Source of the DNA: a virus
Taxonomy: Duplodnaviria > Caudoviricetes
Virus record (IMG/VR): IMGVR_UViG_3300046804_003398
Strand: one strand, 5' to 3'
Length of the DNA: 64,000 nt
Position 1 is the stretch's first letter; the number at the start of each line of letters is the position of its first letter. This document shows positions 1 to 64,000 of the stretch, piece by piece. Position numbers and translations under genes: made by a program. Below the pieces are notes generated by a model, which saw only the letters and a program-made list of their open reading frames with translations, was not told the DNA's origin and searched no databases.

Positions 1-27
1 ACTTCATCATAAAAAGTATTACAACGG

Positions 28-702
28 TTAGGACAGTGAAAAGTTGTTTTGATGAACAATCTTTGGTTTTACATCAGGTCTACTGTGCCATTTTTCTGGA
101 TCTGGATACGCATAACCAGATGACAACAATTTAACGGGTTTGTTCAAGAGAAATTTGTTCATATAAGATTCATCAAACCACTTAGCAATGTATCGAATCT
201 TAAGATCTTGTTTTATCATCTCGTTAATCTCAGTCGCCATCTCCAACACACTGTTTGTATATCCACCAAAGAAACAAGCTTGTAGATAATGGTTATTGCC
301 ACTGTCCAACACATACGCCGTCGATGATGGGTTGGTATCATACTGTTCACTATTGTATGATTGCCATGGATGTTTTGTTACAACGATTGGAGTATCTGTG
401 GTTGGAAATACTTCCTCGTCTATATCATCAACAACAATACAATCGCCATCGATAAAGTATAACAAATCAAAATTTCTAAGTATGTGTTGTTTTTGAACCA
501 GTAGATTAAACTTCATTAATGTTATCAATGGAGATGGTAAATGTGATGTATGAAACACCTCACTGTGTGACGATAAAGCATCAGTGTATACAAAATTGTG
601 AACAGAGTATTTTGTTAAAAAATGTGTATCTATTGATTTACGTAATGCCGGGTATTTGTCCCAATAAGCATCTGTGGAAATTGTGCATATAGCAATTTTC
701 AT
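28..702 (-). CDS. GT6-family (ABO/alpha-1,3-Gal/GalNAc-transferase-like) glycosyltransferase
   Basis: IDGDC DxD motif, KHPW, NPSSTAYV, FFGG and AKWFDESYMNK (compare WHDESHLNK in GT6). Confidence 0.8.
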   Translation of the reverse strand: MKIAICTISTDAYWDKYPALRKSIDTHFLTKYSVHNFVYTDALSSHSEVFHTSHLPSPLITLMKFNLLVQKQHILRNFDLLYFIDGDCIVVDDIDEEVFPTTDTPIVVTKHPWQSYNSEQYDTNPSSTAYVLDSGNNHYLQACFFGGYTNSVLEMATEINEMIKQDLKIRYIAKWFDESYMNKFLLNKPVKLLSSGYAYPDPEKWHSRPDVKPKIVHQNNFSLS

Positions 703-772
703 ATTATAATTTTGATTATCAATTTTTGATTGCCGACTTATTGATACATATATACTGGTATTTCACAATAAC

Positions 773-1711
773 ATGAAAGTCAAACTTCTTACATATAATA
801 ATAGAGCAGGCATCGTGATTGATGCGATGTTGTTACAAAACTTGATTCAAAAAAACGTAGCAGAAAATACCGACATTTTGTTCATAGAACATTTGGGTAA
901 AAATTGGGCGGTTCCAAATTATGTTGCTGATGAAACAGGTGATGTTGGTATTTGGATTCAGAACCCAAGATATGATTATCTTCATAATTTCAAGAAAAAC
1001 ATTTGGTTTGTGAATGAAGAGTGGGCTGGCGCTGATGACTTGAAGAAGATTGATCAATTTGACTATATCGTTGTAAAGACTGAATACGCAAGGAAGTTGT
1101 TGGAACCCATAAGACCAGACGTTGTGTGTTTGCCATTAATATCTTATGATTTTTACGACCCATCTATTGTAAAGGAACAAAAGTTTCTTCACTTCAACGG
1201 TAGAGCAATTCAAAAGAACACTGAAGCTATAATGCGTCAAAAGATTCCCATGACTGTTGTGGACACTACAAAACGATTTGTTGCGCCTGGGAACGTAGAC
1301 TACATCACACAATACATGATTAAACGTGATATTAAGAAGATGTTGAACCGTCACTCTGTTCACATATGTCCAAGTTTATACGAAAGTTGGGGACACTATT
1401 TGTATGAAGGATTGTCAACTGGCGCCGAAATCATCTGTAGTGACATACCATCGTTTTCAGAACATTTGGACCCATCACTTGTAAGAATAATCCCTACCGT
1501 CGAAAAGATAGATTTGGACTATCATTATTGTAAAGACAACCTTGAGGGAACATTTCCTCTACGTAAAGCATTCTTTCTTGATGAAGAGAAACTTACAAAC
1601 GCTCTTGAAAACTTTGAACCAATTGGTAGAGAACAAGAACGTCGAGATATGTTCCATGATATTATGTTGAAGAATTCCAATCGACTGATAGACTTTTTTA
1701 AGAACATATGA
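773..1711 (+). CDS. GT4-like (GT-B) glycosyltransferase
   Basis: HICPSLYESWGHYLYEGLSTGAEIICSD carries the E-x7-E motif. Confidence 0.75.
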   Translation: MKVKLLTYNNRAGIVIDAMLLQNLIQKNVAENTDILFIEHLGKNWAVPNYVADETGDVGIWIQNPRYDYLHNFKKNIWFVNEEWAGADDLKKIDQFDYIVVKTEYARKLLEPIRPDVVCLPLISYDFYDPSIVKEQKFLHFNGRAIQKNTEAIMRQKIPMTVVDTTKRFVAPGNVDYITQYMIKRDIKKMLNRHSVHICPSLYESWGHYLYEGLSTGAEIICSDIPSFSEHLDPSLVRIIPTVEKIDLDYHYCKDNLEGTFPLRKAFFLDEEKLTNALENFEPIGREQERRDMFHDIMLKNSNRLIDFFKNI

Positions 1712-2415
1712 AGTTGTGTTACATGTATGATGATGGTTTTTTGCCATTGAGAACTCATTTTCTTGACAATCTAAAAGATACCTTTGAATTGATTGAAAAG
1801 AAGTTAGATACTCCAAAGTTTGAAACAGACTTTCATCAACATAGATTGTTTGGTGGTGGTATTCAAGTTTGGAAAGACAAAGTAAAGTTCTTGTTGGAAA
1901 CCATAGACATATGTGACCCAAACGAATACTTTGTATATTCCGATGTTGATGTGGTATTTTTCAAACCAATCATACCCATATTGAATGAAGTTCTTAACAA
2001 TAAAGATGTGGTGTTCATTAGAGAAATACCACATGGATCTTTGCCACAACAAGGTGGTGATGTAGCAGGTCATTGCAACTTTGGTTTTTGTGTGATCAAG
2101 GCTTGTGATAAATCCAAAAGGTTCTTTCAAGATGTGTTACACATGATTGAGAACACAAAGAACTTCGTAGACTCACATGATCATGCTTTGTGGCCTGATG
2201 GTCTTATGGATCAAACGTGCGTCAACAGAATATTGTTCTCAAATCCAGACTATGATCTTGATTGGGGAACTTTACCTCTTACATTTACAACAACAGCATA
2301 TGAGACATACAATATGATTAACAAAGATACTGTCGCATATCACGCAACATGTGTGATTGAGGTGAACAAAAAGATTGAACTGTTGAACTTGTTTAAACAA
2401 AAGGTGACGGAATGA
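1708..2415 (+). CDS. nucleotide-diphospho-sugar transferase (GT77-like, GT-A)
   Basis: YSDVDVVFF, CNFGF, DQTCVN, YHAT motifs; ATGA overlap with the previous gene. Confidence 0.7.
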   Translation: MKLCYMYDDGFLPLRTHFLDNLKDTFELIEKKLDTPKFETDFHQHRLFGGGIQVWKDKVKFLLETIDICDPNEYFVYSDVDVVFFKPIIPILNEVLNNKDVVFIREIPHGSLPQQGGDVAGHCNFGFCVIKACDKSKRFFQDVLHMIENTKNFVDSHDHALWPDGLMDQTCVNRILFSNPDYDLDWGTLPLTFTTTAYETYNMINKDTVAYHATCVIEVNKKIELLNLFKQKVTE

Positions 2416-3131
2416 ATTTATACTACATGTCAGATCCACTATTTGAGGATCTAAAACAAAACTTCATCAACAGTATAAAAGACAAAGAAAACTTCAATCT
2501 GATTGAAATACCAATTGATACTCCTCAATTTGATGAAGAATGTCCAGAACATTGTAAGTTTGGTGGCGGATTCAATACTTGGCAATCAAAGTTGTCTGGG
2601 ATGATTAATGGTATAAATCAAACCAAAGAAGGTGAATATTTTGTATTTTCAGATGTAGACGTAGTTGTGTATAGACCACTACTATCCGCAATCAATCAAG
2701 TGATCAAAGATCAAGATGTAGTATTTCTACGAGAGTTTTTTGACGATCAAGAAAAACAACGATTGAAAGAATATTACGACAAAACACTTGATGGAAATTA
2801 TGACATGCAGTTAGGAAACATCAATATTGGTTTTAACTTGATAAGATCGTGTGATAAAACACATCGATTCTTTTCAGACATATTAAAGATGATCGTGGAT
2901 ACAGGTTTGTTGGAACAAAGTTTGATCAACAAAACTTTATATTCTCCAAACGATTATGATTTGAAATGGGATTTGTTTCCACCTGAATTCTTTTCAACAT
3001 CAGTTGGATTACATCACATACACAATGAAATAAAAGATGTGGTGTTATATCACGCAAACTGTGCGGTCAAAAAACAAACAAAGCTAGAATACATGTATCA
3101 CATTGATAATGTAATCAACCGACGTTTGTAA
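2412..3131 (+). CDS. nucleotide-diphospho-sugar transferase (GT77-like), paralogue of 1708..2415
   Basis: FSDVDVVVY, NINIGF, EQSLIN, YHANC; shared FGGG..W..K and CDK..RFF segments. Confidence 0.7.
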   Translation: MNLYYMSDPLFEDLKQNFINSIKDKENFNLIEIPIDTPQFDEECPEHCKFGGGFNTWQSKLSGMINGINQTKEGEYFVFSDVDVVVYRPLLSAINQVIKDQDVVFLREFFDDQEKQRLKEYYDKTLDGNYDMQLGNINIGFNLIRSCDKTHRFFSDILKMIVDTGLLEQSLINKTLYSPNDYDLKWDLFPPEFFSTSVGLHHIHNEIKDVVLYHANCAVKKQTKLEYMYHIDNVINRRL

Positions 3132-4209
3132 ATCGGTGCATAGCTTGTCCGATTGCCTGGTGCATATCAAAATACTGATAACATGCCAATCGACCACCCA
3201 GTATCATATTTGGAAAATGTTCTGCACATTCATTCTTATAATGTGTGTATAGACTGTGGTTTTTTTCGTCATTGATTGGGTAATATTTTTCCAACGATCT
3301 ATTCCATGTCTGAGGATACTCACGGGTGATTATAGTGGTCTTCGATTGTGTTTGTTCAAAGTGTTTATGTTCTACTATACGAGTGTATGGAACACTTTGT
3401 TCAGTATAGTTCATTATGGCATTACCTTGATAATCAGAATCAAATACTTCTGATATGTCGAATCTAAGACTTCTGTATTCCAACTCACCCTTGTTATATC
3501 CAAACAGTTCATCCAACGCACCAGTGTATACCACTTTGTTTGCTTTACTAGACCAATACTCAAGGTCTTTTAGAAAGTCTACACCAGTTTCAATTGGTAT
3601 GTCTTTCATCATGTTTTTTATCATCTGAGTATATCCTCCAATCGGAATACCTTGATATGTGTCGTTGTAATAGTTATCGTCATACGTCAGTCTGATTGGC
3701 AAACGTTTGATGATAAACGATGGCAATTCTTTTGGATCTCTACCCCATTGTTTTGTGGTGTATCCTTTTATAAACGTATGATACAAGTCTTCACCCACTT
3801 GACTCAGAATCCACTCTTCCAAGTTCTGTGGGTTCTCAATTTTAACTCGCACAGATTCTAGTTTACTTTTTGCTTCACTTGGTGTTTGACATCCCCACAG
3901 TTGGTAAAGAGTAAACATATTAATTGGAAACGAATATATGTTATTCTTGTATTTCACCTTTGGTCTGTTGACAAAGTTGTTGAACGTTGCAAACTTGTTG
4001 ACGTAATCCCATATTTCTTTATTTGATGTATGAAATATGTGCGGACCATACACATGAACGTTGATGTTCTGTATTCTGTCGGTGTAACAATTACCAGCAA
4101 CGTGTGGTCTTTTTTCCAAGATCAAACACGATTTACCGGCTTCTTTTGCGAGATTGGCAAACGTGGCACCAAACAAACCACTGCCAACAATCAAATAATC
4201 ATACTTCAT
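3115..4209 (-). CDS. glf: UDP-galactopyranose mutase
   Basis: FAD motif IVGSGLFG, AGNCY, HVYGPHIFHT, YTTKQWG, YQGIP, RIVEHKHF, YYPIND, GRLACYQYFDMHQAI. Confidence 0.97.
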   Translation of the reverse strand: MKYDYLIVGSGLFGATFANLAKEAGKSCLILEKRPHVAGNCYTDRIQNINVHVYGPHIFHTSNKEIWDYVNKFATFNNFVNRPKVKYKNNIYSFPINMFTLYQLWGCQTPSEAKSKLESVRVKIENPQNLEEWILSQVGEDLYHTFIKGYTTKQWGRDPKELPSFIIKRLPIRLTYDDNYYNDTYQGIPIGGYTQMIKNMMKDIPIETGVDFLKDLEYWSSKANKVVYTGALDELFGYNKGELEYRSLRFDISEVFDSDYQGNAIMNYTEQSVPYTRIVEHKHFEQTQSKTTIITREYPQTWNRSLEKYYPINDEKNHSLYTHYKNECAEHFPNMILGGRLACYQYFDMHQAIGQAMHRFTNVG

Positions 4210-4951
4210 GGAATTTATATTCTAGTCTATCTGAGAAAGTGGGAGGCATGTAGTTTGTAAATTCATGACTCTTGTAAATTTCTTCGTTGTATGATGCTCC
4301 CAACACACCAATATGATTTAACCTAGAAAGTCTTGGAGTCACCGTTTTAATTTTATCCAAATAATGAGGAAGTAGATGTTCAGAAAAACACCATACATGT
4401 GGCCATTTCTTCATACAATCAAACCACATTTTTCTGGTGCAAAGATACCCCCATGTAGCAAAGTAAACCATGCCTGTTCTAACCGGATGAAAGTTGTTTT
4501 TGATTTCCAACACATCTTTACCATCGTCACTTTGTGGAGGATCAACCAAGTTGTCTTTGTTCAAGTAAGTCAAAATCGTATTGTTATCATAATACTGTGA
4601 GTTGACATAGAACTTGGTAATGTCATACATGTCATTAGACATCACACAATCATCCTCGGTGTAAATCACATGTTCCAAGTTTAGTATCTCAAAACTGTAG
4701 TAGAGTGTCATGTATTGGTTCAACAACAGTCCATATTTGTATGGATTAACCATTATGCGTATGTTTGGATACAATCTCAACTTTGTGAGTAGATCAAAAT
4801 TCATTGCGTCTGGTTCAACCAAAAACACGAAATTCATTTTGTCAAAATCACGTTGTGCCAAACAAGAATTTATGTATGTTTGAAAATATTCAAGACGATG
4901 TGGCTTTCCTAAATAAACTGGGGCAACTATGGTAACATCATTCATACTCAT
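4199..4951 (-). CDS. GT-A fold glycosyltransferase (GT2/GT13-like)
   Basis: IYTEDDC, FATWGY, SRLNHIGVLG motifs. Confidence 0.6.
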   Translation of the reverse strand: MSMNDVTIVAPVYLGKPHRLEYFQTYINSCLAQRDFDKMNFVFLVEPDAMNFDLLTKLRLYPNIRIMVNPYKYGLLLNQYMTLYYSFEILNLEHVIYTEDDCVMSNDMYDITKFYVNSQYYDNNTILTYLNKDNLVDPPQSDDGKDVLEIKNNFHPVRTGMVYFATWGYLCTRKMWFDCMKKWPHVWCFSEHLLPHYLDKIKTVTPRLSRLNHIGVLGASYNEEIYKSHEFTNYMPPTFSDRLEYKFHEV

Positions 4952-5011
4952 ATATATCTACGTCGATTATTATACATTGCGCAATACAAGACAAAACTCT
5001 ATATATAATTA

Positions 5012-5836
5012 ATGAAACTAATCACGTTCATCAACTTTGCTTATATAGATATTTGTTATAATTTGTATCTTCAACTCAAACGGTTTTCCCGTCATACCGA
5101 TCTGGTTGTGTTTTGCACCGATGAGAATACATATAACTCAATGACATCCAAAAATCTGGAATGTGACATACAACTATACAAACCAGTTTTGTTTGCAAAC
5201 ATATCGGATAAACTAAAACGTCATTTGGATAACACCGATCTCGCCGCAACATATAAACGAAGCGAATCATACTCAGTATATCAGTTTTTAAAGCATGATG
5301 TAGTTTACCAAACACTGTTGAACAATGATCGGGTGTGTCTGATTGATTCAGATTTGATAATCTTCGAAGATTTTGTTGATGAATTGATATACTGGATGGA
5401 TAACGACAACAAGTTTTATCATACAGAACCAGCTACATTTGGATTCAAGTATTATTTGCAAATAAGAACCGGCGTCGATCCACTCAAAAAAGAACATTTA
5501 TATCAATGGATTGGACGAGAGAAAACCATAAATACTGGGTTCATGTATGTTAGACGATCTGATGCTTCGTTTCATCACATCCAAAACTACAGTAATCTAT
5601 TTCTGCCACATTTTGACCACTTGAATAATTTGGATGAACATATAATGACCGAGTATTTCAGAAACATCATTGAGAATACGGTTGATATAAAAGATCAAAT
5701 TAACCTACTAAGTGATGTAGGGGTAAATTATACCTACGAACAAGTGTTGAGAATCAAACCAAAAACATATCACCCAACATTCACTGGTGACAAAATTGAG
5801 TTCATGAAAAACTGCAATCAGTGGTTTGTCGAATAA
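5012..5836 (+). CDS. nucleotide-diphospho-sugar transferase (GT77-like)
   Basis: LKHDVV, LIDSDL, INTGFMYVR, C-terminal HPTF..DKIEFMK..QWF. Confidence 0.7.
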   Translation: MKLITFINFAYIDICYNLYLQLKRFSRHTDLVVFCTDENTYNSMTSKNLECDIQLYKPVLFANISDKLKRHLDNTDLAATYKRSESYSVYQFLKHDVVYQTLLNNDRVCLIDSDLIIFEDFVDELIYWMDNDNKFYHTEPATFGFKYYLQIRTGVDPLKKEHLYQWIGREKTINTGFMYVRRSDASFHHIQNYSNLFLPHFDHLNNLDEHIMTEYFRNIIENTVDIKDQINLLSDVGVNYTYEQVLRIKPKTYHPTFTGDKIEFMKNCNQWFVE

Positions 5837-6438
5837 TTCCAAATCAACGGCCAAAGTCTTTCATATACCCAAGGAGTTGTTGGCAGATTGTTTGTAAACA
5901 CATCATACGAATGTTTCCACCAATCCAAACTCTTTGAAAGGATTTTGTGTTTTGGAACGATGTATTGTGCTCCGGCGGAAAACGTGAATGTAGTGGTTTT
6001 ATCAAATGTGCAGTTCTCAAACAAAAGCTTTGAGATTTTGATCATAGGTAGAAAACATCCATGGCCTGGTCCACCGTCATAATTTTTTGTTACTGGACCC
6101 CAATTGCTGCCCAACCAAACAACGTCATCGACATCACGTTTTTCATCAATCAATTTCAATACATCCCAACAATGATCAAATGGATCGCCTTGAAGAAACA
6201 CAAGTTCGTCGCTCAAGTTGTGATAATTGTTGACGATGTGATACAACATACTGTCTGCTTCTCGACCGACGTTTGGCAATGTTTTAAACTCATACGGCAA
6301 CAACGGAAACCCTTTGTTGTAAATAACCACATCATCCTTGACTTTTTCAACCCAACTCAAGTTTTCGTCAAATCTGGTTATTACCAAAGTCCGCATTTTA
6401 GTGGATGATGAACGGTTGATTCTTAATTCTTTCAACAA
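5818..6438 (-). CDS. DUF3431-family protein
   Basis: ENLSWV, LPNVGREADSMLYHIVNNY, FLQGDPFDH, GAQYIV, YERLW. Confidence 0.8.
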   Translation of the reverse strand: MLKELRINRSSSTKMRTLVITRFDENLSWVEKVKDDVVIYNKGFPLLPYEFKTLPNVGREADSMLYHIVNNYHNLSDELVFLQGDPFDHCWDVLKLIDEKRDVDDVVWLGSNWGPVTKNYDGGPGHGCFLPMIKISKLLFENCTFDKTTTFTFSAGAQYIVPKHKILSKSLDWWKHSYDVFTNNLPTTPWVYERLWPLIWNYSTNH

Positions 6439-7291
6439 AAGTCAATTTGTCGATGCTCATCTTTACAGCAGAACAATCATTTAATCCACCATAAATGTGA
6501 ATCGACTTGTCATCTGTTACAACATTCATTGGAAAGATCACTTCATATTTGATTGCATTTCTATGAGTTGTGTTTCTCCATGACCACAGACGATTCAATA
6601 CATAGGAACTTGAATAGTTTCTATCTGATACCAATAATGGATTTAGACAGTATCCGACTGGTGTAACGTCATTCTTCACTTTCATAACACCAATGAAGTA
6701 TCTCATTATTGCTGGTCCAAAGTAAACATAACTATGATACAACAAGAACTTTTCACCATGAACATCAAATACGTTGGTGCTTAATCCTGGGTTACCATAC
6801 TTCTCAATCCATGGCTTCCAGTTGATTTTCTTGACAAATACTTCTTGTTCAGACGAATCCATTATTGTGTATGGATTAACGTGGTAGATTATGTAGTTGT
6901 TGTGAAACTGCCAATGTTTCTCAAAATGTGCTCGACGGGTTATGTAGTGGTAGAGTTTCTTTGTTTCAAGATTGTATCTCTTGAAATGAACACCCTCAAG
7001 TTTGGCAAGATCTTCAATATCAAATTTGGCAACACATACACCAATGTTTTTGTCATCGATCCATCTTGCATCTTCAAAACTGTAGTGATACTCTTCATCC
7101 GCATAATTTTGAAGTATGATCGCACCGTCTTGATCAACAATATCACAAGCATGAAAGTCTCTGCTTATTTTGTGTTCTTTACGAAATATGGTTCGACCGT
7201 TCAAGTGCGAACAGTTAAAATAATTGTTGGTGCCGTCAAACTGTTTCAACAATTCAACTTCAAGTTCCTCAAATGCAAAAATTGGACTCAT
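6398..7291 (-). CDS. putative beta-propeller glycoside hydrolase/phosphorylase (GH130/GH43-like)
   Basis: FEDARW, FEKHW, LLYHS, VIFPM, YGGLND motifs resemble 5-bladed propeller glycosidases. Confidence 0.45.
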   Translation of the reverse strand: MSPIFAFEELEVELLKQFDGTNNYFNCSHLNGRTIFRKEHKISRDFHACDIVDQDGAIILQNYADEEYHYSFEDARWIDDKNIGVCVAKFDIEDLAKLEGVHFKRYNLETKKLYHYITRRAHFEKHWQFHNNYIIYHVNPYTIMDSSEQEVFVKKINWKPWIEKYGNPGLSTNVFDVHGEKFLLYHSYVYFGPAIMRYFIGVMKVKNDVTPVGYCLNPLLVSDRNYSSSYVLNRLWSWRNTTHRNAIKYEVIFPMNVVTDDKSIHIYGGLNDCSAVKMSIDKLTFVERIKNQPFIIH

Positions 7292-7292
7292 A

Positions 7293-8447
7293 TCAATTTA
7301 ATCTATGGTGATGTTTAACGTATTTGTATGTAAAACGTATATACTTACTCATATTAAACTCCGATTTGACTCGTTCATAACCATAGTATTTAACTAGTAA
7401 GTATACATAGTTTTTCAAAGACTTTCTGTGTTTTATATATTGTTCAAACCCAAGAATATCAATATATTGTTGTTTGAATGTTTTTATAAATGCGAGTCCC
7501 AAAATATATGTTGATAAATGATGAGCATAGTGACCATGATCATTTGATGCAAATAATAACCGTTCATATCTTTCTCGGTTGTCATGGTCATTATGTTCTA
7601 GGTATTGAAACAGTGCGGTATTGAAATAATGAATGTATTGGTCCCCGTCCTTGTGTTTATTGTAAAACTCATGTATTTTATTCATACCTTGAAACCGCCA
7701 ATAGTCGGCATATGAATTTTCTTGATAAAACTCCAGTCTTATTTCTGGATGTAAATAACACATCATGGAGAAAAACTCAAATGTATCAAAATTAACTTCT
7801 CGTCTGAATGTAAGTTGTGGACAGTCAAATGGTGGCGTAAACTTGATATCTTTGTCAAACTTCATATAGTCAACAGACCACCAATCCCAATGTTCTTGTA
7901 TTGACTTGTTGAAGAACATAACACTTTCTTTGCCTGGTCCATCAACATCTGGAACATATGGAAACACTTTGAGTCTGTCAAATAAATCAAAGTTGTTTGG
8001 AGTAATGTTGTTCATACCACACACAATATGAACTTGATTGAGTTTATCAAACCAACTATAAAACAGTTCTCTATCAAAAACAAATGCGTCCTCTTCAAAG
8101 ACAACCATGTGAGGTTCGTTTGATAAAGTCAACAATACATCCATACAAAACCCATGAGTAGCCCATAATAAAGTTCCCCACCAGGCTTTGTAATGTGCTT
8201 CGATCACTACAATTTCTTTGAATAAATGTTGATACGACTGTATGATCTTGTATGAAGAATTTACAATGTAGTCAAATTGTTCGTTGGATATATACTCTCG
8301 TTGGGGATTTAGACAGATGTATAGCTTGTATTGAGGACACAACTTACTAAGTCTGTCTAACGATGCTATCAATGTAATAGGATTACCAAGTGTGGTCAAT
8401 CCTACAGATCTGGACTCATTCGTATCAACATGGTTCATGAATACCAC
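7293..8447 (-). CDS. divergent GT-A glycosyltransferase, paralogue 1
   Basis: HGFCMD, VFEEDAF, PGKES, FDTFEFFS, YIHYFN; close paralogue of 9625..10755. Confidence 0.55.
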   Translation of the reverse strand: MVFMNHVDTNESRSVGLTTLGNPITLIASLDRLSKLCPQYKLYICLNPQREYISNEQFDYIVNSSYKIIQSYQHLFKEIVVIEAHYKAWWGTLLWATHGFCMDVLLTLSNEPHMVVFEEDAFVFDRELFYSWFDKLNQVHIVCGMNNITPNNFDLFDRLKVFPYVPDVDGPGKESVMFFNKSIQEHWDWWSVDYMKFDKDIKFTPPFDCPQLTFRREVNFDTFEFFSMMCYLHPEIRLEFYQENSYADYWRFQGMNKIHEFYNKHKDGDQYIHYFNTALFQYLEHNDHDNRERYERLLFASNDHGHYAHHLSTYILGLAFIKTFKQQYIDILGFEQYIKHRKSLKNYVYLLVKYYGYERVKSEFNMSKYIRFTYKYVKHHHRLN

Positions 8448-8941
8448 AACACCGTTGCCTCATTCTCCTTTGACTCGGCAATAACAGTTTGGTCTGGTTT
8501 CTTGATCTTATACGGAAACAGTCCCATGTCAGCTCTAATGCTGAATTGACGGGTGTCTTGTTCACCACCCCACTTTTTTGATTTATCACATATACCTTCA
8601 GGACGAATTCCATCCACTGGTTCTGGCAAATAATATGGCCAAAATTCAGCCTTGTTGGCAATTACAATTTCATGATGACCTCTTGGTCTAGGACTGTAAT
8701 TAAGACTGGAAAGTATTTGTTCTGCCTTTGACCAATCGGTAACGTTCAGAAAACATATATCAAACTCATATGTTCCTACCTTGGATAAGTCATTTTCTAC
8801 ATACACATTGGTGAAAAGTTGTTTCCACATTTGTGACGACAATTTTCCAGTGTCATTTATTTCCAAAACTACGAGGTTTGCTACATCTTTGTAGTTTGCG
8901 TATACCTTGTAGATATCAAAGAATAATCTTGGGCTGTTCAT
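8435..8941 (-). CDS. hypothetical protein, possibly a degenerate methyltransferase-like fold
   Basis: Overlaps both neighbours in the operon; LVVLEINDTG and FDICFL weakly recall SAM motifs I and IV. Confidence 0.4.
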   Translation of the reverse strand: MNSPRLFFDIYKVYANYKDVANLVVLEINDTGKLSSQMWKQLFTNVYVENDLSKVGTYEFDICFLNVTDWSKAEQILSSLNYSPRPRGHHEIVIANKAEFWPYYLPEPVDGIRPEGICDKSKKWGGEQDTRQFSIRADMGLFPYKIKKPDQTVIAESKENEATVLWYS

Positions 8942-9608
8942 TTTTTTTATAACAAATTGTTAGTGATGGGTAATTTTCTATCACAAAGAAATCATAAAGT
9001 CGAGTCATTTCTTCTTTTTCAAGAATTGGAGCAATAGGAACACAGTCATAGTCAATCATCCACGGAATGTTGTCTCTGGACTTGCTTCCACCTTCAAATA
9101 AAATGATGCCGTCATCTTTCATCTTGGAATGATACTCCAATAACAACTTCTCGATTTTATCGCCTGTGTTTGAAATATCAATGTGGAGAAGGTCAATAGA
9201 CTTGTCATCAAAATTTAGATCTAAATTCAGTGCGTCACCTTTGTGAAGATATACACACTTGTCCATACCCCACTTTTCCAATTTAGACTTGATATCATCA
9301 TATCTAGCATGATTATACGGATAGTCTTCAAACAGATCAATAGCAATAATCTTACCTTTTCTGTTTTCAACACACCCTCTTGCAAAACTAAACAATGAGT
9401 AACCTTCCAAAATTCCCATCTCAACAATTAAGTCTGGTTTTTTGTTGATTACTAGTTGATAGAATTTGACCCAGTAGTTGTGTTTTTGATAAGACGATTT
9501 GAGTGACTTGACAAAAGTAAAAAACATTGCTGCAAACGCAGATGCACTGGCACTTACAGCATATTCTTTATAGTCAAAAATTAGATTCAAAATATAACTC
9601 GCTTCCAT
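8916..9608 (-). CDS. class I SAM-dependent methyltransferase (Methyltransf_24-like)
   Basis: LIVEMGILEGYS, IIAIDLF, IDLLHID, GIILFEGG. Confidence 0.8.
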   Translation of the reverse strand: MEASYILNLIFDYKEYAVSASASAFAAMFFTFVKSLKSSYQKHNYWVKFYQLVINKKPDLIVEMGILEGYSLFSFARGCVENRKGKIIAIDLFEDYPYNHARYDDIKSKLEKWGMDKCVYLHKGDALNLDLNFDDKSIDLLHIDISNTGDKIEKLLLEYHSKMKDDGIILFEGGSKSRDNIPWMIDYDCVPIAPILEKEEMTRLYDFFVIENYPSLTICYKKNEQPKIIL

Positions 9609-9624
9609 AAAAATATATAGATTT

Positions 9625-10755
9625 TTATACTACCTCACTACTTAAATGGTGAATTTTTCTTGCGTGTCTACATGCAAATTTAAAATACAAGTGCATCTTG
9701 AACTTTTTCTTGATTGTATAATAACCAAAATAGTCAAACAACATCATTATAGCATTCTTGAGTGATTGTTTATGACGTTTGTATTCTTCAATACCACATA
9801 TTTGGATATAACGCTTTTTGATGGTCAACATTATCGAATAATGAATCAAGAACGTAGACATATGATACATAAATTGACCAAAGTGGGGAGCGTCATGAAC
9901 CATGTCATAGTAAAACTTTTTGTTTCCTTTATCGTGGTAATCCAAGTATTGAAACAATGCACCATTGAAATAATGGATGTATGGTGGTGGAGAAGCATGT
10001 TTTCTGAAGAACTCATCAATATTCCCCCTACCTTCAGAAACCCAGTAATCAAAGTTGTGTTCTTCATAAACACTCTTTTTGATATTTTTGTTCATCCAAC
10101 AATTGAGTGAGAAAAACTCAAATGTGTCAAAGTGTATTTCTTCATTAAACTTCAACTCCAAACACTCGTTGGGTCTATATACAAATTGATTGTCCCACTT
10201 CACGTAATCAAACGCAGGCCAATCATACAGTTCCAATATGTCTCGTCTAACAAAGAATATACTTTCCTTACCAGGCATGTTGACCGCACCATGGAATATA
10301 CCAAGTTTACTAAAGAGTTGACCAAAATTATTTGGGTTCTGAGGAGCAACTACACAGTGAAGATGGTTATCTTTAAGTTGATTGAACCAATTATCAAATG
10401 TTACTTTGTCGGTCAAATATGCATCCTCTTCAAAGAATACCATTTCATCTTCGGTGGTCAATGTAAAGAGTGTATCCAAACAAAGACCATGTGACATCCA
10501 ATCTTTAGCAGTATTTTCAATAATCAATAACTCTGAGAAATACTTTTCGTAGTATTGACATATCTTGTATGCCTGTTCAGTGAGATGCTTTATATTCTCA
10601 CGGTTGTTGCATTCTCTGGCAATATTCAACATTACATAAATCTTGTAACCCTTGCAAATTCTCTTAAATTTTTCTAGTGAGGCAATTAGAGTGAGTGGAT
10701 TACCAATGGATGTTATACCTACTGTTCTTGTTTTTTGTTTTACATCTTCGTTCAT
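9625..10755 (-). CDS. divergent GT-A glycosyltransferase, paralogue 2
   Basis: HGLCLD, FFEEDAY, PGKES, FDTFEFFS, YIHYFN. Confidence 0.55.
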   Translation of the reverse strand: MNEDVKQKTRTVGITSIGNPLTLIASLEKFKRICKGYKIYVMLNIARECNNRENIKHLTEQAYKICQYYEKYFSELLIIENTAKDWMSHGLCLDTLFTLTTEDEMVFFEEDAYLTDKVTFDNWFNQLKDNHLHCVVAPQNPNNFGQLFSKLGIFHGAVNMPGKESIFFVRRDILELYDWPAFDYVKWDNQFVYRPNECLELKFNEEIHFDTFEFFSLNCWMNKNIKKSVYEEHNFDYWVSEGRGNIDEFFRKHASPPPYIHYFNGALFQYLDYHDKGNKKFYYDMVHDAPHFGQFMYHMSTFLIHYSIMLTIKKRYIQICGIEEYKRHKQSLKNAIMMLFDYFGYYTIKKKFKMHLYFKFACRHARKIHHLSSEVV

Positions 10756-11756
10756 AACAAATTAGATCTGTGAAATTCTTTAAACTTGGTCAGATATTCA
10801 TCAAACAATTCTTTGGAAATATCTGTGTCATTCCGAATTCTGTCTATATAAGTAGTATATGCAGAATAACTTGAATCGATTTGAATTAATTTTTCCAAAA
10901 CAATTGTAAACCACGCCAACAATCGTTGTGATTCGGGTTTATTATGATGAACATACACACGATTGTCGATGATATAATCTATCATCTTTACAGTTTCACC
11001 AAAATTTCTGATATGGTAGTATTCGCCTATTTTTGTGGCGTGTTCATCACATCTTTCATCATCTGAATTTCTGTATATTTGAATTTTTTGGTGTTCAGGT
11101 GGAATCCATACATTACACCTATAGTCCAACAATTCTTTGAACTTCACATCTGGAGTATACTTCAAAACATTCCTAGAAAATATTTCCATCGATTCGTGTG
11201 AACAATATTCATCTGTTGTGCCACAGTGTTTCATCCAAAATTTTTTAGTGCAACCAAACAACGTTGCTGCAAAACGTCCTCTTCCACCACGATATTCATT
11301 TGGAGCAAATATAGGTGAAGTATACATGAAATTAAGATATGGGTCTTCTGGAAAATGTCCCTTTTGCCAAATGTGAAAGTAAGTTGGAGTTATTGTGCAA
11401 CCACTATCCAAGTTTGATACAATGTCATACTCATCCAAGTATTTAAACATACGACTAAAAACATCATAGTCATATACCATCAAATCACTATCCATTACTA
11501 CAAATTTATCATCATCATTGAGTTGACTAATCGCAATTTGCAAATTTTCTTGATGACATTCATATGTAGATATGTAACTGATTGTTTTGCCTTTTACATT
11601 GTCTACACGCTTTTCCCAACCCATGTGTGTTCCAATAAAAATAAAGTTGTCAACAGGAAACTTCGATATGTTAGCCAGAATATATTCATGCAACATTGAA
11701 CCGAGTTTATGGTCAACCAACGAGTATTTTATAAATGGAATTATTAAAACGTTCAT
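10752..11756 (-). CDS. divergent GT-A glycosyltransferase, paralogue 3
   Basis: FVVMDSD DxD motif, ATLFGC, YYHI; ATGA-coupled. Confidence 0.55.
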   Translation of the reverse strand: MNVLIIPFIKYSLVDHKLGSMLHEYILANISKFPVDNFIFIGTHMGWEKRVDNVKGKTISYISTYECHQENLQIAISQLNDDDKFVVMDSDLMVYDYDVFSRMFKYLDEYDIVSNLDSGCTITPTYFHIWQKGHFPEDPYLNFMYTSPIFAPNEYRGGRGRFAATLFGCTKKFWMKHCGTTDEYCSHESMEIFSRNVLKYTPDVKFKELLDYRCNVWIPPEHQKIQIYRNSDDERCDEHATKIGEYYHIRNFGETVKMIDYIIDNRVYVHHNKPESQRLLAWFTIVLEKLIQIDSSYSAYTTYIDRIRNDTDISKELFDEYLTKFKEFHRSNLL

Positions 11757-12634
11757 GAGTTTAAAATTCGTTTAGATACTTCTAACCAGTCTGGAAACAA
11801 AGCAACGCTGGTCTTCATACAATAATCATAAAACATACGATATGCCATAGTATCTCTGGCAACTCTGTTATGTTCATACATCGTATGGAAATCATGAGTT
11901 ATACCCGCAATATGATAATACCACACATCATCCATTCTGTTAAGTAACAATAACTGTTCACCGTCATCTTGAATAACGTCCATCAATTGTGCAGATACCA
12001 AATCAAAGTGATCATAAAAATGTGGAAATGGAACTTCCTCTGTGATAATTTTGTTTTCTTTGTAGAACTTCACTCTATCTTTTGAATCTACATGTTGCAA
12101 TCCATCTTTATTGAATCGTAACTTCTTGTTGTAATCCACCCCAAATAACTCCTTCACCCTCGCGTCAACAGGCGCTCCGAACTTTGGATACTTTATTTGA
12201 GACAACAGTGACTTCTTACATCCCCAAAAACAAGGCCACAATCTGAGTCCACTAAGGTTTGCGTCCAACATGGAAAACAACGAATAATTCTTGTTGAGAA
12301 TGAGGTCTACTATTTTTTCCCAATCACCAATAAAATCAGGCTCCATTGAGAAAATATAATCGCCAGTTGAACGATTTAAAACCTCTTGAACACATTCATC
12401 TCGCCAATCTGTGTCCATCGCGCCTGACATTCTACAATAAATGACTTCACACTTGTCTTTAAGATCATTTTCGACGAACGTGGTGTATGGTCTCCACTTT
12501 TCGTTAAAGACTTGTGAGTAAGAAAATATGTAAAATACCTTATTGAACCTAGTATGGTATCTGTGTATAAAGTCTCTAATAATAGGACTGTCAAAGTTAG
12601 GCGCTGCTATAACAAACAAATCTACTTTGTTCAT
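11753..12634 (-). CDS. divergent GT-A glycosyltransferase, paralogue 4
   Basis: STGDYIFSMEPDF, PCFWGC, DHFD, YYHIAG. Confidence 0.5.
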   Translation of the reverse strand: MNKVDLFVIAAPNFDSPIIRDFIHRYHTRFNKVFYIFSYSQVFNEKWRPYTTFVENDLKDKCEVIYCRMSGAMDTDWRDECVQEVLNRSTGDYIFSMEPDFIGDWEKIVDLILNKNYSLFSMLDANLSGLRLWPCFWGCKKSLLSQIKYPKFGAPVDARVKELFGVDYNKKLRFNKDGLQHVDSKDRVKFYKENKIITEEVPFPHFYDHFDLVSAQLMDVIQDDGEQLLLLNRMDDVWYYHIAGITHDFHTMYEHNRVARDTMAYRMFYDYCMKTSVALFPDWLEVSKRILNS

Positions 12635-13812
12635 AGTATCTTTTTGGCAATCAGACCATATTTTTCAGTTGAAATTCCGTCACTGAGTTGATGAATATTG
12701 TATGACCTCAATATTGAAATCATATCATTTTCACTTTCATACATTTCAATCGTGCGTCCAAGATTTTCTTCATACAAATCATAAAACTCAAAATCCTTTG
12801 GATCTTTAATTGCGTGAAGCATTTCTCTCAACAACAAACATCTACGATATGGTTCCACTATTTCCAAATTGTTCCAAGTGGTTGGCTCTTTAAGTTTTTG
12901 AGCACGCATAGATGGAATGTATGAGTGTTCATATAGTTTACCAGTATATGGTTTCCAGAATCTATTGGATATCACTGTGGACATCGAACCTACGTGAAAA
13001 TCGACTGATGTGTCTGTAATATCATCCAATAGTTCGTTATCATGCAAACTCGAATGATATGTTCTTCTAATATGTTTGTCATTAATATTTTCAGGCGTAT
13101 TAGACAACAATCGAACTTTCTTTACCTCTGGGTTGTTGTATAGCTCAAATGAATAGTTTACAAATGTATCACCGCTACACTCTCTATCCAAAACAAGTTC
13201 TTTATCGCCCATCTTAATCACAGATCCAGATGGCCATGTAGTTGAATGAAACTGTCTTGACGAGTTAACCATGAATTTCTTCTTAGCCAAAAATAGAGTT
13301 GGCCAAAAACTAATAGCAGAATCATCTGGTCTAATTTCTGTATCAATTTGTAGTCCAGGTCTATTCTTGACCATAGGACATAGAGAATCTAACAAATATG
13401 GTGTGGCTGATCCTCTACCTACACCTAATATGTCATAACCATTATTGAAGAAATCATCTACATGTTTGTTTAAAAGATGAGGATTGATAATATAATCATC
13501 TTCTTCCATCAACAACACGTTTTCTTGAATATCAGGTTCATACTTGTTCAACATCAAGTCAATGTTCAATCCGTGTTGTGCTACGAGGTATTCAAAGTTG
13601 TCACGAACATTTGGAAACTTTCTATACAATCTACCCAAATAGTTCTTAATAAAAATGAACTCCAGTGGGTCGAGTCGTCCCATACAATCCACCGATATAA
13701 ACATATTGGTGAAGATGCTACTATACTTCTGCAGATTGGTTAACCAACAATACATGATTAGTGGTTCACCCGTTGCCGGAAGTAATAGCGATATTTTTCG
13801 TTCGTTGTTCAT
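12631..13812 (-). CDS. divergent GT-A glycosyltransferase, paralogue 5
   Basis: QHGLNID, VLLMEEDDY, PTLFLA, GDTF, FHVGSMS. Confidence 0.5.
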   Translation of the reverse strand: MNNERKISLLLPATGEPLIMYCWLTNLQKYSSIFTNMFISVDCMGRLDPLEFIFIKNYLGRLYRKFPNVRDNFEYLVAQHGLNIDLMLNKYEPDIQENVLLMEEDDYIINPHLLNKHVDDFFNNGYDILGVGRGSATPYLLDSLCPMVKNRPGLQIDTEIRPDDSAISFWPTLFLAKKKFMVNSSRQFHSTTWPSGSVIKMGDKELVLDRECSGDTFVNYSFELYNNPEVKKVRLLSNTPENINDKHIRRTYHSSLHDNELLDDITDTSVDFHVGSMSTVISNRFWKPYTGKLYEHSYIPSMRAQKLKEPTTWNNLEIVEPYRRCLLLREMLHAIKDPKDFEFYDLYEENLGRTIEMYESENDMISILRSYNIHQLSDGISTEKYGLIAKKIL

Positions 13813-14804
13813 ACTAGATTTGCCAAAAATGACTTAATTTGTAGAAATTCATAGTCAAAGTCACTGACTTGCTTGAACTTCTTCATAACATAATTACTGA
13901 CTTCTTCGTAATTTTCCGTCATTTCTCTGATTTTAAATTCGATTTCTTTTTGTGTCTTGCCATTTACATCAATAATCGTTTTACCATCTTCAAACATTAA
14001 TGATGCGGTATTACCAATCCAACCATTCCAATCAACACCCATGTGTGTAGAATCAACAATTACAGGTTTACCACATGCGAATGCATTGTGAACGTTGTGA
14101 CCATAACCTTCATCAACCACCTTACAGTGAAACAAAAATCCTAGATTCTTGATGAAGTCAGACATTTCATCTTCACCGTTGGGTATGTAACCATCACGAT
14201 TACCCGCACCATGAGCTTTGAACGTGTAGTCTGGCATAGCCTTTTCCAAACCATAAAACAACTCAGGCATTTGCATGAAGTGTTGAAGATTGGCTACAGA
14301 CTTTCTATTACAGTCCAACTTTTGTGTGAACTTCTTGGTATCAAACTCTTGATGGTAAAACACTTTGTTCTTACAATTATGGTTTACATAACATGGCCAA
14401 GAGCTAGACAGTAGGTTTTCAAAGGTAGTAGGTTGACACCATAGAGGTATGTTATTACCAATTTGGAAAATCAACTTACACTTGAGATTGTATTGCTTGA
14501 TTAAAGTTTGCCATGTGACATAATTTTCAAGCAACGTGCATACTACAATGTCATAGTAATTATCCTTGAACTTATCAAACTCACCAGACTTCAAGTTAGG
14601 CATGTATTTTTTGAAATACAAGTTGTCGAATTCGGGTGTGATCGTATAACGTCCAACTTCAGCTGCGTAGGAACTATACAATGAACCCTCATAATACCAG
14701 TCCCAACCATCTGGTATTTCAAGATCGTATTTTAGTCGTTCATGAAATAGGATGTAAATGGATCTGAGTAAGGATAAGTGGTGATAATCAGCTAAAACTT
14801 TCAT
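13809..14804 (-). CDS. GT-B (GT4-like) glycosyltransferase
   Basis: N-terminal DYHH; FHCKVVDEGYGHNVHNAFACGKPVI. Confidence 0.65.
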   Translation of the reverse strand: MKVLADYHHLSLLRSIYILFHERLKYDLEIPDGWDWYYEGSLYSSYAAEVGRYTITPEFDNLYFKKYMPNLKSGEFDKFKDNYYDIVVCTLLENYVTWQTLIKQYNLKCKLIFQIGNNIPLWCQPTTFENLLSSSWPCYVNHNCKNKVFYHQEFDTKKFTQKLDCNRKSVANLQHFMQMPELFYGLEKAMPDYTFKAHGAGNRDGYIPNGEDEMSDFIKNLGFLFHCKVVDEGYGHNVHNAFACGKPVIVDSTHMGVDWNGWIGNTASLMFEDGKTIIDVNGKTQKEIEFKIREMTENYEEVSNYVMKKFKQVSDFDYEFLQIKSFLANLV

Positions 14805-15958
14805 ATTAGTCTTTCAATAAATACTCGGATCTTCTGATATTCTTCATCAAAGTCCACAACTTCTTTAAATTTATTCATTGCGTTCTCTTGCATCATTGGA
14901 TAGTTATCCGCACACCACTTCAACCTATTGACCACACTGTCATAATTATACTTACCCCAGTCAATAAAGGTTGGTTTGGTTCCATAGTTCTCAACATCCA
15001 ACAACAACTGTGATGTAAACCATTCTTCTGGATTACCACCACTAGACATATGACTACTATCAGTAATCAAAGGTGTTCCTACAGCATAAGCTTGATGAAT
15101 ATTGTAACCATATCCATCGCCAACTGGCTTAACGTGATATATGAATCCAGACTCGTTCATTACTCTAGCAATGTCATAGTCAGTCTTTAACTCACCATCA
15201 CGATTGCCGACACCATATGCCTTGATAGTCCAATCTGGTAAACGACGTTCAAGTTCATACAAACCACCCAAAGTATTACAGTTGTGACGAATGTTACTGA
15301 TACTCTTGATGTTTTTGATACTGTTATTGTTCTTGAAGATATTCAAATCAAATTCTGGATGGAAGTATACCATGTTACACTTCTTACCATTACGTCTATT
15401 CTGGAATACCTTATGCATACCCTTATACAAGTCTTTCTTCTGGAACTTCTTGTAAAGCGCAGTCATTGTCAATCCGTGTATATCCTCACCCGCAACAAAC
15501 GTGTAAGTTGTGGAATTCAAGAAGTTAGGAACATTTGTAGTAATATTACCCCAATTGTTACCCGCTTCAAAAATAAACTTGGCTTGAGGTTGATGATCCT
15601 TAAGCAACTTCATGAACACAGGAATGTGTGCTGGAACCGTTGCAATAATAATATCAAATTTTGTTTGACAGAATTTTTCAAAGTCAATTCCCTTATAAGG
15701 CAATTTGCCATCATTTGAATTAACAGATACAGTTCCATCTTCATTGTCTGTGAACGTTTGTAGTCCATCATTACCAAATTGATTGACCAAAAACTGTTCT
15801 GCTACCAGTTCAATGTTTGCGTCAACAATTCGCCAATATCCTTGTTTGTAATAGTCCATTCCATAAGGAACATAGAGTTCTGCACCCATTCTTTTTTCGA
15901 ATAGGTGACACATTGAATTAACTAAATCTCTGTGGTGAAAATCACAAAATACTTTCAT
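14801..15958 (-). CDS. GT-B (GT4-like) glycosyltransferase, paralogue of 13809..14804
   Basis: N-terminal DFHH; YHVKPVGDGYGYNIHQAYAVGTPLI. Confidence 0.65.
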   Translation of the reverse strand: MKVFCDFHHRDLVNSMCHLFEKRMGAELYVPYGMDYYKQGYWRIVDANIELVAEQFLVNQFGNDGLQTFTDNEDGTVSVNSNDGKLPYKGIDFEKFCQTKFDIIIATVPAHIPVFMKLLKDHQPQAKFIFEAGNNWGNITTNVPNFLNSTTYTFVAGEDIHGLTMTALYKKFQKKDLYKGMHKVFQNRRNGKKCNMVYFHPEFDLNIFKNNNSIKNIKSISNIRHNCNTLGGLYELERRLPDWTIKAYGVGNRDGELKTDYDIARVMNESGFIYHVKPVGDGYGYNIHQAYAVGTPLITDSSHMSSGGNPEEWFTSQLLLDVENYGTKPTFIDWGKYNYDSVVNRLKWCADNYPMMQENAMNKFKEVVDFDEEYQKIRVFIERLI

Positions 15959-16992
15959 AGTTTATCTAAAAATTCTTTCCATTGAGGTTTGATAGATTCT
16001 GCATCAAAATATGCGATAGCAGCTTTTCTTCCGTTTTCGCTAATCATCTTTCTGCAATTTGCATTCATCATTACTTCACGAATACATTCCTTGATTTCAG
16101 CAACGTTATTGCAACAGAATCCGTTTTCGCCATGTTTGATCAAACTGCTAACTTCGTATGGGAACTTACCAACTTTACTTGCAAGTTCATCACCCAAAGC
16201 AACCACGGGAATTCCGCTCATCCACGCTTCCATGAAGTTGAGTGTATAAGATGCTGGCCAAGTTCCACTATACAAATAGACCTTGTTCTTTGACAGTTCA
16301 ACCAACTGATCTTTGTAGTCCAACTCGCCACAATCCATAGGGGCAGCTTGGTTACCTGGACCAAACAATTTGAAATTAAAGTCTTTAGCAACATGACGAA
16401 TCAAATCATAACGACAATGATCTCCTCTACCAACAACGTTCTGACCAAACGTCATCACATAATTTTGATCGCCAACGTATGGTAGATAATCATCCTTATA
16501 CTTGGCAAATCGAATCATCGCATCTTCACCACAGTAGTTTGTAAGTTCACGTTCCTTTGGACTATAACGAACAATCTTCAAACCCTCGGCGCGATACTTT
16601 TGCATCTTGGCTTCAACATCAGCAGTTGATTGGCCGATTGTTCTCCAAATAACGTTTTTGTGTTTGATACGATCCCAGTTTTGTTCAATGAACCTAGGAA
16701 GGTGCATGATCATGATAGTATCAAATGAGTCAATCATAGCATCAGTCAACAGATTGTTATACTGTTCAGGCTTAACATCTGAATTGTGTGAATTGACATG
16801 ACACATATCATAAAACTTTTGAAGATAGTCTGGCTTGTCTTCAATGTTCAGTGGTGGTCGCCTGTTTACAACAGGATTTTTTGGACGATGATATGCATCG
16901 TTTGTGAATACATCATATCCCAACTCATTAAGAAGCCTAAGTTCGTCGTATTCAAGGACGCAATGGCAACAAAGGTATAGTAACTTTTTCAT
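15955..16992 (-). CDS. GT4-like glycosyltransferase
   Basis: SYTLNFMEAWMSGIPVV, LIKHGENGF. Confidence 0.75.
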   Translation of the reverse strand: MKKLLYLCCHCVLEYDELRLLNELGYDVFTNDAYHRPKNPVVNRRPPLNIEDKPDYLQKFYDMCHVNSHNSDVKPEQYNNLLTDAMIDSFDTIMIMHLPRFIEQNWDRIKHKNVIWRTIGQSTADVEAKMQKYRAEGLKIVRYSPKERELTNYCGEDAMIRFAKYKDDYLPYVGDQNYVMTFGQNVVGRGDHCRYDLIRHVAKDFNFKLFGPGNQAAPMDCGELDYKDQLVELSKNKVYLYSGTWPASYTLNFMEAWMSGIPVVALGDELASKVGKFPYEVSSLIKHGENGFCCNNVAEIKECIREVMMNANCRKMISENGRKAAIAYFDAESIKPQWKEFLDKL

Positions 16993-16996
16993 TATT

Positions 16997-17422
16997 TTAT
17001 AGACAGGCTAAACTTGGATGTTCACAGACTTGAGAGAAACACAGTCCAAGTGAACGTGTTTCATTCTCAGGCATATACGGATCTGTCTCAATTGTCAAGT
17101 CTTTAGTGCCAACAGTATTGATGATAAATATATATGGTTTATTTGGGGTCAATTTGTGCTTAAAGTCGATTCTATCATTGTGTATATGAATCTCTCTGCC
17201 CACTGGACAAACTAATTTAACTCTCAAGGCTGAGATGTTATCATATGTAATTACTGTTTTTGGAAAAGACCATCTGAACTTGTTTCCGTCGAGATCTTTT
17301 TCGACTTCGTGCCAGTCTGTTCCACTCAGTGATAATGTGCTAGCACTATTGAATGCTCTCACACCTAGAATATTCTTGATTCTGTTCCAAAATGATTGAT
17401 TGATTATAATTGCGTCATCCAT
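16997..17422 (-). CDS. small beta-sandwich accessory protein (RWS...RSLG motif)
   Basis: WHEVE..FRWS and ETRSLGL; paralogue of 18847..19281. Confidence 0.5.
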   Translation of the reverse strand: MDDAIIINQSFWNRIKNILGVRAFNSASTLSLSGTDWHEVEKDLDGNKFRWSFPKTVITYDNISALRVKLVCPVGREIHIHNDRIDFKHKLTPNKPYIFIINTVGTKDLTIETDPYMPENETRSLGLCFSQVCEHPSLACL

Positions 17423-17426
17423 AACA

Positions 17427-18845
17427 TTATTTGACTTTTGATTCCATTAAAGCATAAGTATGTTCCAAATCTGGATATGCCCACTCTTGGTCACTGGTAT
17501 AATTAGAACTGAATGTTTCCATACCTTGAATTGATCCAATTTTATATTTCACTAAACCTGGGTGGTCTTTTCCAAGAAAGTCGATATGACCACTATATCC
17601 CGTAGCAATAACATCTTTCTTTAGATGAAATGCTTCAAAGATGGTCAGCCCAAATCCCTCTGATTTAGTCAAACTTACATAACAGTCACCAAAACTGTGC
17701 AAACTTAACATTTCTCGTTCATTAAGATTCATCAACAACAAGTGTATACTCTTACCAATCTTATCAGTCAACACACTCAATTTGTTTACGATATAATTGA
17801 TGTTGTTTAGAGTATAGTCTTTGTAGTGAACCTTCAATAGTAACTGAGTGTTTGGATAGGTATCGTTGAGTTTATCAAATACTTTAACAAGCTCTTCGAT
17901 ACTCTTACGTGCAGTCAACTCACCGATGCTATAAAACGTATATTTGGTCTTACTTAGTTCTGTTCCAAAACAGTCTGTGATATTGATCTTTCTCTTTTCA
18001 AGAAGTTTTTGATCAAACCAAACGTGTGGCACAACTTCAACCTTGGATTTTACACCACAGTTTTCATACACTTGCTTGTTGTATACAGATGGAACCCAAA
18101 CCTCGGGCAACATGTTGATACAGTCCACCCACTTTGGAGGAAGTTTGCTGCTTTCCCAAGCACAATATCCTACAACACGTTTATACTTGGAACATTCATA
18201 TTTTCTTATGAACTCTGGCCAAAGATCGGGAGTAGAATGTAACGTGATTTGATCTTTACCCATCAAAGGTCTATTCATTGCACTTTCAGCAAGAGCGTTG
18301 ACATAGTTTGTAGTGTCAAGTTTACTACTATCAAACCTTAGTGTATGCCAACAAATAGGAACACCCTTTGTAACATACTCCGCAACGTAGCCTTTTGCAG
18401 CAGTTGCATATCCAGAAGTTCCATATTGTCCAACGTAATAGACCGAATCTACAACGTTCAACTCAATATTGGATCTATTGAACAACTTGATTAGTGAAAT
18501 CTTCTTTAGAGTTTCTTTACGAGGAAAATCGTATTTTGGATATACGATAATGTTACAGAATATCTTTTCTTTCTCAAATACATTCAGAGTTCTATTGACT
18601 ACAAAACGTAGGAATTTGTTTTCTTCAAAGCTACTATTGACGAATACAAACGTTTTACCAAGTTTCTTGATCAGTTCGTTGTAGATACCGATGCCGTTCA
18701 AGGCTTCCAGATCATCGATCAAATAGATTTCAATGTCCTTCTCTGACTTCAAACTATCAAGAACCGTTTTGTCCTTTGAAATCAATACCAAAGAACTACT
18801 GTGATCTCTTAGAAAGTCAACGTTGTTCTGATTGTATTTTTCCAT
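17427..18845 (-). CDS. GT4-like glycosyltransferase with N-terminal extension
   Basis: SGYATAA, WESSKLP, VWVPS, RKSIEEL, SEGFGLTIFEA. Confidence 0.85.
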   Translation of the reverse strand: MEKYNQNNVDFLRDHSSSLVLISKDKTVLDSLKSEKDIEIYLIDDLEALNGIGIYNELIKKLGKTFVFVNSSFEENKFLRFVVNRTLNVFEKEKIFCNIIVYPKYDFPRKETLKKISLIKLFNRSNIELNVVDSVYYVGQYGTSGYATAAKGYVAEYVTKGVPICWHTLRFDSSKLDTTNYVNALAESAMNRPLMGKDQITLHSTPDLWPEFIRKYECSKYKRVVGYCAWESSKLPPKWVDCINMLPEVWVPSVYNKQVYENCGVKSKVEVVPHVWFDQKLLEKRKINITDCFGTELSKTKYTFYSIGELTARKSIEELVKVFDKLNDTYPNTQLLLKVHYKDYTLNNINYIVNKLSVLTDKIGKSIHLLLMNLNEREMLSLHSFGDCYVSLTKSEGFGLTIFEAFHLKKDVIATGYSGHIDFLGKDHPGLVKYKIGSIQGMETFSSNYTSDQEWAYPDLEHTYALMESKVK

Positions 18846-18846
18846 C

Positions 18847-19281
18847 TTAGTTTAAGATTATTGTATCTTCTGATGTAATAGAATAATATTGTGCTCCCAA
18901 TGAACGAGTATCACTATCTGGATTAAATGGATCAATCCGAATAGTTACATCGGTAGCATCGTAGGTAGACACAATCACCTTGTATTCTTCACCAGGCTCA
19001 AGTCTAAAAGTATGATCCACTTCCTTGGTCTTAAATGAAATTTCTCTGCCAATTGGATCGGAAAATACAAAAACCACCTTGTCTACGTTCTGTATGTTTA
19101 CTTTTGTGAGTGGATGAGACCACCTAAATGGTTTGTCGTTTGCTTGTTCAAGACCATACCAAAGTTCTTGTTCTCTTTGAATTTTTTGTTCGGTGTTGAT
19201 TCTTGAAATTTTCTTAGTCAACTTCTTTAATGATGCGACATACTTTAGATAAAATGGTTGTTTTATTGTTATAACTTTCAT
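18847..19281 (-). CDS. small beta-sandwich accessory protein (RWS...RSLG motif)
   Basis: WYGLE..FRWS and SDTRSLG. Confidence 0.5.
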   Translation of the reverse strand: MKVITIKQPFYLKYVASLKKLTKKISRINTEQKIQREQELWYGLEQANDKPFRWSHPLTKVNIQNVDKVVFVFSDPIGREISFKTKEVDHTFRLEPGEEYKVIVSTYDATDVTIRIDPFNPDSDTRSLGAQYYSITSEDTIILN

Positions 19282-19296
19282 AGTAGTTTCTGTTCA

Positions 19297-19324
19297 ATCA
19301 TATCATAACTAGAACACATGTCAA
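19297..19324 (-). promoter_or_regulatory. sigma70-type promoter for the long minus-strand GT operon
   Basis: TTGACA-16 nt-TATGAT with TGn extension, read on the minus strand. Confidence 0.6.
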
Positions 19325-19390
19325 TTTGTGTAATTATTATATTTTGATCGTGTTAGTCTTATAATCAGACTACTAAATATATATTGTTGA

Positions 19391-19864
19391 ATGAAATTTA
19401 TCAGTCACAGAGGAAACACCAATGGTAGACACAAAATCTACGAAAACTCTCCATCCACTATTAACAGTGTTATATTGATGGGGTATAGTGTAGAAGTGGA
19501 TATTTGGTATAAAGACGACACCTTGTTTTTGGGACATGATGAACCAGTATGGGAAATTGATGACCAGTTTCTAAAACAACATTATACCAATCTATTGATT
19601 CATTGTAAAGATGATGCATCATTGTTCAAGTTGAGTTCGATTCCAATCTTGGAGTTATTCACACATTCGGATGACAAATTTACTCTGTCTAGTAAAAACA
19701 AAATTCTCATACATCCCCACACAATTACTACTTATAGAAAAGGTATATTGATTATGCCTGAACTGTCTCACTACACAGTTGAAGAAATATTGCAATTCGA
19801 CGGAATCGTGAGCGACAACATTAAATTTTATGAAGATTGTTATAACACTATCAGGAAACAGTGA
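19391..19864 (+). CDS. GDPD/PLC-like phosphodiesterase (short TIM-barrel type)
   Basis: ISHRGN, ENSP, VEVDIW, LGHDEP, HCK. Confidence 0.7.
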   Translation: MKFISHRGNTNGRHKIYENSPSTINSVILMGYSVEVDIWYKDDTLFLGHDEPVWEIDDQFLKQHYTNLLIHCKDDASLFKLSSIPILELFTHSDDKFTLSSKNKILIHPHTITTYRKGILIMPELSHYTVEEILQFDGIVSDNIKFYEDCYNTIRKQ

Positions 19865-20645
19865 ACGTTTTACATCCAAAGGATATCCAATTAAGTCATT
19901 GATAAAGATTGATGGCAAGAAGATATTGGATTACGTCTTGGACATGTTTCCAACTGTAAAAGACGATGACTTTTTGTTTATAGTCAGACGAGATGATTTG
20001 TCTGCTAATGCAATTGAGTCTGTAATATTTGAATCCAAAAAGTCAAAGATTGTAGCAATTGACAAAAACAGTCTCGGACCAGTTTATTCCATTTCAAATG
20101 CATTTGATCAAATTCCCGACGATGAAGAAGTGATTGTTAGTTACTGTGACTTGACTCAAAATTGGGACTTTACAGATTTTCTAAAACACTGTAGAGAGTC
20201 AAATTCAGATGGTTGTATAGTAACTCATGTTGGATTTGTTCCACATAAACTGTATAACAAGTCATTTGCGTTCTTGACTGTCAGTGATGACGGAACAGTA
20301 ACCTATGTTCATGAAAAGAAGCCTATGGAACTTGTAAAACCAAATGAGCCCGCTTCAAATGGCATCTACTATTTCAAGTCTGGTAAGATCATGAAACATT
20401 ATTTCAATCGTTTGATGAATGAGAAAATCTGTGTAAATGGTGAATATTATGTTACCGTTCCTTACAATTTGATGATCAATGACGGACTCAAAGTAACACA
20501 TTATGTGGCAAACAAATATGCTTGTCTTGGAACTCCAGTAGATGTCGAATGTTTCAGAGCATGGAAGTATATTATCGAAAACAACAACATCAAAGATAGT
20601 TCAATCAAAGACACATACGAGTTTTGGAAGAACTATTTTAGTTGA
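19830..20645 (+). CDS. sugar-phosphate nucleotidyltransferase (NTP_transferase family)
   Basis: LSGNSERF..KGY..K.LI, GPVYS, YCD, EKKP, GIYYF, GEYYV, LGTP.D. Confidence 0.8.
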   Translation: MKIVITLSGNSERFTSKGYPIKSLIKIDGKKILDYVLDMFPTVKDDDFLFIVRRDDLSANAIESVIFESKKSKIVAIDKNSLGPVYSISNAFDQIPDDEEVIVSYCDLTQNWDFTDFLKHCRESNSDGCIVTHVGFVPHKLYNKSFAFLTVSDDGTVTYVHEKKPMELVKPNEPASNGIYYFKSGKIMKHYFNRLMNEKICVNGEYYVTVPYNLMINDGLKVTHYVANKYACLGTPVDVECFRAWKYIIENNNIKDSSIKDTYEFWKNYFS

Positions 20646-21420
20646 CGCACAAATACTTTCTTACAACATCTTCACATTTTGTCTTGGCTAGCTCTAAATC
20701 GCCAGTTTTGATATACTCTTCGTAATCAATCATACATCTATTAGTTTCGTAATTTTTACAAAGTGGGTGTATATTCAATGTATTGTATGTCAACCTACTC
20801 AAATACTCTTGATCTACATTTGGCAACTTTTCTTTAGGAGCAAAAAAACAATCGTGGACTTTAGTTTTTGACCACTCGCCAATATAAATCAACAAGTAAT
20901 CATGTTTATTGGCCACCATTGTCAACGCTTTAACCGATGATCCCCAGATTGCGTCACAATTCCAAATTCTATTCGGATCGTTTTCAAATGCAATTGCAAC
21001 ATCGTGTGGAAGTGCAGGATTATATTCACAAGTTACAAGTGATGGTCGATACACATCTAATAACTTATCCATCAACCAAATGTCTGTAGAATCAACATCT
21101 ATAGACAAGTATCCAAGTGACTTTGGAACGGAGTATTTGTCAAATATTGACACTATATTTTCTGTGGTCAAATAGTGTTGATACAAGTTAATATCAGGGT
21201 TGTGATGTCCTCCGTCCAAGTATAAGTTTTTCCACCCATGTTTTTTTACCAATATGTGTGTATTTCCGTTGTAATCAATATTGTCTGAACTATATCCAAA
21301 CTCCACACAAAACTTCTGATCATCTGGTATCTGTAGATTGTCAATTATGTATTGTATAACATAAGTTGAAGACTCTACACGTTCATAATTAGAAATATTT
21401 TTAATCCACTCTGATTGCAT
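20638..21420 (-). CDS. FkbM-like SAM methyltransferase
   Basis: CVEFG, GNT..L...GW..LYLDG, TENI, LSIDVDSTD, EYN. Confidence 0.75.
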   Translation of the reverse strand: MQSEWIKNISNYERVESSTYVIQYIIDNLQIPDDQKFCVEFGYSSDNIDYNGNTHILVKKHGWKNLYLDGGHHNPDINLYQHYLTTENIVSIFDKYSVPKSLGYLSIDVDSTDIWLMDKLLDVYRPSLVTCEYNPALPHDVAIAFENDPNRIWNCDAIWGSSVKALTMVANKHDYLLIYIGEWSKTKVHDCFFAPKEKLPNVDQEYLSRLTYNTLNIHPLCKNYETNRCMIDYEEYIKTGDLELAKTKCEDVVRKYLCVN

Positions 21421-21424
21421 ATAT

Positions 21425-22543
21425 GTGTTTTACGATAATATGTATCATGTGAGCCTCAGTATGTTTCATTTATATAAAGACAATAAGATTGTAAGAAATA
21501 TTAGAGATTTGTCAAAATACGACAATTCTACGTTCATTTTCAAAAAACATGTTGAGTTTGATGAACGAGTTAGTTTTTATAGAAATTGTGAAGTAAAACC
21601 TTTCTTTTTTTACATACCATATTTTAACGGAAAAATACTCAGAGATTGTGGCGGCGCTTTTGAAAATGACGAACGTGTTAATCTGAATATTGTTCGTGAA
21701 CCGAAACCACCCATAATCATATCCGACCCAGTGTTTTATTTGGATGATGCGTGGGGTGGAAACTTTCATCATTGGTTCTGGGAATATGCTCCAAAAATCA
21801 TGCGGTTTATCAAGTTGAAGGAACACATTCCAAACTTAAAGTTGTTGATAAACTTGAAGATATTGTCACAAGACGAGTTGAAACAAATATTGGGTCGTTA
21901 TGCAGATGATGTGATATACATGGACCCATACCTAGAACAGTCATATCAATGTGATCAACTATACATTGCCAATCCAACTTCATGTTGGAAACCAAATTAT
22001 TTTTGTGAAGAAATACGCACGGATCTTTTTAAACTGTTGATCGACACTTTTTATGATCCATCATATGATTGGCCACACACCAAAATTTATATTTCTAGGT
22101 ATAACAACTGTTTGGTTCACAATGCTACAAGAAAAGTGTTGAATATTTTAGAGGTCCACAGATTTTTTGAACATTTTGGTTATAAGCCAATATTCACAGA
22201 CAAACTGAACTTCAAAGACAGAGTAAACATATTTCAAAGAGCTACGCATATATGTTGTGAACACGGTGGTGGGGCCAATCACATATTCTTGACAAAAGAA
22301 CATACCAAGATGGGTATAATCAATTTTCCAAATTTAGAGTTTAATGACCAATGGTTGGAATATAATAAATTCAATCGAACCGTCATTCAATTAGAAAATA
22401 TTGGACAATATATGGAAGACAGATTTATATGTAAGTATCCAACTGTCGAACCTATAAACTATAAAATACAAGATGCATCTAAACCATGGTGTCTTGATCT
22501 CTATCAATTAGAAACCGCACTTAAACGTTACGCATTTTTATGA
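21425..22543 (+). CDS. GT61 (DUF563) glycosyltransferase; start may be the ATG at 21440
   Basis: NFHHWFWE, IYISR, RKVLN, HGGGANH. Confidence 0.8.
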   Translation: MFYDNMYHVSLSMFHLYKDNKIVRNIRDLSKYDNSTFIFKKHVEFDERVSFYRNCEVKPFFFYIPYFNGKILRDCGGAFENDERVNLNIVREPKPPIIISDPVFYLDDAWGGNFHHWFWEYAPKIMRFIKLKEHIPNLKLLINLKILSQDELKQILGRYADDVIYMDPYLEQSYQCDQLYIANPTSCWKPNYFCEEIRTDLFKLLIDTFYDPSYDWPHTKIYISRYNNCLVHNATRKVLNILEVHRFFEHFGYKPIFTDKLNFKDRVNIFQRATHICCEHGGGANHIFLTKEHTKMGIINFPNLEFNDQWLEYNKFNRTVIQLENIGQYMEDRFICKYPTVEPINYKIQDASKPWCLDLYQLETALKRYAFL

Positions 22544-23208
22544 AATTTACACAAACAGACTATTTTTTGAACGTTGAAAACCTCACGATCAATACCGATG
22601 TTGAAGGAACACATCGTAGATTCAGAACCATATTTGAAGCACTCGAAAAATTAAATCTACCAGAATATCACATCATTGAAACTGGATGTGCTCGTTGGAA
22701 TAAAAACTGGAAAGGTGAAGGTCAATTTACATTGATCGCCGATGAATTTGTCAATTATTACAAAGGTCATCTCTACTCAGTCAACATAAACCCAAATGAT
22801 GTCAATGCTGCAAGAAGTTATGTGGGTGACAATGCTACAATAGAATTGGATGATAGTGTAAACTTCCTCAAGAACTTCAAAGACTTGGAAAAGATATCGT
22901 TGTTTTATCTTGATTCAATGGATTTAGAGTGGGGTAATCCATGGCCTTCAGAAGAACATCATCTTAAGGAGTTCTGCACAATATTCTCAAGAAGAACCTC
23001 TGCCAACTTTTATCTTGCTATAGACGATTGTAACATAAACTTCTGTGGCAAGGTGATTGGTAAAGGACAACAAATCAAGAGGATGTTGGATGGTCTTGGT
23101 ATCAAACCAATATTAGATGAATATCAAATAATGTATTTCATTGATCAATCAACATTTGATACAATAAAATCACACCTGATTAAATTGGATTACTTCCATT
23201 ATCTCTGA
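22540..23208 (+). CDS. class I SAM-dependent methyltransferase
   Basis: IIETGCAR, DSVNFL, LFYLDSMD, HHLKEF, IDD...GKG. Confidence 0.75.
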   Translation: MKFTQTDYFLNVENLTINTDVEGTHRRFRTIFEALEKLNLPEYHIIETGCARWNKNWKGEGQFTLIADEFVNYYKGHLYSVNINPNDVNAARSYVGDNATIELDDSVNFLKNFKDLEKISLFYLDSMDLEWGNPWPSEEHHLKEFCTIFSRRTSANFYLAIDDCNINFCGKVIGKGQQIKRMLDGLGIKPILDEYQIMYFIDQSTFDTIKSHLIKLDYFHYL

Positions 23209-23983
23209 CAAACTGTAGAACATCATCATTGTTCATCTTGAGGTTGCTCTGTATAATCCAGAACGCATCTGTTTTTCTTAATTGAGATTCGTGTTCGTCT
23301 GGATTCCAAAGACCACTACAAAAAGTCTTTGTAACATCATCGGCATACAAATACTTGCCATTGACATGTAAGTAATAGTGCATGTATTCTGTTCCAATAT
23401 TACCCAATACAAAGTCTTTGACAAACGTTGGGTGATTTGTTTCCAGATTGTCTAACAGCTGTTTTACTTCATCAGTAATCATCAACGCCGGAGTTACACC
23501 ATAATGGAACTTCCACAAGACAGTCTTTGGATCTCTGTTGATATATCCAAGCGTATCATACAACCATTTTACATGACAACAAGTATCATATTGTGATCTA
23601 TCTAAATGTTGTGATGCATCATAGATGAACAAAATAATCTCACCGTCTTCATTGAAGAACTCGTTGAAATCAAACTTTCGATTCACATATAAATCACTAT
23701 CCAACAACAAATAATGTGTGGTCTGTATTTGTCGTGCTATATACAGCTTCAATAAGCATTGTTTGAAGTAACCAGAACAACGTGTTGGCGTTACAACCAC
23801 ATCATGGTCCAATACTACAGTGTATGTATCATCCAATTGTAATGAGTCACACATCTTAGGTATGATAACAATCTTGGGACAGTTGGTAAATTTCAACGAT
23901 GGCGCCAAGACTTTATTGAACCGTTCAACATCATAATCCGACTTGGTGTTGATTGGTATTACTATAGAAAATGTGTGATTCAT
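23180..23983 (-). CDS. DUF6492-like GT-A fold protein
   Basis: GYFKQCLLKL, YLLLDSD, GVTPALM, TEY. Confidence 0.65.
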   Translation of the reverse strand: MNHTFSIVIPINTKSDYDVERFNKVLAPSLKFTNCPKIVIIPKMCDSLQLDDTYTVVLDHDVVVTPTRCSGYFKQCLLKLYIARQIQTTHYLLLDSDLYVNRKFDFNEFFNEDGEIILFIYDASQHLDRSQYDTCCHVKWLYDTLGYINRDPKTVLWKFHYGVTPALMITDEVKQLLDNLETNHPTFVKDFVLGNIGTEYMHYYLHVNGKYLYADDVTKTFCSGLWNPDEHESQLRKTDAFWIIQSNLKMNNDDVLQFVRDNGSNPI

Positions 23984-25122
23984 AATAAATTGAGTCTAAT
24001 CGAAATAGTATCATATACCACTCTACGTATGTTTTCAATTGTAAAATGTGACTCAGACAATTTATACATTTCATCTCTAACCGATTCAAACTTATCTAAA
24101 TTGTTATTTACATCGTTTATCTTCTCAACCAAATCACTTAGATCTTTTTTAATTTTGATATAGTGTTTGTCTGGAACCAGTTGATGTTCAGCATATGACC
24201 ACACTGGATGATCTGTAGAGAATATGATTCTGTTTGTTTGAATCAAATGTGGCACTCGACCACTAAATCCACCAGCACCAACCTCAATCAGATAGTCAAA
24301 GTCTTTTACTTGATCTTCAAATGTGACATATTCAGAGTATGTGAACTCTGGTGAAATGTCTTTTTCTGGCGATTGATGTTTTATCCAATGTTTGGCATCA
24401 ATCAAATCTGGATATTTCTGTGACAATTTTACCAACGATTTTCTTTGAGCACAGTTAAGAGATCCTCGCCAACCAACCTTTTGTTGCAATCCCTTGTTAT
24501 GTTTAGCATACTCACGTTTGTATTTGGTGAGATTATTAAAATTGACTCCAAGAAAATCACTATAAGCACATGTTGGTAATATGGATAATGTGTTATTGAC
24601 CAACAGACCACGTTTGTAATATTGTGGATCGGTCAACTGTTTGACATCTGGTAGAAACTCTCGTTGGTTATAAGCGCCTAGATCAACTTCGTGTTGTTCA
24701 AATTCATAATTGTAATATGCGGTTGAAAACACAGGAATTTTGATATTATCCAACATGTGTTTGGTAGGACCAGAATCATGTAGAACTATCTGAATCCAGT
24801 CAAAATTCTTGAAGTTATACTCCGCGTCAACATCGTTTAATAACTTGATGGTTGCGAATGGTCTGTCATCATTGTAATGACCATAATCCATTTTACCATT
24901 GTGTTTTCTTACAAATAACGTTGACGCTTGATAATATTGTGGGTATGGTGTCCCCCAATAATAAGGGTAATCACTTTCTTTCATTCCCCATCCAATATCA
25001 TCAAGAGTATTATATGATTTATTGATGCTATAGTCTTTGCACAGATCGGCGTTACCGTGCCATCGTGATGGGTGTGAATTGATATAAATTACCTCAGACA
25101 TACTATCAACCTCGGAACTCAC
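23980..25122 (-). CDS. GT90/CAP10-domain glycosyltransferase
   Basis: VGWRGS, R..LV, DYLIEVGAGGFSGR, LVPDKHYI.IK.DLSDL.EKI. Confidence 0.75.
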   Translation of the reverse strand: MSSEVDSMSEVIYINSHPSRWHGNADLCKDYSINKSYNTLDDIGWGMKESDYPYYWGTPYPQYYQASTLFVRKHNGKMDYGHYNDDRPFATIKLLNDVDAEYNFKNFDWIQIVLHDSGPTKHMLDNIKIPVFSTAYYNYEFEQHEVDLGAYNQREFLPDVKQLTDPQYYKRGLLVNNTLSILPTCAYSDFLGVNFNNLTKYKREYAKHNKGLQQKVGWRGSLNCAQRKSLVKLSQKYPDLIDAKHWIKHQSPEKDISPEFTYSEYVTFEDQVKDFDYLIEVGAGGFSGRVPHLIQTNRIIFSTDHPVWSYAEHQLVPDKHYIKIKKDLSDLVEKINDVNNNLDKFESVRDEMYKLSESHFTIENIRRVVYDTISIRLNLL

Positions 25123-26167
25123 TTAAATTACCAAAGTCTATAAGATCATAATTCAGATCTTGTCTAATAACATTCAAGAATTCGCCATGTTCTGGATGAC
25201 TTGGATCAAATATGTTGTGTTTGTTAAACTCATCTGGAGAATATGTTCCCCAATTTACAATCCTTGATAGATAACAATAGAAACTATGTGATCTTGCTAT
25301 GTCCACAAACAGTGGTATTTCTTTGTAATTCTTCTGTTGACATACAAAGTCCAATCTAACCCAATGCAACTTACCTTTGTCAAATAGTGTTTCAACAAAG
25401 TCCAAGTTACGCATCAACTTCTTCCAATCACCACCTTTTCTAGTGTAATTGTAAGTTTCTTCGGTTCCAGCATCCAAACTGATTATTGTGCTGATTCGAT
25501 TGTTGTGAATCTTGTTCATCTTATCCCAGTTTTCTTCTGTGAATAGAACACCGTTTGTTTGAAGTTGGAACTCTACCAATGGATTCTTTACACCTTCAAA
25601 TGAAGTCAAAAACTCCCAAAACAACCTACTAGCAAATGGATCTCCAGACCCAGTAACATTGATTGTGGTTCTTACCTTACATGTATAAAGATACTCAATC
25701 AACTTTTCTTGAAATTGAACCTTGGTGTAATACTCGTTGCCCACACTCTTTTCATTCAAGAAAACAAAATTCTCACGACAACTTGGACATCTCAAATTGC
25801 AACTTCTATCATAACATAGATTGATGAAGTTTGGATTGGATGAAATCAGTTGTTTTTCTTCATAGATTTTCTTTTTGTCCGCACCATGTTTTCCAGCCAA
25901 AACATCTTCTACGTTTGGCAATGAATCATTTTGAATCATCGGACATTGAGTTCTATTGCAATACTTATAACTTCCGTCCAGAATTGATTCTCTAAACCTT
26001 TGAGCTTTTTCTCCATTCCATCTATTCTCAAATCCTTCTGAAATTCTTACTTTGCCAAAGTTATACTGATTGACCCAGTTTGGACAACACGGATACATGT
26101 TGGTATCATCTTGGATCTCCATGAAGTCCCAAGGTCTAAAACACATCTTTTTGGTCAAGTCTTTCAT
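25106..26167 (-). CDS. radical SAM protein with N-terminal SPASM/twitch domain
   Basis: CFRPW, YPCC, C..C of the SPASM domain; CNLRCPSC (CxxxCxxC); GSGDPF; QTNG; SLDA. Confidence 0.9.
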   Translation of the reverse strand: MKDLTKKMCFRPWDFMEIQDDTNMYPCCPNWVNQYNFGKVRISEGFENRWNGEKAQRFRESILDGSYKYCNRTQCPMIQNDSLPNVEDVLAGKHGADKKKIYEEKQLISSNPNFINLCYDRSCNLRCPSCRENFVFLNEKSVGNEYYTKVQFQEKLIEYLYTCKVRTTINVTGSGDPFASRLFWEFLTSFEGVKNPLVEFQLQTNGVLFTEENWDKMNKIHNNRISTIISLDAGTEETYNYTRKGGDWKKLMRNLDFVETLFDKGKLHWVRLDFVCQQKNYKEIPLFVDIARSHSFYCYLSRIVNWGTYSPDEFNKHNIFDPSHPEHGEFLNVIRQDLNYDLIDFGNLSEFRG

Positions 26168-26595
26168 TATTGTCCTCCGTTAATAACTTTATCTTCAGCA
26201 CTCATACGATGTTTGTTTTGTTCAAATAACTTGTATAACTTATGAAGGTCTGAGTCTGGTGATAAAACCGTCCAGATATTATTTTCTGCATTTTCACACA
26301 CAATAATACTTTCAATTTTTACTTTGGCAACTTTTTTATCCAGAATGTCAAATACGTCATTTGCGTTGGACTTTAACTTAAGAACTTCTGGTCCATTTTT
26401 TACATTCACTGTAACCGTATTGGTGTAGAGTGTATGTAGATCCAATGGTGCTTCTTTCCAACATTTATCTTGATCGGAATAAAACACGATCAAGTCATCT
26501 GTCAATTGAACAACGTCAAGTTTGTTTATGTGTTTGATTGTTGATACGGGAACGGTATAAACAATATTGTTATAGTAGACTTCTTTAATATTCAT
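26167..26595 (-). CDS. hypothetical protein
   Basis: 142-aa ORF coupled to both neighbours by overlapping stop/start codons. Confidence 0.6.
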   Translation of the reverse strand: MNIKEVYYNNIVYTVPVSTIKHINKLDVVQLTDDLIVFYSDQDKCWKEAPLDLHTLYTNTVTVNVKNGPEVLKLKSNANDVFDILDKKVAKVKIESIIVCENAENNIWTVLSPDSDLHKLYKLFEQNKHRMSAEDKVINGGQ

Positions 26596-29240
26596 AGACT
26601 TTTATAAATCTTAGAATTGACCATACTTTCTAAGAAATGACCAATTTCAACTTTGTATCTCATAGTTTTCAGATAAAGATGTGCTCTCCTAATGAGGTCC
26701 AAATCTTTAAGCTTTTCTTCCAGATCAAACTGACTATCAATATATAGTGGATATCCTTCACCCAAGTATTCGACAACAGCGGGCAAACGATTTATAAATA
26801 TTGGAGTCGCTCTGGCCATACATTCAATGATACCATTGTTTGCACTACTATCGTATAGATCCAAATAAACGACATTCTCTGTCAAAATCTTATCATATTC
26901 ATCGTTTGGCAAAAAGTCAAGGATTTTAACAGAGTTACGTTGTTCATCAGTGATGTATTGATTACTGACAAGAGACTCTATTTTTTCTAATCTGAAAATG
27001 GTGTCTTTACACTTATTGTTTGGAAGCAATCTGACCTTTTGATAACCGTGCGCTCTAACAGTATATAACGCATTCAATTTACGTAACCACCAGCCAATCG
27101 TAATAAGCTTTTTCTCTTGATTCTTTGCAAACCTTTCAAAATCAAATTGTAACTCTGGAATTTCAGTTGGATGATATAGTGACTCAACTGGAATAAAAGG
27201 TATGTATTGACGTATCACCTTGGCATGATATTCGGATAAAGTATAGATACCCTTACATCTTCTAAGACTGTCTAGGAAGTATGGATCTTGCAATATGATG
27301 TTACTGAATGCATTGTTGTCACTAAACCACGGTGGCATGTTTGGAGGATTGTGAATAAACCCAATCCAACTCTTGTTGTAAGGAATAGTCTTTTGAAGAA
27401 TACATTCTGTCTTTCTCCAACTAAAATTGTTCTCTATAAACCCATCACAATAAACGCCACTGTTGCTATTGAGAGCGGCCATGTTGTGCAACACATAATT
27501 CCATCCAGATCTATGTGAATAGAAAGACAATTGTCTACCAAGATTGATCTTCTTTGGATACTTGTTATTATCAGTCAACTCTTTGAACTTGATGATGATG
27601 TCACCATACTCACCCTTGTTCAAGACATTTGACTTCTCTATAACAAATCCAGTTTCTACCAATACACGTTCGTTGAAATTGGTATCTTTGAATAACAACC
27701 TGCTGGTATTGTTCTTGATACCATTGACATAAACGTCTACAATCTTGATGCCATACCGATTGTTGCCAGATCGGTTTATAAATGACCCGTCGAATGTAAC
27801 ATCACAGTTGATCTTGACATTCTTTTCTTCTTTGGAAATTATCTTCAATGAGTGTTGACCACGTTTCATCGAATATACATGATCAACTTCATTTATAGTA
27901 AACGTCACATTGACATCGGTAATTGATTCCAATACAACTTCAAATTTGTATACATCGGGCCCAATTACAATTTCAGCTTCTTTGTCTGACCAAATACCAT
28001 TGACCAACGATTCATTGTGCCATCCATTTTTAAAGTAAATTGGAAACAATGAAGACTCTTCCGTTTGTGACGTATTTGGTTGATACAATTCTACTGGGTC
28101 CAAATATACGCATTTTCTAATATTTGTGTAGTATGCGTTCTTGAGACTGTTGCACAAATCTTCGTATGACGGATCAACACTCTTGGTGTTCATATTGATC
28201 CACATCAACATTGATGTATCTATGTTTTTGTCATAACTACTGATATATGTTGTGTTGTAATTAACCTCAAACAATCTAGGATAGTTTGTAAGGTAATCTG
28301 TCATACCGCCGTGTAAAGGACTTACAATATCTTTATTCTTAGTCTTTGCGGTGTAACATGGTATATTGAATCCTTCACCTCTTGATACGTTAACATAAAT
28401 GTCAGTGTCATCATGTAGACTCTGAATTTTGTCAAAGCTCAACCTTTCGCTTATTACTACAATAGGAGCATAAGCAAAGTCTTTGTCCCGATTCTTGATC
28501 TTTTTGAGTATGATCTCTTGTATATGTTTCTCAATGGTCTTAACATTATTAAGGTTATCAGTGAACTTACATATCAATAATGTTTCGTCATCAAAAGCAA
28601 ATGAATCCAAATATGCTTCGATCAAAAATCCCGTGTTCTTTCTGGATACCAATGACGATACATTCAGAAACTTGACTCTCTTGGCAAACCGTTGATAGTT
28701 TATTGGAACCGGACTGAATATTCTGGCATTTTCAAATAAGTCAACTATATTGTGACGTTTATAGTGAACGGGTGGTATGGTGTGTGGTTCCACTATAATA
28801 TCCTTCTTGATGCCTGAATTTACAAACACCTCTTTACACCATTGTGAAGGCACGCTTACTACATTTACGATACTGTCATTTATCGATTTTACCCACTTGT
28901 CTGGAAGCGGATCAAAGTCCCATACAGTTCTGCCAGTAATTTTTTTGTTACCAATCCAATCTTTGTGTGACTCAATAACTTGATTCCAGATGTCGGGTGT
29001 AAAATGAATCACCACTTCCGAATCACTCAACTTTTCTTTCTTTGAAAATACTGGAAGCTTCTTTAAGTTGTTGTGAAAATACTTATAAAACTCAGTGTCG
29101 TCTTTTACTGGTTCTCCAGACAATGTAGCAAAATAAACTTCATGACCGTTTTGTAATAGGTCATAAATGTATCCCTTGGCCGCATTAGCATACCCACTCG
29201 CACCATCCGCACCGAAATAAACAACTTTCTTGTTACTCAT
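26592..29240 (-). CDS. three-module glycosyltransferase (GT4 + beta-sandwich + second GT-B-like domain)
   Basis: SGYANAA...GEGFNIP GT4 module; GWH..GIWS middle module; HRSGW...SANNGIIEC..RATP..EYLG C-terminal module. Confidence 0.75.
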   Translation of the reverse strand: MSNKKVVYFGADGASGYANAAKGYIYDLLQNGHEVYFATLSGEPVKDDTEFYKYFHNNLKKLPVFSKKEKLSDSEVVIHFTPDIWNQVIESHKDWIGNKKITGRTVWDFDPLPDKWVKSINDSIVNVVSVPSQWCKEVFVNSGIKKDIIVEPHTIPPVHYKRHNIVDLFENARIFSPVPINYQRFAKRVKFLNVSSLVSRKNTGFLIEAYLDSFAFDDETLLICKFTDNLNNVKTIEKHIQEIILKKIKNRDKDFAYAPIVVISERLSFDKIQSLHDDTDIYVNVSRGEGFNIPCYTAKTKNKDIVSPLHGGMTDYLTNYPRLFEVNYNTTYISSYDKNIDTSMLMWINMNTKSVDPSYEDLCNSLKNAYYTNIRKCVYLDPVELYQPNTSQTEESSLFPIYFKNGWHNESLVNGIWSDKEAEIVIGPDVYKFEVVLESITDVNVTFTINEVDHVYSMKRGQHSLKIISKEEKNVKINCDVTFDGSFINRSGNNRYGIKIVDVYVNGIKNNTSRLLFKDTNFNERVLVETGFVIEKSNVLNKGEYGDIIIKFKELTDNNKYPKKINLGRQLSFYSHRSGWNYVLHNMAALNSNSGVYCDGFIENNFSWRKTECILQKTIPYNKSWIGFIHNPPNMPPWFSDNNAFSNIILQDPYFLDSLRRCKGIYTLSEYHAKVIRQYIPFIPVESLYHPTEIPELQFDFERFAKNQEKKLITIGWWLRKLNALYTVRAHGYQKVRLLPNNKCKDTIFRLEKIESLVSNQYITDEQRNSVKILDFLPNDEYDKILTENVVYLDLYDSSANNGIIECMARATPIFINRLPAVVEYLGEGYPLYIDSQFDLEEKLKDLDLIRRAHLYLKTMRYKVEIGHFLESMVNSKIYKSL

Positions 29241-29244
29241 TTGG

Positions 29245-29255
29245 TAATAAATAGT
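29245..29255 (-). promoter_or_regulatory. ACTATTTATTA box, candidate phage late promoter
   Basis: Exact 11-mer also at 35130-35140 and 47957-47967, each 4-10 nt before a minus-strand ATG. Confidence 0.55.
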
Positions 29256-29284
29256 CCGAGTGGGTATTTGCCTACTTTTTACAA

Positions 29285-30244
29285 TTACTTAGATATGACC
29301 TTTATGATCTTGGCAATACAAGCCATGAACGTAATCTCTTTATCAATAACCAATGCATTTTGGTATAGACTTTCTGAGATATCTACAATCACACTAATTG
29401 TATGACCATTATCATACTCAATAGCCTTGTTATATAACTCAGAATACAGTTCGTCAAAATGTTTGATACCTGCATCATTGATCAACTGTCTAATCTCAGT
29501 AAATGCCTTCTTGTTGGTCTTGGCAGTCTTAAGAATAGAAATCATCTTGTTCTTTACATCCGCATTGGCAGACTGTAACTTGACCAACTCCAATTTTCCA
29601 CTGGTAGAACTCTGTTGAACAACATTGACGATCTTACGAATATCTGGATAATACTCTTTGACCACAGTTGCCACAGTTGGCATTTCAAATGTGATATTCT
29701 CCTTTGTAAGGATCTTCACGATATACATCGCAACATCCTTCATCGTAGGAGGTTCCAACTTGAACACTTGAGTCCTACTGAACAACGGTTCAATGATCTT
29801 ATCAATATAGTTACAAGTAAGAATAAATCGAGTCGTCTTACTGTAGGTCTCCATCAAGTTACGAAGTGATGCCTGAGAGTTTGTAGACATATAGTCAGAC
29901 TCGTCCAGAATCACAATCTTAAGATCGTTGAAACCCATCGTTGATGCGAACGGTTTGATCTTATCACGAACAAAGTCAACACCAGTATTATCTGATGCGT
30001 TGACATACATCACATCACACGGAATATTCTTGGTAATAATCTTTGCAAGTGTGGTCTTACCAGTTCCTGCATTACCATGAAACAACAAATGTCCAGGCAC
30101 ATTCTTCTTGGTGATATAATCAGTGATGATCGATCTGACTCGTTCATCACAAATATAGTCTTCCAAAGTGTCTGGACGATACTTTTCAGCCCAAACACCA
30201 TGGTCAGAAACTTGAGGTTGTTCTGTTTCAGTAAAGAAACTCAT
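29285..30244 (-). CDS. gp44: clamp loader large subunit (T4 gp44/RFC-like)
   Basis: WAEKYRP, GNAGTGKTT, NASD, ILDESD, RFILTCNY. Confidence 0.95.
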   Translation of the reverse strand: MSFFTETEQPQVSDHGVWAEKYRPDTLEDYICDERVRSIITDYITKKNVPGHLLFHGNAGTGKTTLAKIITKNIPCDVMYVNASDNTGVDFVRDKIKPFASTMGFNDLKIVILDESDYMSTNSQASLRNLMETYSKTTRFILTCNYIDKIIEPLFSRTQVFKLEPPTMKDVAMYIVKILTKENITFEMPTVATVVKEYYPDIRKIVNVVQQSSTSGKLELVKLQSANADVKNKMISILKTAKTNKKAFTEIRQLINDAGIKHFDELYSELYNKAIEYDNGHTISVIVDISESLYQNALVIDKEITFMACIAKIIKVISK

Positions 30245-30252
30245 AATTTATA

Positions 30253-30990
30253 TTAGTCGATATTCTTGAATTCGATCAGGAAGTAATTGCTATTAAACAT
30301 TGCATTATCAAATTCAACGTTCGCAATACCTGCATCACTGATCTTCAATACAGCATTATCACAGTCTGTATTGGATGTCAAGATCTCCTTCAAATACTTC
30401 GCACTGAAATGAAGAGTCTTTCCAATCTTGTCCTTACCTGCAACCGGCTTGACCTCAATATTGATACGATTACTGTTTACATTACTGAATCCAAGGGTCA
30501 TCTTGATCTTACCCTTCTTGTCTGTGGTCAAAGTGAAAATATCAACATCACTCAACGCACTCTTTGCCTTGACAAATGTGGTCACAAACTCCTTGGTCAA
30601 CGGAATTTCCAAGTTGAACGGAGGCAACTTCTTGAGTTCAGCCGCTTTTGGAATCACACTCAAATCGGCCGTAACATACTGAACATCGGTTTCGGCACTT
30701 GCCAACACCAAAGATGTAACCTTATCGTTGGTCTTTGTTGGAGAAATAGTCAACTCATCAGCCAAGACAGTCAACATCTTCTTCAACTTAGCTGTGTCAT
30801 TAACACCAATCTCCATGTCTTCCAATCCATCATTTGTCTTGATAGTGACAAATCCCAACACGTTCTTGTCATCGCTAATTGCAGATGTCTTGATGTTTGT
30901 ATCTTTTGCGTTTACTACCCACTTTACCGACTCAATAGTTCCGTTAAGTGAATACTTGTCAATGAATGTATTTAATGTTTCTTTCTTCAT
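30253..30990 (-). CDS. gp45: sliding clamp (T4 gp45-like)
   Basis: 245 aa, adjacent to the clamp loader; AKSAL, FSAKYLKEIL, C-terminal YFL pattern. Confidence 0.8.
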   Translation of the reverse strand: MKKETLNTFIDKYSLNGTIESVKWVVNAKDTNIKTSAISDDKNVLGFVTIKTNDGLEDMEIGVNDTAKLKKMLTVLADELTISPTKTNDKVTSLVLASAETDVQYVTADLSVIPKAAELKKLPPFNLEIPLTKEFVTTFVKAKSALSDVDIFTLTTDKKGKIKMTLGFSNVNSNRINIEVKPVAGKDKIGKTLHFSAKYLKEILTSNTDCDNAVLKISDAGIANVEFDNAMFNSNYFLIEFKNID

Positions 30991-30998
30991 ACTTGTTT

Positions 30999-31027
30999 AT
31001 GCTACTATGTTGTTTTGTTACTGTCAA
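30999..31027 (-). promoter_or_regulatory. sigma70-type promoter for clamp/clamp loader
   Basis: TTGACA-17-TAGCAT. Confidence 0.6.
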
Positions 31028-31440
31028 ACCGTTTCAAAAAATTCTTCTGGGATAATACTAACATTAGTCTTTTCTTTAATACACCGACTATGTGTATCGT
31101 TATCCATAAAGAAAAGATCTGTTGGAGATATGTAAAAGTGATTGATCAAATAATCAGCATATGCTACACTTCTCATTTGATAATACACCTTCACATTGTT
31201 TTGTAGTGTTCTAAACTCTATGTAATAGACTTTTGGATCACTTAATCTGTATAACTGAGACTTGGGTATATACAATTCGTGGTCGCATATCTGATTCTTA
31301 GTAAATTCAACATACGGTCCACGTTGTCCTATTACAACACGTTGATATTGTGTTGCAATAGGTGTGTTTGATATACAGTCAAATAAAGGTAACTTGGTTC
31401 CCTCTAAGGGGATATTCAATAGTTTTTCGTAGGAACTCAT
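31024..31440 (-). CDS. conserved phage hypothetical protein
   Basis: RVVIGQRGPYVEF, KVYYQ...YADY....YISP. Confidence 0.7.
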   Translation of the reverse strand: MSSYEKLLNIPLEGTKLPLFDCISNTPIATQYQRVVIGQRGPYVEFTKNQICDHELYIPKSQLYRLSDPKVYYIEFRTLQNNVKVYYQMRSVAYADYLINHFYISPTDLFFMDNDTHSRCIKEKTNVSIIPEEFFETV

Positions 31441-31446
31441 TGATCA

Positions 31447-31475
31447 ATACTATCAAGTGATTGACAAAATATCAA
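31447..31475 (-). promoter_or_regulatory. sigma70-type promoter, -10 only 6 nt from the ATG (leaderless-type)
   Basis: TTGATA-17-TAGTAT-6 nt-ATG. Confidence 0.5.
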
Positions 31476-31488
31476 CCTATAAGAAGTA

Positions 31489-34146
31489 TCAGAAACTAAA
31501 GAACTCACCAAGCTTTTTATCAGTCTGATTTGGATAATCCCAATTCAGAATGTTATAGAAATCCAAAAGTTTACCTTTCAACTCTTGTTCATACATTGCA
31601 TTTCTATCAACATACTGATTGACAAAATCCATAATGCGATCTGGATCAGTTCCGTCTGCTTTCAAAGCAATACAGTCAGAACCATACTCGTTATTCTTCA
31701 AATATACCCACTTGATCTTTTGACCATGGAAAATCGGAGGAACAATCTTATCCAATTCCCAATGTTGCAACAGATCGTTGTAAAACAAAGCAGCCTTTGC
31801 CTGTGCAGTGGTTCCTTTGATATATTTGAACTTACTGCGAGTCTTCGGATTATAATCAGTCTTGGTTTCACCACCACTCTTAAATTTGACACTGGTATTC
31901 TTTGCAATTTCAATAACAGATGATTCTACCAAATTGGTTTCCAAGAACTTCAAGATATTTTGATCAATGATTTCTTTATCAGTCTTACGAAGAATATCAT
32001 CCAAGAATTGTTGCATGAACTTACGAAACTGAATTGGGAATGATGTTCTAACAACGTCAATACCCTTCACTTCCATTTCATCACACACGATACCACCCTT
32101 GTTGATGATAAACTGTGCATATCGTTTCTTAGCCAACCAAAAACCAGTCTTTGCAATAACTTCTTGTTTTGCATCAAACCGATGTTTTTCGATGTTAAAG
32201 AATCGAACTGCCATCATATCATAAAACTTATTGACAAACGACTGAACTTCGTCAGTCACCTTCAAGATTGCATCCGTCATTTGTTTTTCATCGTTCTGAT
32301 CAATCTCAGGCATGTTTTTCTGGATGATAGGCAACGCACTTGCGAAACAAGAATCAGTGTCGGTATAAATCACCCAATCACCTTCGGTTTCGTTCAATGT
32401 CTTCTTGAAATATTCATTGATTGCCTTACCAGTGGTCTTGATAATATCTTGACCAGTGATAGTCACGGCACTTGCATTATCCTTATCATAGAATCTAAAG
32501 ATAGGAAGACCCAAAACACCATAGATTGAGTTGAGTAGAACCTTTTGAACCTTCTGTCTCTGTTCATAAAATTCATACATAGACTCATCACCTTGTTCGT
32601 GATACTTCTTAGCCATCTTACGCATGTCTTTACGTTCATCGAACCACTTGACCAGAATCTCTGGAATAACACCGGCAGTCTCTTTGTAATAAAGAACACC
32701 GTTACTCGCAACACTCAACTTGGATTCTGCAATCAATTTCTTGAACTGTTCATTTGTGTAAGCGTTTCCACCAATATGATAAGTGGAAATTCTGTTCTGT
32801 GTGAACATCTTGGCACTGTAGTAATACAGTCTTTGTTCAATATATTGTTCCAACGAAGTTTCTTTCTGTGTGCTGTCACTCAGATTGTTGTAATCATCGG
32901 TCAATTCTGCACGACGTTCATCGACGAACTTTTCATCAAATTCGATTCGGTCAATAACACCTATCTTGGTTTCAGGACTGATGTTAAGACTGATGATGAT
33001 ATTCGGATACATCGATGTAAGGTCCAAGTCAAAAACCCAATCATAACGACCAGGCTTAGGAGCCTTAACATATGCACCCTCAAATCCTTCTTCATTTTCA
33101 TCTAAACGTTGTTCATATTCTTCCCTACCTTCAATAGGTTTATTCTTGGCAACTTGTCCCTTTCTGCGAAGATACATAAGAATTGCACCTTCGATGAATC
33201 GTGAACTCATTTGATAACAATCATATGGAACGTGACCCTTGTGACAAATAGCCCTAGCCAACTCAATAAACTGAAGTTTCTTCTCCAATGCGACAATAAT
33301 CTGAACGTCATTCAAGTTGTATTCGATATACTTCTTGATATCAGACTTATACAAATCATCAAGACTTCCTTTGTAGGTAATCTTTTCCATACCCACAACC
33401 TTCTTACCAATCGCATTAAGTGCGTAACTTGGCTCTTTCTTGATGTTCAACTTTTCATACAAACGCATATAGTCCAAGTGAGTCACACCAGCGATTACGA
33501 GTTTCTTACTCCAATCGTTGATATAAGTCACACCAATCGGACTCATACGTTTTGCTTGTGAAGCACCAATAATGTTCTTCATTCGACGATACAAGTAAGG
33601 CATGTCGAAATCATTACTGTTCCAACCAGTCACAATAGTTGGTTGAATTTCTTCCCACTTGGTAACAAAGTGAGCCAACAAACTTTCCTCCGTGGTAAAA
33701 CTCACAACCTCAACATTATCTTTGGAAAATGTCTCAAGTTTACCTTCTCTATCAAGAATGAAAGCAGTATACTTTTCGGTCAGACCATCACAGATTGCGA
33801 TCGCTGTAATTTCCTTGTCTGCTTCATCAACGTTTGGAAATCCACCTTCGGTGCTGACCTCAATGTCCAGATACAACACACGATGTCCTTCTGAAAGATC
33901 ATCACTATCTTCGTATGCGTCGATCAAGATTCTGGTTTCAATCGGAACGTCCGACTCAAACAACGATGGATCTCTGGGATTAAAACTATAAACCTTCTCA
34001 AGTTCATCACCAAAAATACTCTTATACTTTCCGTTGGGACGTTTACGATACGCATACGGTCTGAACACGAAGTTCGTGTAACCTTTTTTGTCATCCCAAA
34101 GATGACACGTATTTGTCTTTTTGTCGAAATAGATGTTTTGATACAT
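31489..34146 (-). CDS. gp43: family B DNA polymerase (T4 gp43-like)
   Basis: ExoI LDIEV, ExoII GWNSNDFD, ExoIII YNLND; DLTSMYP; KVLLNSIYG; YTDTDS; KKRY. Confidence 0.97.
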   Translation of the reverse strand: MYQNIYFDKKTNTCHLWDDKKGYTNFVFRPYAYRKRPNGKYKSIFGDELEKVYSFNPRDPSLFESDVPIETRILIDAYEDSDDLSEGHRVLYLDIEVSTEGGFPNVDEADKEITAIAICDGLTEKYTAFILDREGKLETFSKDNVEVVSFTTEESLLAHFVTKWEEIQPTIVTGWNSNDFDMPYLYRRMKNIIGASQAKRMSPIGVTYINDWSKKLVIAGVTHLDYMRLYEKLNIKKEPSYALNAIGKKVVGMEKITYKGSLDDLYKSDIKKYIEYNLNDVQIIVALEKKLQFIELARAICHKGHVPYDCYQMSSRFIEGAILMYLRRKGQVAKNKPIEGREEYEQRLDENEEGFEGAYVKAPKPGRYDWVFDLDLTSMYPNIIISLNISPETKIGVIDRIEFDEKFVDERRAELTDDYNNLSDSTQKETSLEQYIEQRLYYYSAKMFTQNRISTYHIGGNAYTNEQFKKLIAESKLSVASNGVLYYKETAGVIPEILVKWFDERKDMRKMAKKYHEQGDESMYEFYEQRQKVQKVLLNSIYGVLGLPIFRFYDKDNASAVTITGQDIIKTTGKAINEYFKKTLNETEGDWVIYTDTDSCFASALPIIQKNMPEIDQNDEKQMTDAILKVTDEVQSFVNKFYDMMAVRFFNIEKHRFDAKQEVIAKTGFWLAKKRYAQFIINKGGIVCDEMEVKGIDVVRTSFPIQFRKFMQQFLDDILRKTDKEIIDQNILKFLETNLVESSVIEIAKNTSVKFKSGGETKTDYNPKTRSKFKYIKGTTAQAKAALFYNDLLQHWELDKIVPPIFHGQKIKWVYLKNNEYGSDCIALKADGTDPDRIMDFVNQYVDRNAMYEQELKGKLLDFYNILNWDYPNQTDKKLGEFFSF

Positions 34147-34157
34147 AACCTATGTTC

Positions 34158-34388
34158 TTATGGTAGTCGCAACTTGTCCATAAGTCCATCGAAAACTTGC
34201 AGCTTCTCTGGCTTGATCATGAGTCTGCAATTTGTTAACCTGTTCATCAATGTTCTATGGTTAATACTTGTGAATAAAGATGGTTCAAGGTCAACTCCCG
34301 CTAATACGGGTGGGTTGACCTTGTTCACACAATACCACAATATTGATAATTCGTCTTCGTTGAGACTGTGTAACTGTTGTAGTGTCAT
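34158..34388 (-). CDS. hypothetical protein
   Basis: 76-aa ORF sharing a TAATG junction with the upstream gene. Confidence 0.6.
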   Translation of the reverse strand: MTLQQLHSLNEDELSILWYCVNKVNPPVLAGVDLEPSLFTSINHRTLMNRLTNCRLMIKPEKLQVFDGLMDKLRLP

Positions 34389-35125
34389 TATTTCAGTTTA
34401 AAACCAAAAATGTTAGAACCATAATTTACAAACAAAACATTATCCAATTTGGACTGCAATGTCTTTAATTCAGCTGTATGAACTTCTTTTTCTACATCTT
34501 CTACTTCTTTGATACTGAAGCTGTTGCCTGTGGTCTTTACGCTAGCTTCTCTTGGACTCAAAGATGCTTGTGGAGTTATTACCAAGAAGTCACCCTCCTT
34601 CAAATCCTTCTTTTTCTTGCTGCTCTTTGCATCTAGCACCACAGCCTTACCTTCTACAACATATACTTGCGTAAATTTTTCTCCAGACTTAACAAAAAGT
34701 TTTGCCTTGTCGAAAATAACAAGTGCCATCGAAGTTCCGATAGTCACCGATTTGTCTGATTCGCTGATGATATACAATTCTCCTTGAGTAGAGAAGTTGA
34801 GAGAATGATCCTTGATTTTCACCACTTCAGGTAGCGAAAAATTGTTTACATACTCAGTCTGAGTTGCATTGAAATAAGCTGCTGAGTTTTCCTTTTGATA
34901 CACAGAAACCCTATATGGCAGGGCGTATGACGCAGTTCCGTTTGTTCCAATTGTTACTGATAAGTTATTGGTCAAAGTATAGGTCTTACCATTTGTTGTA
35001 GGCAATACGTTCAGTTTATTTGCAACAACCTCACCCAATTCAACTTTATCTGTAGAATCATATAGATAAAGATCGTTTGCTAATAACGAGACTCCAGTTA
35101 GTAATAATGTTAGTAATTTCTTCAT
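34388..35125 (-). CDS. secreted FecR-like beta-domain protein
   Basis: Signal peptide MKKLLTLLLTGVSLLA; SVTIGT, TQVYVVEGKAVV, LKEGD resemble FecR. Confidence 0.55.
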   Translation of the reverse strand: MKKLLTLLLTGVSLLANDLYLYDSTDKVELGEVVANKLNVLPTTNGKTYTLTNNLSVTIGTNGTASYALPYRVSVYQKENSAAYFNATQTEYVNNFSLPEVVKIKDHSLNFSTQGELYIISESDKSVTIGTSMALVIFDKAKLFVKSGEKFTQVYVVEGKAVVLDAKSSKKKKDLKEGDFLVITPQASLSPREASVKTTGNSFSIKEVEDVEKEVHTAELKTLQSKLDNVLFVNYGSNIFGFKLK

Positions 35126-35149
35126 ACGTTAATAAATAGTTGTTATAAA

Positions 35150-35177
35150 TTGACAGTTCAAGGTTATAGTGTATCAT
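35150..35177 (+). promoter_or_regulatory. sigma70-type promoter for the Cas4-like/GT operon
   Basis: TTGACA-16-TATCAT, 6 nt before the ATG at 35184. Confidence 0.6.
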
Positions 35178-36068
35178 GTCATTATGTCTGTTCAAGAAAT
35201 AAAAAAGAATCGTGTTAGTTTCAGCCAATATTCGACATTTTTGAAGTGTCCACACAAGTGGTATTTGGATTATGTCAAGAATCTTCGTGTGCGTGATGAT
35301 AGTATTCACACCACATTTGGAACTGCAATTCACCATGTGTTTCAAACATATTTGGATACACTGTATAAGAAGAGTGTGACCGAAGCTGATTCATTGAACC
35401 TCAATAAAATCTTCATTGACAAGTTTACTGAAGAAGTCAAGAAGTTAAAGCCTGAAGATTACAACGAAGAAGAGTTCACTGACTTTTGTTTTGATGGACA
35501 AGACATTATCTCTACATTCTGTAAGACTGCCAATAGACTCAAGTATTTTCCCGCAAAAGACTATGAACTGATTGGTATTGAAATTCCTTTGGAGATGCCA
35601 CTCAAAAACAACGTTGAATTCGTTGGGTTTATTGACATTGTTCTTAAAGAAGTAAACAAGGAAAAGTATCGTATTATTGACTTCAAAACTTCTGGTCAAG
35701 GTTGGAACAAGTATCAAAAAGAAGACGAAAGCAAATATGCGCAACTTCACCTATACAAGAGTGTTTACAGTAAGAAGTTCAATGTTCCTTTGGACTCTAT
35801 TGATGTCGAATTCTTCATTGTAAAGCGTAAGTTGTTAGAAAACGTTAGCTTCCCACAAAGCAGAATTCAAGTATTTATTCCTCCTCATGGATCAAACCAT
35901 ATCAAGGAATCAATCAATAACTTCATTGAATTCTTGGATCATGGATTCAAACCAGATGGATCTTATAATGAGGATAGTCAATATCCCAAGATTCCAGGCA
36001 ATGGTAAAAAGAACTGCAAGTATTGTATCCACTACAAGAAAACTTGCGACGGTAAAGCCACAAAATAA
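35169..36068 (+). CDS. PD-(D/E)XK Cas4/RecB-like nuclease with Fe-S staple; likely start 35184
   Basis: CPHKW...CKYCIHYKKTC four cysteines; FGTAIH, GFID, IDFKT, QLHLY. Confidence 0.85.
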   Translation: MYHVIMSVQEIKKNRVSFSQYSTFLKCPHKWYLDYVKNLRVRDDSIHTTFGTAIHHVFQTYLDTLYKKSVTEADSLNLNKIFIDKFTEEVKKLKPEDYNEEEFTDFCFDGQDIISTFCKTANRLKYFPAKDYELIGIEIPLEMPLKNNVEFVGFIDIVLKEVNKEKYRIIDFKTSGQGWNKYQKEDESKYAQLHLYKSVYSKKFNVPLDSIDVEFFIVKRKLLENVSFPQSRIQVFIPPHGSNHIKESINNFIEFLDHGFKPDGSYNEDSQYPKIPGNGKKNCKYCIHYKKTCDGKATK

Positions 36069-36096
36069 AATATAAGATCCGCCAGCATATTTACAT

Positions 36097-36339
36097 ATGT
36101 ATATATGTGAATATGTTATGGATCAATTTGTTACTACAGTAAAACTTGATAATGAGTTATATACTCAGTTCAAGGAAATCAATGTGCGAGCACGTATATC
36201 TTTTCAGGACTTTGTAAACAAGTGTCTTGAGAAATATGTTGAAGACGATGATTTTAGAAATGAAATCAGCGAGAGTGTTGTGCAGCAGTTGAGTTATAAT
36301 AAACCGTTTCAACTCTCAAATCCCAAAAGCAAACAATGA
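36097..36339 (+). CDS. ribbon-helix-helix-type DNA-binding protein; start may be 36118
   Basis: TTVKLDNELYTQFK...ISFQDFVNKCLEKY strand-helix-helix pattern. Confidence 0.6.
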   Translation: MYICEYVMDQFVTTVKLDNELYTQFKEINVRARISFQDFVNKCLEKYVEDDDFRNEISESVVQQLSYNKPFQLSNPKSKQ

Positions 36340-36881
36340 AAAAGAAAAAGATACTATTATTAAGTGATGATCTTCGAATGCATAGTGGTGTGGCAACTAT
36401 GAGTCGAGAACTGGTATTAGGAACATTACACCATTATGACTGGGTTCAGATCGCTGGTGCAATCAAACATCCAGAAGCCGGTAAGGTTGTGGATATGTGT
36501 GATGCTTCCAATAAATTGACGGGTCTAAAGGACTCTTATTTGAAGTTATATCCAGCCGATGGTTATGGTAATGAAGAAACACTGTTTGGTGTGATTGGTG
36601 CTGAGAAGCCTGATGCTATCCTACACTTTACAGATCCTCGTTATTGGGCTTGGTTGTATCTAATTGAGAATCAAATAAGAAGCAAGATTCCTTTAACATA
36701 TCTGGACATTTGGGATGATCTACCATATCCTATGTGGAATAGACCGTTCTATAAGAGTTGTGATGCTTTGTTTGCTATTAGTAAACAGACCGACAATCTA
36801 AACAAGTGGGTATTGGGACCAGAGTATTGCACCAGTATCTATGGAGACTTTGACAAGGAAGGAAAAATTGTATGCCAGTAA
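36336..36881 (+). CDS. GT4 glycosyltransferase, N-terminal half
   Basis: ILLLSDD..MHSGVA, HFTDPRYW, IWDDLPYP, AISKQT; no C-terminal donor-binding domain. Confidence 0.75.
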   Translation: MKKKKILLLSDDLRMHSGVATMSRELVLGTLHHYDWVQIAGAIKHPEAGKVVDMCDASNKLTGLKDSYLKLYPADGYGNEETLFGVIGAEKPDAILHFTDPRYWAWLYLIENQIRSKIPLTYLDIWDDLPYPMWNRPFYKSCDALFAISKQTDNLNKWVLGPEYCTSIYGDFDKEGKIVCQ

Positions 36882-37840
36882 AAGGAAAACATTTATTACA
36901 TTACGTTCCACACGGAATCGACTCAAAGGTGTTTAATACACTTCCCAAGAACAATGGCTTGGTCAACAAACTAAAAAAGGAGTTATTGGGTGACACCAAT
37001 TACAAGTTCGTGATTGGGTTCAACAGTAGAAACACTCATAGAAAGCATCCCGCCAACCTAATTTTGGCATTCAAGAACTTCTGTGATCATTTGACTCCAG
37101 AACAAGCAAAAGAATGTGCTTTGTTGATGCATACGGACAAAACGTGTGATCAAGGAACCAACCTATTGTCAGTTATTGATGCAGTATGTCCAGACTATAC
37201 TGTGGTCATCGATGAAAATCGTAGAACTCCAGAAGAAATGGTCGCATTTTACAACATTTGTGATGTGGTTGCCAATGTGAGTTCCAATGAAGGATTTGGA
37301 TTAAGTATTGCTGAAGCAATCATGTGTGGAACTCCAGTTATTGCAACTGTGACTGGTGGTCTACAAGATCAATTGGGACTAGTGGATGATGATGGAAATC
37401 CATACGAGTTTAACTTAGAGTTTGGCACCAACGTCACTGGTAAATACAAGAAGCATGGTGTTTGGTCAAAGCCATTGTGGACCAAGGTTCAAACACTACA
37501 AGGTAGTCCTCCTACACCATACATCATGGATGACTTTGTGGATTACAAGGATATTTCTGAGGCTATCATGTATTGGTATTTGGTTGGTCCAGAAAAGAGA
37601 GAGTCATACGGTGCTGAAGGTAGACGTTGGGCACTGAACGAAGGTGGTATTAATTCTAAGAACATGTGTGATCAGTTCATTAAAGCAATGGATTTCACTA
37701 TTGATAACTTTACACCACCTAAGAAGTTTGGTATATTCCGTTATAGTGAAGAGTTCAACACGGATAATTTGCCACAAGACAAACTTGGATTTGATATGCA
37801 CAAGATCGATGTTGAAGCCATCAAGAAGGAAATTCAATGA
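36872..37840 (+). CDS. GT4 glycosyltransferase, C-terminal half
   Basis: YVPHGID, NSRN..RK, NEGFGLSIAEAIMCGTPVI; SD-like AAGGAAGGA upstream. Confidence 0.8.
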   Translation: MPVKGKHLLHYVPHGIDSKVFNTLPKNNGLVNKLKKELLGDTNYKFVIGFNSRNTHRKHPANLILAFKNFCDHLTPEQAKECALLMHTDKTCDQGTNLLSVIDAVCPDYTVVIDENRRTPEEMVAFYNICDVVANVSSNEGFGLSIAEAIMCGTPVIATVTGGLQDQLGLVDDDGNPYEFNLEFGTNVTGKYKKHGVWSKPLWTKVQTLQGSPPTPYIMDDFVDYKDISEAIMYWYLVGPEKRESYGAEGRRWALNEGGINSKNMCDQFIKAMDFTIDNFTPPKKFGIFRYSEEFNTDNLPQDKLGFDMHKIDVEAIKKEIQ

Positions 37841-38412
37841 ATGTTAAAAAATTATCTGATAAAGCGGTAATTCCTAGTAAGGGAAGTGTTGGTGCGGCTG
37901 GTTATGATTTGTATACAACCGAATCATATGAGCTTAAACCAGGCGAACGTAAAGCATTTAAGACTGATATTGCATTGGCTATACCAGACGGATTCTATGG
38001 TCGAGTAGCACCACGTAGCGGACTTGCTGTTAAACACGGTATTGATGTTCTTGCCGGTGTTATTGATAGTGACTATCGTGGAGAAATTCTAGTTGCACTA
38101 ATCAACCTCGGTGAAAAACCAGTTCAACTACCTATTGTAAAAGACGGTAAAGAAACCGCAATTGCTCAAATTATTTTTGAACGATGTGGAACTATTACCG
38201 GTGGATTTGTTGAAGTCGATGATCTCACTGCTACGCAACGTGGATCTGGTGGATTTGGTAGTAGTGACAACAAACGTGAAACAATTGACCAAGCATCCAA
38301 ACAAATGTCAAAGATGGAAGAACTATACAACAAGTTGGGAGGCATTCCAACACCAGCAAGAAAGTATAGTGAACTAGTCAACGAAAGAGAACAACAACAA
38401 TTCAATAAATAA
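37837..38412 (+). CDS. dut: trimeric dUTPase with C-terminal extension
   Basis: AGYDL, PRSGLA, GVIDSDYRGE, IAQ, RGSGGFGSS. Confidence 0.95.
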   Translation: MNVKKLSDKAVIPSKGSVGAAGYDLYTTESYELKPGERKAFKTDIALAIPDGFYGRVAPRSGLAVKHGIDVLAGVIDSDYRGEILVALINLGEKPVQLPIVKDGKETAIAQIIFERCGTITGGFVEVDDLTATQRGSGGFGSSDNKRETIDQASKQMSKMEELYNKLGGIPTPARKYSELVNEREQQQFNK

Positions 38413-38413
38413 T

Positions 38414-39736
38414 ATGAGTAAACCACTATGTTTAATTTCTGGTCCAGTCTTCAACCGTAGCGGATACGGTGATTGGGCGACAGCTGTTGCTAAGAGCATC
38501 GTTCGATATGATAAATACGATGTAAAGATTGCACCTACACGTTGGGGTAATTGTCAACCAAAGCGTTATATCGAAGAACTAACAGATCCAGAAGATAGAA
38601 ACCTCACCACGAAGTTTCTGTTGCAACCTCTTCAAAAGCAACCAGATCTGTTTATTCAATTAAGTATTCCAAACGAGTTTCAACGTGTGGGTAAATACAA
38701 CATTGGTATGACCGCTGGTATTGAAACCACAGTCGCATCTGGTGAGTTCATTGAAGGTGTGAATAGAACCGATTTGACCATCGCATTGTCTAAACATTCC
38801 AAGGATGTGTTGGAAAACACCAAGATGTTGAAACAAACTCCAGATGGCAAGCGTGAAGAAATTGCGGTCAAGAAGCCAATCGAAGTATGCTTCTGGGGAG
38901 CTGACACTCGTATCTTCAAGAAGACTGATGAACGAGTTGCAACTGTTGATGAAGCACTCGACGATATCAAGGAAGACTTTGCTTACTTGTTTGTTGGTCA
39001 GTGGACTCACAGTGGATTGTTTGCGGATCGTAAGGATATTGCAAATCTAGTCAAGACCTTCTGTGAAGCATTTAACAACAACTCACCGAATAAGCCATGT
39101 TTGATCCTCAAGACTTCGGGTGTTGGATTCTCGACTGTTGATAGGTTTGAGATCCTAAACAATATCAATAAGATCACCTCATCATTTGAAGGTCAAGTTC
39201 CTAATGTATATCTGTTGCATGGTGAGTTGACTGAGGTAGAAATGAATGCATTGTTCAATCATCCAAAGGTTAAGGTTCATATTTCATTTACTCATGGTGA
39301 AGGATATGGTCACCCATTGTTGTTACAGACACTCAGTGGTAAGCCAGTTCTTGCTCCAGACTGGAGTGGTCACCTCGACTTCATGAATCCAAAGTATGCT
39401 ACACTACTTCAAGGTCAATTGGTTGATGTAGATAAGAAGTCCGTCAATCAGTGGATTATCAAGGACAGTAAGTGGTTTAGAGTATCTTATGGTCTGGCTG
39501 AAACCAAGATGAAGGAGATCTTTAATAGTAGACCAAAGAAGATATTTGAAAACGCAGAACTTCTTCGTCAAGAAAATGCTGAGAAGTTTAGCATGGATGC
39601 CATGGACAAGAAACTGTGGTCTATACTGGATCAGTATGTTCCTAAGTTTGCTGTTGAGAATCAATTTGTGCTTCCAAAGTTCACTAAGTCAACGGGTGAC
39701 TCATTGGCGGCTGGACTACCCACTTTGAAGATCTAA
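38414..39736 (+). CDS. GT4-like glycosyltransferase
   Basis: RSGYGD, TAGIET, FVGQW, RKDI, GEGYGHPLL. Confidence 0.8.
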   Translation: MSKPLCLISGPVFNRSGYGDWATAVAKSIVRYDKYDVKIAPTRWGNCQPKRYIEELTDPEDRNLTTKFLLQPLQKQPDLFIQLSIPNEFQRVGKYNIGMTAGIETTVASGEFIEGVNRTDLTIALSKHSKDVLENTKMLKQTPDGKREEIAVKKPIEVCFWGADTRIFKKTDERVATVDEALDDIKEDFAYLFVGQWTHSGLFADRKDIANLVKTFCEAFNNNSPNKPCLILKTSGVGFSTVDRFEILNNINKITSSFEGQVPNVYLLHGELTEVEMNALFNHPKVKVHISFTHGEGYGHPLLLQTLSGKPVLAPDWSGHLDFMNPKYATLLQGQLVDVDKKSVNQWIIKDSKWFRVSYGLAETKMKEIFNSRPKKIFENAELLRQENAEKFSMDAMDKKLWSILDQYVPKFAVENQFVLPKFTKSTGDSLAAGLPTLKI

Positions 39737-39737
39737 C

Positions 39738-40379
39738 ATGTTTCTTTCATACTTAATTACTACCCATAACGAAACGACCAGCTTGGATAAGTTGTTGTCC
39801 AAGCTGGTTTCTTCCCTCAAACCAAACCAAGAAATTGTTGTGATTGATGATCACTCAACCAATCCAGATACACTGGCAGTGTTTGAGAAGTATCAAAACT
39901 CTATACAACTACGTCTTCATAGATTGGACAACAACTACGGAGCACAAAAGAACTTTGGTATTGACTCTTGTAGAGGTGAGTGGATATTCCAACTTGACGG
40001 TGACGAATATCCTACGGATGCTTTGTTGGAACATATTGAAATATTGATCAAACAAAATGATGTCAATGATGTCATTTGGTTGCCAAGATGCAATAATTTC
40101 ACGGGTGTAACTCAAGCTGACATCGATATGTGGGGTTGGCGTATGGTTGATGGTATGGTAAACTTCCCAGACTATCAGTCACGGTTGTATAAGAGAAAAC
40201 CAAACATTCGTTACAAGAAACGTTTGCATGAACGAGTTGAAGGTTATGATAGTTATACCATCATTCCTCCTCAAAAGGAATATGCAATTGTTCATGAAAA
40301 GACGATTGAAAAACAACGTGAGAGTAATGATCGGTATATGAAGAACTTTACTGTTGAGGAAAATCTGGGAACTCCATAA
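39738..40379 (+). CDS. GT2 glycosyltransferase
   Basis: SYLITTHNE, IDDHST, KNFG, WIFQLDGDE, PDYQSRLY, LHE. Confidence 0.9.
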   Translation: MFLSYLITTHNETTSLDKLLSKLVSSLKPNQEIVVIDDHSTNPDTLAVFEKYQNSIQLRLHRLDNNYGAQKNFGIDSCRGEWIFQLDGDEYPTDALLEHIEILIKQNDVNDVIWLPRCNNFTGVTQADIDMWGWRMVDGMVNFPDYQSRLYKRKPNIRYKKRLHERVEGYDSYTIIPPQKEYAIVHEKTIEKQRESNDRYMKNFTVEENLGTP

Positions 40380-41352
40380 CATGAGAACTTGTTTTATCAG
40401 TCCAATCAACATAAACGGAAAGGTTCCACGAAACTTCAACAACTTGAGTGTTGTGGTGTCTTGGCCGGTTGCATCCGATTCTGATATCATCAACGTCTTT
40501 GGTTTGGCACAATCTGATCCCCAATCCTTACAACAACAGTATGATATTGGTGTGATAATCCTACCCAAGGACATTTCACAACTCAATCTTGAAACTCTTC
40601 TTGTTAATGCTAAAAAGTTGTGTAAGAAGGTTGGTCATATGCAAGAGGGTAGTCATTGGTATTATCAAGATTACAAGTATGTGGATCAAATCAGATATTT
40701 GAACTTTGTTGGATCTATGGATATACTGTTTGCTCATAGTAAAACAGATGTTCCATATTACAGTGGTATATACAAAAAGAAAACGTATACCATTCAAACT
40801 CTGATTGTGGATGATGGATTACGTGCGAAGAACATTACCCCAGAAAGTAATGGTGAAGTTATTATTGGTGGTAACTTCTGTAGTTGGTATAGTGGAATTG
40901 ATAGTTACTTTGTTGCACGTAACTTCAACAAACCTATTTGGGTTCCAAGTATGGGTAGACGTATTGAAAATGAAGAACATACTCCAAACCTAAACCATTT
41001 GCCATTCTTGGAGTGGACTGATTGGATGATTGCCTTGTCCAAGTTTAGTTATGGTGTTCATTTGATGAGACCCAGAGTTGCTGGAACGTTTGCATTGAAT
41101 TGTTCTTATTGGGGTATACCATGTATTGGATATAAAGGATTGGATACTCAACAAATTCTACACCCAGATCTCAGTGTTGATACTGGAGACATTGAAAGTG
41201 CTAATAAGTTGGCAATCCAACTACGTGATGATAAAGATTTTTACAACCAATGTGTTGATGTTACCAAATCGAATTATCAAAAATATTACACCGAACAAGT
41301 TTGGTTGAAACAATGGAGAGAAATGTGCAATGATATTTTGGCGAATTCTTAA
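40354..41352 (+). CDS. GT-B-like protein; likely start 40381
   Basis: IGGNF..WY.G, GTFALNCSYWGIPCIGY resembles a GT-B C-terminal domain. Confidence 0.5.
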   Translation: MRKIWELHNMRTCFISPININGKVPRNFNNLSVVVSWPVASDSDIINVFGLAQSDPQSLQQQYDIGVIILPKDISQLNLETLLVNAKKLCKKVGHMQEGSHWYYQDYKYVDQIRYLNFVGSMDILFAHSKTDVPYYSGIYKKKTYTIQTLIVDDGLRAKNITPESNGEVIIGGNFCSWYSGIDSYFVARNFNKPIWVPSMGRRIENEEHTPNLNHLPFLEWTDWMIALSKFSYGVHLMRPRVAGTFALNCSYWGIPCIGYKGLDTQQILHPDLSVDTGDIESANKLAIQLRDDKDFYNQCVDVTKSNYQKYYTEQVWLKQWREMCNDILANS

Positions 41353-42196
41353 CGATAAACGAGTGAATGTATATGAATGTGAAGCTTTGGGATTTCCTCA
41401 AAGTGATGCTAGATTCATTCCCGATGACTATTTGGCAAAACAAAAGTTCGTTATTCTCAGAACATGTTTTGGTATTGGTGATTGGGGTATCATCTCAGCA
41501 CTTCCCCGTAAACTAAAACGAAAGTATCCAGATTGTAAAGTTTACCTACCATCTGAGGCTTTGTTGTTCAAATTGTTCTCAGACATTCTAAGTCCGTCTG
41601 CTCTGACCAACAAACCATTTGGTGTAGTCAAAGACATCTTTGCAAATAATCCTTATGTGGACGGTTATGTTGATACTTGTGAGGGTGACATCTTCCACGA
41701 TCACTACAGAATTTATAATCCAGAATTGCCCGACGAACCTCTTGCCAAACAAATGTTGAAGTTCTGGCAATTCAGAGATCATGAATTGGATGATGTCTTG
41801 CCAGAATTGTATTTTAGCAAATCAGAGATTGGTTTGGGTGATAAAATCATTAATGGGTTTACTGGTGACAAGCCATTTGGAACATTGTTGTTGTCGAACC
41901 GTTATGACTATCAATCAGATGAAAAGTTGTTGAAATACATCAATCTGTATGATTTGCCATATTACTACTGGACATCAAAACCAATAGAACTCACAAGGTT
42001 TGCTAATATAAACAAGGTATTGGACATGAGTATGTTACCTCTACGTATTCAGTTTTACATAAAAACCCGAGCACTTGTCAATATTGGAAACCAAAGCGGT
42101 ATGAATGATACTATTGCGAAGTATACCAAGAACATTACGCTTCAAAGACAATTTCCATTAGGAGGTAATTTTGTTGAAGCAACGCAATACATCTAA
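41330..42196 (+). CDS. GT9 (heptosyltransferase-like) glycosyltransferase
   Basis: GIGD.....ALPRKLKRKYPD, NNPYVD, IGNQSG. Confidence 0.65.
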   Translation: MIFWRILNDKRVNVYECEALGFPQSDARFIPDDYLAKQKFVILRTCFGIGDWGIISALPRKLKRKYPDCKVYLPSEALLFKLFSDILSPSALTNKPFGVVKDIFANNPYVDGYVDTCEGDIFHDHYRIYNPELPDEPLAKQMLKFWQFRDHELDDVLPELYFSKSEIGLGDKIINGFTGDKPFGTLLLSNRYDYQSDEKLLKYINLYDLPYYYWTSKPIELTRFANINKVLDMSMLPLRIQFYIKTRALVNIGNQSGMNDTIAKYTKNITLQRQFPLGGNFVEATQYI

Positions 42197-42220
42197 AGTA
42201 TAAAAATCTATATATACCAT

Positions 42221-43423
42221 ATGAATATTAGTTTTATCATTCCGTCACGAAACAACCTAAAATACCTCAAGTGGGCGTATGCGTCTTTGAGAAAAAATCT
42301 AAGTCACAAACAGCATGAAGTTTGTGTTGCAGATGATTTTAGTGATGATGGAACGTCTGATTGGTGTAAGCAAACTGCCGAAAACGATCCTCATTTTAAG
42401 TTCATTCGCAATGATGGTCCAACCCGTCTAGGTCACACAATTTTATATGACCGTTTGATCAACGAAGTTGCCACCAACGATGTGGTCATGATTTACCATG
42501 CCGACATGTATGCGTGTCCAAATTTTGACAAACACATTGAGAAATATATTCAACCAGGCACAGTTGTGAGTTTGACCCGAATTGAACCACCTCTTCATCC
42601 TCCAGGTCCAGAAAAGATTGTGATGGATTTTGGAACCGAACCAGAGTTGTTCATCGAAGAGAACTTCTTGAAGTGGTTCAATGAAAGTAAGATCAGCCGT
42701 CGTGACAAAACCACTGAGGGTATATTCGCACCATGGGCTCTTTACAAGAAGGACTTTCAATCAATTGGTGGTCACGATCCACTTTATGCTCCTCAAAGCA
42801 AAGAAGACAGCGACATCTTCAATCGTTTTCAATTGAACGGTTACAAGTTTGTTCAAACATGGGAAGGATGTGTATATCACATGACATGTCGTGGCAGTCG
42901 ATACAATCCTACTCTAACTACCGTTGGTAAGGAAAGCGATGAGTGGTTGGCTCAGAACAACAAGAGTGCCAGAAACTTTATTCGTAAGTGGGGTCACTTT
43001 GTAAAACACACAGATACCATGAAGCCTATTGTGCCTAAACGTTATGATGTTGGGTTTGTGGCAATCAACTGTGATGAATACAGATTGATGTTGTTGGAAC
43101 CATGGTGTGATACAATCTACACGGATGTTCCATATGATCGTTATATTCAGGCTGAACAAAAGAATACCAAGTTCAATCTCAAGAAGAAATTGAAGAGATA
43201 TGAGGATCAAAAGACAAACGATGTGATCGTTGAGTTTGATGCATCTAAGTTATCCACACAGAACTTTGAGTTTTTCAACATGCTTCAATTGATGTTAGAA
43301 GATAGTGGTGCTGTAGGCAGCGTAGAGTTTGACATTTTCAAGTTAAAAATAAATAACTTAAAAGATTATGGTCAAGGATTGATAGATATTAATGATAAGT
43401 GGTATTTAGAAAAACTAGTATGA
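42221..43423 (+). CDS. GT2 glycosyltransferase
   Basis: FIIPSRNN, ADDFSDDG, HADM, EDSDIFNRF, VYH. Confidence 0.9.
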   Translation: MNISFIIPSRNNLKYLKWAYASLRKNLSHKQHEVCVADDFSDDGTSDWCKQTAENDPHFKFIRNDGPTRLGHTILYDRLINEVATNDVVMIYHADMYACPNFDKHIEKYIQPGTVVSLTRIEPPLHPPGPEKIVMDFGTEPELFIEENFLKWFNESKISRRDKTTEGIFAPWALYKKDFQSIGGHDPLYAPQSKEDSDIFNRFQLNGYKFVQTWEGCVYHMTCRGSRYNPTLTTVGKESDEWLAQNNKSARNFIRKWGHFVKHTDTMKPIVPKRYDVGFVAINCDEYRLMLLEPWCDTIYTDVPYDRYIQAEQKNTKFNLKKKLKRYEDQKTNDVIVEFDASKLSTQNFEFFNMLQLMLEDSGAVGSVEFDIFKLKINNLKDYGQGLIDINDKWYLEKLV

Positions 43424-44217
43424 ATAAAGTATCAATAGGAATTATTGGTTATGGATATGTAGGAAAAGCGTTTCATAACTTTTTCAAAGGTCATTATGAT
43501 GTAAAGATATATGATCCAGCACTTGCAAATTCATCTACGAAGGATGATATCAATAAGTGTGATCTTGCTGTAATTTGTGTTCCAACTCCAGAAAACGAAG
43601 ACGGTAGTTGTAACACCACTATTGTGGAACAAACGGTTCAGTGGGTAAATACTCCATTGATTCTTTTGAAGTCTACCGTAGAAATTGGAACCACAGATCG
43701 TCTCATAAAGACCTATAATAAAGATATTGTGTTTAGTCCAGAGTTTGCAGGTGAATCAAAGTATTGGACACCCGATGGATTTACTACCGATGTTAAACAA
43801 ACTCCGTTCTTTATTTTTGGTGGTAAGAAGGAATTGTGTTATAAATTGATTGAAATTTATACGCCAATTACAGGTCCAAGCAAAACCTATAGAGTAACTG
43901 ATCCTATCAATGCCGAACTCGCAAAGTATATCACCAATACGCAGTTGGCAATGAAGGTAGCATATTGTAATGAGATCTATGACCTTTGTGAGAAGTTGGG
44001 CACCAACTATTATGAAGTTCGTGATCTGTGGTTATTGGACCCTAGAACTACCAAATCACATACAGCCGTGTTTACTGGTGAACGTGGTTTTGGTGGTAAG
44101 TGCTTTCCAAAAGATACAAAGGCTTTGGTTAAGTTGGGTGACAAGGTTGGTGTTGACCTAGCAATACTAAAGAGTGTATTAGATAGTAATGAAAAACAAC
44201 TAAACAAAAACGTATGA
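43399..44217 (+). CDS. UDP-glucose/GDP-mannose dehydrogenase-like protein lacking the C-terminal domain; likely start 43420
   Basis: GYGYVG, CVPTP, KSTV..GT, SPEF, ELAKY..N...K....NE, GFGGKCFPKD; ends about 25 aa after the catalytic Cys. Confidence 0.85.
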   Translation: MVFRKTSMNKVSIGIIGYGYVGKAFHNFFKGHYDVKIYDPALANSSTKDDINKCDLAVICVPTPENEDGSCNTTIVEQTVQWVNTPLILLKSTVEIGTTDRLIKTYNKDIVFSPEFAGESKYWTPDGFTTDVKQTPFFIFGGKKELCYKLIEIYTPITGPSKTYRVTDPINAELAKYITNTQLAMKVAYCNEIYDLCEKLGTNYYEVRDLWLLDPRTTKSHTAVFTGERGFGGKCFPKDTKALVKLGDKVGVDLAILKSVLDSNEKQLNKNV

Positions 44218-44591
44218 ATCTAGCAGACCTCGACATTCCTCTAATTTTCTGGATATCATTTATACTAATCGTGTGGTTTGAAAGTGATATCATGACCACC
44301 ATTGCTAACTTAACAAACACTCGTAGTTTGATTAGAATTGATGAGTTCTTAAAGTATAAATTAGAAGTTGATGTGATGTCTAACTATCCTACGTTTTTGT
44401 ATAGTAAATACCCAAGTTACTTTACAAAGCTAATATCATGTCCAATTTGTTTATGTTTCTGGTCAACATTGGTAACAGTGAGCTTATTGGTATATGCAGT
44501 TGGTCATCATGAAATATACACGCTGTTGTTGTTTCCAATCAACTATGTGTCCAGTTTGTTTATCTATTTAATTATACGTAAGCTACTATGA
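44214..44591 (+). CDS. membrane protein with CxxC motif (DUF1360-like)
   Basis: Hydrophobic segments; LISCPICLCFW. Confidence 0.55.
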   Translation: MNLADLDIPLIFWISFILIVWFESDIMTTIANLTNTRSLIRIDEFLKYKLEVDVMSNYPTFLYSKYPSYFTKLISCPICLCFWSTLVTVSLLVYAVGHHEIYTLLLFPINYVSSLFIYLIIRKLL

Positions 44592-44869
44592 TTATTGGTG
44601 ACTATCAATCGTTTTATAACTTAATCAAAGGTGACCCAAACCAAATTGCAATTAGTTTGGGTGAATGCATTGACGGATTGTCAAGAATCTGTTCGTGCAA
44701 CAAAAGCAGAAAACAAGCAAAAGCTCAAGAGTGTAACGAACTTTATGTTAAGTTTGTGAAGAACAACCAAAACACTTTGGCTGACTATATGCGCAATAAA
44801 ACAAATGATGCGGAAATAGTTTTTAACCATAACTCGCATCATCCGATTTTGAAATTGAAACTACGTTAG
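44588..44869 (+). CDS. hypothetical protein
   Basis: ATGA-coupled 93-aa ORF with a CSC motif. Confidence 0.6.
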   Translation: MIIGDYQSFYNLIKGDPNQIAISLGECIDGLSRICSCNKSRKQAKAQECNELYVKFVKNNQNTLADYMRNKTNDAEIVFNHNSHHPILKLKLR

Positions 44870-45528
44870 ATTACAGACTTAGTTACAATCTTCATTGAAA
44901 TCAAAGCATCCTCGACATGTTTTCTGATGTAAGGACACTCCAATAACTGTTCCTTGGTTGTGTATTTCTCCGACATATCTTCCCATTCAAAAGCATAATC
45001 GGCACGTTTCATCACCTTGGGATTATTAAGCATCTCATGTTCATTAGGAGCTGCTTCGTAAATCTTAACTGCTTTTGATGTGGTGACTCTACGTTTGGAT
45101 GGAGCTGGACCCATCTTGAATCGGGTAACATGAACCAACTTGCCTGCCATCTTGAATTGAAGCCAAGTGCATTCATCTTCTGGATAATGATCATATCTGA
45201 TATCGGTGATAAAGAATACATCTGCCTTTGACTTGGCAATGTGCTTTTCCACCTTTTGAGTCCAATACTTACCTTCACTGGTCTTTCTCATCACATCACC
45301 ATATGCAACGAGGAGTGGACGAATGATGGTCTTCTGTGCGGTATCTTCTGTGAATACATCAATACCTGTCTTTTTGAAAATAAGATCCTTGAGATCACTC
45401 TTCAATTCATAAGCAAGAGCATGACGCTCTGTCTTGAGTTTATATTGTTTTTCAAGAATGTCTTGTGCGACAGTTGTAAACAAATCTTTTCCGCTTCTGG
45501 CCATGCCTGATACACCTATAACTTTCAT
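44866..45528 (-). CDS. deoxynucleoside monophosphate kinase-like P-loop protein
   Basis: GVSGMARSGKD, LKSDL, RPLL..YG..MR, ITDIRY...E. Confidence 0.75.
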   Translation of the reverse strand: MKVIGVSGMARSGKDLFTTVAQDILEKQYKLKTERHALAYELKSDLKDLIFKKTGIDVFTEDTAQKTIIRPLLVAYGDVMRKTSEGKYWTQKVEKHIAKSKADVFFITDIRYDHYPEDECTWLQFKMAGKLVHVTRFKMGPAPSKRRVTTSKAVKIYEAAPNEHEMLNNPKVMKRADYAFEWEDMSEKYTTKEQLLECPYIRKHVEDALISMKIVTKSVI

Positions 45529-45532
45529 AATA

Positions 45533-46030
45533 TTAATCCTTGGTAAATAGTTCTTCTACTTCTGTTTGTGAATATCCGAAAGATGCGACCAACGTTTGCA
45601 ATTCCTTGATACCATCTTCGGTCGAAATAAGTAGGTTGTAGTAATCTTTGGAATCACGACTACCAACATTAAATTTTCTACAGATGCAATCTATAATTGT
45701 TTGGTTGGGATCTTTTGTAGACTTCTTGATATATGGATAAAACTTGAAATCCTTGGGTAGACACTGAATCAACAATGTATACATTTGCTTCTCAGGCAAT
45801 ACCTCCATGTATTTTGATATCAAAGATATTTCTTCGATGACATTTGGGTCCATGCTCAAGACTCTCAGAATCATGTATTTACTGAAAGACTTTTGTTCAC
45901 TTTCAGTCAATGACTCATAATAATCTGGACTTTGAACTTGACGGATATGTTTAACGTGGTCAAACAATCCTTTACTCTTTACTACGGTCTCTTCGTTGTT
46001 GGAAGCTTTGCCTTTTCGTTTCATTGCCAT
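45533..46030 (-). CDS. gp62: clamp loader small subunit (T4 gp62-like)
   Basis: LFDH..HI, FSKYMILRVLSM, LPK..FYPYIK. Confidence 0.7.
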   Translation of the reverse strand: MAMKRKGKASNNEETVVKSKGLFDHVKHIRQVQSPDYYESLTESEQKSFSKYMILRVLSMDPNVIEEISLISKYMEVLPEKQMYTLLIQCLPKDFKFYPYIKKSTKDPNQTIIDCICRKFNVGSRDSKDYYNLLISTEDGIKELQTLVASFGYSQTEVEELFTKD

Positions 46031-46268
46031 ACATTCTAATACGTCGCTTCAGTTCTTCAAGATCTTTTATGACCTTGACTCGTTCACCAGACAACAATTC
46101 AAATGCTTCAGTTATTGTAGTGAATAATTTGTCTGATTCGCTCTTCGTATCTTCCAGATTTTGTTTAAGATTGTTGATTTGTTTACGAAGACTGGTATAA
46201 AGAAAAAATGTGGCTGCTATCGACAGCAGCCACATTCCAACAATCAATATTGTTGTTCCTAATGTCAT
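45972..46268 (-). CDS. N-terminally membrane-anchored coiled-coil protein
   Basis: Transmembrane segment ILIVGMWLLSIAATFFLY followed by a heptad-rich helix. Confidence 0.6.
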   Translation of the reverse strand: MTLGTTILIVGMWLLSIAATFFLYTSLRKQINNLKQNLEDTKSESDKLFTTITEAFELLSGERVKVIKDLEELKRRIRMYGNETKRQSFQQRRDRSKE

Positions 46269-46271
46269 TGA

Positions 46272-46475
46272 TTAGGCCTTGTAACCAGCAGCGAGAACCT
46301 CACGGAGAGCCTTGATCTGACGACCGTTCAAATCGAGGCGGGTATCACCAGCACGAAGGGTCAAACGAGCCGCCTTCTTGGCGCCAGCAACTGGAGTGGA
46401 GAGATAGAGCTCAACACCAGTGGTATTGTGGCCGACGAAGTTAGTCTTGTTACGAGCATTCTTACGAGTATACAT
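46272..46475 (-). CDS. small basic protein, probably highly expressed
   Basis: 67 aa rich in K/R; strong promoter, A-rich leader and AAGGA SD; GC-richer codons than its neighbours. Confidence 0.7.
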   Translation of the reverse strand: MYTRKNARNKTNFVGHNTTGVELYLSTPVAGAKKAARLTLRAGDTRLDLNGRQIKALREVLAAGYKA

Positions 46476-46539
46476 ATTTATTTTCCTTTTTATTTGTTTT
46501 TGTTTTTTTGTTTCGTTAGTTCATCACCAACTTGTAATT

Positions 46540-46567
46540 ATCTTACCACACGTTCTTAGGAAGTCAA
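46540..46567 (-). promoter_or_regulatory. early-type sigma70 promoter with GTGG-extended -10
   Basis: TTGACT-16-(gtgtgg)TAAGAT. Confidence 0.65.
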
Positions 46568-46582
46568 CAACATCTACTTCTT

Positions 46583-47494
46583 TTATTTTTGGATGTTGCT
46601 TTCGAAGTATTCAATCGCATAGTCCTTTGCTTTGAACTCAAAGTCCAAGTCAATGTCCTCGCCAACAAATTCTTCGGGAAACTTGGTAGGATAGTCCGCA
46701 TGCGCACGAGGATTACGGTTTTTGACATCATTATCACTGAAATGAAACAACGGAACATGACTACCCCATGTAGATTTTGCCATTTTAACTGCATTTTTAG
46801 CAGTCAGACCACCAGTATTACACTGAAAATGTAAATTGTCATATGTAATTGGAATCCCAGTTTCTTGATAAATGTAGTTATACAGCTGGTCAACATTCCA
46901 ACTATTGGGTTTGTCTTCGTTCTCCAATACCAAACGACTCTTAACACCCTCAGGAAGCTGTCTAAACACCTCTATAAACCGTTTTGCCGTGGCTTTGAGG
47001 TCTCCCTTATAACAGTTCATGTGGATGTTTATAGGCGCATTATACGAACGAGGAAGACCCAACCGATCCATAATATCGGCATGATAGGTCAATTCCACAA
47101 TAGATTTCTGTGCCACAGACTCATTTGCACTGGCTGGAACCACAAACTGGTCAGGATGAGTGCTACAACGAATATTACTATTTTTGATAAGAATAGCACA
47201 TTCATGAAATGCTTGATCGATTTTATCTTTATTTGGAAGACAATCAAATGATAGATTTGCTTCGGGTAGAGTTTTTAGAGGAAATAGATCGCTACTTACA
47301 CGATAATTCCATCCTTTATCAATACAATACTTGATAGTTTCTTTTGTAACATTAACGTTGTTTAATACACGTTTGCTAAGAATTTCAAGTGAATCGACAC
47401 GTTCAAGTGCAAGAAACCGTGATTTTGTCATGGTATTTGCTTTGAAACCACGTTCTTGGAGTTTAAGGGATATGCAACACAAACTTTTTCTCAT
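46583..47494 (-). CDS. uvsE: UV damage endonuclease
   Basis: YRVSSDLFP, HPDQF, LENED, DNLH, PLFHFS, AHADY, EFKAKD. Confidence 0.93.
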   Translation of the reverse strand: MRKSLCCISLKLQERGFKANTMTKSRFLALERVDSLEILSKRVLNNVNVTKETIKYCIDKGWNYRVSSDLFPLKTLPEANLSFDCLPNKDKIDQAFHECAILIKNSNIRCSTHPDQFVVPASANESVAQKSIVELTYHADIMDRLGLPRSYNAPINIHMNCYKGDLKATAKRFIEVFRQLPEGVKSRLVLENEDKPNSWNVDQLYNYIYQETGIPITYDNLHFQCNTGGLTAKNAVKMAKSTWGSHVPLFHFSDNDVKNRNPRAHADYPTKFPEEFVGEDIDLDFEFKAKDYAIEYFESNIQK

Positions 47495-47501
47495 GGTTGT
47501 T

Positions 47502-47529
47502 ATTATACCACGAGCAAGTGTGAAGTCAA
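47502..47529 (-). promoter_or_regulatory. early-type sigma70 promoter (leaderless-type) for uvsE
   Basis: TTGACT-16-(gtgg)TATAAT-7 nt-ATG. Confidence 0.7.
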
Positions 47530-47946
47530 TTAGAAGCTACCACTACCGCTTTGGCTACCGCTGAATGAGCCAGTAGCACAACAATCAACACCCAATATTG
47601 GACAGAAGTATCCAAGTAATTTCCATGTGGTAGGACCAGCAGCTGTTTTAACCCAAGAGGCTTTCTTGTTGATGCCTTGGGTTAAAACATACTGTGTTTT
47701 CTTAGTAAGATCTGGAAATTGATCTGATAATGAATTGAAATCTGCGTCTGTATTTGATCTATACCAAATCAAATTGTCATTTTTAATGAGCAAATCACCT
47801 GGATCACCAGTGAATACACCTTCAGGAGAATTATCTTTTTCCGTCGTTGTTCTAGCAGACTTCGCAAATTGAGTCAGTTTAGATACAAATTTCTGATATC
47901 TATCTGCAAAGGTATAATTAACGGATGGATTTTTACTTTTTCCCAT
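47530..47946 (-). CDS. hypothetical protein with a tail-fibre-like SPEG...W motif
   Basis: NSPEGVFTGDPGDL...WVKTAAGPTTW; Gly/Ser-rich tail. Confidence 0.55.
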   Translation of the reverse strand: MGKSKNPSVNYTFADRYQKFVSKLTQFAKSARTTTEKDNSPEGVFTGDPGDLLIKNDNLIWYRSNTDADFNSLSDQFPDLTKKTQYVLTQGINKKASWVKTAAGPTTWKLLGYFCPILGVDCCATGSFSGSQSGSGSF

Positions 47947-47974
47947 TTCTTTACCATAATAAATAGTAAAAATC

Positions 47975-49156
47975 TCATCTTCCTACCTCACCAAAGTAAA
48001 GTTTTTTTGAGTCTTCATAAGACATTCCGATCATTTTGTTATAATACAGAACGTCTCCTTTCAATCTATTCTCACTTTTGAGAGTCTTATATCTTGCAAT
48101 TGCCTTTTGTCTCCACCAATCAATAATGTATTTTTCATTGTAAATTGGATTCAACTCTAGCTTGCTTTCTTCAATTTCTCCTCTTAGGAAATCCCTACTA
48201 TTACGATAGGGACAAGCATAATAGGTTCCACGTTCATAACCATGGACATATTCAGCTGCTTTAATTTCACATTGAGAGAAAATCATGCTCAACACACGAT
48301 TCTTGGCACCAGTTACAGGTCCACTAACACCTTCTTTTTGGGTCATTGCCTGTTTGTATTTGTCAGCCTTGTTCTCTTTAATCCAGTCATGCCATACCTT
48401 GTAAATAGCATCATCTGGCTTAATAGTCATTTTACCACTACTGGTTCCACACTTGTGCCACCACTTGAGACTATTATACATACTGTAACTGCCATATAGA
48501 CTGGTTGTGGTAATACCAGCTAGAGTCTGACCATACAACTGCTTCCAAAGATTTCTTACGGTCTCACCAGTTACTAATCCCGCAATCAACTTTCCACCCA
48601 AGAAGTTGTATCCAAATGGTTGTGTAGACATAATACAACTACCAATTGCACTGTTGTTCAACTTCTTACCTTTTAACTTTGCATCTGGAGTCCAACCAAT
48701 ATAGTTATCACGATCAGTAATTGTAATAACATCACTAGACATACTGATTACACCAAGATATCTAGGATTGTCTTTGTTACCATCACTAATCAACAATTTG
48801 ATGAATCTGCCTGGGGTTTGATCATATGCCATTGTATGAACAAACGTTCTAAGCATTACCCATTCAGTATCCAGTGCAGTATTATCTACATGAACTACCG
48901 TTGGATTGATGCTTTCAATTTCTTTAATAGTGGCTGCTTCATCATTTAGATCTGTTGGTGTCCAAATCTTGTTTCTGGCAATTGCTGCTCGTTCAGAATA
49001 ATGATTCAATTCTTGCAGTTCGACCCACTTCTTGTAGAAGGTTTGTTCTTCTACAGACATCGACTTGAGATAATTGAGATTGTCAATTAGTTTCTTCTTG
49101 TTTGTCTCATAGTCGAATTGTTCGATTCCACTAAAATATTCTTGTAATACGTCCAT
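47975..49156 (-). CDS. DUF4338 (Druantia DruA-like) protein
   Basis: PGR, YLGVI.M.SD....DRD.YIGW, QPFGYNFLGGKL, TTTSLYG..S.YN. Confidence 0.7.
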   Translation of the reverse strand: MDVLQEYFSGIEQFDYETNKKKLIDNLNYLKSMSVEEQTFYKKWVELQELNHYSERAAIARNKIWTPTDLNDEAATIKEIESINPTVVHVDNTALDTEWVMLRTFVHTMAYDQTPGRFIKLLISDGNKDNPRYLGVISMSSDVITITDRDNYIGWTPDAKLKGKKLNNSAIGSCIMSTQPFGYNFLGGKLIAGLVTGETVRNLWKQLYGQTLAGITTTSLYGSYSMYNSLKWWHKCGTSSGKMTIKPDDAIYKVWHDWIKENKADKYKQAMTQKEGVSGPVTGAKNRVLSMIFSQCEIKAAEYVHGYERGTYYACPYRNSRDFLRGEIEESKLELNPIYNEKYIIDWWRQKAIARYKTLKSENRLKGDVLYYNKMIGMSYEDSKKLYFGEVGR

Positions 49157-49175
49157 ATTTATAAACTAGTATATC

Positions 49176-49415
49176 ATGAAGTTTAAAAAGATCAATCCAA
49201 AAGAAGAAACGTTTTTTGTATTCGAAACGAGTCAAAGATCTTTTAGTATATTTGACAGTCAGTTGGATGAACCTATCTATTATGGTAGTTGGAACATGTG
49301 TGAAGGTGTTGTTAAAAACATCAAAAAACACATGAAAGATGCTTCTATCTATTACTACTCAAAAGAAAAAAGCGGACAGCTTAAGCTAAGTCCGCTTTGG
49401 TCTCACAATATTTGA
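49176..49415 (+). CDS. hypothetical protein (single plus-strand gene in a minus-strand block)
   Basis: Fills the gap between two minus-strand genes; ATATTTATA box 12 nt upstream. Confidence 0.6.
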   Translation: MKFKKINPKEETFFVFETSQRSFSIFDSQLDEPIYYGSWNMCEGVVKNIKKHMKDASIYYYSKEKSGQLKLSPLWSHNI

Positions 49416-49423
49416 ATCAACTA

Positions 49424-49795
49424 TCACACAGACATAGTGACATTCTGTGACTTGGTTGACTCAGCAATCGTGACAACGGACTCTTCCTTAGAAGCATTGA
49501 CACTCAAAACATTGACACTCAATCCATCCTTAAGCACAACACCCTTACTCTTTGCTTCTGCAATATGTTCTTGAGTAATAGGTGAACATGCCAACACCAA
49601 ACGAGGACGGCCCTTACCATTGTGAAGATATCCAACCTCCGAAACCATGTTATCGGAAATCGACTTCTTGAGTCGAACTCGCAACGTGATGTTGACAAAC
49701 TCGGGGTTCTTCTGGTTTAGTTCCTCAATTGTGAAGATATTCTTCGGCCAAGTGACGGTGAGGTTTGTCTTGTTCTTACGATCAGTCTTTTTCAT
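49424..49795 (-). CDS. putative winged-helix DNA-binding protein
   Basis: FTIEEL..KNP..V.ITLRVRL helix pattern and GKGRPR wing; AAAGGA SD. Confidence 0.55.
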   Translation of the reverse strand: MKKTDRKNKTNLTVTWPKNIFTIEELNQKNPEFVNITLRVRLKKSISDNMVSEVGYLHNGKGRPRLVLACSPITQEHIAEAKSKGVVLKDGLSVNVLSVNASKEESVVTIAESTKSQNVTMSV

Positions 49796-49852
49796 TTTTT
49801 ATCCTTTCTTGTATTTATGTTTATAGTTTAGGTATGATCTACCTGTGTTTAA

Positions 49853-49881
49853 ATTATATCAGAAGAGTTGTTATACGTCAA
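49853..49881 (-). promoter_or_regulatory. sigma70-type promoter overlapping the VWA gene stop
   Basis: TTGACG-17-(tga)TATAAT. Confidence 0.65.
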
Positions 49882-51970
49882 CACTTTCCAACATCTTTTT
49901 ATTGAGCGTGTTCACAATCTGGTTGATATTTTCAACATTAATAAACACACCGTCCTTGCCATACATGGTTTTGAACATATTAGCAGATTGTGGCGGAACA
50001 GTGTTATTTTCACTAATAAAGTAAGAAATAACCCGATAGTTCATGTTACGAATCTTGTTAACTTGCTTTCTGGTATGAGAAGCAGCATCAGCACCACTAT
50101 ATCCAACGGGTATCTGAACGCTTTCGCCATTGAAAGAAAAACATGGTTCGCCATCAGAAATATTGATGAAGTAGCTGTCCATATCAGCTCCACCTTCAGG
50201 CATTTCTTTCATGATTGCCTCAAAACTCAATCCTTCGGGAGTCAACCCATCTGGATGAATAAAAGCAAACAAATTCTTGAGCTTGACAATCTTATCCTTA
50301 TTGGAATCATATGCCATAACAACATAAGGCATCTTATCCATAGTAGACCTAAAACTAATGGTGACACGAATGTTTTCCAACATACTGGCAGCCTTAGCAA
50401 TTGAAGTGCAAAGAAGCATAGTCTTATTCCACTTGCTTCCTCTCATACTAGCACTAGCATCAACACTGATATGAAAGTTCATCTTCTTGTATTTAGAAGT
50501 AGCAGTGGTGTAAAAGATGTTTTCTGCATCAAAACCCAACTCATGGATAATACGCTTGTCAAGCCGTCCAGTTTCCCTACGAGTAAACTTTTCAATATTT
50601 ACTTCGTTACGAAATTGAAGACGCTTACCAATCTTGGTTCCAAGACTAATACCACGATCAATGATTTTCTGTAACTCAATAACTTGAGGAATAGAAGCCA
50701 CATCTTTATATCCATACCAAGACCTAGCAGGTCCAAGCGGAAACTCTTCAGACGTAGCCAATTCCTTAGTGAGGTTCTTGACCAAAATACATTCAATAGC
50801 GCCAACGTTGTTCTGACTGATAACATATTCGTTACCAACGTCAATCAGATCAATTTGACTACGTTCCAATATATTAAGAACCTGATTCTCCTTCTTGGAA
50901 ACCTTCTTCTTCTTGAGATTACCAGAAACAAATTCCTTCTGCTTTTCAAAAGCCCTTGCAATCTTGCTCTTCTTGGTTTGAGACACACTATCATCCTCGC
51001 CAACGTTAGTATCGGCAGTAGGTGCATCCGTTGCCTCTACAGAGGTAGTATCGCCACCAAGAGCATCTTCTTCATCTTTAGGATTAACCTTGTCAGACTT
51101 TTCACCAGATTCAGCCTTGGTTTCTTGACCCTTGGAATCCTCCTTTTGTTCGTCGCCACCAGAAGCATTGACATCCATCTTGGGTTGAGGAACCATCTTA
51201 GCTTCGTTGATGTTCTTGAATATAATTGTAGCAACTTCAAATGCACACTCAAGACGAGACATACCAGTGTCCAATCGACTGATGTTTGTCAAATCGATAG
51301 TCTTGGCAATTTCATACAGACCAGGCAAAGCATCCAGATCAGTATACTTATTGGTGATATTGATGATACGATATATGTATGACTCGGTGTTAAGCGACCT
51401 GTATAGGTTGCTCTTGAGTCCATCATCAATGATACTGGTGTTGAAATACTTGTCGTAAAGCGCCTCATAGTAACCTCGGTAACCAGGCGCATTCTTGTAT
51501 ACAGTGTAGTCAATGTATCGGTCTTCGATAATATTGAACAAAGTCTTACAGACGTTTGCCACTTCCTCCTTGGAAATGTTCAGGTTAATGGCACAATCAT
51601 AGATTTCTCTAGGAACCTTCTGCCACAAAGTCTTATACAAATCAAAATCAGAATAACAGATGTGGCTGCCTTCATGCAGCGCCAATCCGACAGCCACATC
51701 AAAGTTATTCTTTTCATTAACATCAGCACCAATATACACGGTCTTACCGTCAGTCATACTAACGTTTTGATCGTTAAACATGACGGGAATGTTTTTACTG
51801 GTGAGAATTGATACGTAGTTAGAAATAGCCCTACGTGCGGCCGACAACCTAATTAGGTGAGCAGTTGTTTCAGTCTGGGCACTAGAAAGATCAAGATCAT
51901 CGGATTCGTCTGTAAAATCCCAATCCATGTCATAATCCTTCATCCAGAAGTCGCTGTGTTGCTTTCCCAT
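49871..51970 (-). CDS. VWA (CobT/ViaA-like) protein with N-terminal zincin-like domain
   Basis: LHEGSH (HExxH) plus NIIEDRYI; acidic linker; MIDAS VDASASM, TPEG, ISDGEP. Confidence 0.8.
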   Translation of the reverse strand: MGKQHSDFWMKDYDMDWDFTDESDDLDLSSAQTETTAHLIRLSAARRAISNYVSILTSKNIPVMFNDQNVSMTDGKTVYIGADVNEKNNFDVAVGLALHEGSHICYSDFDLYKTLWQKVPREIYDCAINLNISKEEVANVCKTLFNIIEDRYIDYTVYKNAPGYRGYYEALYDKYFNTSIIDDGLKSNLYRSLNTESYIYRIINITNKYTDLDALPGLYEIAKTIDLTNISRLDTGMSRLECAFEVATIIFKNINEAKMVPQPKMDVNASGGDEQKEDSKGQETKAESGEKSDKVNPKDEEDALGGDTTSVEATDAPTADTNVGEDDSVSQTKKSKIARAFEKQKEFVSGNLKKKKVSKKENQVLNILERSQIDLIDVGNEYVISQNNVGAIECILVKNLTKELATSEEFPLGPARSWYGYKDVASIPQVIELQKIIDRGISLGTKIGKRLQFRNEVNIEKFTRRETGRLDKRIIHELGFDAENIFYTTATSKYKKMNFHISVDASASMRGSKWNKTMLLCTSIAKAASMLENIRVTISFRSTMDKMPYVVMAYDSNKDKIVKLKNLFAFIHPDGLTPEGLSFEAIMKEMPEGGADMDSYFINISDGEPCFSFNGESVQIPVGYSGADAASHTRKQVNKIRNMNYRVISYFISENNTVPPQSANMFKTMYGKDGVFINVENINQIVNTLNKKMLESVDV

Positions 51971-52001
51971 AAATTAAGTCGGTTAATTGTTGTTTATACT
52001 A

Positions 52002-53000
52002 TTAGAACGGAACCTGATTGTTTTCCTTGATAGGATCGTTGAACAGATTGGTCTTGGATTCAGTCTTGATATACTTTTGAACAAGCTGTTTCACATAGGT
52101 CCGTTCACTGTCAACGCCACCATCGTCACTGAAATTAGGATAAATGGTAGTCTCGGCAATTTCAAGCAAATTAAATCCGTCAACAATAAGTTCAGCAATC
52201 TCGACGGTTGAACGAGTAGGAAGAAAATTGGTAATCTTGCTATCTTCCAACTTGACTTGCTTACGGGTATGATCCGCAATGTCACACACAGCATTAAGCA
52301 TATCAAGCTTATCTACATCGGTGATATCAAAACGGGACTTCAACAGTTGAAACTCACTGGCACGATCCAGAGGAGTCATTTCGATCTTGACTGGGAATCG
52401 TGAAAGCAAAGCACGGTCCATAACACGGGTAGCGGTGTATTCATTACCAACATTTGCAGTAGCAATAAATGTGACCCCATCCGCAACCTTCACGATTTCA
52501 CTATCTTCCTTCTCATCAAGACGAAGATAACGTTGAAGGTCATCAAGAACGGTCATAAGAATATTAACACCATCGTGATGAGAACGAGAAATTTCATCAA
52601 GAAGAATGATGGCGTTGGGAGTGCGAATAGCCTTAACAAAGCTGGACTCCTTGAAGAAGGTTCCACTAGACTTGTCGAAGTGCGTATTTCCAATAAGAGA
52701 TGCACGGGCATCTTGAGTAGCTCCAAGATTGAAGTAGAAAAACTTGTTTTCCTTACCAACAACCTTGGCAACAGTTTGAGCAGCAAGAGTCTTGCCGCAA
52801 CCAGTGGGTCCAAGAAGAAGAATGTTCTTGCCACGAATTGTGGACCGAACCATATACTTCCACTTGACATCATCCATAATCAGAGAAGATGGACGCAAAT
52901 CCTTGCACGTATCAAGGAACTTCTTAATATCAAAATTCGCCGTCACGGTCAAATTCATTTCATTGCCTTTTTTGTTTTTCATAGGTGATCTCAACACCAC
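52002..53000 (-). CDS. MoxR/CobS-like AAA+ ATPase; start probably 52982 or just downstream
   Basis: GPTGCGKT, LLDEISR, FIATAN.G.EY, DRALLSRF. Confidence 0.9.
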   Translation of the reverse strand: MVLRSPMKNKKGNEMNLTVTANFDIKKFLDTCKDLRPSSLIMDDVKWKYMVRSTIRGKNILLLGPTGCGKTLAAQTVAKVVGKENKFFYFNLGATQDARASLIGNTHFDKSSGTFFKESSFVKAIRTPNAIILLDEISRSHHDGVNILMTVLDDLQRYLRLDEKEDSEIVKVADGVTFIATANVGNEYTATRVMDRALLSRFPVKIEMTPLDRASEFQLLKSRFDITDVDKLDMLNAVCDIADHTRKQVKLEDSKITNFLPTRSTVEIAELIVDGFNLLEIAETTIYPNFSDDGGVDSERTYVKQLVQKYIKTESKTNLFNDPIKENNQVPF

Positions 53001-53002
53001 CT

Positions 53003-53030
53003 ATCCTACCACACAGTTTTTGTATGTCAA
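53003..53030 (-). promoter_or_regulatory. early-type sigma70 promoter for the MoxR-VWA operon
   Basis: TTGACA-16-(gtgtgg)TAGGAT. Confidence 0.65.
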
Positions 53031-53035
53031 CACCC

Positions 53036-53067
53036 AAATAAAAAAACCGCTGATTTTGTCAGCGGTT
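53036..53067 (-). terminator. rho-independent terminator
   Basis: AACCGCTGA/TCAGCGGTT 9-bp stem followed by UUUUUUAUUU on the minus strand. Confidence 0.8.
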
Positions 53068-53089
53068 CGTTTTGTTATTTTTAATCAAA

Positions 53090-53437
53090 TTAACGGTGCC
53101 AGTGATGATGGTGATGATATCTGTAAACCGGCGTTGGACAGCCTGGATACACTACCACACTAGGTGACGCATAATAAACAACTGGAGCAGGCTGCACATA
53201 AACAACAGGTGCTGGTTGAACTACTACCGGCTGTTGGACTACCACGGGTTGTTGAACTACTACCGGCTGTTGAACGTAAACCACTTGAGGAGCAGGATTT
53301 ACAATCTTATCAATAACATGAACAACAGCTACACCTGTCAAAACCTTACCAACTGTTGCCCATTCTCGATCTCCCGCCTTGACCGTCTGTGATGCTAATA
53401 CCGAAGCAAGAGCAACACCCATTACCATTTTAATCAT
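53090..53437 (-). CDS. secreted Pro/Val/Gln-repeat protein with His-rich C-terminus
   Basis: Signal peptide, GDREWATVGKVLTG, QQPVVV repeats, HHHHHWHR; AAAGGA SD. Confidence 0.75.
   Translation of the reverse strand: MIKMVMGVALASVLASQTVKAGDREWATVGKVLTGVAVVHVIDKIVNPAPQVVYVQQPVVVQQPVVVQQPVVVQPAPVVYVQPAPVVYYASPSVVVYPGCPTPVYRYHHHHHWHR
53211..53281 (-). repeat. 18-nt degenerate tandem repeats encoding QQPVVV
   Basis: CAACAGCCGGTAGTAGT-type units repeated about 3 times. Confidence 0.7.
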
Positions 53438-53498
53438 ATATGTCCTTTTAGTTATAATTTAGACCAACGCAGATTGGACGAAGACGGATTTATGTTAT

Positions 53499-53864
53499 TC
53501 AAGCATGTGGAGGGGTTGGTCCACCACCGCCACCACCCAAGAACTTTGTAAAAACATATGAAAAAAATGCGCCACCAAGAGCAGAAGCGGTAGTTACCAT
53601 ACCCGCAAGATAATATCTAAAATACTCCAATGCAACCACTTTATTGTTAACTTCTGTAATGTTCTTTGTCAACGTAGCATTGAAGGTGTCAATTTTATTA
53701 TCAATCTTTGTTTCTACTTCATTTATTTTTTTATGCAGCGCACTGTTGTTTTCTTTTTCAGTGTTCTGCATCGTTGTCAACGTTGAATTCATCGCCTGTA
53801 ATTGGGTATTGATTGACGACAATACCGCATCGTAACTATTTGGATTGAATTCTCCGTCTGCCAT
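53499..53864 (-). CDS. coiled-coil protein with C-terminal transmembrane helix (holin/XhlA-like)
   Basis: FNPNSYDAVLSSI, long coiled coil, transmembrane YYLAGMVTTASALGGAFFSYVF. Confidence 0.5.
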   Translation of the reverse strand: MADGEFNPNSYDAVLSSINTQLQAMNSTLTTMQNTEKENNSALHKKINEVETKIDNKIDTFNATLTKNITEVNNKVVALEYFRYYLAGMVTTASALGGAFFSYVFTKFLGGGGGGPTPPHA

Positions 53865-53875
53865 AACAATGTATT

Positions 53876-54517
53876 TTACTTTTTACGAGCCTTACCGCCC
53901 TTGGTGTATTTGACTACCAACTTTTGTAGATTCTTTGGTAGCTTTGGAGGTTCATAAGATGGATTCTTAGACTTATGATCTACCTGCTTTTCAGTCTTTC
54001 CAACAGGACGCATAGGTTCAGTTGGATCATCTTTTGGTTCATTCATGGCCTTCGCCTTGATAGACTTTACTACCTTGTTGTCTTTTTCTGGATCAACCAA
54101 GTTTTGTTCTTCTGATGCCTTGTCTGCTTTCTTACCACCTTCTTTATCCTTGCTGTTTTCTACATTCTTTTCATAAGCATTATCAACATAGTTTAGTTCT
54201 TTTGAATTCAACCACTCTTTGACATACTTCTTGACATCCTCAAATGGAATATACAAAATCTTTTGACGTTCTACACCGTCTTTAAAGTATTGTAAATCAA
54301 AGATATCATGAACTATAGGACGAATGTTAATGTGATGAGGCTCACATTCGCATACGTTGTAGTTTCCAGCATCGTCAAGAGTAATAGGCTTCTTGATTTC
54401 TTTAGATAAAGATTCCATCATTTCAGCCCAGGTCTTATTGACCTCAGTCGTCTTTTCCTCAATGACCTCTCTTACTATCTTTTTTACAGCATTTTTCAGT
54501 TGATCTCTATAGTTCAT
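53876..54517 (-). CDS. hypothetical protein, possibly a virion component
   Basis: N-terminal LKNAVKKIVREVIEE; charged low-complexity C-terminus; TATTTATA box upstream. Confidence 0.55.
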   Translation of the reverse strand: MNYRDQLKNAVKKIVREVIEEKTTEVNKTWAEMMESLSKEIKKPITLDDAGNYNVCECEPHHINIRPIVHDIFDLQYFKDGVERQKILYIPFEDVKKYVKEWLNSKELNYVDNAYEKNVENSKDKEGGKKADKASEEQNLVDPEKDNKVVKSIKAKAMNEPKDDPTEPMRPVGKTEKQVDHKSKNPSYEPPKLPKNLQKLVVKYTKGGKARKK

Positions 54518-54569
54518 ATGGTAAGTCTATCATATAAATATACGTCACTCATTAAAAGTGACATATTAT

Positions 54570-55631
54570 TTATAACTTAAATCCGTCGAAAGCATTCTCT
54601 GTAATTGTGTTATCCACACCCTTTACATAGCTACTCAACTCGGTTTCTTGAGGAGCCACTTGAAGCTTCTTACTGTCATAGTAACTGTCCAACCAACCAG
54701 CCAACGGATTGGTCTTGGCATTAGGATACAACTTCTTATATCCAATGCTTTGTAGACGGTTATTAGCCAACCACTCAACGTAGGTGTTCAAACTGTCATT
54801 GGTCAATCCAACAAGGTTACCCTTACTGAATAGATAATTAGCCCAGTCCTTTTCAGCCTCTACAGCAATTTTGTATGCTTCGTATACCTTGTCTTCGGAC
54901 TTCTTAACAATATCTTGGAATCCTTCTTCCTTGTTTTCACTCAAATAACGAAGAATATTTTGGGTAATAGCAACGTGTAGATTTTCGTCACGACTGATGA
55001 ACTTAATAATCTTAGCATTACCTTCCATCTTTCCACGATATCCAAAGTAGAAACTACAAGCAAACGACACATAGAAAACAAGACCCTCGGTGATCTGTGT
55101 AGCCAAAATAGCATCAAAGATCTGTTGTCGAATGTCATCCTTGTCGGTTGCCAAAAGAGCATCATACTTCTCACTAATAGCCTTGGCTCTCTTTACAATC
55201 TCGGTGTCTTCAAGAATACTATCAAAGAACTTGGTAGCATCTGGATACACGTTGTTGAGAATGTATGTATATGAATTACTATGAATAGTCTCAAAGAAAC
55301 TCCAAGTGTTCATACAAATCTCCAACTCGGGATTTGTGACATGTTTCATCATTTGGTGAATACTACGACTCAACATACTATCGGTCATAGTTTGAAACTT
55401 GAGGTTACTATCGAATACAAATCGTTCTTCATCAGAAAGATTCTTGTAGTCACTAATATCCTTCACCAACGAAACCTCCTGCGGTCTCCAGAAGAAATTC
55501 AGTTGTTGATCATATAGATCGTAAAACTTCGGATACTTTTGTTTGTCATATCGTTGAAGTGACAAGTCCTCTCCCAAGAACAATGGATTCTTCGTTGCGT
55601 CAATATTAGTTTTATTCAATACAGTCTTCAT
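54570..55631 (-). CDS. nrdB: ribonucleotide reductase class Ia beta subunit
   Basis: FWRPQEV, TDS, ETIHSNSY (radical Tyr), EGLVF, RDENLH, APQETE..SY; AGGAG SD. Confidence 0.97.
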   Translation of the reverse strand: MKTVLNKTNIDATKNPLFLGEDLSLQRYDKQKYPKFYDLYDQQLNFFWRPQEVSLVKDISDYKNLSDEERFVFDSNLKFQTMTDSMLSRSIHQMMKHVTNPELEICMNTWSFFETIHSNSYTYILNNVYPDATKFFDSILEDTEIVKRAKAISEKYDALLATDKDDIRQQIFDAILATQITEGLVFYVSFACSFYFGYRGKMEGNAKIIKFISRDENLHVAITQNILRYLSENKEEGFQDIVKKSEDKVYEAYKIAVEAEKDWANYLFSKGNLVGLTNDSLNTYVEWLANNRLQSIGYKKLYPNAKTNPLAGWLDSYYDSKKLQVAPQETELSSYVKGVDNTITENAFDGFKL

Positions 55632-55643
55632 ATTCTCCTTTCA

Positions 55644-57941
55644 TTATAGGGCACATGCACCGCTTTCACAACCAGATTGTTGTTCAATCTTGGGTTCAGG
55701 CTTTACTGCCTCTGTCTTTTTATGTTCCATAGCGGTTTGTTTATCACCATCATCGGTATTAGCGTAATACAAATTCTTGATACCATACTTGTAAGCCATC
55801 AACATATCCTTAATAACTTCTTGAACTGGAACCTTGTTACTAGGATACCTTGAAGGAACATAATAGGTATTTGTGCTGATACTCATATCTGTGAACTTCT
55901 GAATAGCAGCAGCCACTCTGAGATATCCGTCATTGTCAGGCATGTCAAAAGCAAACGTATAATGTTCCTTATACTTGTCAATGCCTGGAACCACCACTGG
56001 CAAAATGTTACTCTTGCTTCCCTTGAAACTGATCAAACTACGAGGAGGTTCAATGCCGTTGGTGGAACTCTGAATCACACTGCTTGACTCCACAGGCATA
56101 CAGGCAGTAAGAGTAGAATGTCTCATACCATGTTTCTTGATTTCCTCACGCAGAGCTTCCCAATCCATATGTAGAGGTTCAGTGATGAATTCATCAACGT
56201 CTCTCTTATAAGTATCAATTGGCAACACTCCTTGACTAAACTTGGTCTTATCAAACTTCTCACACTTACCAAGTTCCTTAGCCATCTCAACAGATGCTTG
56301 AATCAAATAGTAACTCTGTTTCTCCATCCACTTGGCAACAAAGTTTGGAGCATTCTTGTCCCAATACTTCAATCCTTCTTTTGCCAACAAAGCAGCCAAG
56401 TTACTTACACCTACACCAAGACTACGGCGTCTCTTGGCAAAGTTCTCAGCAGCCGGAACGAAATAGTTTTGGTGTTCAATCAAAGAATCCAACATTCTAA
56501 CGATCACTTCACACACACTCTTCATTTCTTCGTCATCCTTGATCTCCAACCAGTTTACGGCAGCAAGAATACAAACGCCAATTTCACCGTTCTTGTCATT
56601 AACATCCTCAATAGGAATCAAAGGATGATTGACTTCAAGACACAAGTTACTGGTGTCAACCTGTTCCAACCAACTGCCGTGGTCGTTAGCATGGTCAACA
56701 AACATAGTATAAATACGACCAGTCTCCAAACGTTCCTTGGCAAGAAGACCCATCAATTCACGAGCAGAAACCTTCTTCTTGAACTTAATGTTCTTGTTGG
56801 CTTCAGCCTTTTCATACTTTTCCTTGAAGTCAGCAAAACCAAAACTGTTCCACAAACTAGGACACTCATGATAACTGAACAATGTAACTTCTTTGTTTTG
56901 GAGGAAACGTTCAAAGATTAACTTATCCAATCCTACACAATAGTCCAACTTACGAACTCGGTTATCGTCAGTTCCGGCATTGTTCTTCAACACCAGAATA
57001 TCCATGATGTCATAGTGGAACCAAGCAAAGTTAACAGTTGCACTTCCACCACGAATACCGTTCTGGTGACAACACTTCACAGTAGACTCAAATGCCTTGG
57101 CAAAAGGAATTGGTCCAGTATGAATAACTTCACCATTACGAATTGGTGCATTGGTGGCACGCAAACGAGAAAGGTTCAATCCAATACCATAACGACTTGC
57201 AGTAGCAAAACCAACTGCACTGTTGTTGCTGAAGATACTCTTGAGAGTGTCATCAACGGTAAATAGAGAACATGAAGCATAACTCTTCATTGGAGTTCTC
57301 ACACCAGCCATGATTGGGGTTGGAAGATTGATCTTGTGTTTGCTGAAATAGTTGTATGCCTTCTTTACATACTCAAGACGACCTTCCTTATAGTCCTTGA
57401 AGAATGTCATGGCAATCAACATATATGCGAACTGTGGAGTCTCATAGATCTTCTTGGTTGATCTATTTTGCACCAAGTATTTGTCACACAACTGCTTGAT
57501 ACCGGCATAAGTGAAATTGAAATCACGATCATGCTTCAGATATTCGTCAAGCTTGTCGAACTCTTGTTTGGTATACCAGTTGAGAATTTCTTCATCATAT
57601 ACCAAGTTGGTTATGTTTTCCTTTGTGAGGTCATACAACTTGGGTGGATTCTTGCCTCCCCACACTTCTTTACGAAGATGGTAATTCAACAATCGTGAAG
57701 CAACATATTGATAATTAGGCTTTTCTTCACTAATCAAATTTGCAGCTGCTTCAATCAACATAGAATGAACGTCCTTGGTTGTCATTCCATCAAAGAAGGA
57801 CAAGTGTGCGTTCATTGCTACTTCCTCGAAACCAACACCTTTGATGTCAACGGTAGCCCATTGCAAAACCTTATTGATTTTGTCTGCGTTGAATTTTTCT
57901 ACCTTACCGTTACGTTTTTTAATAAAAATCTCTTTGTTCAT
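55644..57941 (-). CDS. nrdA: ribonucleotide reductase class Ia alpha subunit with ATP cone
   Basis: KRNG ATP cone, LPTP, ASC, SNLCLE, CILAA, LYY, C-terminal CESGAC. Confidence 0.98.
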   Translation of the reverse strand: MNKEIFIKKRNGKVEKFNADKINKVLQWATVDIKGVGFEEVAMNAHLSFFDGMTTKDVHSMLIEAAANLISEEKPNYQYVASRLLNYHLRKEVWGGKNPPKLYDLTKENITNLVYDEEILNWYTKQEFDKLDEYLKHDRDFNFTYAGIKQLCDKYLVQNRSTKKIYETPQFAYMLIAMTFFKDYKEGRLEYVKKAYNYFSKHKINLPTPIMAGVRTPMKSYASCSLFTVDDTLKSIFSNNSAVGFATASRYGIGLNLSRLRATNAPIRNGEVIHTGPIPFAKAFESTVKCCHQNGIRGGSATVNFAWFHYDIMDILVLKNNAGTDDNRVRKLDYCVGLDKLIFERFLQNKEVTLFSYHECPSLWNSFGFADFKEKYEKAEANKNIKFKKKVSARELMGLLAKERLETGRIYTMFVDHANDHGSWLEQVDTSNLCLEVNHPLIPIEDVNDKNGEIGVCILAAVNWLEIKDDEEMKSVCEVIVRMLDSLIEHQNYFVPAAENFAKRRRSLGVGVSNLAALLAKEGLKYWDKNAPNFVAKWMEKQSYYLIQASVEMAKELGKCEKFDKTKFSQGVLPIDTYKRDVDEFITEPLHMDWEALREEIKKHGMRHSTLTACMPVESSSVIQSSTNGIEPPRSLISFKGSKSNILPVVVPGIDKYKEHYTFAFDMPDNDGYLRVAAAIQKFTDMSISTNTYYVPSRYPSNKVPVQEVIKDMLMAYKYGIKNLYYANTDDGDKQTAMEHKKTEAVKPEPKIEQQSGCESGACAL

Positions 57942-57980
57942 AAATCTGTTACAATGGTGATAAATAATTATGTGTCAAAA

Positions 57981-58046
57981 ATGCCGTTGTAAACTATCTG
58001 ACAGAACTTTTTGAAACTTTTTTTGTCAGGTTTTTTACAACGGCAT
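57981..58046. repeat. 66-nt imperfect palindrome / long terminator-like hairpin
   Basis: ATGCCGTTGTAAA vs TTTACAACGGCAT (13 bp) plus CTGACA vs TGTCAG; UUUUU follows on the minus strand. Confidence 0.75.
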
Positions 58047-58054
58047 ACTATGAA

Positions 58055-59440
58055 TTATTCTTCGTCGTCTGTGCTACTATGGGCATTCCACTTATTCTTC
58101 AGAATTTTCTTGACTTGGTTTTCACCATCCATCATCTCATTTTGAAGTGCCATACCTTCTCTTGAAGATTCACTGAATATTTCAATCTGACCACATCCGG
58201 CATTCATCTTACTTGGGAATGTCAAACCATCTGGTCCGAAACGATTCTTGATGATATGGAATCGTGCAGTGTTGTTAACTTTATCGGTAACTTTACGACT
58301 GAGTGACATAACAAAGTCGGCAGTCATGATCTTACGATAACTGTCTGCGATGTTGTTAGCCTGAATGATATCTTCATCCATTGCGGCACGATTACTTTGT
58401 GAAGCACTCCAAATAGGAACTTGTAGTTCACCCGCAATACTTCTCAATTCTTCGTAAATACCACCAGCTTCTTGATAACTGTTACTATTACGATCACTGT
58501 GAATTGGTCGAAGAATATCAGCATAATCGACAATAATCATATCAATCTTGGTTCCCAGAGTATGAATACGTTCACAATGTGACTTCAAACTATGAGCTGA
58601 TACTGTCTTGATCGGGAAATACTTGATCTTCAACTTGCCAGGCACTTCGTTGATCTTCTGTTTGACTACCTCGACATTGTTACGAATATTCTGGAAGTCA
58701 ATACCAGTGAAACAACTATCATAACGAAGACCAACATAGTTCTCATTCAACTCCAACGTGAAGTGAAGAACGTTCTTTCCTTGCTTCATTGCCTCGGCAC
58801 CAAGCTTGCTCAAGACCCAAGACTTACCAGATCCGGCACAAGCCGTAATAATACCAAGTTCGCCAGGTCCAAGACCACCGTCCATCAAACCATCAATTAC
58901 TTCCCAATTGGTTTTGATTGAATTACGAGCCATCACAGTCATACGCTTCTCAACGTCTTCTTCATACGAATGACCGAGATTACGTTCCATGCCTGCCTTA
59001 AGAGCTTCATCAACCTTGCTCTTGATCTTTTCATACTCACCAGTTGCCAACAAATCTGCGGCATCCATGATGGCATTCTTCAACTTCTGATTCTTACAGA
59101 ATTCAAGAAACTGTTCCTTGATGAACTTCAAATCACCATCGTTCATCTTTTGATACACCAACTTTAGACTGTTAACGATACTCGCCTTGAGTGCCTCATT
59201 GGTAATAGTTTCAAGTCTGACCTTGAAGACGTTGAGTGAAGGAAGATCACGATATTCATGAAAGTAACTGATACTTTCCTTGACGATCCATCTATGTGCC
59301 TCATTCTCAAAGAAGTCTGCTTCTACGATGTCTGCCAATCGTTCAATGAATGGACGATCAGATACCAGTCCTGCGATGCATTTAACTTGGAATTCATTTC
59401 CAAACTTTTTTAGGTTGTCGATAATTACTTTGTCGCTCAT
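58055..59440 (-). CDS. gp41: DnaB-like replicative helicase (T4 gp41-like)
   Basis: GGLGPGEL, AGSGKS, FTLEL, IVDYAD, ASQSNR, KNRFG. Confidence 0.93.
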   Translation of the reverse strand: MSDKVIIDNLKKFGNEFQVKCIAGLVSDRPFIERLADIVEADFFENEAHRWIVKESISYFHEYRDLPSLNVFKVRLETITNEALKASIVNSLKLVYQKMNDGDLKFIKEQFLEFCKNQKLKNAIMDAADLLATGEYEKIKSKVDEALKAGMERNLGHSYEEDVEKRMTVMARNSIKTNWEVIDGLMDGGLGPGELGIITACAGSGKSWVLSKLGAEAMKQGKNVLHFTLELNENYVGLRYDSCFTGIDFQNIRNNVEVVKQKINEVPGKLKIKYFPIKTVSAHSLKSHCERIHTLGTKIDMIIVDYADILRPIHSDRNSNSYQEAGGIYEELRSIAGELQVPIWSASQSNRAAMDEDIIQANNIADSYRKIMTADFVMSLSRKVTDKVNNTARFHIIKNRFGPDGLTFPSKMNAGCGQIEIFSESSREGMALQNEMMDGENQVKKILKNKWNAHSSTDDEE

Positions 59441-59465
59441 GTGTTACTTTCTATTTGATAATACG

Positions 59466-59494
59466 ATGCTACACTACATGCGTAGCATCTTCAA
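59466..59494 (-). promoter_or_regulatory. sigma70-type promoter for the helicase, overlapped by a palindrome
   Basis: TTGAAG-17-TAGCAT; GATGCTAC-N9-GTAGCATC at 59465-59489. Confidence 0.55.
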
Positions 59495-59507
59495 CTTTTT
59501 ATACTGG

Positions 59508-60575
59508 TTAGATTACGAAACTGTTGACCTTACCCCAAGTCTCATTCAACCATACCATGTAGTTTGGTAGGTTATTCCACATTTTATCTTCGTTGATCAA
59601 CTTGCTGAAGACCAGTTTGTTTATATGGGGAACTGGCTTTTGAATGATCTCTTCAATTCTGAGTTGAGTGAATGACTGAATCTGTGTGTCTTTCAATTGC
59701 ATCAACTCATGATTTCTATCAAGTGTCAGTTTGTCACTCAACACTTTTTCATAGAGCTTATACTTGCCTTTGTTGTTTTCAGCGTAATTGTAAATTTCTT
59801 GCAGAGAAGTTTGACGTTCGTCTGCCAAAAACGGAAAACACTTCAATATGGTTTTTAGACCAGCACCATTGATGCCTGGAATATTATCACTATCATCACC
59901 TTCCATAGCTCTATAGAAAATGAAGTTATTACATGTGATACCATATTCATCTACGATTTCTTTACAACCAAAAATCTTCTTCTTGGTAGGACTCCAAATT
60001 TTGATTCTGTCACTGGCTAACTGTAGAAAGTCTTTATCCGATGACATGATGGTAACGTTGCTTTCTTTGAATGTTTGTTCAGCCAAATAAGCAATAGTAT
60101 CATCAGCTTCAATATTATCAATTGCCATCACAGTAATTGGTAATACATCAAGATAGTTGATTAGTCGCAACAACTCCATCTTGAGATTCTTTTGTTCAAT
60201 ATCACTATTAGACATATCGTCATAGGTTCTATTGAACTTGATACGAGTCTTACGTCCCTTTTTGTATTCTGGGTAAATCTTACGACGTTTTTGACTACCA
60301 CCATTACCGTCAAAAACAACAATAACACGGGTGGGATTCAATAGTTTGATTGCATAACCGACACTCTTCAAGAAACCAGCAATCCCACCCGTGTGCATTC
60401 CATCGTCATTCATAGATGGAACCGCCATGAACGATCTAATAAAGGTATTTAGACCGTCCACGATGAGGATGTCGGAGTTGGTAGTTTTTTGAAGGCCACC
60501 AGCCCCGACATCCTCTTTGATGTTCTCAAACAACGAGAACAACTTTTTCTTTTCGTTGGAAGTAAATCCACTCAT
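59508..60575 (-). CDS. rnh: 5'-3' exonuclease / flap endonuclease (T4 RNase H-like)
   Basis: VDGLN, VFDG, YK, EADD, SSDKDFLQL, GDDSDNIPG. Confidence 0.9.
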   Translation of the reverse strand: MSGFTSNEKKKLFSLFENIKEDVGAGGLQKTTNSDILIVDGLNTFIRSFMAVPSMNDDGMHTGGIAGFLKSVGYAIKLLNPTRVIVVFDGNGGSQKRRKIYPEYKKGRKTRIKFNRTYDDMSNSDIEQKNLKMELLRLINYLDVLPITVMAIDNIEADDTIAYLAEQTFKESNVTIMSSDKDFLQLASDRIKIWSPTKKKIFGCKEIVDEYGITCNNFIFYRAMEGDDSDNIPGINGAGLKTILKCFPFLADERQTSLQEIYNYAENNKGKYKLYEKVLSDKLTLDRNHELMQLKDTQIQSFTQLRIEEIIQKPVPHINKLVFSKLINEDKMWNNLPNYMVWLNETWGKVNSFVI

Positions 60576-60577
60576 GA

Positions 60578-61720
60578 TTATTCTTCAGCGCCAGCGTCTT
60601 CTTCTTCAGACGACACTTCTGCGTCTTCAACAATCTTGCTGTTTGGGTCTTTATACTTCATTACTGTTGCGTCACAAATCTTCAAGTAAATTTCTTCCTT
60701 TAGCTTTGTGTCAGTTTGCAACGTAGAAATGAAATCCTTAGACTGGAACTTCCATTCGGTGCCATCATCCTTTTGATAGGTATAATATGCACCGCCTTGT
60801 TTGATTAGATTATTGTCCTTGAGAACTTTAATCCAACTGCTGTAGTCGGCAATTCCGCTATCGTAGTAGATATCGAAATTAGCGAGTCGATTGGGCGGAC
60901 CCATTCTGTTCTTAACAACAACTGCCTTACACTCATTACCGATGATTTCCTCACCCTTCTTGAGCTTACCAGTGTTGTTAAGACGAACACGAACACTACA
61001 ATGATAAGCCAGAGCCTTACCACCACTCACTACATACTTGTCACCAAATGCCATAGCATTTAGATTCTGACGTAGTTGATTAGTAAACACGGTAAGAACC
61101 TTTTGCTTACCAATCATGTTGGTGATCTTTCTCATAGCCTTACTGATAATGATACTCTTACCAGTTGCATAACCATCCTTGCCATGATCACTCTCTAGTT
61201 CTGCCTTTGTTGAAGCAGCAGCCACAGAGTCAACAATGATTGTGAGAATACGATCCTTGTTAGACTTTCTCACAATTGCAATCATCTTCTCCATCTGTTC
61301 AAAAATGTCCTCAACGGTTTCACATTGAACATACAGAAGTTTAGATAGATTTACACCAAGACTCTTCCAGAACTCAGGAGCAGCAGCATTTTCAGTATCA
61401 ATAACCACTGCAATTCCACCCTTCTTTTGGGTATCGGCCACGACATGCGCACTAACAAGACTCTTACCAGTGCCTTCAAGACCGTTGAATTCTACCATTT
61501 TACCAACAGGCAATCCACCGTGAGGACGATTGCTGATTGCTAAATCCAAAATAGATGATCCCGTGCTGATCCAGTCAGTGATATCAGCCGGATTATCTTG
61601 TTCATCCAACCTATACGCAATCTTTCCACCATCCTTATTAGCTTTGTTAAGCTCATTTTGGAGTAGATCAATTAGATCGTCTCTGTTGGATTCTTGTCCG
61701 CTATTTGATTTTTTTGCCAT
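60578..61720 (-). CDS. uvsX: RecA-like recombinase (UvsX)
   Basis: STGS..LD, GLEGTGKS, DTENA, DSVAA, NQLR, GGKAL, KNR. Confidence 0.93.
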   Translation of the reverse strand: MAKKSNSGQESNRDDLIDLLQNELNKANKDGGKIAYRLDEQDNPADITDWISTGSSILDLAISNRPHGGLPVGKMVEFNGLEGTGKSLVSAHVVADTQKKGGIAVVIDTENAAAPEFWKSLGVNLSKLLYVQCETVEDIFEQMEKMIAIVRKSNKDRILTIIVDSVAAASTKAELESDHGKDGYATGKSIIISKAMRKITNMIGKQKVLTVFTNQLRQNLNAMAFGDKYVVSGGKALAYHCSVRVRLNNTGKLKKGEEIIGNECKAVVVKNRMGPPNRLANFDIYYDSGIADYSSWIKVLKDNNLIKQGGAYYTYQKDDGTEWKFQSKDFISTLQTDTKLKEEIYLKICDATVMKYKDPNSKIVEDAEVSSEEEDAGAEE

Positions 61721-61735
61721 AACGTGTATAACTAG

Positions 61736-61770
61736 AAAGCCGGTGGGGTATAAAAAACTCCACCGGCTTT
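61736..61770. terminator. hairpin terminator/attenuator between SSB and uvsX
   Basis: AAAGCCGGTGG / CCACCGGCTTT 11-bp stem. Confidence 0.75.
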
Positions 61771-61781
61771 ATTTATTGTTT

Positions 61782-62672
61782 TTAGGAGTTGAACAAGTCA
61801 TCAAAAGCTTTCTCTACATCAGTAGATCCACCCTTTGACTTACTTGCGGTTGGAGAAACAAAAGCAGCCTTCTTAGTTTCTGCCTTTGGTTGAACAGCAG
61901 TCTTTACTCCAGACGGAGCAGCTGCCTTCACTGTAGCGGGAGTTTCAGCGACTTCCTCTTCAGCCTCAGTTCCAGCGGGAACTTCAACTTCAGCGGTTTC
62001 GGTTTCTGGATTCAACCACTTATCCATAACGTCCTTGAGTTCATCATAAGACAACTCTGGGAACAGATCAAGGATGTTAGTCTGATTCTTGAGGGAATCA
62101 ACCAACTGAGCGTTCTTAGGATCAACAGCAGGTGTGACATTTGGCTTCACACGAACTGTGGTCTCAGGGAAGCTCTTACCAGTTTCCTCTGCGGTCTTGA
62201 ACTCAATGGTAATATCACGACCATTTGCGAGATCAGTAATATCACCATACTCTGGATCAAGACATACCGACACAAGCTCTTGATACACGGTCTTACCGAA
62301 TCCCCAGAACTTCACACCCTCACTCTCTTGACCACGAACGATCACAGGGGCGAATGTGCGCATCTTGGGTTCCATCTTACGACCCATCTGCCAATCTTCC
62401 TTGGAACCAGTCTTCTTCAAACGATTGGCAAACTCCACGATAGGATCTGGACGACCAAAGCTGTCAGGAGACAAATAGGTCTTACCATTAATGTTATAGT
62501 GGAACTTGAGTTCAATAAACGGATTCTCGGGATTGAACTTGTAGGGAACAATACGAACAACTTGCTTACCGGGATTAGGCTTCCAGAGAACATCATTCTT
62601 CTTACTGTTTCCAGAACCTTGGCTTGAAAGGGAGTTCAAGCGACTCTTCAACTGCGATATATTTAGTGCCAT
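61782..62672 (-). CDS. gp32: single-stranded DNA-binding protein (gp32-like)
   Basis: WKP..GKQVVRIVP, FHY, DPI.E, WGFG, G.DIT.., acidic C-terminus DDLFNS. Confidence 0.85.
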   Translation of the reverse strand: MALNISQLKSRLNSLSSQGSGNSKKNDVLWKPNPGKQVVRIVPYKFNPENPFIELKFHYNINGKTYLSPDSFGRPDPIVEFANRLKKTGSKEDWQMGRKMEPKMRTFAPVIVRGQESEGVKFWGFGKTVYQELVSVCLDPEYGDITDLANGRDITIEFKTAEETGKSFPETTVRVKPNVTPAVDPKNAQLVDSLKNQTNILDLFPELSYDELKDVMDKWLNPETETAEVEVPAGTEAEEEVAETPATVKAAAPSGVKTAVQPKAETKKAAFVSPTASKSKGGSTDVEKAFDDLFNS

Positions 62673-62754
62673 AATTAGTTTAATTAGTTAATTAGTTTAT
62701 AGGTTAATTAGTTAAGTATTCTTAATTCACTTAAATTAAGATTCGTAACGAATC
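62672..62754 (-). promoter_or_regulatory. repeat-rich SSB leader (candidate autogenous translational operator)
   Basis: Four copies of TAATTAGTT plus the hairpin GATTCG-TAA-CGAATC. Confidence 0.55.
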
Positions 62755-62765
62755 ACCATGACAAT

Positions 62766-62794
62766 ACTCTACAGTCTATGCAGAGAATCGTCAA
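62766..62794 (-). promoter_or_regulatory. sigma70-type promoter for SSB
   Basis: TTGACG-17-TAGAGT. Confidence 0.55.
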
Positions 62795-62808
62795 GGTATA
62801 AATAAGTA

Positions 62809-63204
62809 TTACCAGGAAAGCACAGAAAACAACTTTAATCCGACTATTTTTACGCCTGGATCTGCTACCAAAATGATGCTATTTTTGTATAAATCCCAGT
62901 TCAATTGAAAGGTTTTATCGAACACACCGTTGTTCTCGTCTTCAATCAATCTGTTCATAGCATTCAACGTATATAGCGTGTTGGTTTGCTTCTTTCTGTG
63001 AACGCTTATCGTATTCGGATATTTGATTTTGGAATCGATGTTTTTAACAATATTGAATGTGAGATAAATTTCTCTCAGATTCTTCTCGTTAGCAAACACG
63101 AATATTTTGTTATCTGCCATCTCGTAGGTCTTTTTGATCTCGTCTACGACTGACAAATATTTGTTGCTGTCTGAGAATGTGCAAAGCAGTTGTTTTTGAA
63201 TCAT
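62809..63204 (-). CDS. conserved phage hypothetical protein
   Basis: LLCTF, HRKKQTNTLYTLNAMN, W..Y.NSI. Confidence 0.7.
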   Translation of the reverse strand: MIQKQLLCTFSDSNKYLSVVDEIKKTYEMADNKIFVFANEKNLREIYLTFNIVKNIDSKIKYPNTISVHRKKQTNTLYTLNAMNRLIEDENNGVFDKTFQLNWDLYKNSIILVADPGVKIVGLKLFSVLSW

Positions 63205-64000
63205 GTTAATGTAGGTTCAGCAACAGGAGGTAACTGCGTCGATGTGTTTGGCATTTCCCATCTCCAAGCACCATCGGCATGTCCTTCAAACCCTAAAAAT
63301 TCTGTGAAGCTTTCCCAGCCCTCAGAAATCAACGCATTTAGATATCTCGAAAAGCGCAATAACACTTCAAATATACTTTGTAAACCAGATTTGATGTTCT
63401 CCCAAGCCTTTGTGAAAAAGTCTTTTAATTCGCCACTAAGCGATTTGATTGTGGTCCAAACATCACTAAAATAATCACTGATCGACTTGCCTATGCTTTG
63501 TAGTGTGTCCATAAGACCTTCGTCCAATTTAATTTCTTCTAGTTTAATATCACCACGAATCGCAATACCACGGGTGCCACCACGGTTTGAAAATCTGAAC
63601 GATATGTTCTTATCGTTTTCAGTAATGAACTTGTCTACTGTGTAATAATGGCAATCACCACTACAGTCCCAAGTCATCATATAGTCGGCAATACACTCGG
63701 CACTAAAGTCTGCCTTTCCTTGTTGGAATCTACGTTTTCCAGTAGCAAGTTCCTCAATTAACATGCGACGACGAGCTGGTTGAACAAATACACTATTGAG
63801 TGTCAACATCACAGTTTCAGTATTAACAGGTATCACACCCTTCTTTACAAACTGTTTGTTTTGAATAATGATCTTCTCAATATCACCCACTTCTGCTTTG
63901 ATTTGATCTACAGATTTATTACCTTTAACAGCATTCGTCAACGACTTTTGTAGTTTCTCTTTTACTTCGTCGTTTAGTCCAATATAAAACTTCTTTTGTA
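63201..64000 (-). CDS. hypothetical protein, 5'-truncated by the window edge
   Basis: The reading frame stays open from 63941 to the window end (QKKFYIGLNDEVKEKLQKSL...). Confidence 0.65.
   Translation of the reverse strand, partial: QKKFYIGLNDEVKEKLQKSLTNAVKGNKSVDQIKAEVGDIEKIIIQNKQFVKKGVIPVNTETVMLTLNSVFVQPARRRMLIEELATGKRRFQQGKADFSAECIADYMMTWDCSGDCHYYTVDKFITENDKNISFRFSNRGGTRGIAIRGDIKLEEIKLDEGLMDTLQSIGKSISDYFSDVWTTIKSLSGELKDFFTKAWENIKSGLQSIFEVLLRFSRYLNALISEGWESFTEFLGFEGHADGAWRWEMPNTSTQLPPVAEPTLT

What the first reader, a model, noticed from the sequence alone, without database searches (positions are those of the whole stretch)
28..29240. 29-kb phage-encoded glycan factory: about 19 glycosyltransferases plus sugar-supply and tailoring enzymes
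Seen: nearly every ORF from 28 to 29240 is a GT-A or GT-B glycosyltransferase, a nucleotide-sugar enzyme (Glf, NTP transferase), a methyltransferase, a radical SAM enzyme or a glycosidase-like protein. The block runs directly into T4-type replication genes, and a second operon adds about 6 more GT-like genes (36.3-43.4 kb). Known: T4-like phages usually carry only a few DNA glucosyltransferases, whereas large glycogene clusters are typical of giant viruses that glycosylate their own capsids or fibrils. Inference: this phage builds a complex, methylated, Galf-containing glycan, most plausibly on virion proteins or on the host surface. No flippase, polymerase or base-hydroxymethylase gene is visible in the window.
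Basis: partly seen in the sequence, partly recalled or inferred. Interest (0 to 1): 0.85.

Follow-up and report, generated by a model that had tools for sequence, protein, structure and literature searches.

The report
Hypervariable glycan-building island in jumbo phage
An uncultured freshwater T4-like giant phage devotes 29 kb next to its DNA-replication genes to 14-21 soluble sugar-transferring enzymes plus sugar-supply and tailoring enzymes, with no export machinery. It probably builds a complex strain-specific glycan inside the infected cell, but what that glycan is attached to is unknown.

Summary
Window 28-29240 carries 32 tightly packed genes. None has a transmembrane helix, and all 31 that have an orthologue are under purifying selection.

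Glycosyltransferase (GT) count:
- 11 firm GTs (12 catalytic modules)
- 3 probable
- 7 leads

Other enzymes are a bona fide UDP-galactopyranose mutase, a sugar-1-phosphate nucleotidyltransferase, a methyltransferase and a twitch-type radical SAM enzyme.

The junction with the T4-type clamp-loader gene is not a misassembly. It recurs in independent contigs, including a 303.6-kb relative that has a gp23 capsid gene.

The island sits at a fixed place, downstream of gp44, in a clade of aquatic T4-like phages with GC 25-41%. Its gene content and alleles differ in every relative.

The near-complete relative has no priming phosphoglycosyltransferase, flippase or polymerase, and no base hydroxymethylase. 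Its only ThyA-family gene is a canonical thymidylate synthase.

My best reading is cytoplasmic assembly of a complex glycan on a non-lipid acceptor, most likely virion proteins. This target is inferred, not shown. Host-envelope remodelling remains a serious rival.

Large sugar-gene clusters in T4-like aquatic phages are published (P-SSM2, pelagimyophages). This scan has also noted similar islands in at least 47 other genomes. I class this as a very large new variant of a known kind.

The parts
28..702 (-). o01: GT6-family glycosyltransferase (GT-A)
   Evidence: Pfam PF03414, 67.7 bits against a cutoff of 25. Variable: replaced by two GT25 genes in L010.
773..1711 (+). o02: probable GT-B (GT4-like) glycosyltransferase
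   Evidence: Pfam Glycos_transf_1, 25.2 bits (cutoff 26.4). The top PDB hits of its profile are all GT4 (GlgM, E 1.5e-3). Widely conserved in the clade.
1708..3131 (+). o03 and o04: tandem paralogous Nucleotid_trans (GT77-like, GT-A) transferases
   Evidence: PF03407, 35.7 and 44.9 bits against a cutoff of 22. 36% identical to each other.
3115..4209 (-). o05: UDP-galactopyranose mutase (Glf)
   Evidence: PF03275, 250 bits. TIGR00031 equivalog, 381 bits against a cutoff of 304. Absent from G002.
4199..4951 (-). o06: GT-A-like candidate (lead only)
   Evidence: No HMM or PDB hit. N-terminal VTIVAPVY...CLAQ and a TEDDC motif typical of GT2. dN/dS 0.06.
5012..5836 (+). o07: Nucleotid_trans-family transferase
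   Evidence: The 76%-identical homologue P0147 scores 26 bits against a cutoff of 22 on PF03407. DSD motif.
5818..6438 (-). o08: DUF3431 protein, function unknown (GT candidate)
   Evidence: PF11913, 39.8 bits against a cutoff of 25.
6398..7291 (-). o09: rare family, GH130-like (glycoside phosphorylase / GT108-like beta-propeller) on weak evidence
   Evidence: Only 40 representatives among 1.84e9 proteins. Fused to GT4 in P0164, which also gives a weak PF04041 hit. Top PDB hit of its profile is the GH130 protein Lin0857, E 0.064. Invariant E-D-P-R motif.
7293..8447 (-). o10: GT-A-fold glycosyltransferase of a Pfam-less, lineage-restricted family, with a C-terminal helical domain
   Evidence: AlphaFold pLDDT 82, pTM 0.85. 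Foldseek hits to XXYLT1, LgtC, glycogenin and GT2, all at probability 1.0. Invariant E118-E119-D120. Only 75% nucleotide identity to G001, against 96-99% for its neighbours.
8435..8941 (-). o11: unknown conserved protein
   Evidence: No hit in Pfam, PHROGs or NCBIfam. dN/dS 0.09.
8916..9608 (-). o12: class I SAM methyltransferase (Methyltransf_24; weak O-methyltransferase/CmcI hits)
   Evidence: PF13578, 50.8 bits against a cutoff of 26.3.
9625..10755 (-). o13: paralogue of o10 (GT-A fold)
   Evidence: 39% identical to o10, E 3e-99. Member of alignment A1.
10752..13812 (-). o14, o15, o16: GT2-like GT-A candidates (leads)
   Evidence: ESM-Atlas feature hits at 0.96-0.97 to clusters with Glycos_transf_2 or 7C. 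Paralogues of o15 and o16 elsewhere in G002 give weak PF00535 hits. No direct HMM hit.
13809..15958 (-). o17 and o18: paralogous probable GT-B transferases
   Evidence: 29% identical, E 3e-44. Weak Glycos_transf_1 hit on o17 (E 0.0036) and on its G002 orthologue. Their profile finds nothing in the PDB.
15955..16992 (-). o19: GT4 / TarM-like GT-B glycosyltransferase
   Evidence: Profile hits TarM(Se) at E 4e-7 over residues 53-341. Pfam GT1, 22.4 bits.
16997..17422 (-). o20: small beta-rich module (W..E...RWS...R.LG), paralogue of o22
   Evidence: 28% identical to o22. hhalign 46%, E 2e-4 to the middle domain of o32.
17427..18845 (-). o21: GT4 glycosyltransferase, the most conserved gene of the island and its anchor
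   Evidence: PF00534, 37.2 bits against a cutoff of 26.4. 47-95% identical in 14 IMG/VR loci. No orthologue in 50,697 GenBank phage records.
18847..19281 (-). o22: small beta-rich module, first gene of the 15-gene operon o22 to o08
   Evidence: Junctions within 5818-19281 are overlaps or gaps of at most 16 nt.
19297..19324 (-). sigma-70-like promoter TTGACA-16-TATGAT with an upstream TG, in the gap ahead of o22
   Evidence: 11 of 12 matches, joint best score in 1-20000, lying in one of only four intergenic gaps. Consensus match only. The total number of sites is no higher than in shuffled sequence.
19391..20645 (+). o23 (GDPD-like by motif only) and o24 (sugar-1-phosphate nucleotidyltransferase)
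   Evidence: o24: PF12804, 36.8 bits against a cutoff of 27, and weak hits to the GlmU N-terminal domain. o23: phrog_34507 of unknown function and an HRG...ENS...E.D...HD motif.
20638..21420 (-). o25: unknown accessory gene, present or absent within the population
   Evidence: Absent from G001. Run X4 holds both the full form and a joint that skips 20645-21447.
21425..22543 (+). o26: GT61-family glycosyltransferase
   Evidence: PF04577, 47.3 bits against a cutoff of 27.
22540..23208 (+). o27: unknown (phrog_24975; methyltransferase-like by eye)
   Evidence: PHROG E 3.5e-30, function unknown.
23180..23983 (-). o28: DUF6492 protein (GT-A-like candidate)
   Evidence: PF20102, 57.1 bits against a cutoff of 22.9. 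N-terminal FSIVIP and a DSD motif.
23980..25122 (-). o29: GT90-family glycosyltransferase
   Evidence: PF05686, 42.2 bits against a cutoff of 24.
25106..26167 (-). o30: radical SAM enzyme with an N-terminal twitch/SPASM domain
   Evidence: PF13186 and PF04055 above threshold. NF033640 N_Twi_rSAM, 75.9 bits, below its cutoff. CX3CX2C at residue 123.
26167..26595 (-). o31: unknown small protein
   Evidence: No hits. Conserved in G002 at 47%.
26592..29240 (-). o32: 882-aa bifunctional enzyme: N-terminal GT4, middle beta domain, C-terminal GT-B of a Pfam-less family
   Evidence: PHROG 2170 over residues 15-329. C-terminal residues 560-882 have pLDDT above 85 and hit SenB, GlgM, OtsA, SdgB and TarM. 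More than 200 homologues carry the C-domain fused to GT4, GT25, GT2, radical SAM or sulfotransferase domains.
29285..34146 (-). Flank: T4-type clamp loader gp44, probable sliding clamp, small subunit, family B DNA polymerase
   Evidence: Pfam AAA, Gp44_lid and DNA_pol_B. PolB is 43% identical to that of Microcystis phage Mel-JY01.
35169..44217 (+). Second, conserved glyco-operon: PD-(D/E)XK nuclease, RHH-like protein, split GT4, dUTPase, GT-B, GT2, two unknowns, GT2, truncated NDP-sugar dehydrogenase
   Evidence: o38-o43 are 66-82% identical across the GC-30% clade and 37-55% identical to Mel-JY01.

Best explanation
This is a genuine phage gene island. It lies at a fixed place (downstream of the clamp-loader gene gp44) in a clade of aquatic T4-like phages, and it has grown to 29 kb in this roughly 300-kb freshwater jumbo phage.

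It encodes an assembly line of soluble enzymes:
- 14-21 GT-A and GT-B glycosyltransferases. Many belong to families without a Pfam model, and one (o32) carries two GT modules.
- Sugar supply: Glf and a sugar-1-phosphate nucleotidyltransferase.
- Tailoring: methyltransferase(s), a twitch radical SAM enzyme and a GH130-like protein.

Shown: the genes are real, soluble, conserved as a locus and hypervariable in content and alleles. The locus and a near-complete relative lack a lipid-carrier priming enzyme, a flippase, a polymerase and a base hydroxymethylase.

Inferred: the enzymes add sugars one by one in the cytoplasm, directly onto a non-lipid acceptor, and so build a complex, branched, partly methylated heteroglycan (with Galf in this strain). 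The most likely acceptor is one or more phage virion proteins, giving the particle a strain-specific glycan coat. This is how chloroviruses and mimiviruses glycosylate their capsids or fibrils, and how some mycobacteriophages glycosylate capsid and tail proteins.

The stated confidence is for the whole statement including the virion target. The part without the target I hold at about 0.85.
For: **Phage origin and real genes**
- T4-type replication genes flank the island.
- The junction is reproduced in G001, G002, L011-L024, L043 and in contigs of runs X4 and X20.
- dN/dS is 0.01-0.32 for all 31 ORFs that have an orthologue.
- G002 carries a gp23 capsid gene and a tape measure gene.

**GT content:**

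**No membrane machinery**
- No hydrophobic segment in o01-o32, apart from one marginal segment in o18.
- G002 has no PF02397 match.
- G002 has no ORF with 8 or more hydrophobic segments.

**No route to a hydroxylated base in G002**
- The only ThyA-family gene matches true thymidylate synthases at E 4e-77.
- No C5 DNA methyltransferase.

**Hypervariability at a fixed locus**
- o10, o11 and o16 are 72-82% identical to G001, while neighbours and replication genes are 96-99% identical.
- dS ranges from 0.03 to above 1 within the island.
- o25 is present or absent within one population.
- Gene content differs in every relative.

**Virus-specific distribution:** the anchor GT o21 has no cellular homologue in 185,579 species genomes, except one mis-binned phage contig.

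**Precedent:** the eight PBCV-1 GTs are mostly soluble and expressed early, yet glycosylate the capsid protein (PMC9614988). An early-type promoter is therefore not evidence against a virion target.
Against: - There is no direct evidence for any acceptor.
- The island lies in the replication module, not next to structural genes. Documented and proposed phage virion-glycosylation genes usually lie next to structural genes.
- Its 15-gene core operon appears to start at a sigma-70-type promoter. The genes o32-o28 follow gp44 on the same strand after a 44-nt gap.
- Peripheral GTs that act on undecaprenyl-linked intermediates also lack transmembrane helices, and the host could supply priming and export.
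- The published interpretation of comparable clusters (P-SSM2, pelagimyophages) is host LPS modification.
- G002 is only 89% complete, and the hydropathy scan is crude.
Confidence: 0.45

Rival explanations
1. Host-envelope remodelling. The soluble GTs act at the inner face of the host membrane on host lipid-linked intermediates (O-antigen, capsule, EPS or S-layer glycan). They use the host's priming enzyme and exporter, and change the cell surface during infection, for example to block superinfection or retain progeny. This is what has been proposed for P-SSM2 and pelagimyophage 'LPS genes'.
For: - Published precedent and interpretation (PMC1079782; PMC7029224).
- GT4, GT2, GT25 and Glf are typical of O-antigen loci.
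- A sigma-70-type, presumably early, promoter precedes the core operon.
- Hypervariability is also typical of surface-polysaccharide loci.
Against: - No priming PGT, flippase, polymerase, ligase or ABC transporter in the window or in the 303.6-kb relative.
- The anchor GTs have no cellular homologues. Cellular homologues would be expected if the genes had been captured from host LPS loci.
- Building an entirely new polysaccharide with 14-21 linkages through a foreign host exporter within one lytic cycle is demanding (inference).
- GT61, GT90 and GT77-like families are better known from protein or glycan modification in eukaryotes and giant viruses (family knowledge).
Confidence: 0.25
2. DNA hypermodification. 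Some or all of these GTs glycosylate a modified base in the phage DNA to evade restriction and glycosylase defences, as in T4 (glucosyl-5hmC), RB69/DLP3 (arabinosyl-5hoC) and Rhizobium phage RL38J1 (Gal/Glc on 5hoC, with a phage Glf).
For: - The island and the second operon lie in the replication and nucleotide-metabolism module.
- dUTPase sits inside the second operon, and a T4 gp1-like dNMP kinase sits next to it.
- A phage Glf is part of a DNA-glycosylation pathway in RL38J1 (PMC13326640).
- The second operon is a core unit, as conserved as the replication genes, and is shared with Mel-JY01. DNA-modifying enzymes would be expected to be conserved in that way.
Against: - Known DNA glycans have 1-3 sugars and need 1-3 GTs. 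This island has 14-21, with methyltransferases, a radical SAM enzyme and a GH130-like protein.
- No hydroxymethylase or hydroxylase occurs in the window.
- In G002 the only ThyA-family gene is a canonical thymidylate synthase, and there is no C5 methyltransferase.
- Glf is missing from G002.
- The DNA assembles readily from many ordinary metagenomes, which is only a weak argument.
- I hold this at about 0.07 for the island and about 0.3 for the second operon.
Confidence: 0.07
3. Another soluble acceptor. The glycan is built on a host or phage non-virion protein, a small molecule or a free oligosaccharide, such as a storage or decoy glycan or a secondary-metabolite-like glycoside.
For: - All the enzymes are soluble and no acceptor is identified.
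- The radical SAM, methyltransferase and GDPD-like tailoring genes resemble natural-product glycoside pathways.
Against: - No aglycone-forming enzymes (PKS, NRPS, terpene) occur in the window.
- Strong diversifying turnover of GT alleles fits an exposed, recognised structure better. This is inference.
Confidence: 0.15
4. Artefact: a bacterial capsule or LPS locus joined to phage DNA by misassembly.
For: None found.
Against: - Uniform GC and skew across 29.2 kb.
- The junction is bridged in G001, G002, L013, L043, the DNA run X4 (record 30, 28780-30258) and the RNA-library run X20 (record 14, 29059-30520).
- No cellular homologue of the anchor GT exists.
Confidence: 0.01

Closest known systems
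'LPS gene' clusters of T4-like marine cyanomyophages and pelagimyophages (P-SSM2: 24 genes in two clusters, PMC1079782; pelagimyophage hypervariable host-recognition cluster with many GTs, PMC7029224)
   Same: A T4-like aquatic myovirus. Large clusters of sugar-nucleotide and glycosyltransferase genes. Hypervariable between relatives. No experimentally known product.
   Different: - This island lies downstream of gp44 in the replication module, not between VrlC and gp14.
- It is larger and denser in GTs: 14-21 in 29 kb, with more glyco-genes on both sides.
- Its anchor genes have no orthologue in any of 50,697 GenBank phage records.
- The published reading is host LPS modification. My evidence (no priming or export genes, no cellular homologues) leans away from that.
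Autonomous glycosylation machinery of giant viruses (chlorovirus PBCV-1: eight GTs, A064R with two GT domains plus a methyltransferase domain; PMC9614988)
   Same: - Virus-encoded, mostly soluble GTs without signal peptides.
- The virus makes its own nucleotide sugars.
- Multi-module GTs and O-methylation.
- GT families that escape sequence annotation.
- Variants differ in glycan genes.
   Different: - A different virus realm (Caudoviricetes) with a bacterial host.
- Two to three times more GTs than PBCV-1.
- No glycan structure or acceptor is known here.
- There is one possible direct link: the C-terminal GT-B family of o32 also occurs on an 859-kb contig with giant-virus- or eukaryote-like genes. 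I did not resolve this.
Virion glycosylation of mycobacteriophages (Freeman et al. 2023, Cell Host Microbe 31:1216; cited in PMC12619734; not read here)
   Same: Phage-encoded GTs that decorate the phage's own capsid and tail proteins. This is the mechanism I consider most likely.
   Different: Those systems have about 2-4 GT genes placed among the structural genes, and they are experimentally shown. This island has 14-21 GTs in the replication module and is not shown.
Phage DNA glycosylation pathways (T4 alpha/beta-GT; RB69/DLP3 arabinosylation; RL38J1 with Glf, three GTs, 5hodCMP synthase and dNMP kinase; PMC13326640)
   Same: Glf, GT-B enzymes, a dNMP kinase and dUTPase close to replication genes.
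   Different: No base hydroxymethylase or hydroxylase was found, and there are far too many GTs and tailoring enzymes. This pathway fits the conserved second operon better than the island.

Membership tests
Bacterial Wzx/Wzy- or ABC-transporter-dependent O-antigen/capsule locus | Initiating polyprenyl-phosphate phosphoglycosyltransferase (WbaP/Bac_transf or WecA type) | tested here: not met
   No transmembrane protein among o01-o32. No PF02397 match in the 303.6-kb relative G002, and no polytopic ORF that could be WecA.
Bacterial Wzx/Wzy- or ABC-transporter-dependent O-antigen/capsule locus | Flippase/polymerase or ABC exporter, and flanking cellular genes | tested here: not met
   G002 has no ORF with 8 or more hydrophobic segments. 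The only ORF with 7 is the tape measure protein. The flanks are phage genes.
T4-like cyanophage/pelagimyophage 'LPS' gene clusters | T4-like phage backbone carrying a large, variable cluster of sugar-nucleotide and GT genes | tested here: met
   PMC1079782; PMC7029224.
T4-like cyanophage/pelagimyophage 'LPS' gene clusters | Location in the host-recognition cluster between VrlC and gp14, together with tail-fibre genes | tested here: not met
   The island lies directly downstream of gp44/gp45/gp43 in the window, in G002 and in 14 related loci.
Giant-virus-type autonomous glycosylation | Virus-encoded soluble GTs plus the virus's own nucleotide-sugar enzymes | tested here: met
   In G002 there is in addition an NDP-sugar epimerase/dehydratase at 207 kb.
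Giant-virus-type autonomous glycosylation | The glycan is attached to capsid or fibril proteins | not testable with these tools
   Needs virions and glycoproteomics.
Mycobacteriophage-type virion glycosylation | GT genes embedded in or adjacent to the structural-gene operon | tested here: not met
   The island is in the replication module. The G002 capsid gene is about 200 kb away in that linear record.
Mycobacteriophage-type virion glycosylation | Glycan shown on capsid or tail subunits | not testable with these tools
   No experimental data.
Phage DNA glycosylation (5hmC / 5hoC / 5hmU based) | ThyA-family hydroxymethylase/hydroxylase, or a cytosine methyltransferase plus a TET-like dioxygenase | tested here: not met
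   None among the window ORFs scanned. G002 has only a canonical thymidylate synthase and no C5 methyltransferase. The Tet_JBP search was uninformative because its controls were silent.
Phage DNA glycosylation (5hmC / 5hoC / 5hmU based) | dNMP kinase able to handle modified dNMPs, and 1-3 DNA GTs | tested here: inconclusive
   A gp1-like dNMP kinase is present. The number of GTs far exceeds what this pathway needs. Only the conserved second operon has a comparable size.
UDP-galactopyranose mutase (Glf) | Full-length match to the equivalog model above its trusted cutoff, with an FAD-binding N-terminus | tested here: met
   TIGR00031, 381 bits against 303.75. PF03275 plus NAD_binding_8.

The most novel reading that the evidence does not exclude
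A bacteriophage carries the largest self-contained protein-glycosylation machinery known outside the giant viruses. More than 20 soluble glycosyltransferases, several from families unknown to Pfam and restricted to viruses, coat the virion of a T4-like jumbo phage. The resulting glycan is complex and methylated, and it varies between near-identical strains as an O-antigen does. Under this reading the particle surface, not only the tail fibres, is a target of diversifying selection in nature.
Probability: 0.35. Interest if true: 0.8.

Novelty: new variant of a known kind. Interest (0 to 1): 0.62.

Why it matters
If the product coats the virion, capsid glycosylation on the scale seen in giant viruses would also exist in phages of bacteria. 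Phage particles would then carry hypervariable glycan 'serotypes'. This would affect phage adsorption, aggregation, grazing and recognition by host defences, and it would change how the abundant 'LPS genes' of aquatic T4-like phages are read.

The island is also a compact source of new GT families: the o10/o13 GT-A family, the o32 C-terminal GT-B family and the o09 GH130-like family. They come with a natural experiment of allelic replacements between near-identical genomes.

Even on the host-surface reading, this would be the most elaborate case of a lytic phage rebuilding its host's envelope.

Tried and rejected
**Searches that found nothing**
- PHROGs on 20 Pfam-less ORFs gave only o32 and 38414-39736 as GTs, plus two families of unknown function.
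- NCBIfam on 20 ORFs added only Glf, N_Twi_rSAM, GlmU-like and NDP-sugar dehydrogenase.
- Profile searches of the PDB for o10, the o32 C-terminal region (54), o06 (72), o15 (73) and o17/o18 (120) found nothing significant.
- hhalign of shallow alignments, 442 pairs among island ORFs, gave no pair at 40% or above. An earlier all-pairs run timed out.
- o37 (34388-35125; weak Cupin_3 hit) was considered as a TET-like dioxygenase. I found no support in PHROGs or the PDB.
- The Tet_JBP search of G002 is uninformative because nothing rang in the controls.

**Host and lineage clues rejected**
- The only 'cellular' hit to the anchor GT is a 12.6-kb contig in an Actinomycetota MAG. It has GC 25% and carries gp44 plus island genes, so it is a mis-binned phage fragment.
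- 'Moraphages' (PMC12619734) were considered as the lineage. Their description (Bacteroidota hosts, lacking much replication machinery) does not fit, and I did not pursue this.

**Limits of the expression data**
- RNA-library contigs cover many island genes and bridge the o32/gp44 junction.
- They are Logan contigs from metatranscriptomic libraries. DNA carry-over cannot be excluded and no timing can be read, so I do not count them as proof of transcription. Parts without cover mean nothing.

**Promoters and RNA genes**
- No T4-type late-promoter motif (TATAAATA) lies in front of island genes. An ATATATA-like string precedes several starts, but I did not test it for significance.
- No tRNA gene and no Rfam family occurs in the window.

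Full report
**What is there.** The window is phage DNA throughout. From 29285 onward it carries T4-type replication and nucleotide genes:
- clamp loader gp44 (AAA plus Gp44_lid) and family B DNA polymerase
- ribonucleotide reductase, gp41-type helicase, RNase H-like 5'-3' exonuclease and UvsX/RecA

The nearest named phage is Microcystis phage Mel-JY01, with PolB 43% identical. GC is 0.34-0.41 with smooth skew and no break at 29.2 kb. The first 29.2 kb hold 32 tightly packed ORFs.

**Are the genes real, and is the junction real?**
- An independent IMG/VR contig (G001, 54.8 kb) is collinear with window 308-55189 at 91-97% identity.
- Codon-level comparison with G001 and a second contig (L009) gives dN/dS of 0.01-0.32 for all 31 island ORFs that have an orthologue. 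The many ORFs without any family hit are therefore still protein-coding genes under purifying selection.
- A 303.6-kb relative (G002, CheckV 89% complete, PolB 72% identical) has the same order: island, gp44, gp45, gp43, second glyco-operon. It also carries a gp23-type major capsid gene and a tape measure gene.
- The island/gp44 junction is also bridged by a contig of a DNA run from another study (X4, 28780-30258) and by a contig from a metatranscriptomic library (X20, 29059-30520).

**How many glycosyltransferases?**

*Firm (11 proteins, 12 catalytic modules)*
- GT6 (o01), two Nucleotid_trans paralogues (o03, o04), GT4 (o21), GT61 (o26) and GT90 (o29). All score above the Pfam gathering score.
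- o07. Its 76%-identical homologue passes the PF03407 threshold.
- o10 and its paralogue o13. No sequence library recognises them. With an 18-sequence alignment, o10 folds at pLDDT 82 into a GT-A domain plus a helical C-terminal domain. All top Foldseek hits in the PDB and AFDB are GT-A enzymes (XXYLT1, LgtC, glycogenin, GT2) at probability 1.0. An invariant E-E-D sits after a central strand.
- o19. Its family profile hits the GT4 enzyme TarM at E 4e-7.
- o32 (882 aa). It has an N-terminal GT4 (PHROG 2170). Its C-terminal 320 residues fold confidently into a GT-B domain resembling SenB, GlgM, OtsA, SdgB and TarM.

*Probable (3)*
- o02: Glycos_transf_1 one bit under threshold, and profile hits to GT4 structures only.
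- The paralogues o17 and o18: weak GT1 signal only.

*Leads (7)*
- o14, o15 and o16: language-model neighbours with GT2/7C, and weak PF00535 hits on paralogues in G002.
- o06 and o28 (DUF6492): GT-A-like N-termini and DxD-type motifs.
- o08: DUF3431.
- o09: a rare family with 40 representatives in 1.84 billion proteins. It is fused to GT4 in one homologue and has weak but consistent GH130 signals, including an invariant EDPR motif.

'About 19' is thus a reasonable estimate within a range of 14-21.

*Non-GT enzymes*
- A true UDP-galactopyranose mutase (TIGR00031, 381 bits against a cutoff of 304).
- A sugar-1-phosphate nucleotidyltransferase, and a Methyltransf_24 enzyme.
- A radical SAM enzyme with an N-terminal twitch/SPASM domain. 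This is a known architecture, NF033640.

Six ORFs remain unexplained: o11, o20, o22, o25, o27 and o31.

**Anatomy.**
- No island protein has a transmembrane helix.
- Genes o22 to o08 (19281 down to 5818) form a 15-gene minus-strand run, with overlaps or gaps of at most 16 nt. In the 109-nt gap ahead of o22 lies one of the two best sigma-70-type matches in the first 20 kb: TTGACA-16-TATGAT with an upstream TG. This is a consensus match only.
- Genes o32 to o28 follow gp44 on the same strand after a 44-nt gap.
- o20 and o22 are small paralogous beta-rich modules that flank the anchor GT o21. They may be free-standing copies of the middle domain of o32 (hhalign 46%, E 2e-4).

**Comparative picture.** This is the most informative result.
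- The island occupies a fixed place, downstream of gp44. This holds in 14 IMG/VR loci, in a 229-kb ENA scaffold, in the 303.6-kb G002, and in a 12.6-kb contig mis-binned into an Actinomycetota MAG. GC across these ranges from 25% to 41%.
- The content differs everywhere. o21 is always present, and o02 and o09 often are. o10-o16 occur only in the nearest relatives. o25-o30 (GT61, DUF6492, GT90, radical SAM) occur only in the window's immediate kin. Glf, o03/o04 and o07 are missing from G002. L010 carries a TylF-type methyltransferase and two GT25 genes instead.
- Even between the window and G001, o10, o11 and o16 are only 72-82% identical, while replication genes are 97-99% identical (dS 0.05-0.14). 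Within the island dS ranges from 0.03 to above 1.
- o25 is present or absent within one sample.
- This is the pattern of an O-antigen-like locus: conserved flanks with allelic and cassette replacement inside.
- The second operon (35169-44217) behaves differently. It comprises a nuclease, an RHH-like protein, a split GT4, dUTPase, a GT-B, a GT2, two unknowns, a GT2 and a truncated NDP-sugar dehydrogenase. Genes o38-o43 are 66-82% identical across the GC-30% clade, which is as conserved as the replication genes. They are shared with cultured Mel-JY01 at 37-55%.
- The anchor GT o21 has no orthologue in 50,697 GenBank phage records. It has none in 185,579 species genomes apart from the mis-binned phage contig.
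- The C-terminal GT-B family of o32 has more than 200 members. They are fused to GT4, GT25, GT2, radical SAM or sulfotransferase domains. Some sit on a 401-kb huge-phage-like contig with its own GT/methyltransferase cluster. Others sit on an 859-kb contig with HSP70, haem peroxidase and patatin genes, which is giant-virus- or eukaryote-like.

**What it does.**

*Shown*
- A phage-specific, soluble, multi-enzyme glycan-building locus under purifying selection gene by gene, and under rapid turnover as a locus.
- In the near-complete relative G002:
  - no priming phosphoglycosyltransferase
  - no ORF with 8 or more hydrophobic segments that could be a flippase, polymerase, ligase or WecA
  - only a canonical thymidylate synthase from the ThyA family
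  - no C5 DNA methyltransferase

*Inferred*
- Sugars are added stepwise in the cytoplasm to a non-lipid acceptor. The product is a branched heteroglycan that is methylated and, in this strain, contains galactofuranose.
- I consider virion proteins the most likely acceptor (about 0.45). The reasons are the lack of export machinery, the virus-restricted GT families, the diversifying pattern, and the precedents of giant viruses and mycobacteriophages.
- In PBCV-1 the capsid-glycosylating GTs are soluble and early-expressed (PMC9614988). An early-type promoter therefore does not argue against this reading.

*Rivals*
- Host-envelope remodelling (0.25) is the published reading of comparable clusters (PMC1079782, PMC7029224). 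It cannot be excluded, because peripheral GTs need no membrane helices and the host could prime and export.
- DNA hypermodification is unlikely for the island (0.07). It has too many enzymes, no hydroxylated-base pathway, and Glf is dispensable in G002.
- DNA hypermodification remains a fair candidate (about 0.3) for the conserved second operon. That operon has an embedded dUTPase and a neighbouring gp1-like dNMP kinase, and Rhizobium phage RL38J1 uses a phage Glf and three GTs for DNA glycosylation (PMC13326640).

**Context from the scan (unchecked notes).**
- Other windows of the same genome were reported to hold a further glycan-building stretch directly upstream (rhamnose and GDP-mannose pathways, three B12 radical SAM enzymes). 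They were also reported to hold a small GT cassette next to a Pro/Thr-repeat virion protein.
- I could not read those windows. In G002, however, glyco-genes do spread over about 185-266 kb: GT6 at 185.9 kb, GT4 at 191.6 kb, an NDP-sugar epimerase/dehydratase at 207.5 kb and GT2 at 214.8 kb. G002 also has a 1021-aa protein with a Pro/Thr-rich linker.
- The scan has noted export-less, hypervariable glycan islands in phages in at least 47 other genomes. The theme is recurrent, and this is one of the largest examples.

**Novelty and score.**
- Large sugar-gene clusters in T4-like aquatic phages have been known since 2005, and their hypervariability since 2020, so the kind is known.
- New here are:
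  - the scale: 14-21 GTs in one 29-kb block, and roughly a quarter of a 300-kb genome given to glyco-genes in the relative
  - the fixed position beside the clamp loader
  - the set of virus-restricted GT families without Pfam models
  - the clear split into a conserved core glyco-operon and a hypervariable island
  - evidence that leans away from the customary 'LPS' reading
- The acceptor, which decides how interesting this is, remains unknown.

Noticed in passing
window 35169-44217: The second glyco-operon is a core unit. o38-o43 are 66-82% identical across the GC-30% clade and 37-55% identical to cultured Microcystis phage Mel-JY01, so they are as conserved as the replication genes. dUTPase lies inside it and a gp1-like dNMP kinase (44866-45528) lies next to it. 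It is a better candidate for DNA glycosylation than the island. No hydroxymethylase was found.
   Followed up: partly
window 26592-29240 (residues 560-882); P0024-P0143: The C-terminal GT-B domain of o32 belongs to a large family without a Pfam model (more than 200 hits). It occurs alone or fused to GT4, GT25, GT2, radical SAM or sulfotransferase domains. Members occur on a 401-kb huge-phage-like contig (L045) and on an 859-kb contig with HSP70, haem peroxidase and patatin genes (L044, giant-virus- or eukaryote-like).
   Followed up: partly
window 16997-17422 and 18847-19281; o32 residues ~400-490: Two small paralogous beta-rich proteins (W..E...RWS...R.LG) flank the anchor GT4 o21. They may be free copies of the middle domain of o32 (hhalign 46%). 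Their function is unknown; a carbohydrate- or acceptor-binding module is possible.
   Followed up: partly
window 20638-21420: o25 is an 801-bp presence/absence cassette. It is absent from G001, and both forms occur in one metagenome run (X4).
   Followed up: yes
window 43399-44217: The NDP-sugar dehydrogenase is truncated. It has only part of the N-terminal domain and the central domain (profile positions 67-299 of 413). The next ORF (44214-44591) is hydrophobic rather than the missing C-terminal domain. The arrangement is conserved in G001 and G002, so it is probably not a sequencing error.
   Followed up: partly
window 47975-49156: A DruA-like gene (Druantia protein, PF14236, 72.8 bits) is carried by the phage without other Druantia genes. 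It has no counterpart in G002.
   Followed up: no
window 54570-57941: The class I ribonucleotide reductase genes (small and large subunit) have no tblastn hit in the otherwise syntenic 303.6-kb relative G002.
   Followed up: no
L043 (WLOB01000088.1): A 12.6-kb contig filed in an Actinomycetota MAG has GC 25% and carries the end of gp44 plus o32-, o21-, o02- and GT6-like genes. It is a phage fragment mis-binned into the MAG, not a host clue.
   Followed up: yes
window 4952-5011, 19282-19390, 21421-21424, 703-772: An ATATATA-like string lies 5-25 nt upstream of several island start codons (o02, o06, o07, o23, o25, o26). It could be a phage-specific promoter element or just AT-rich leader sequence. 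I did not test it statistically.
   Followed up: no
window 49871-53000: A 699-aa protein (weak PHROG 'cobalamin biosynthesis protein') lies next to a MoxR/AAA_5 ATPase. This resembles the CobT/CobS-like pair common in aquatic T4-like phages.
   Followed up: no
G002 135241-138630 and 98979-100148: The relative carries extra paralogues of island genes outside the island: o14-like, an o12-like methyltransferase, two o15-like, and an o16-like. These form small additional GT/methyltransferase cassettes.
   Followed up: partly
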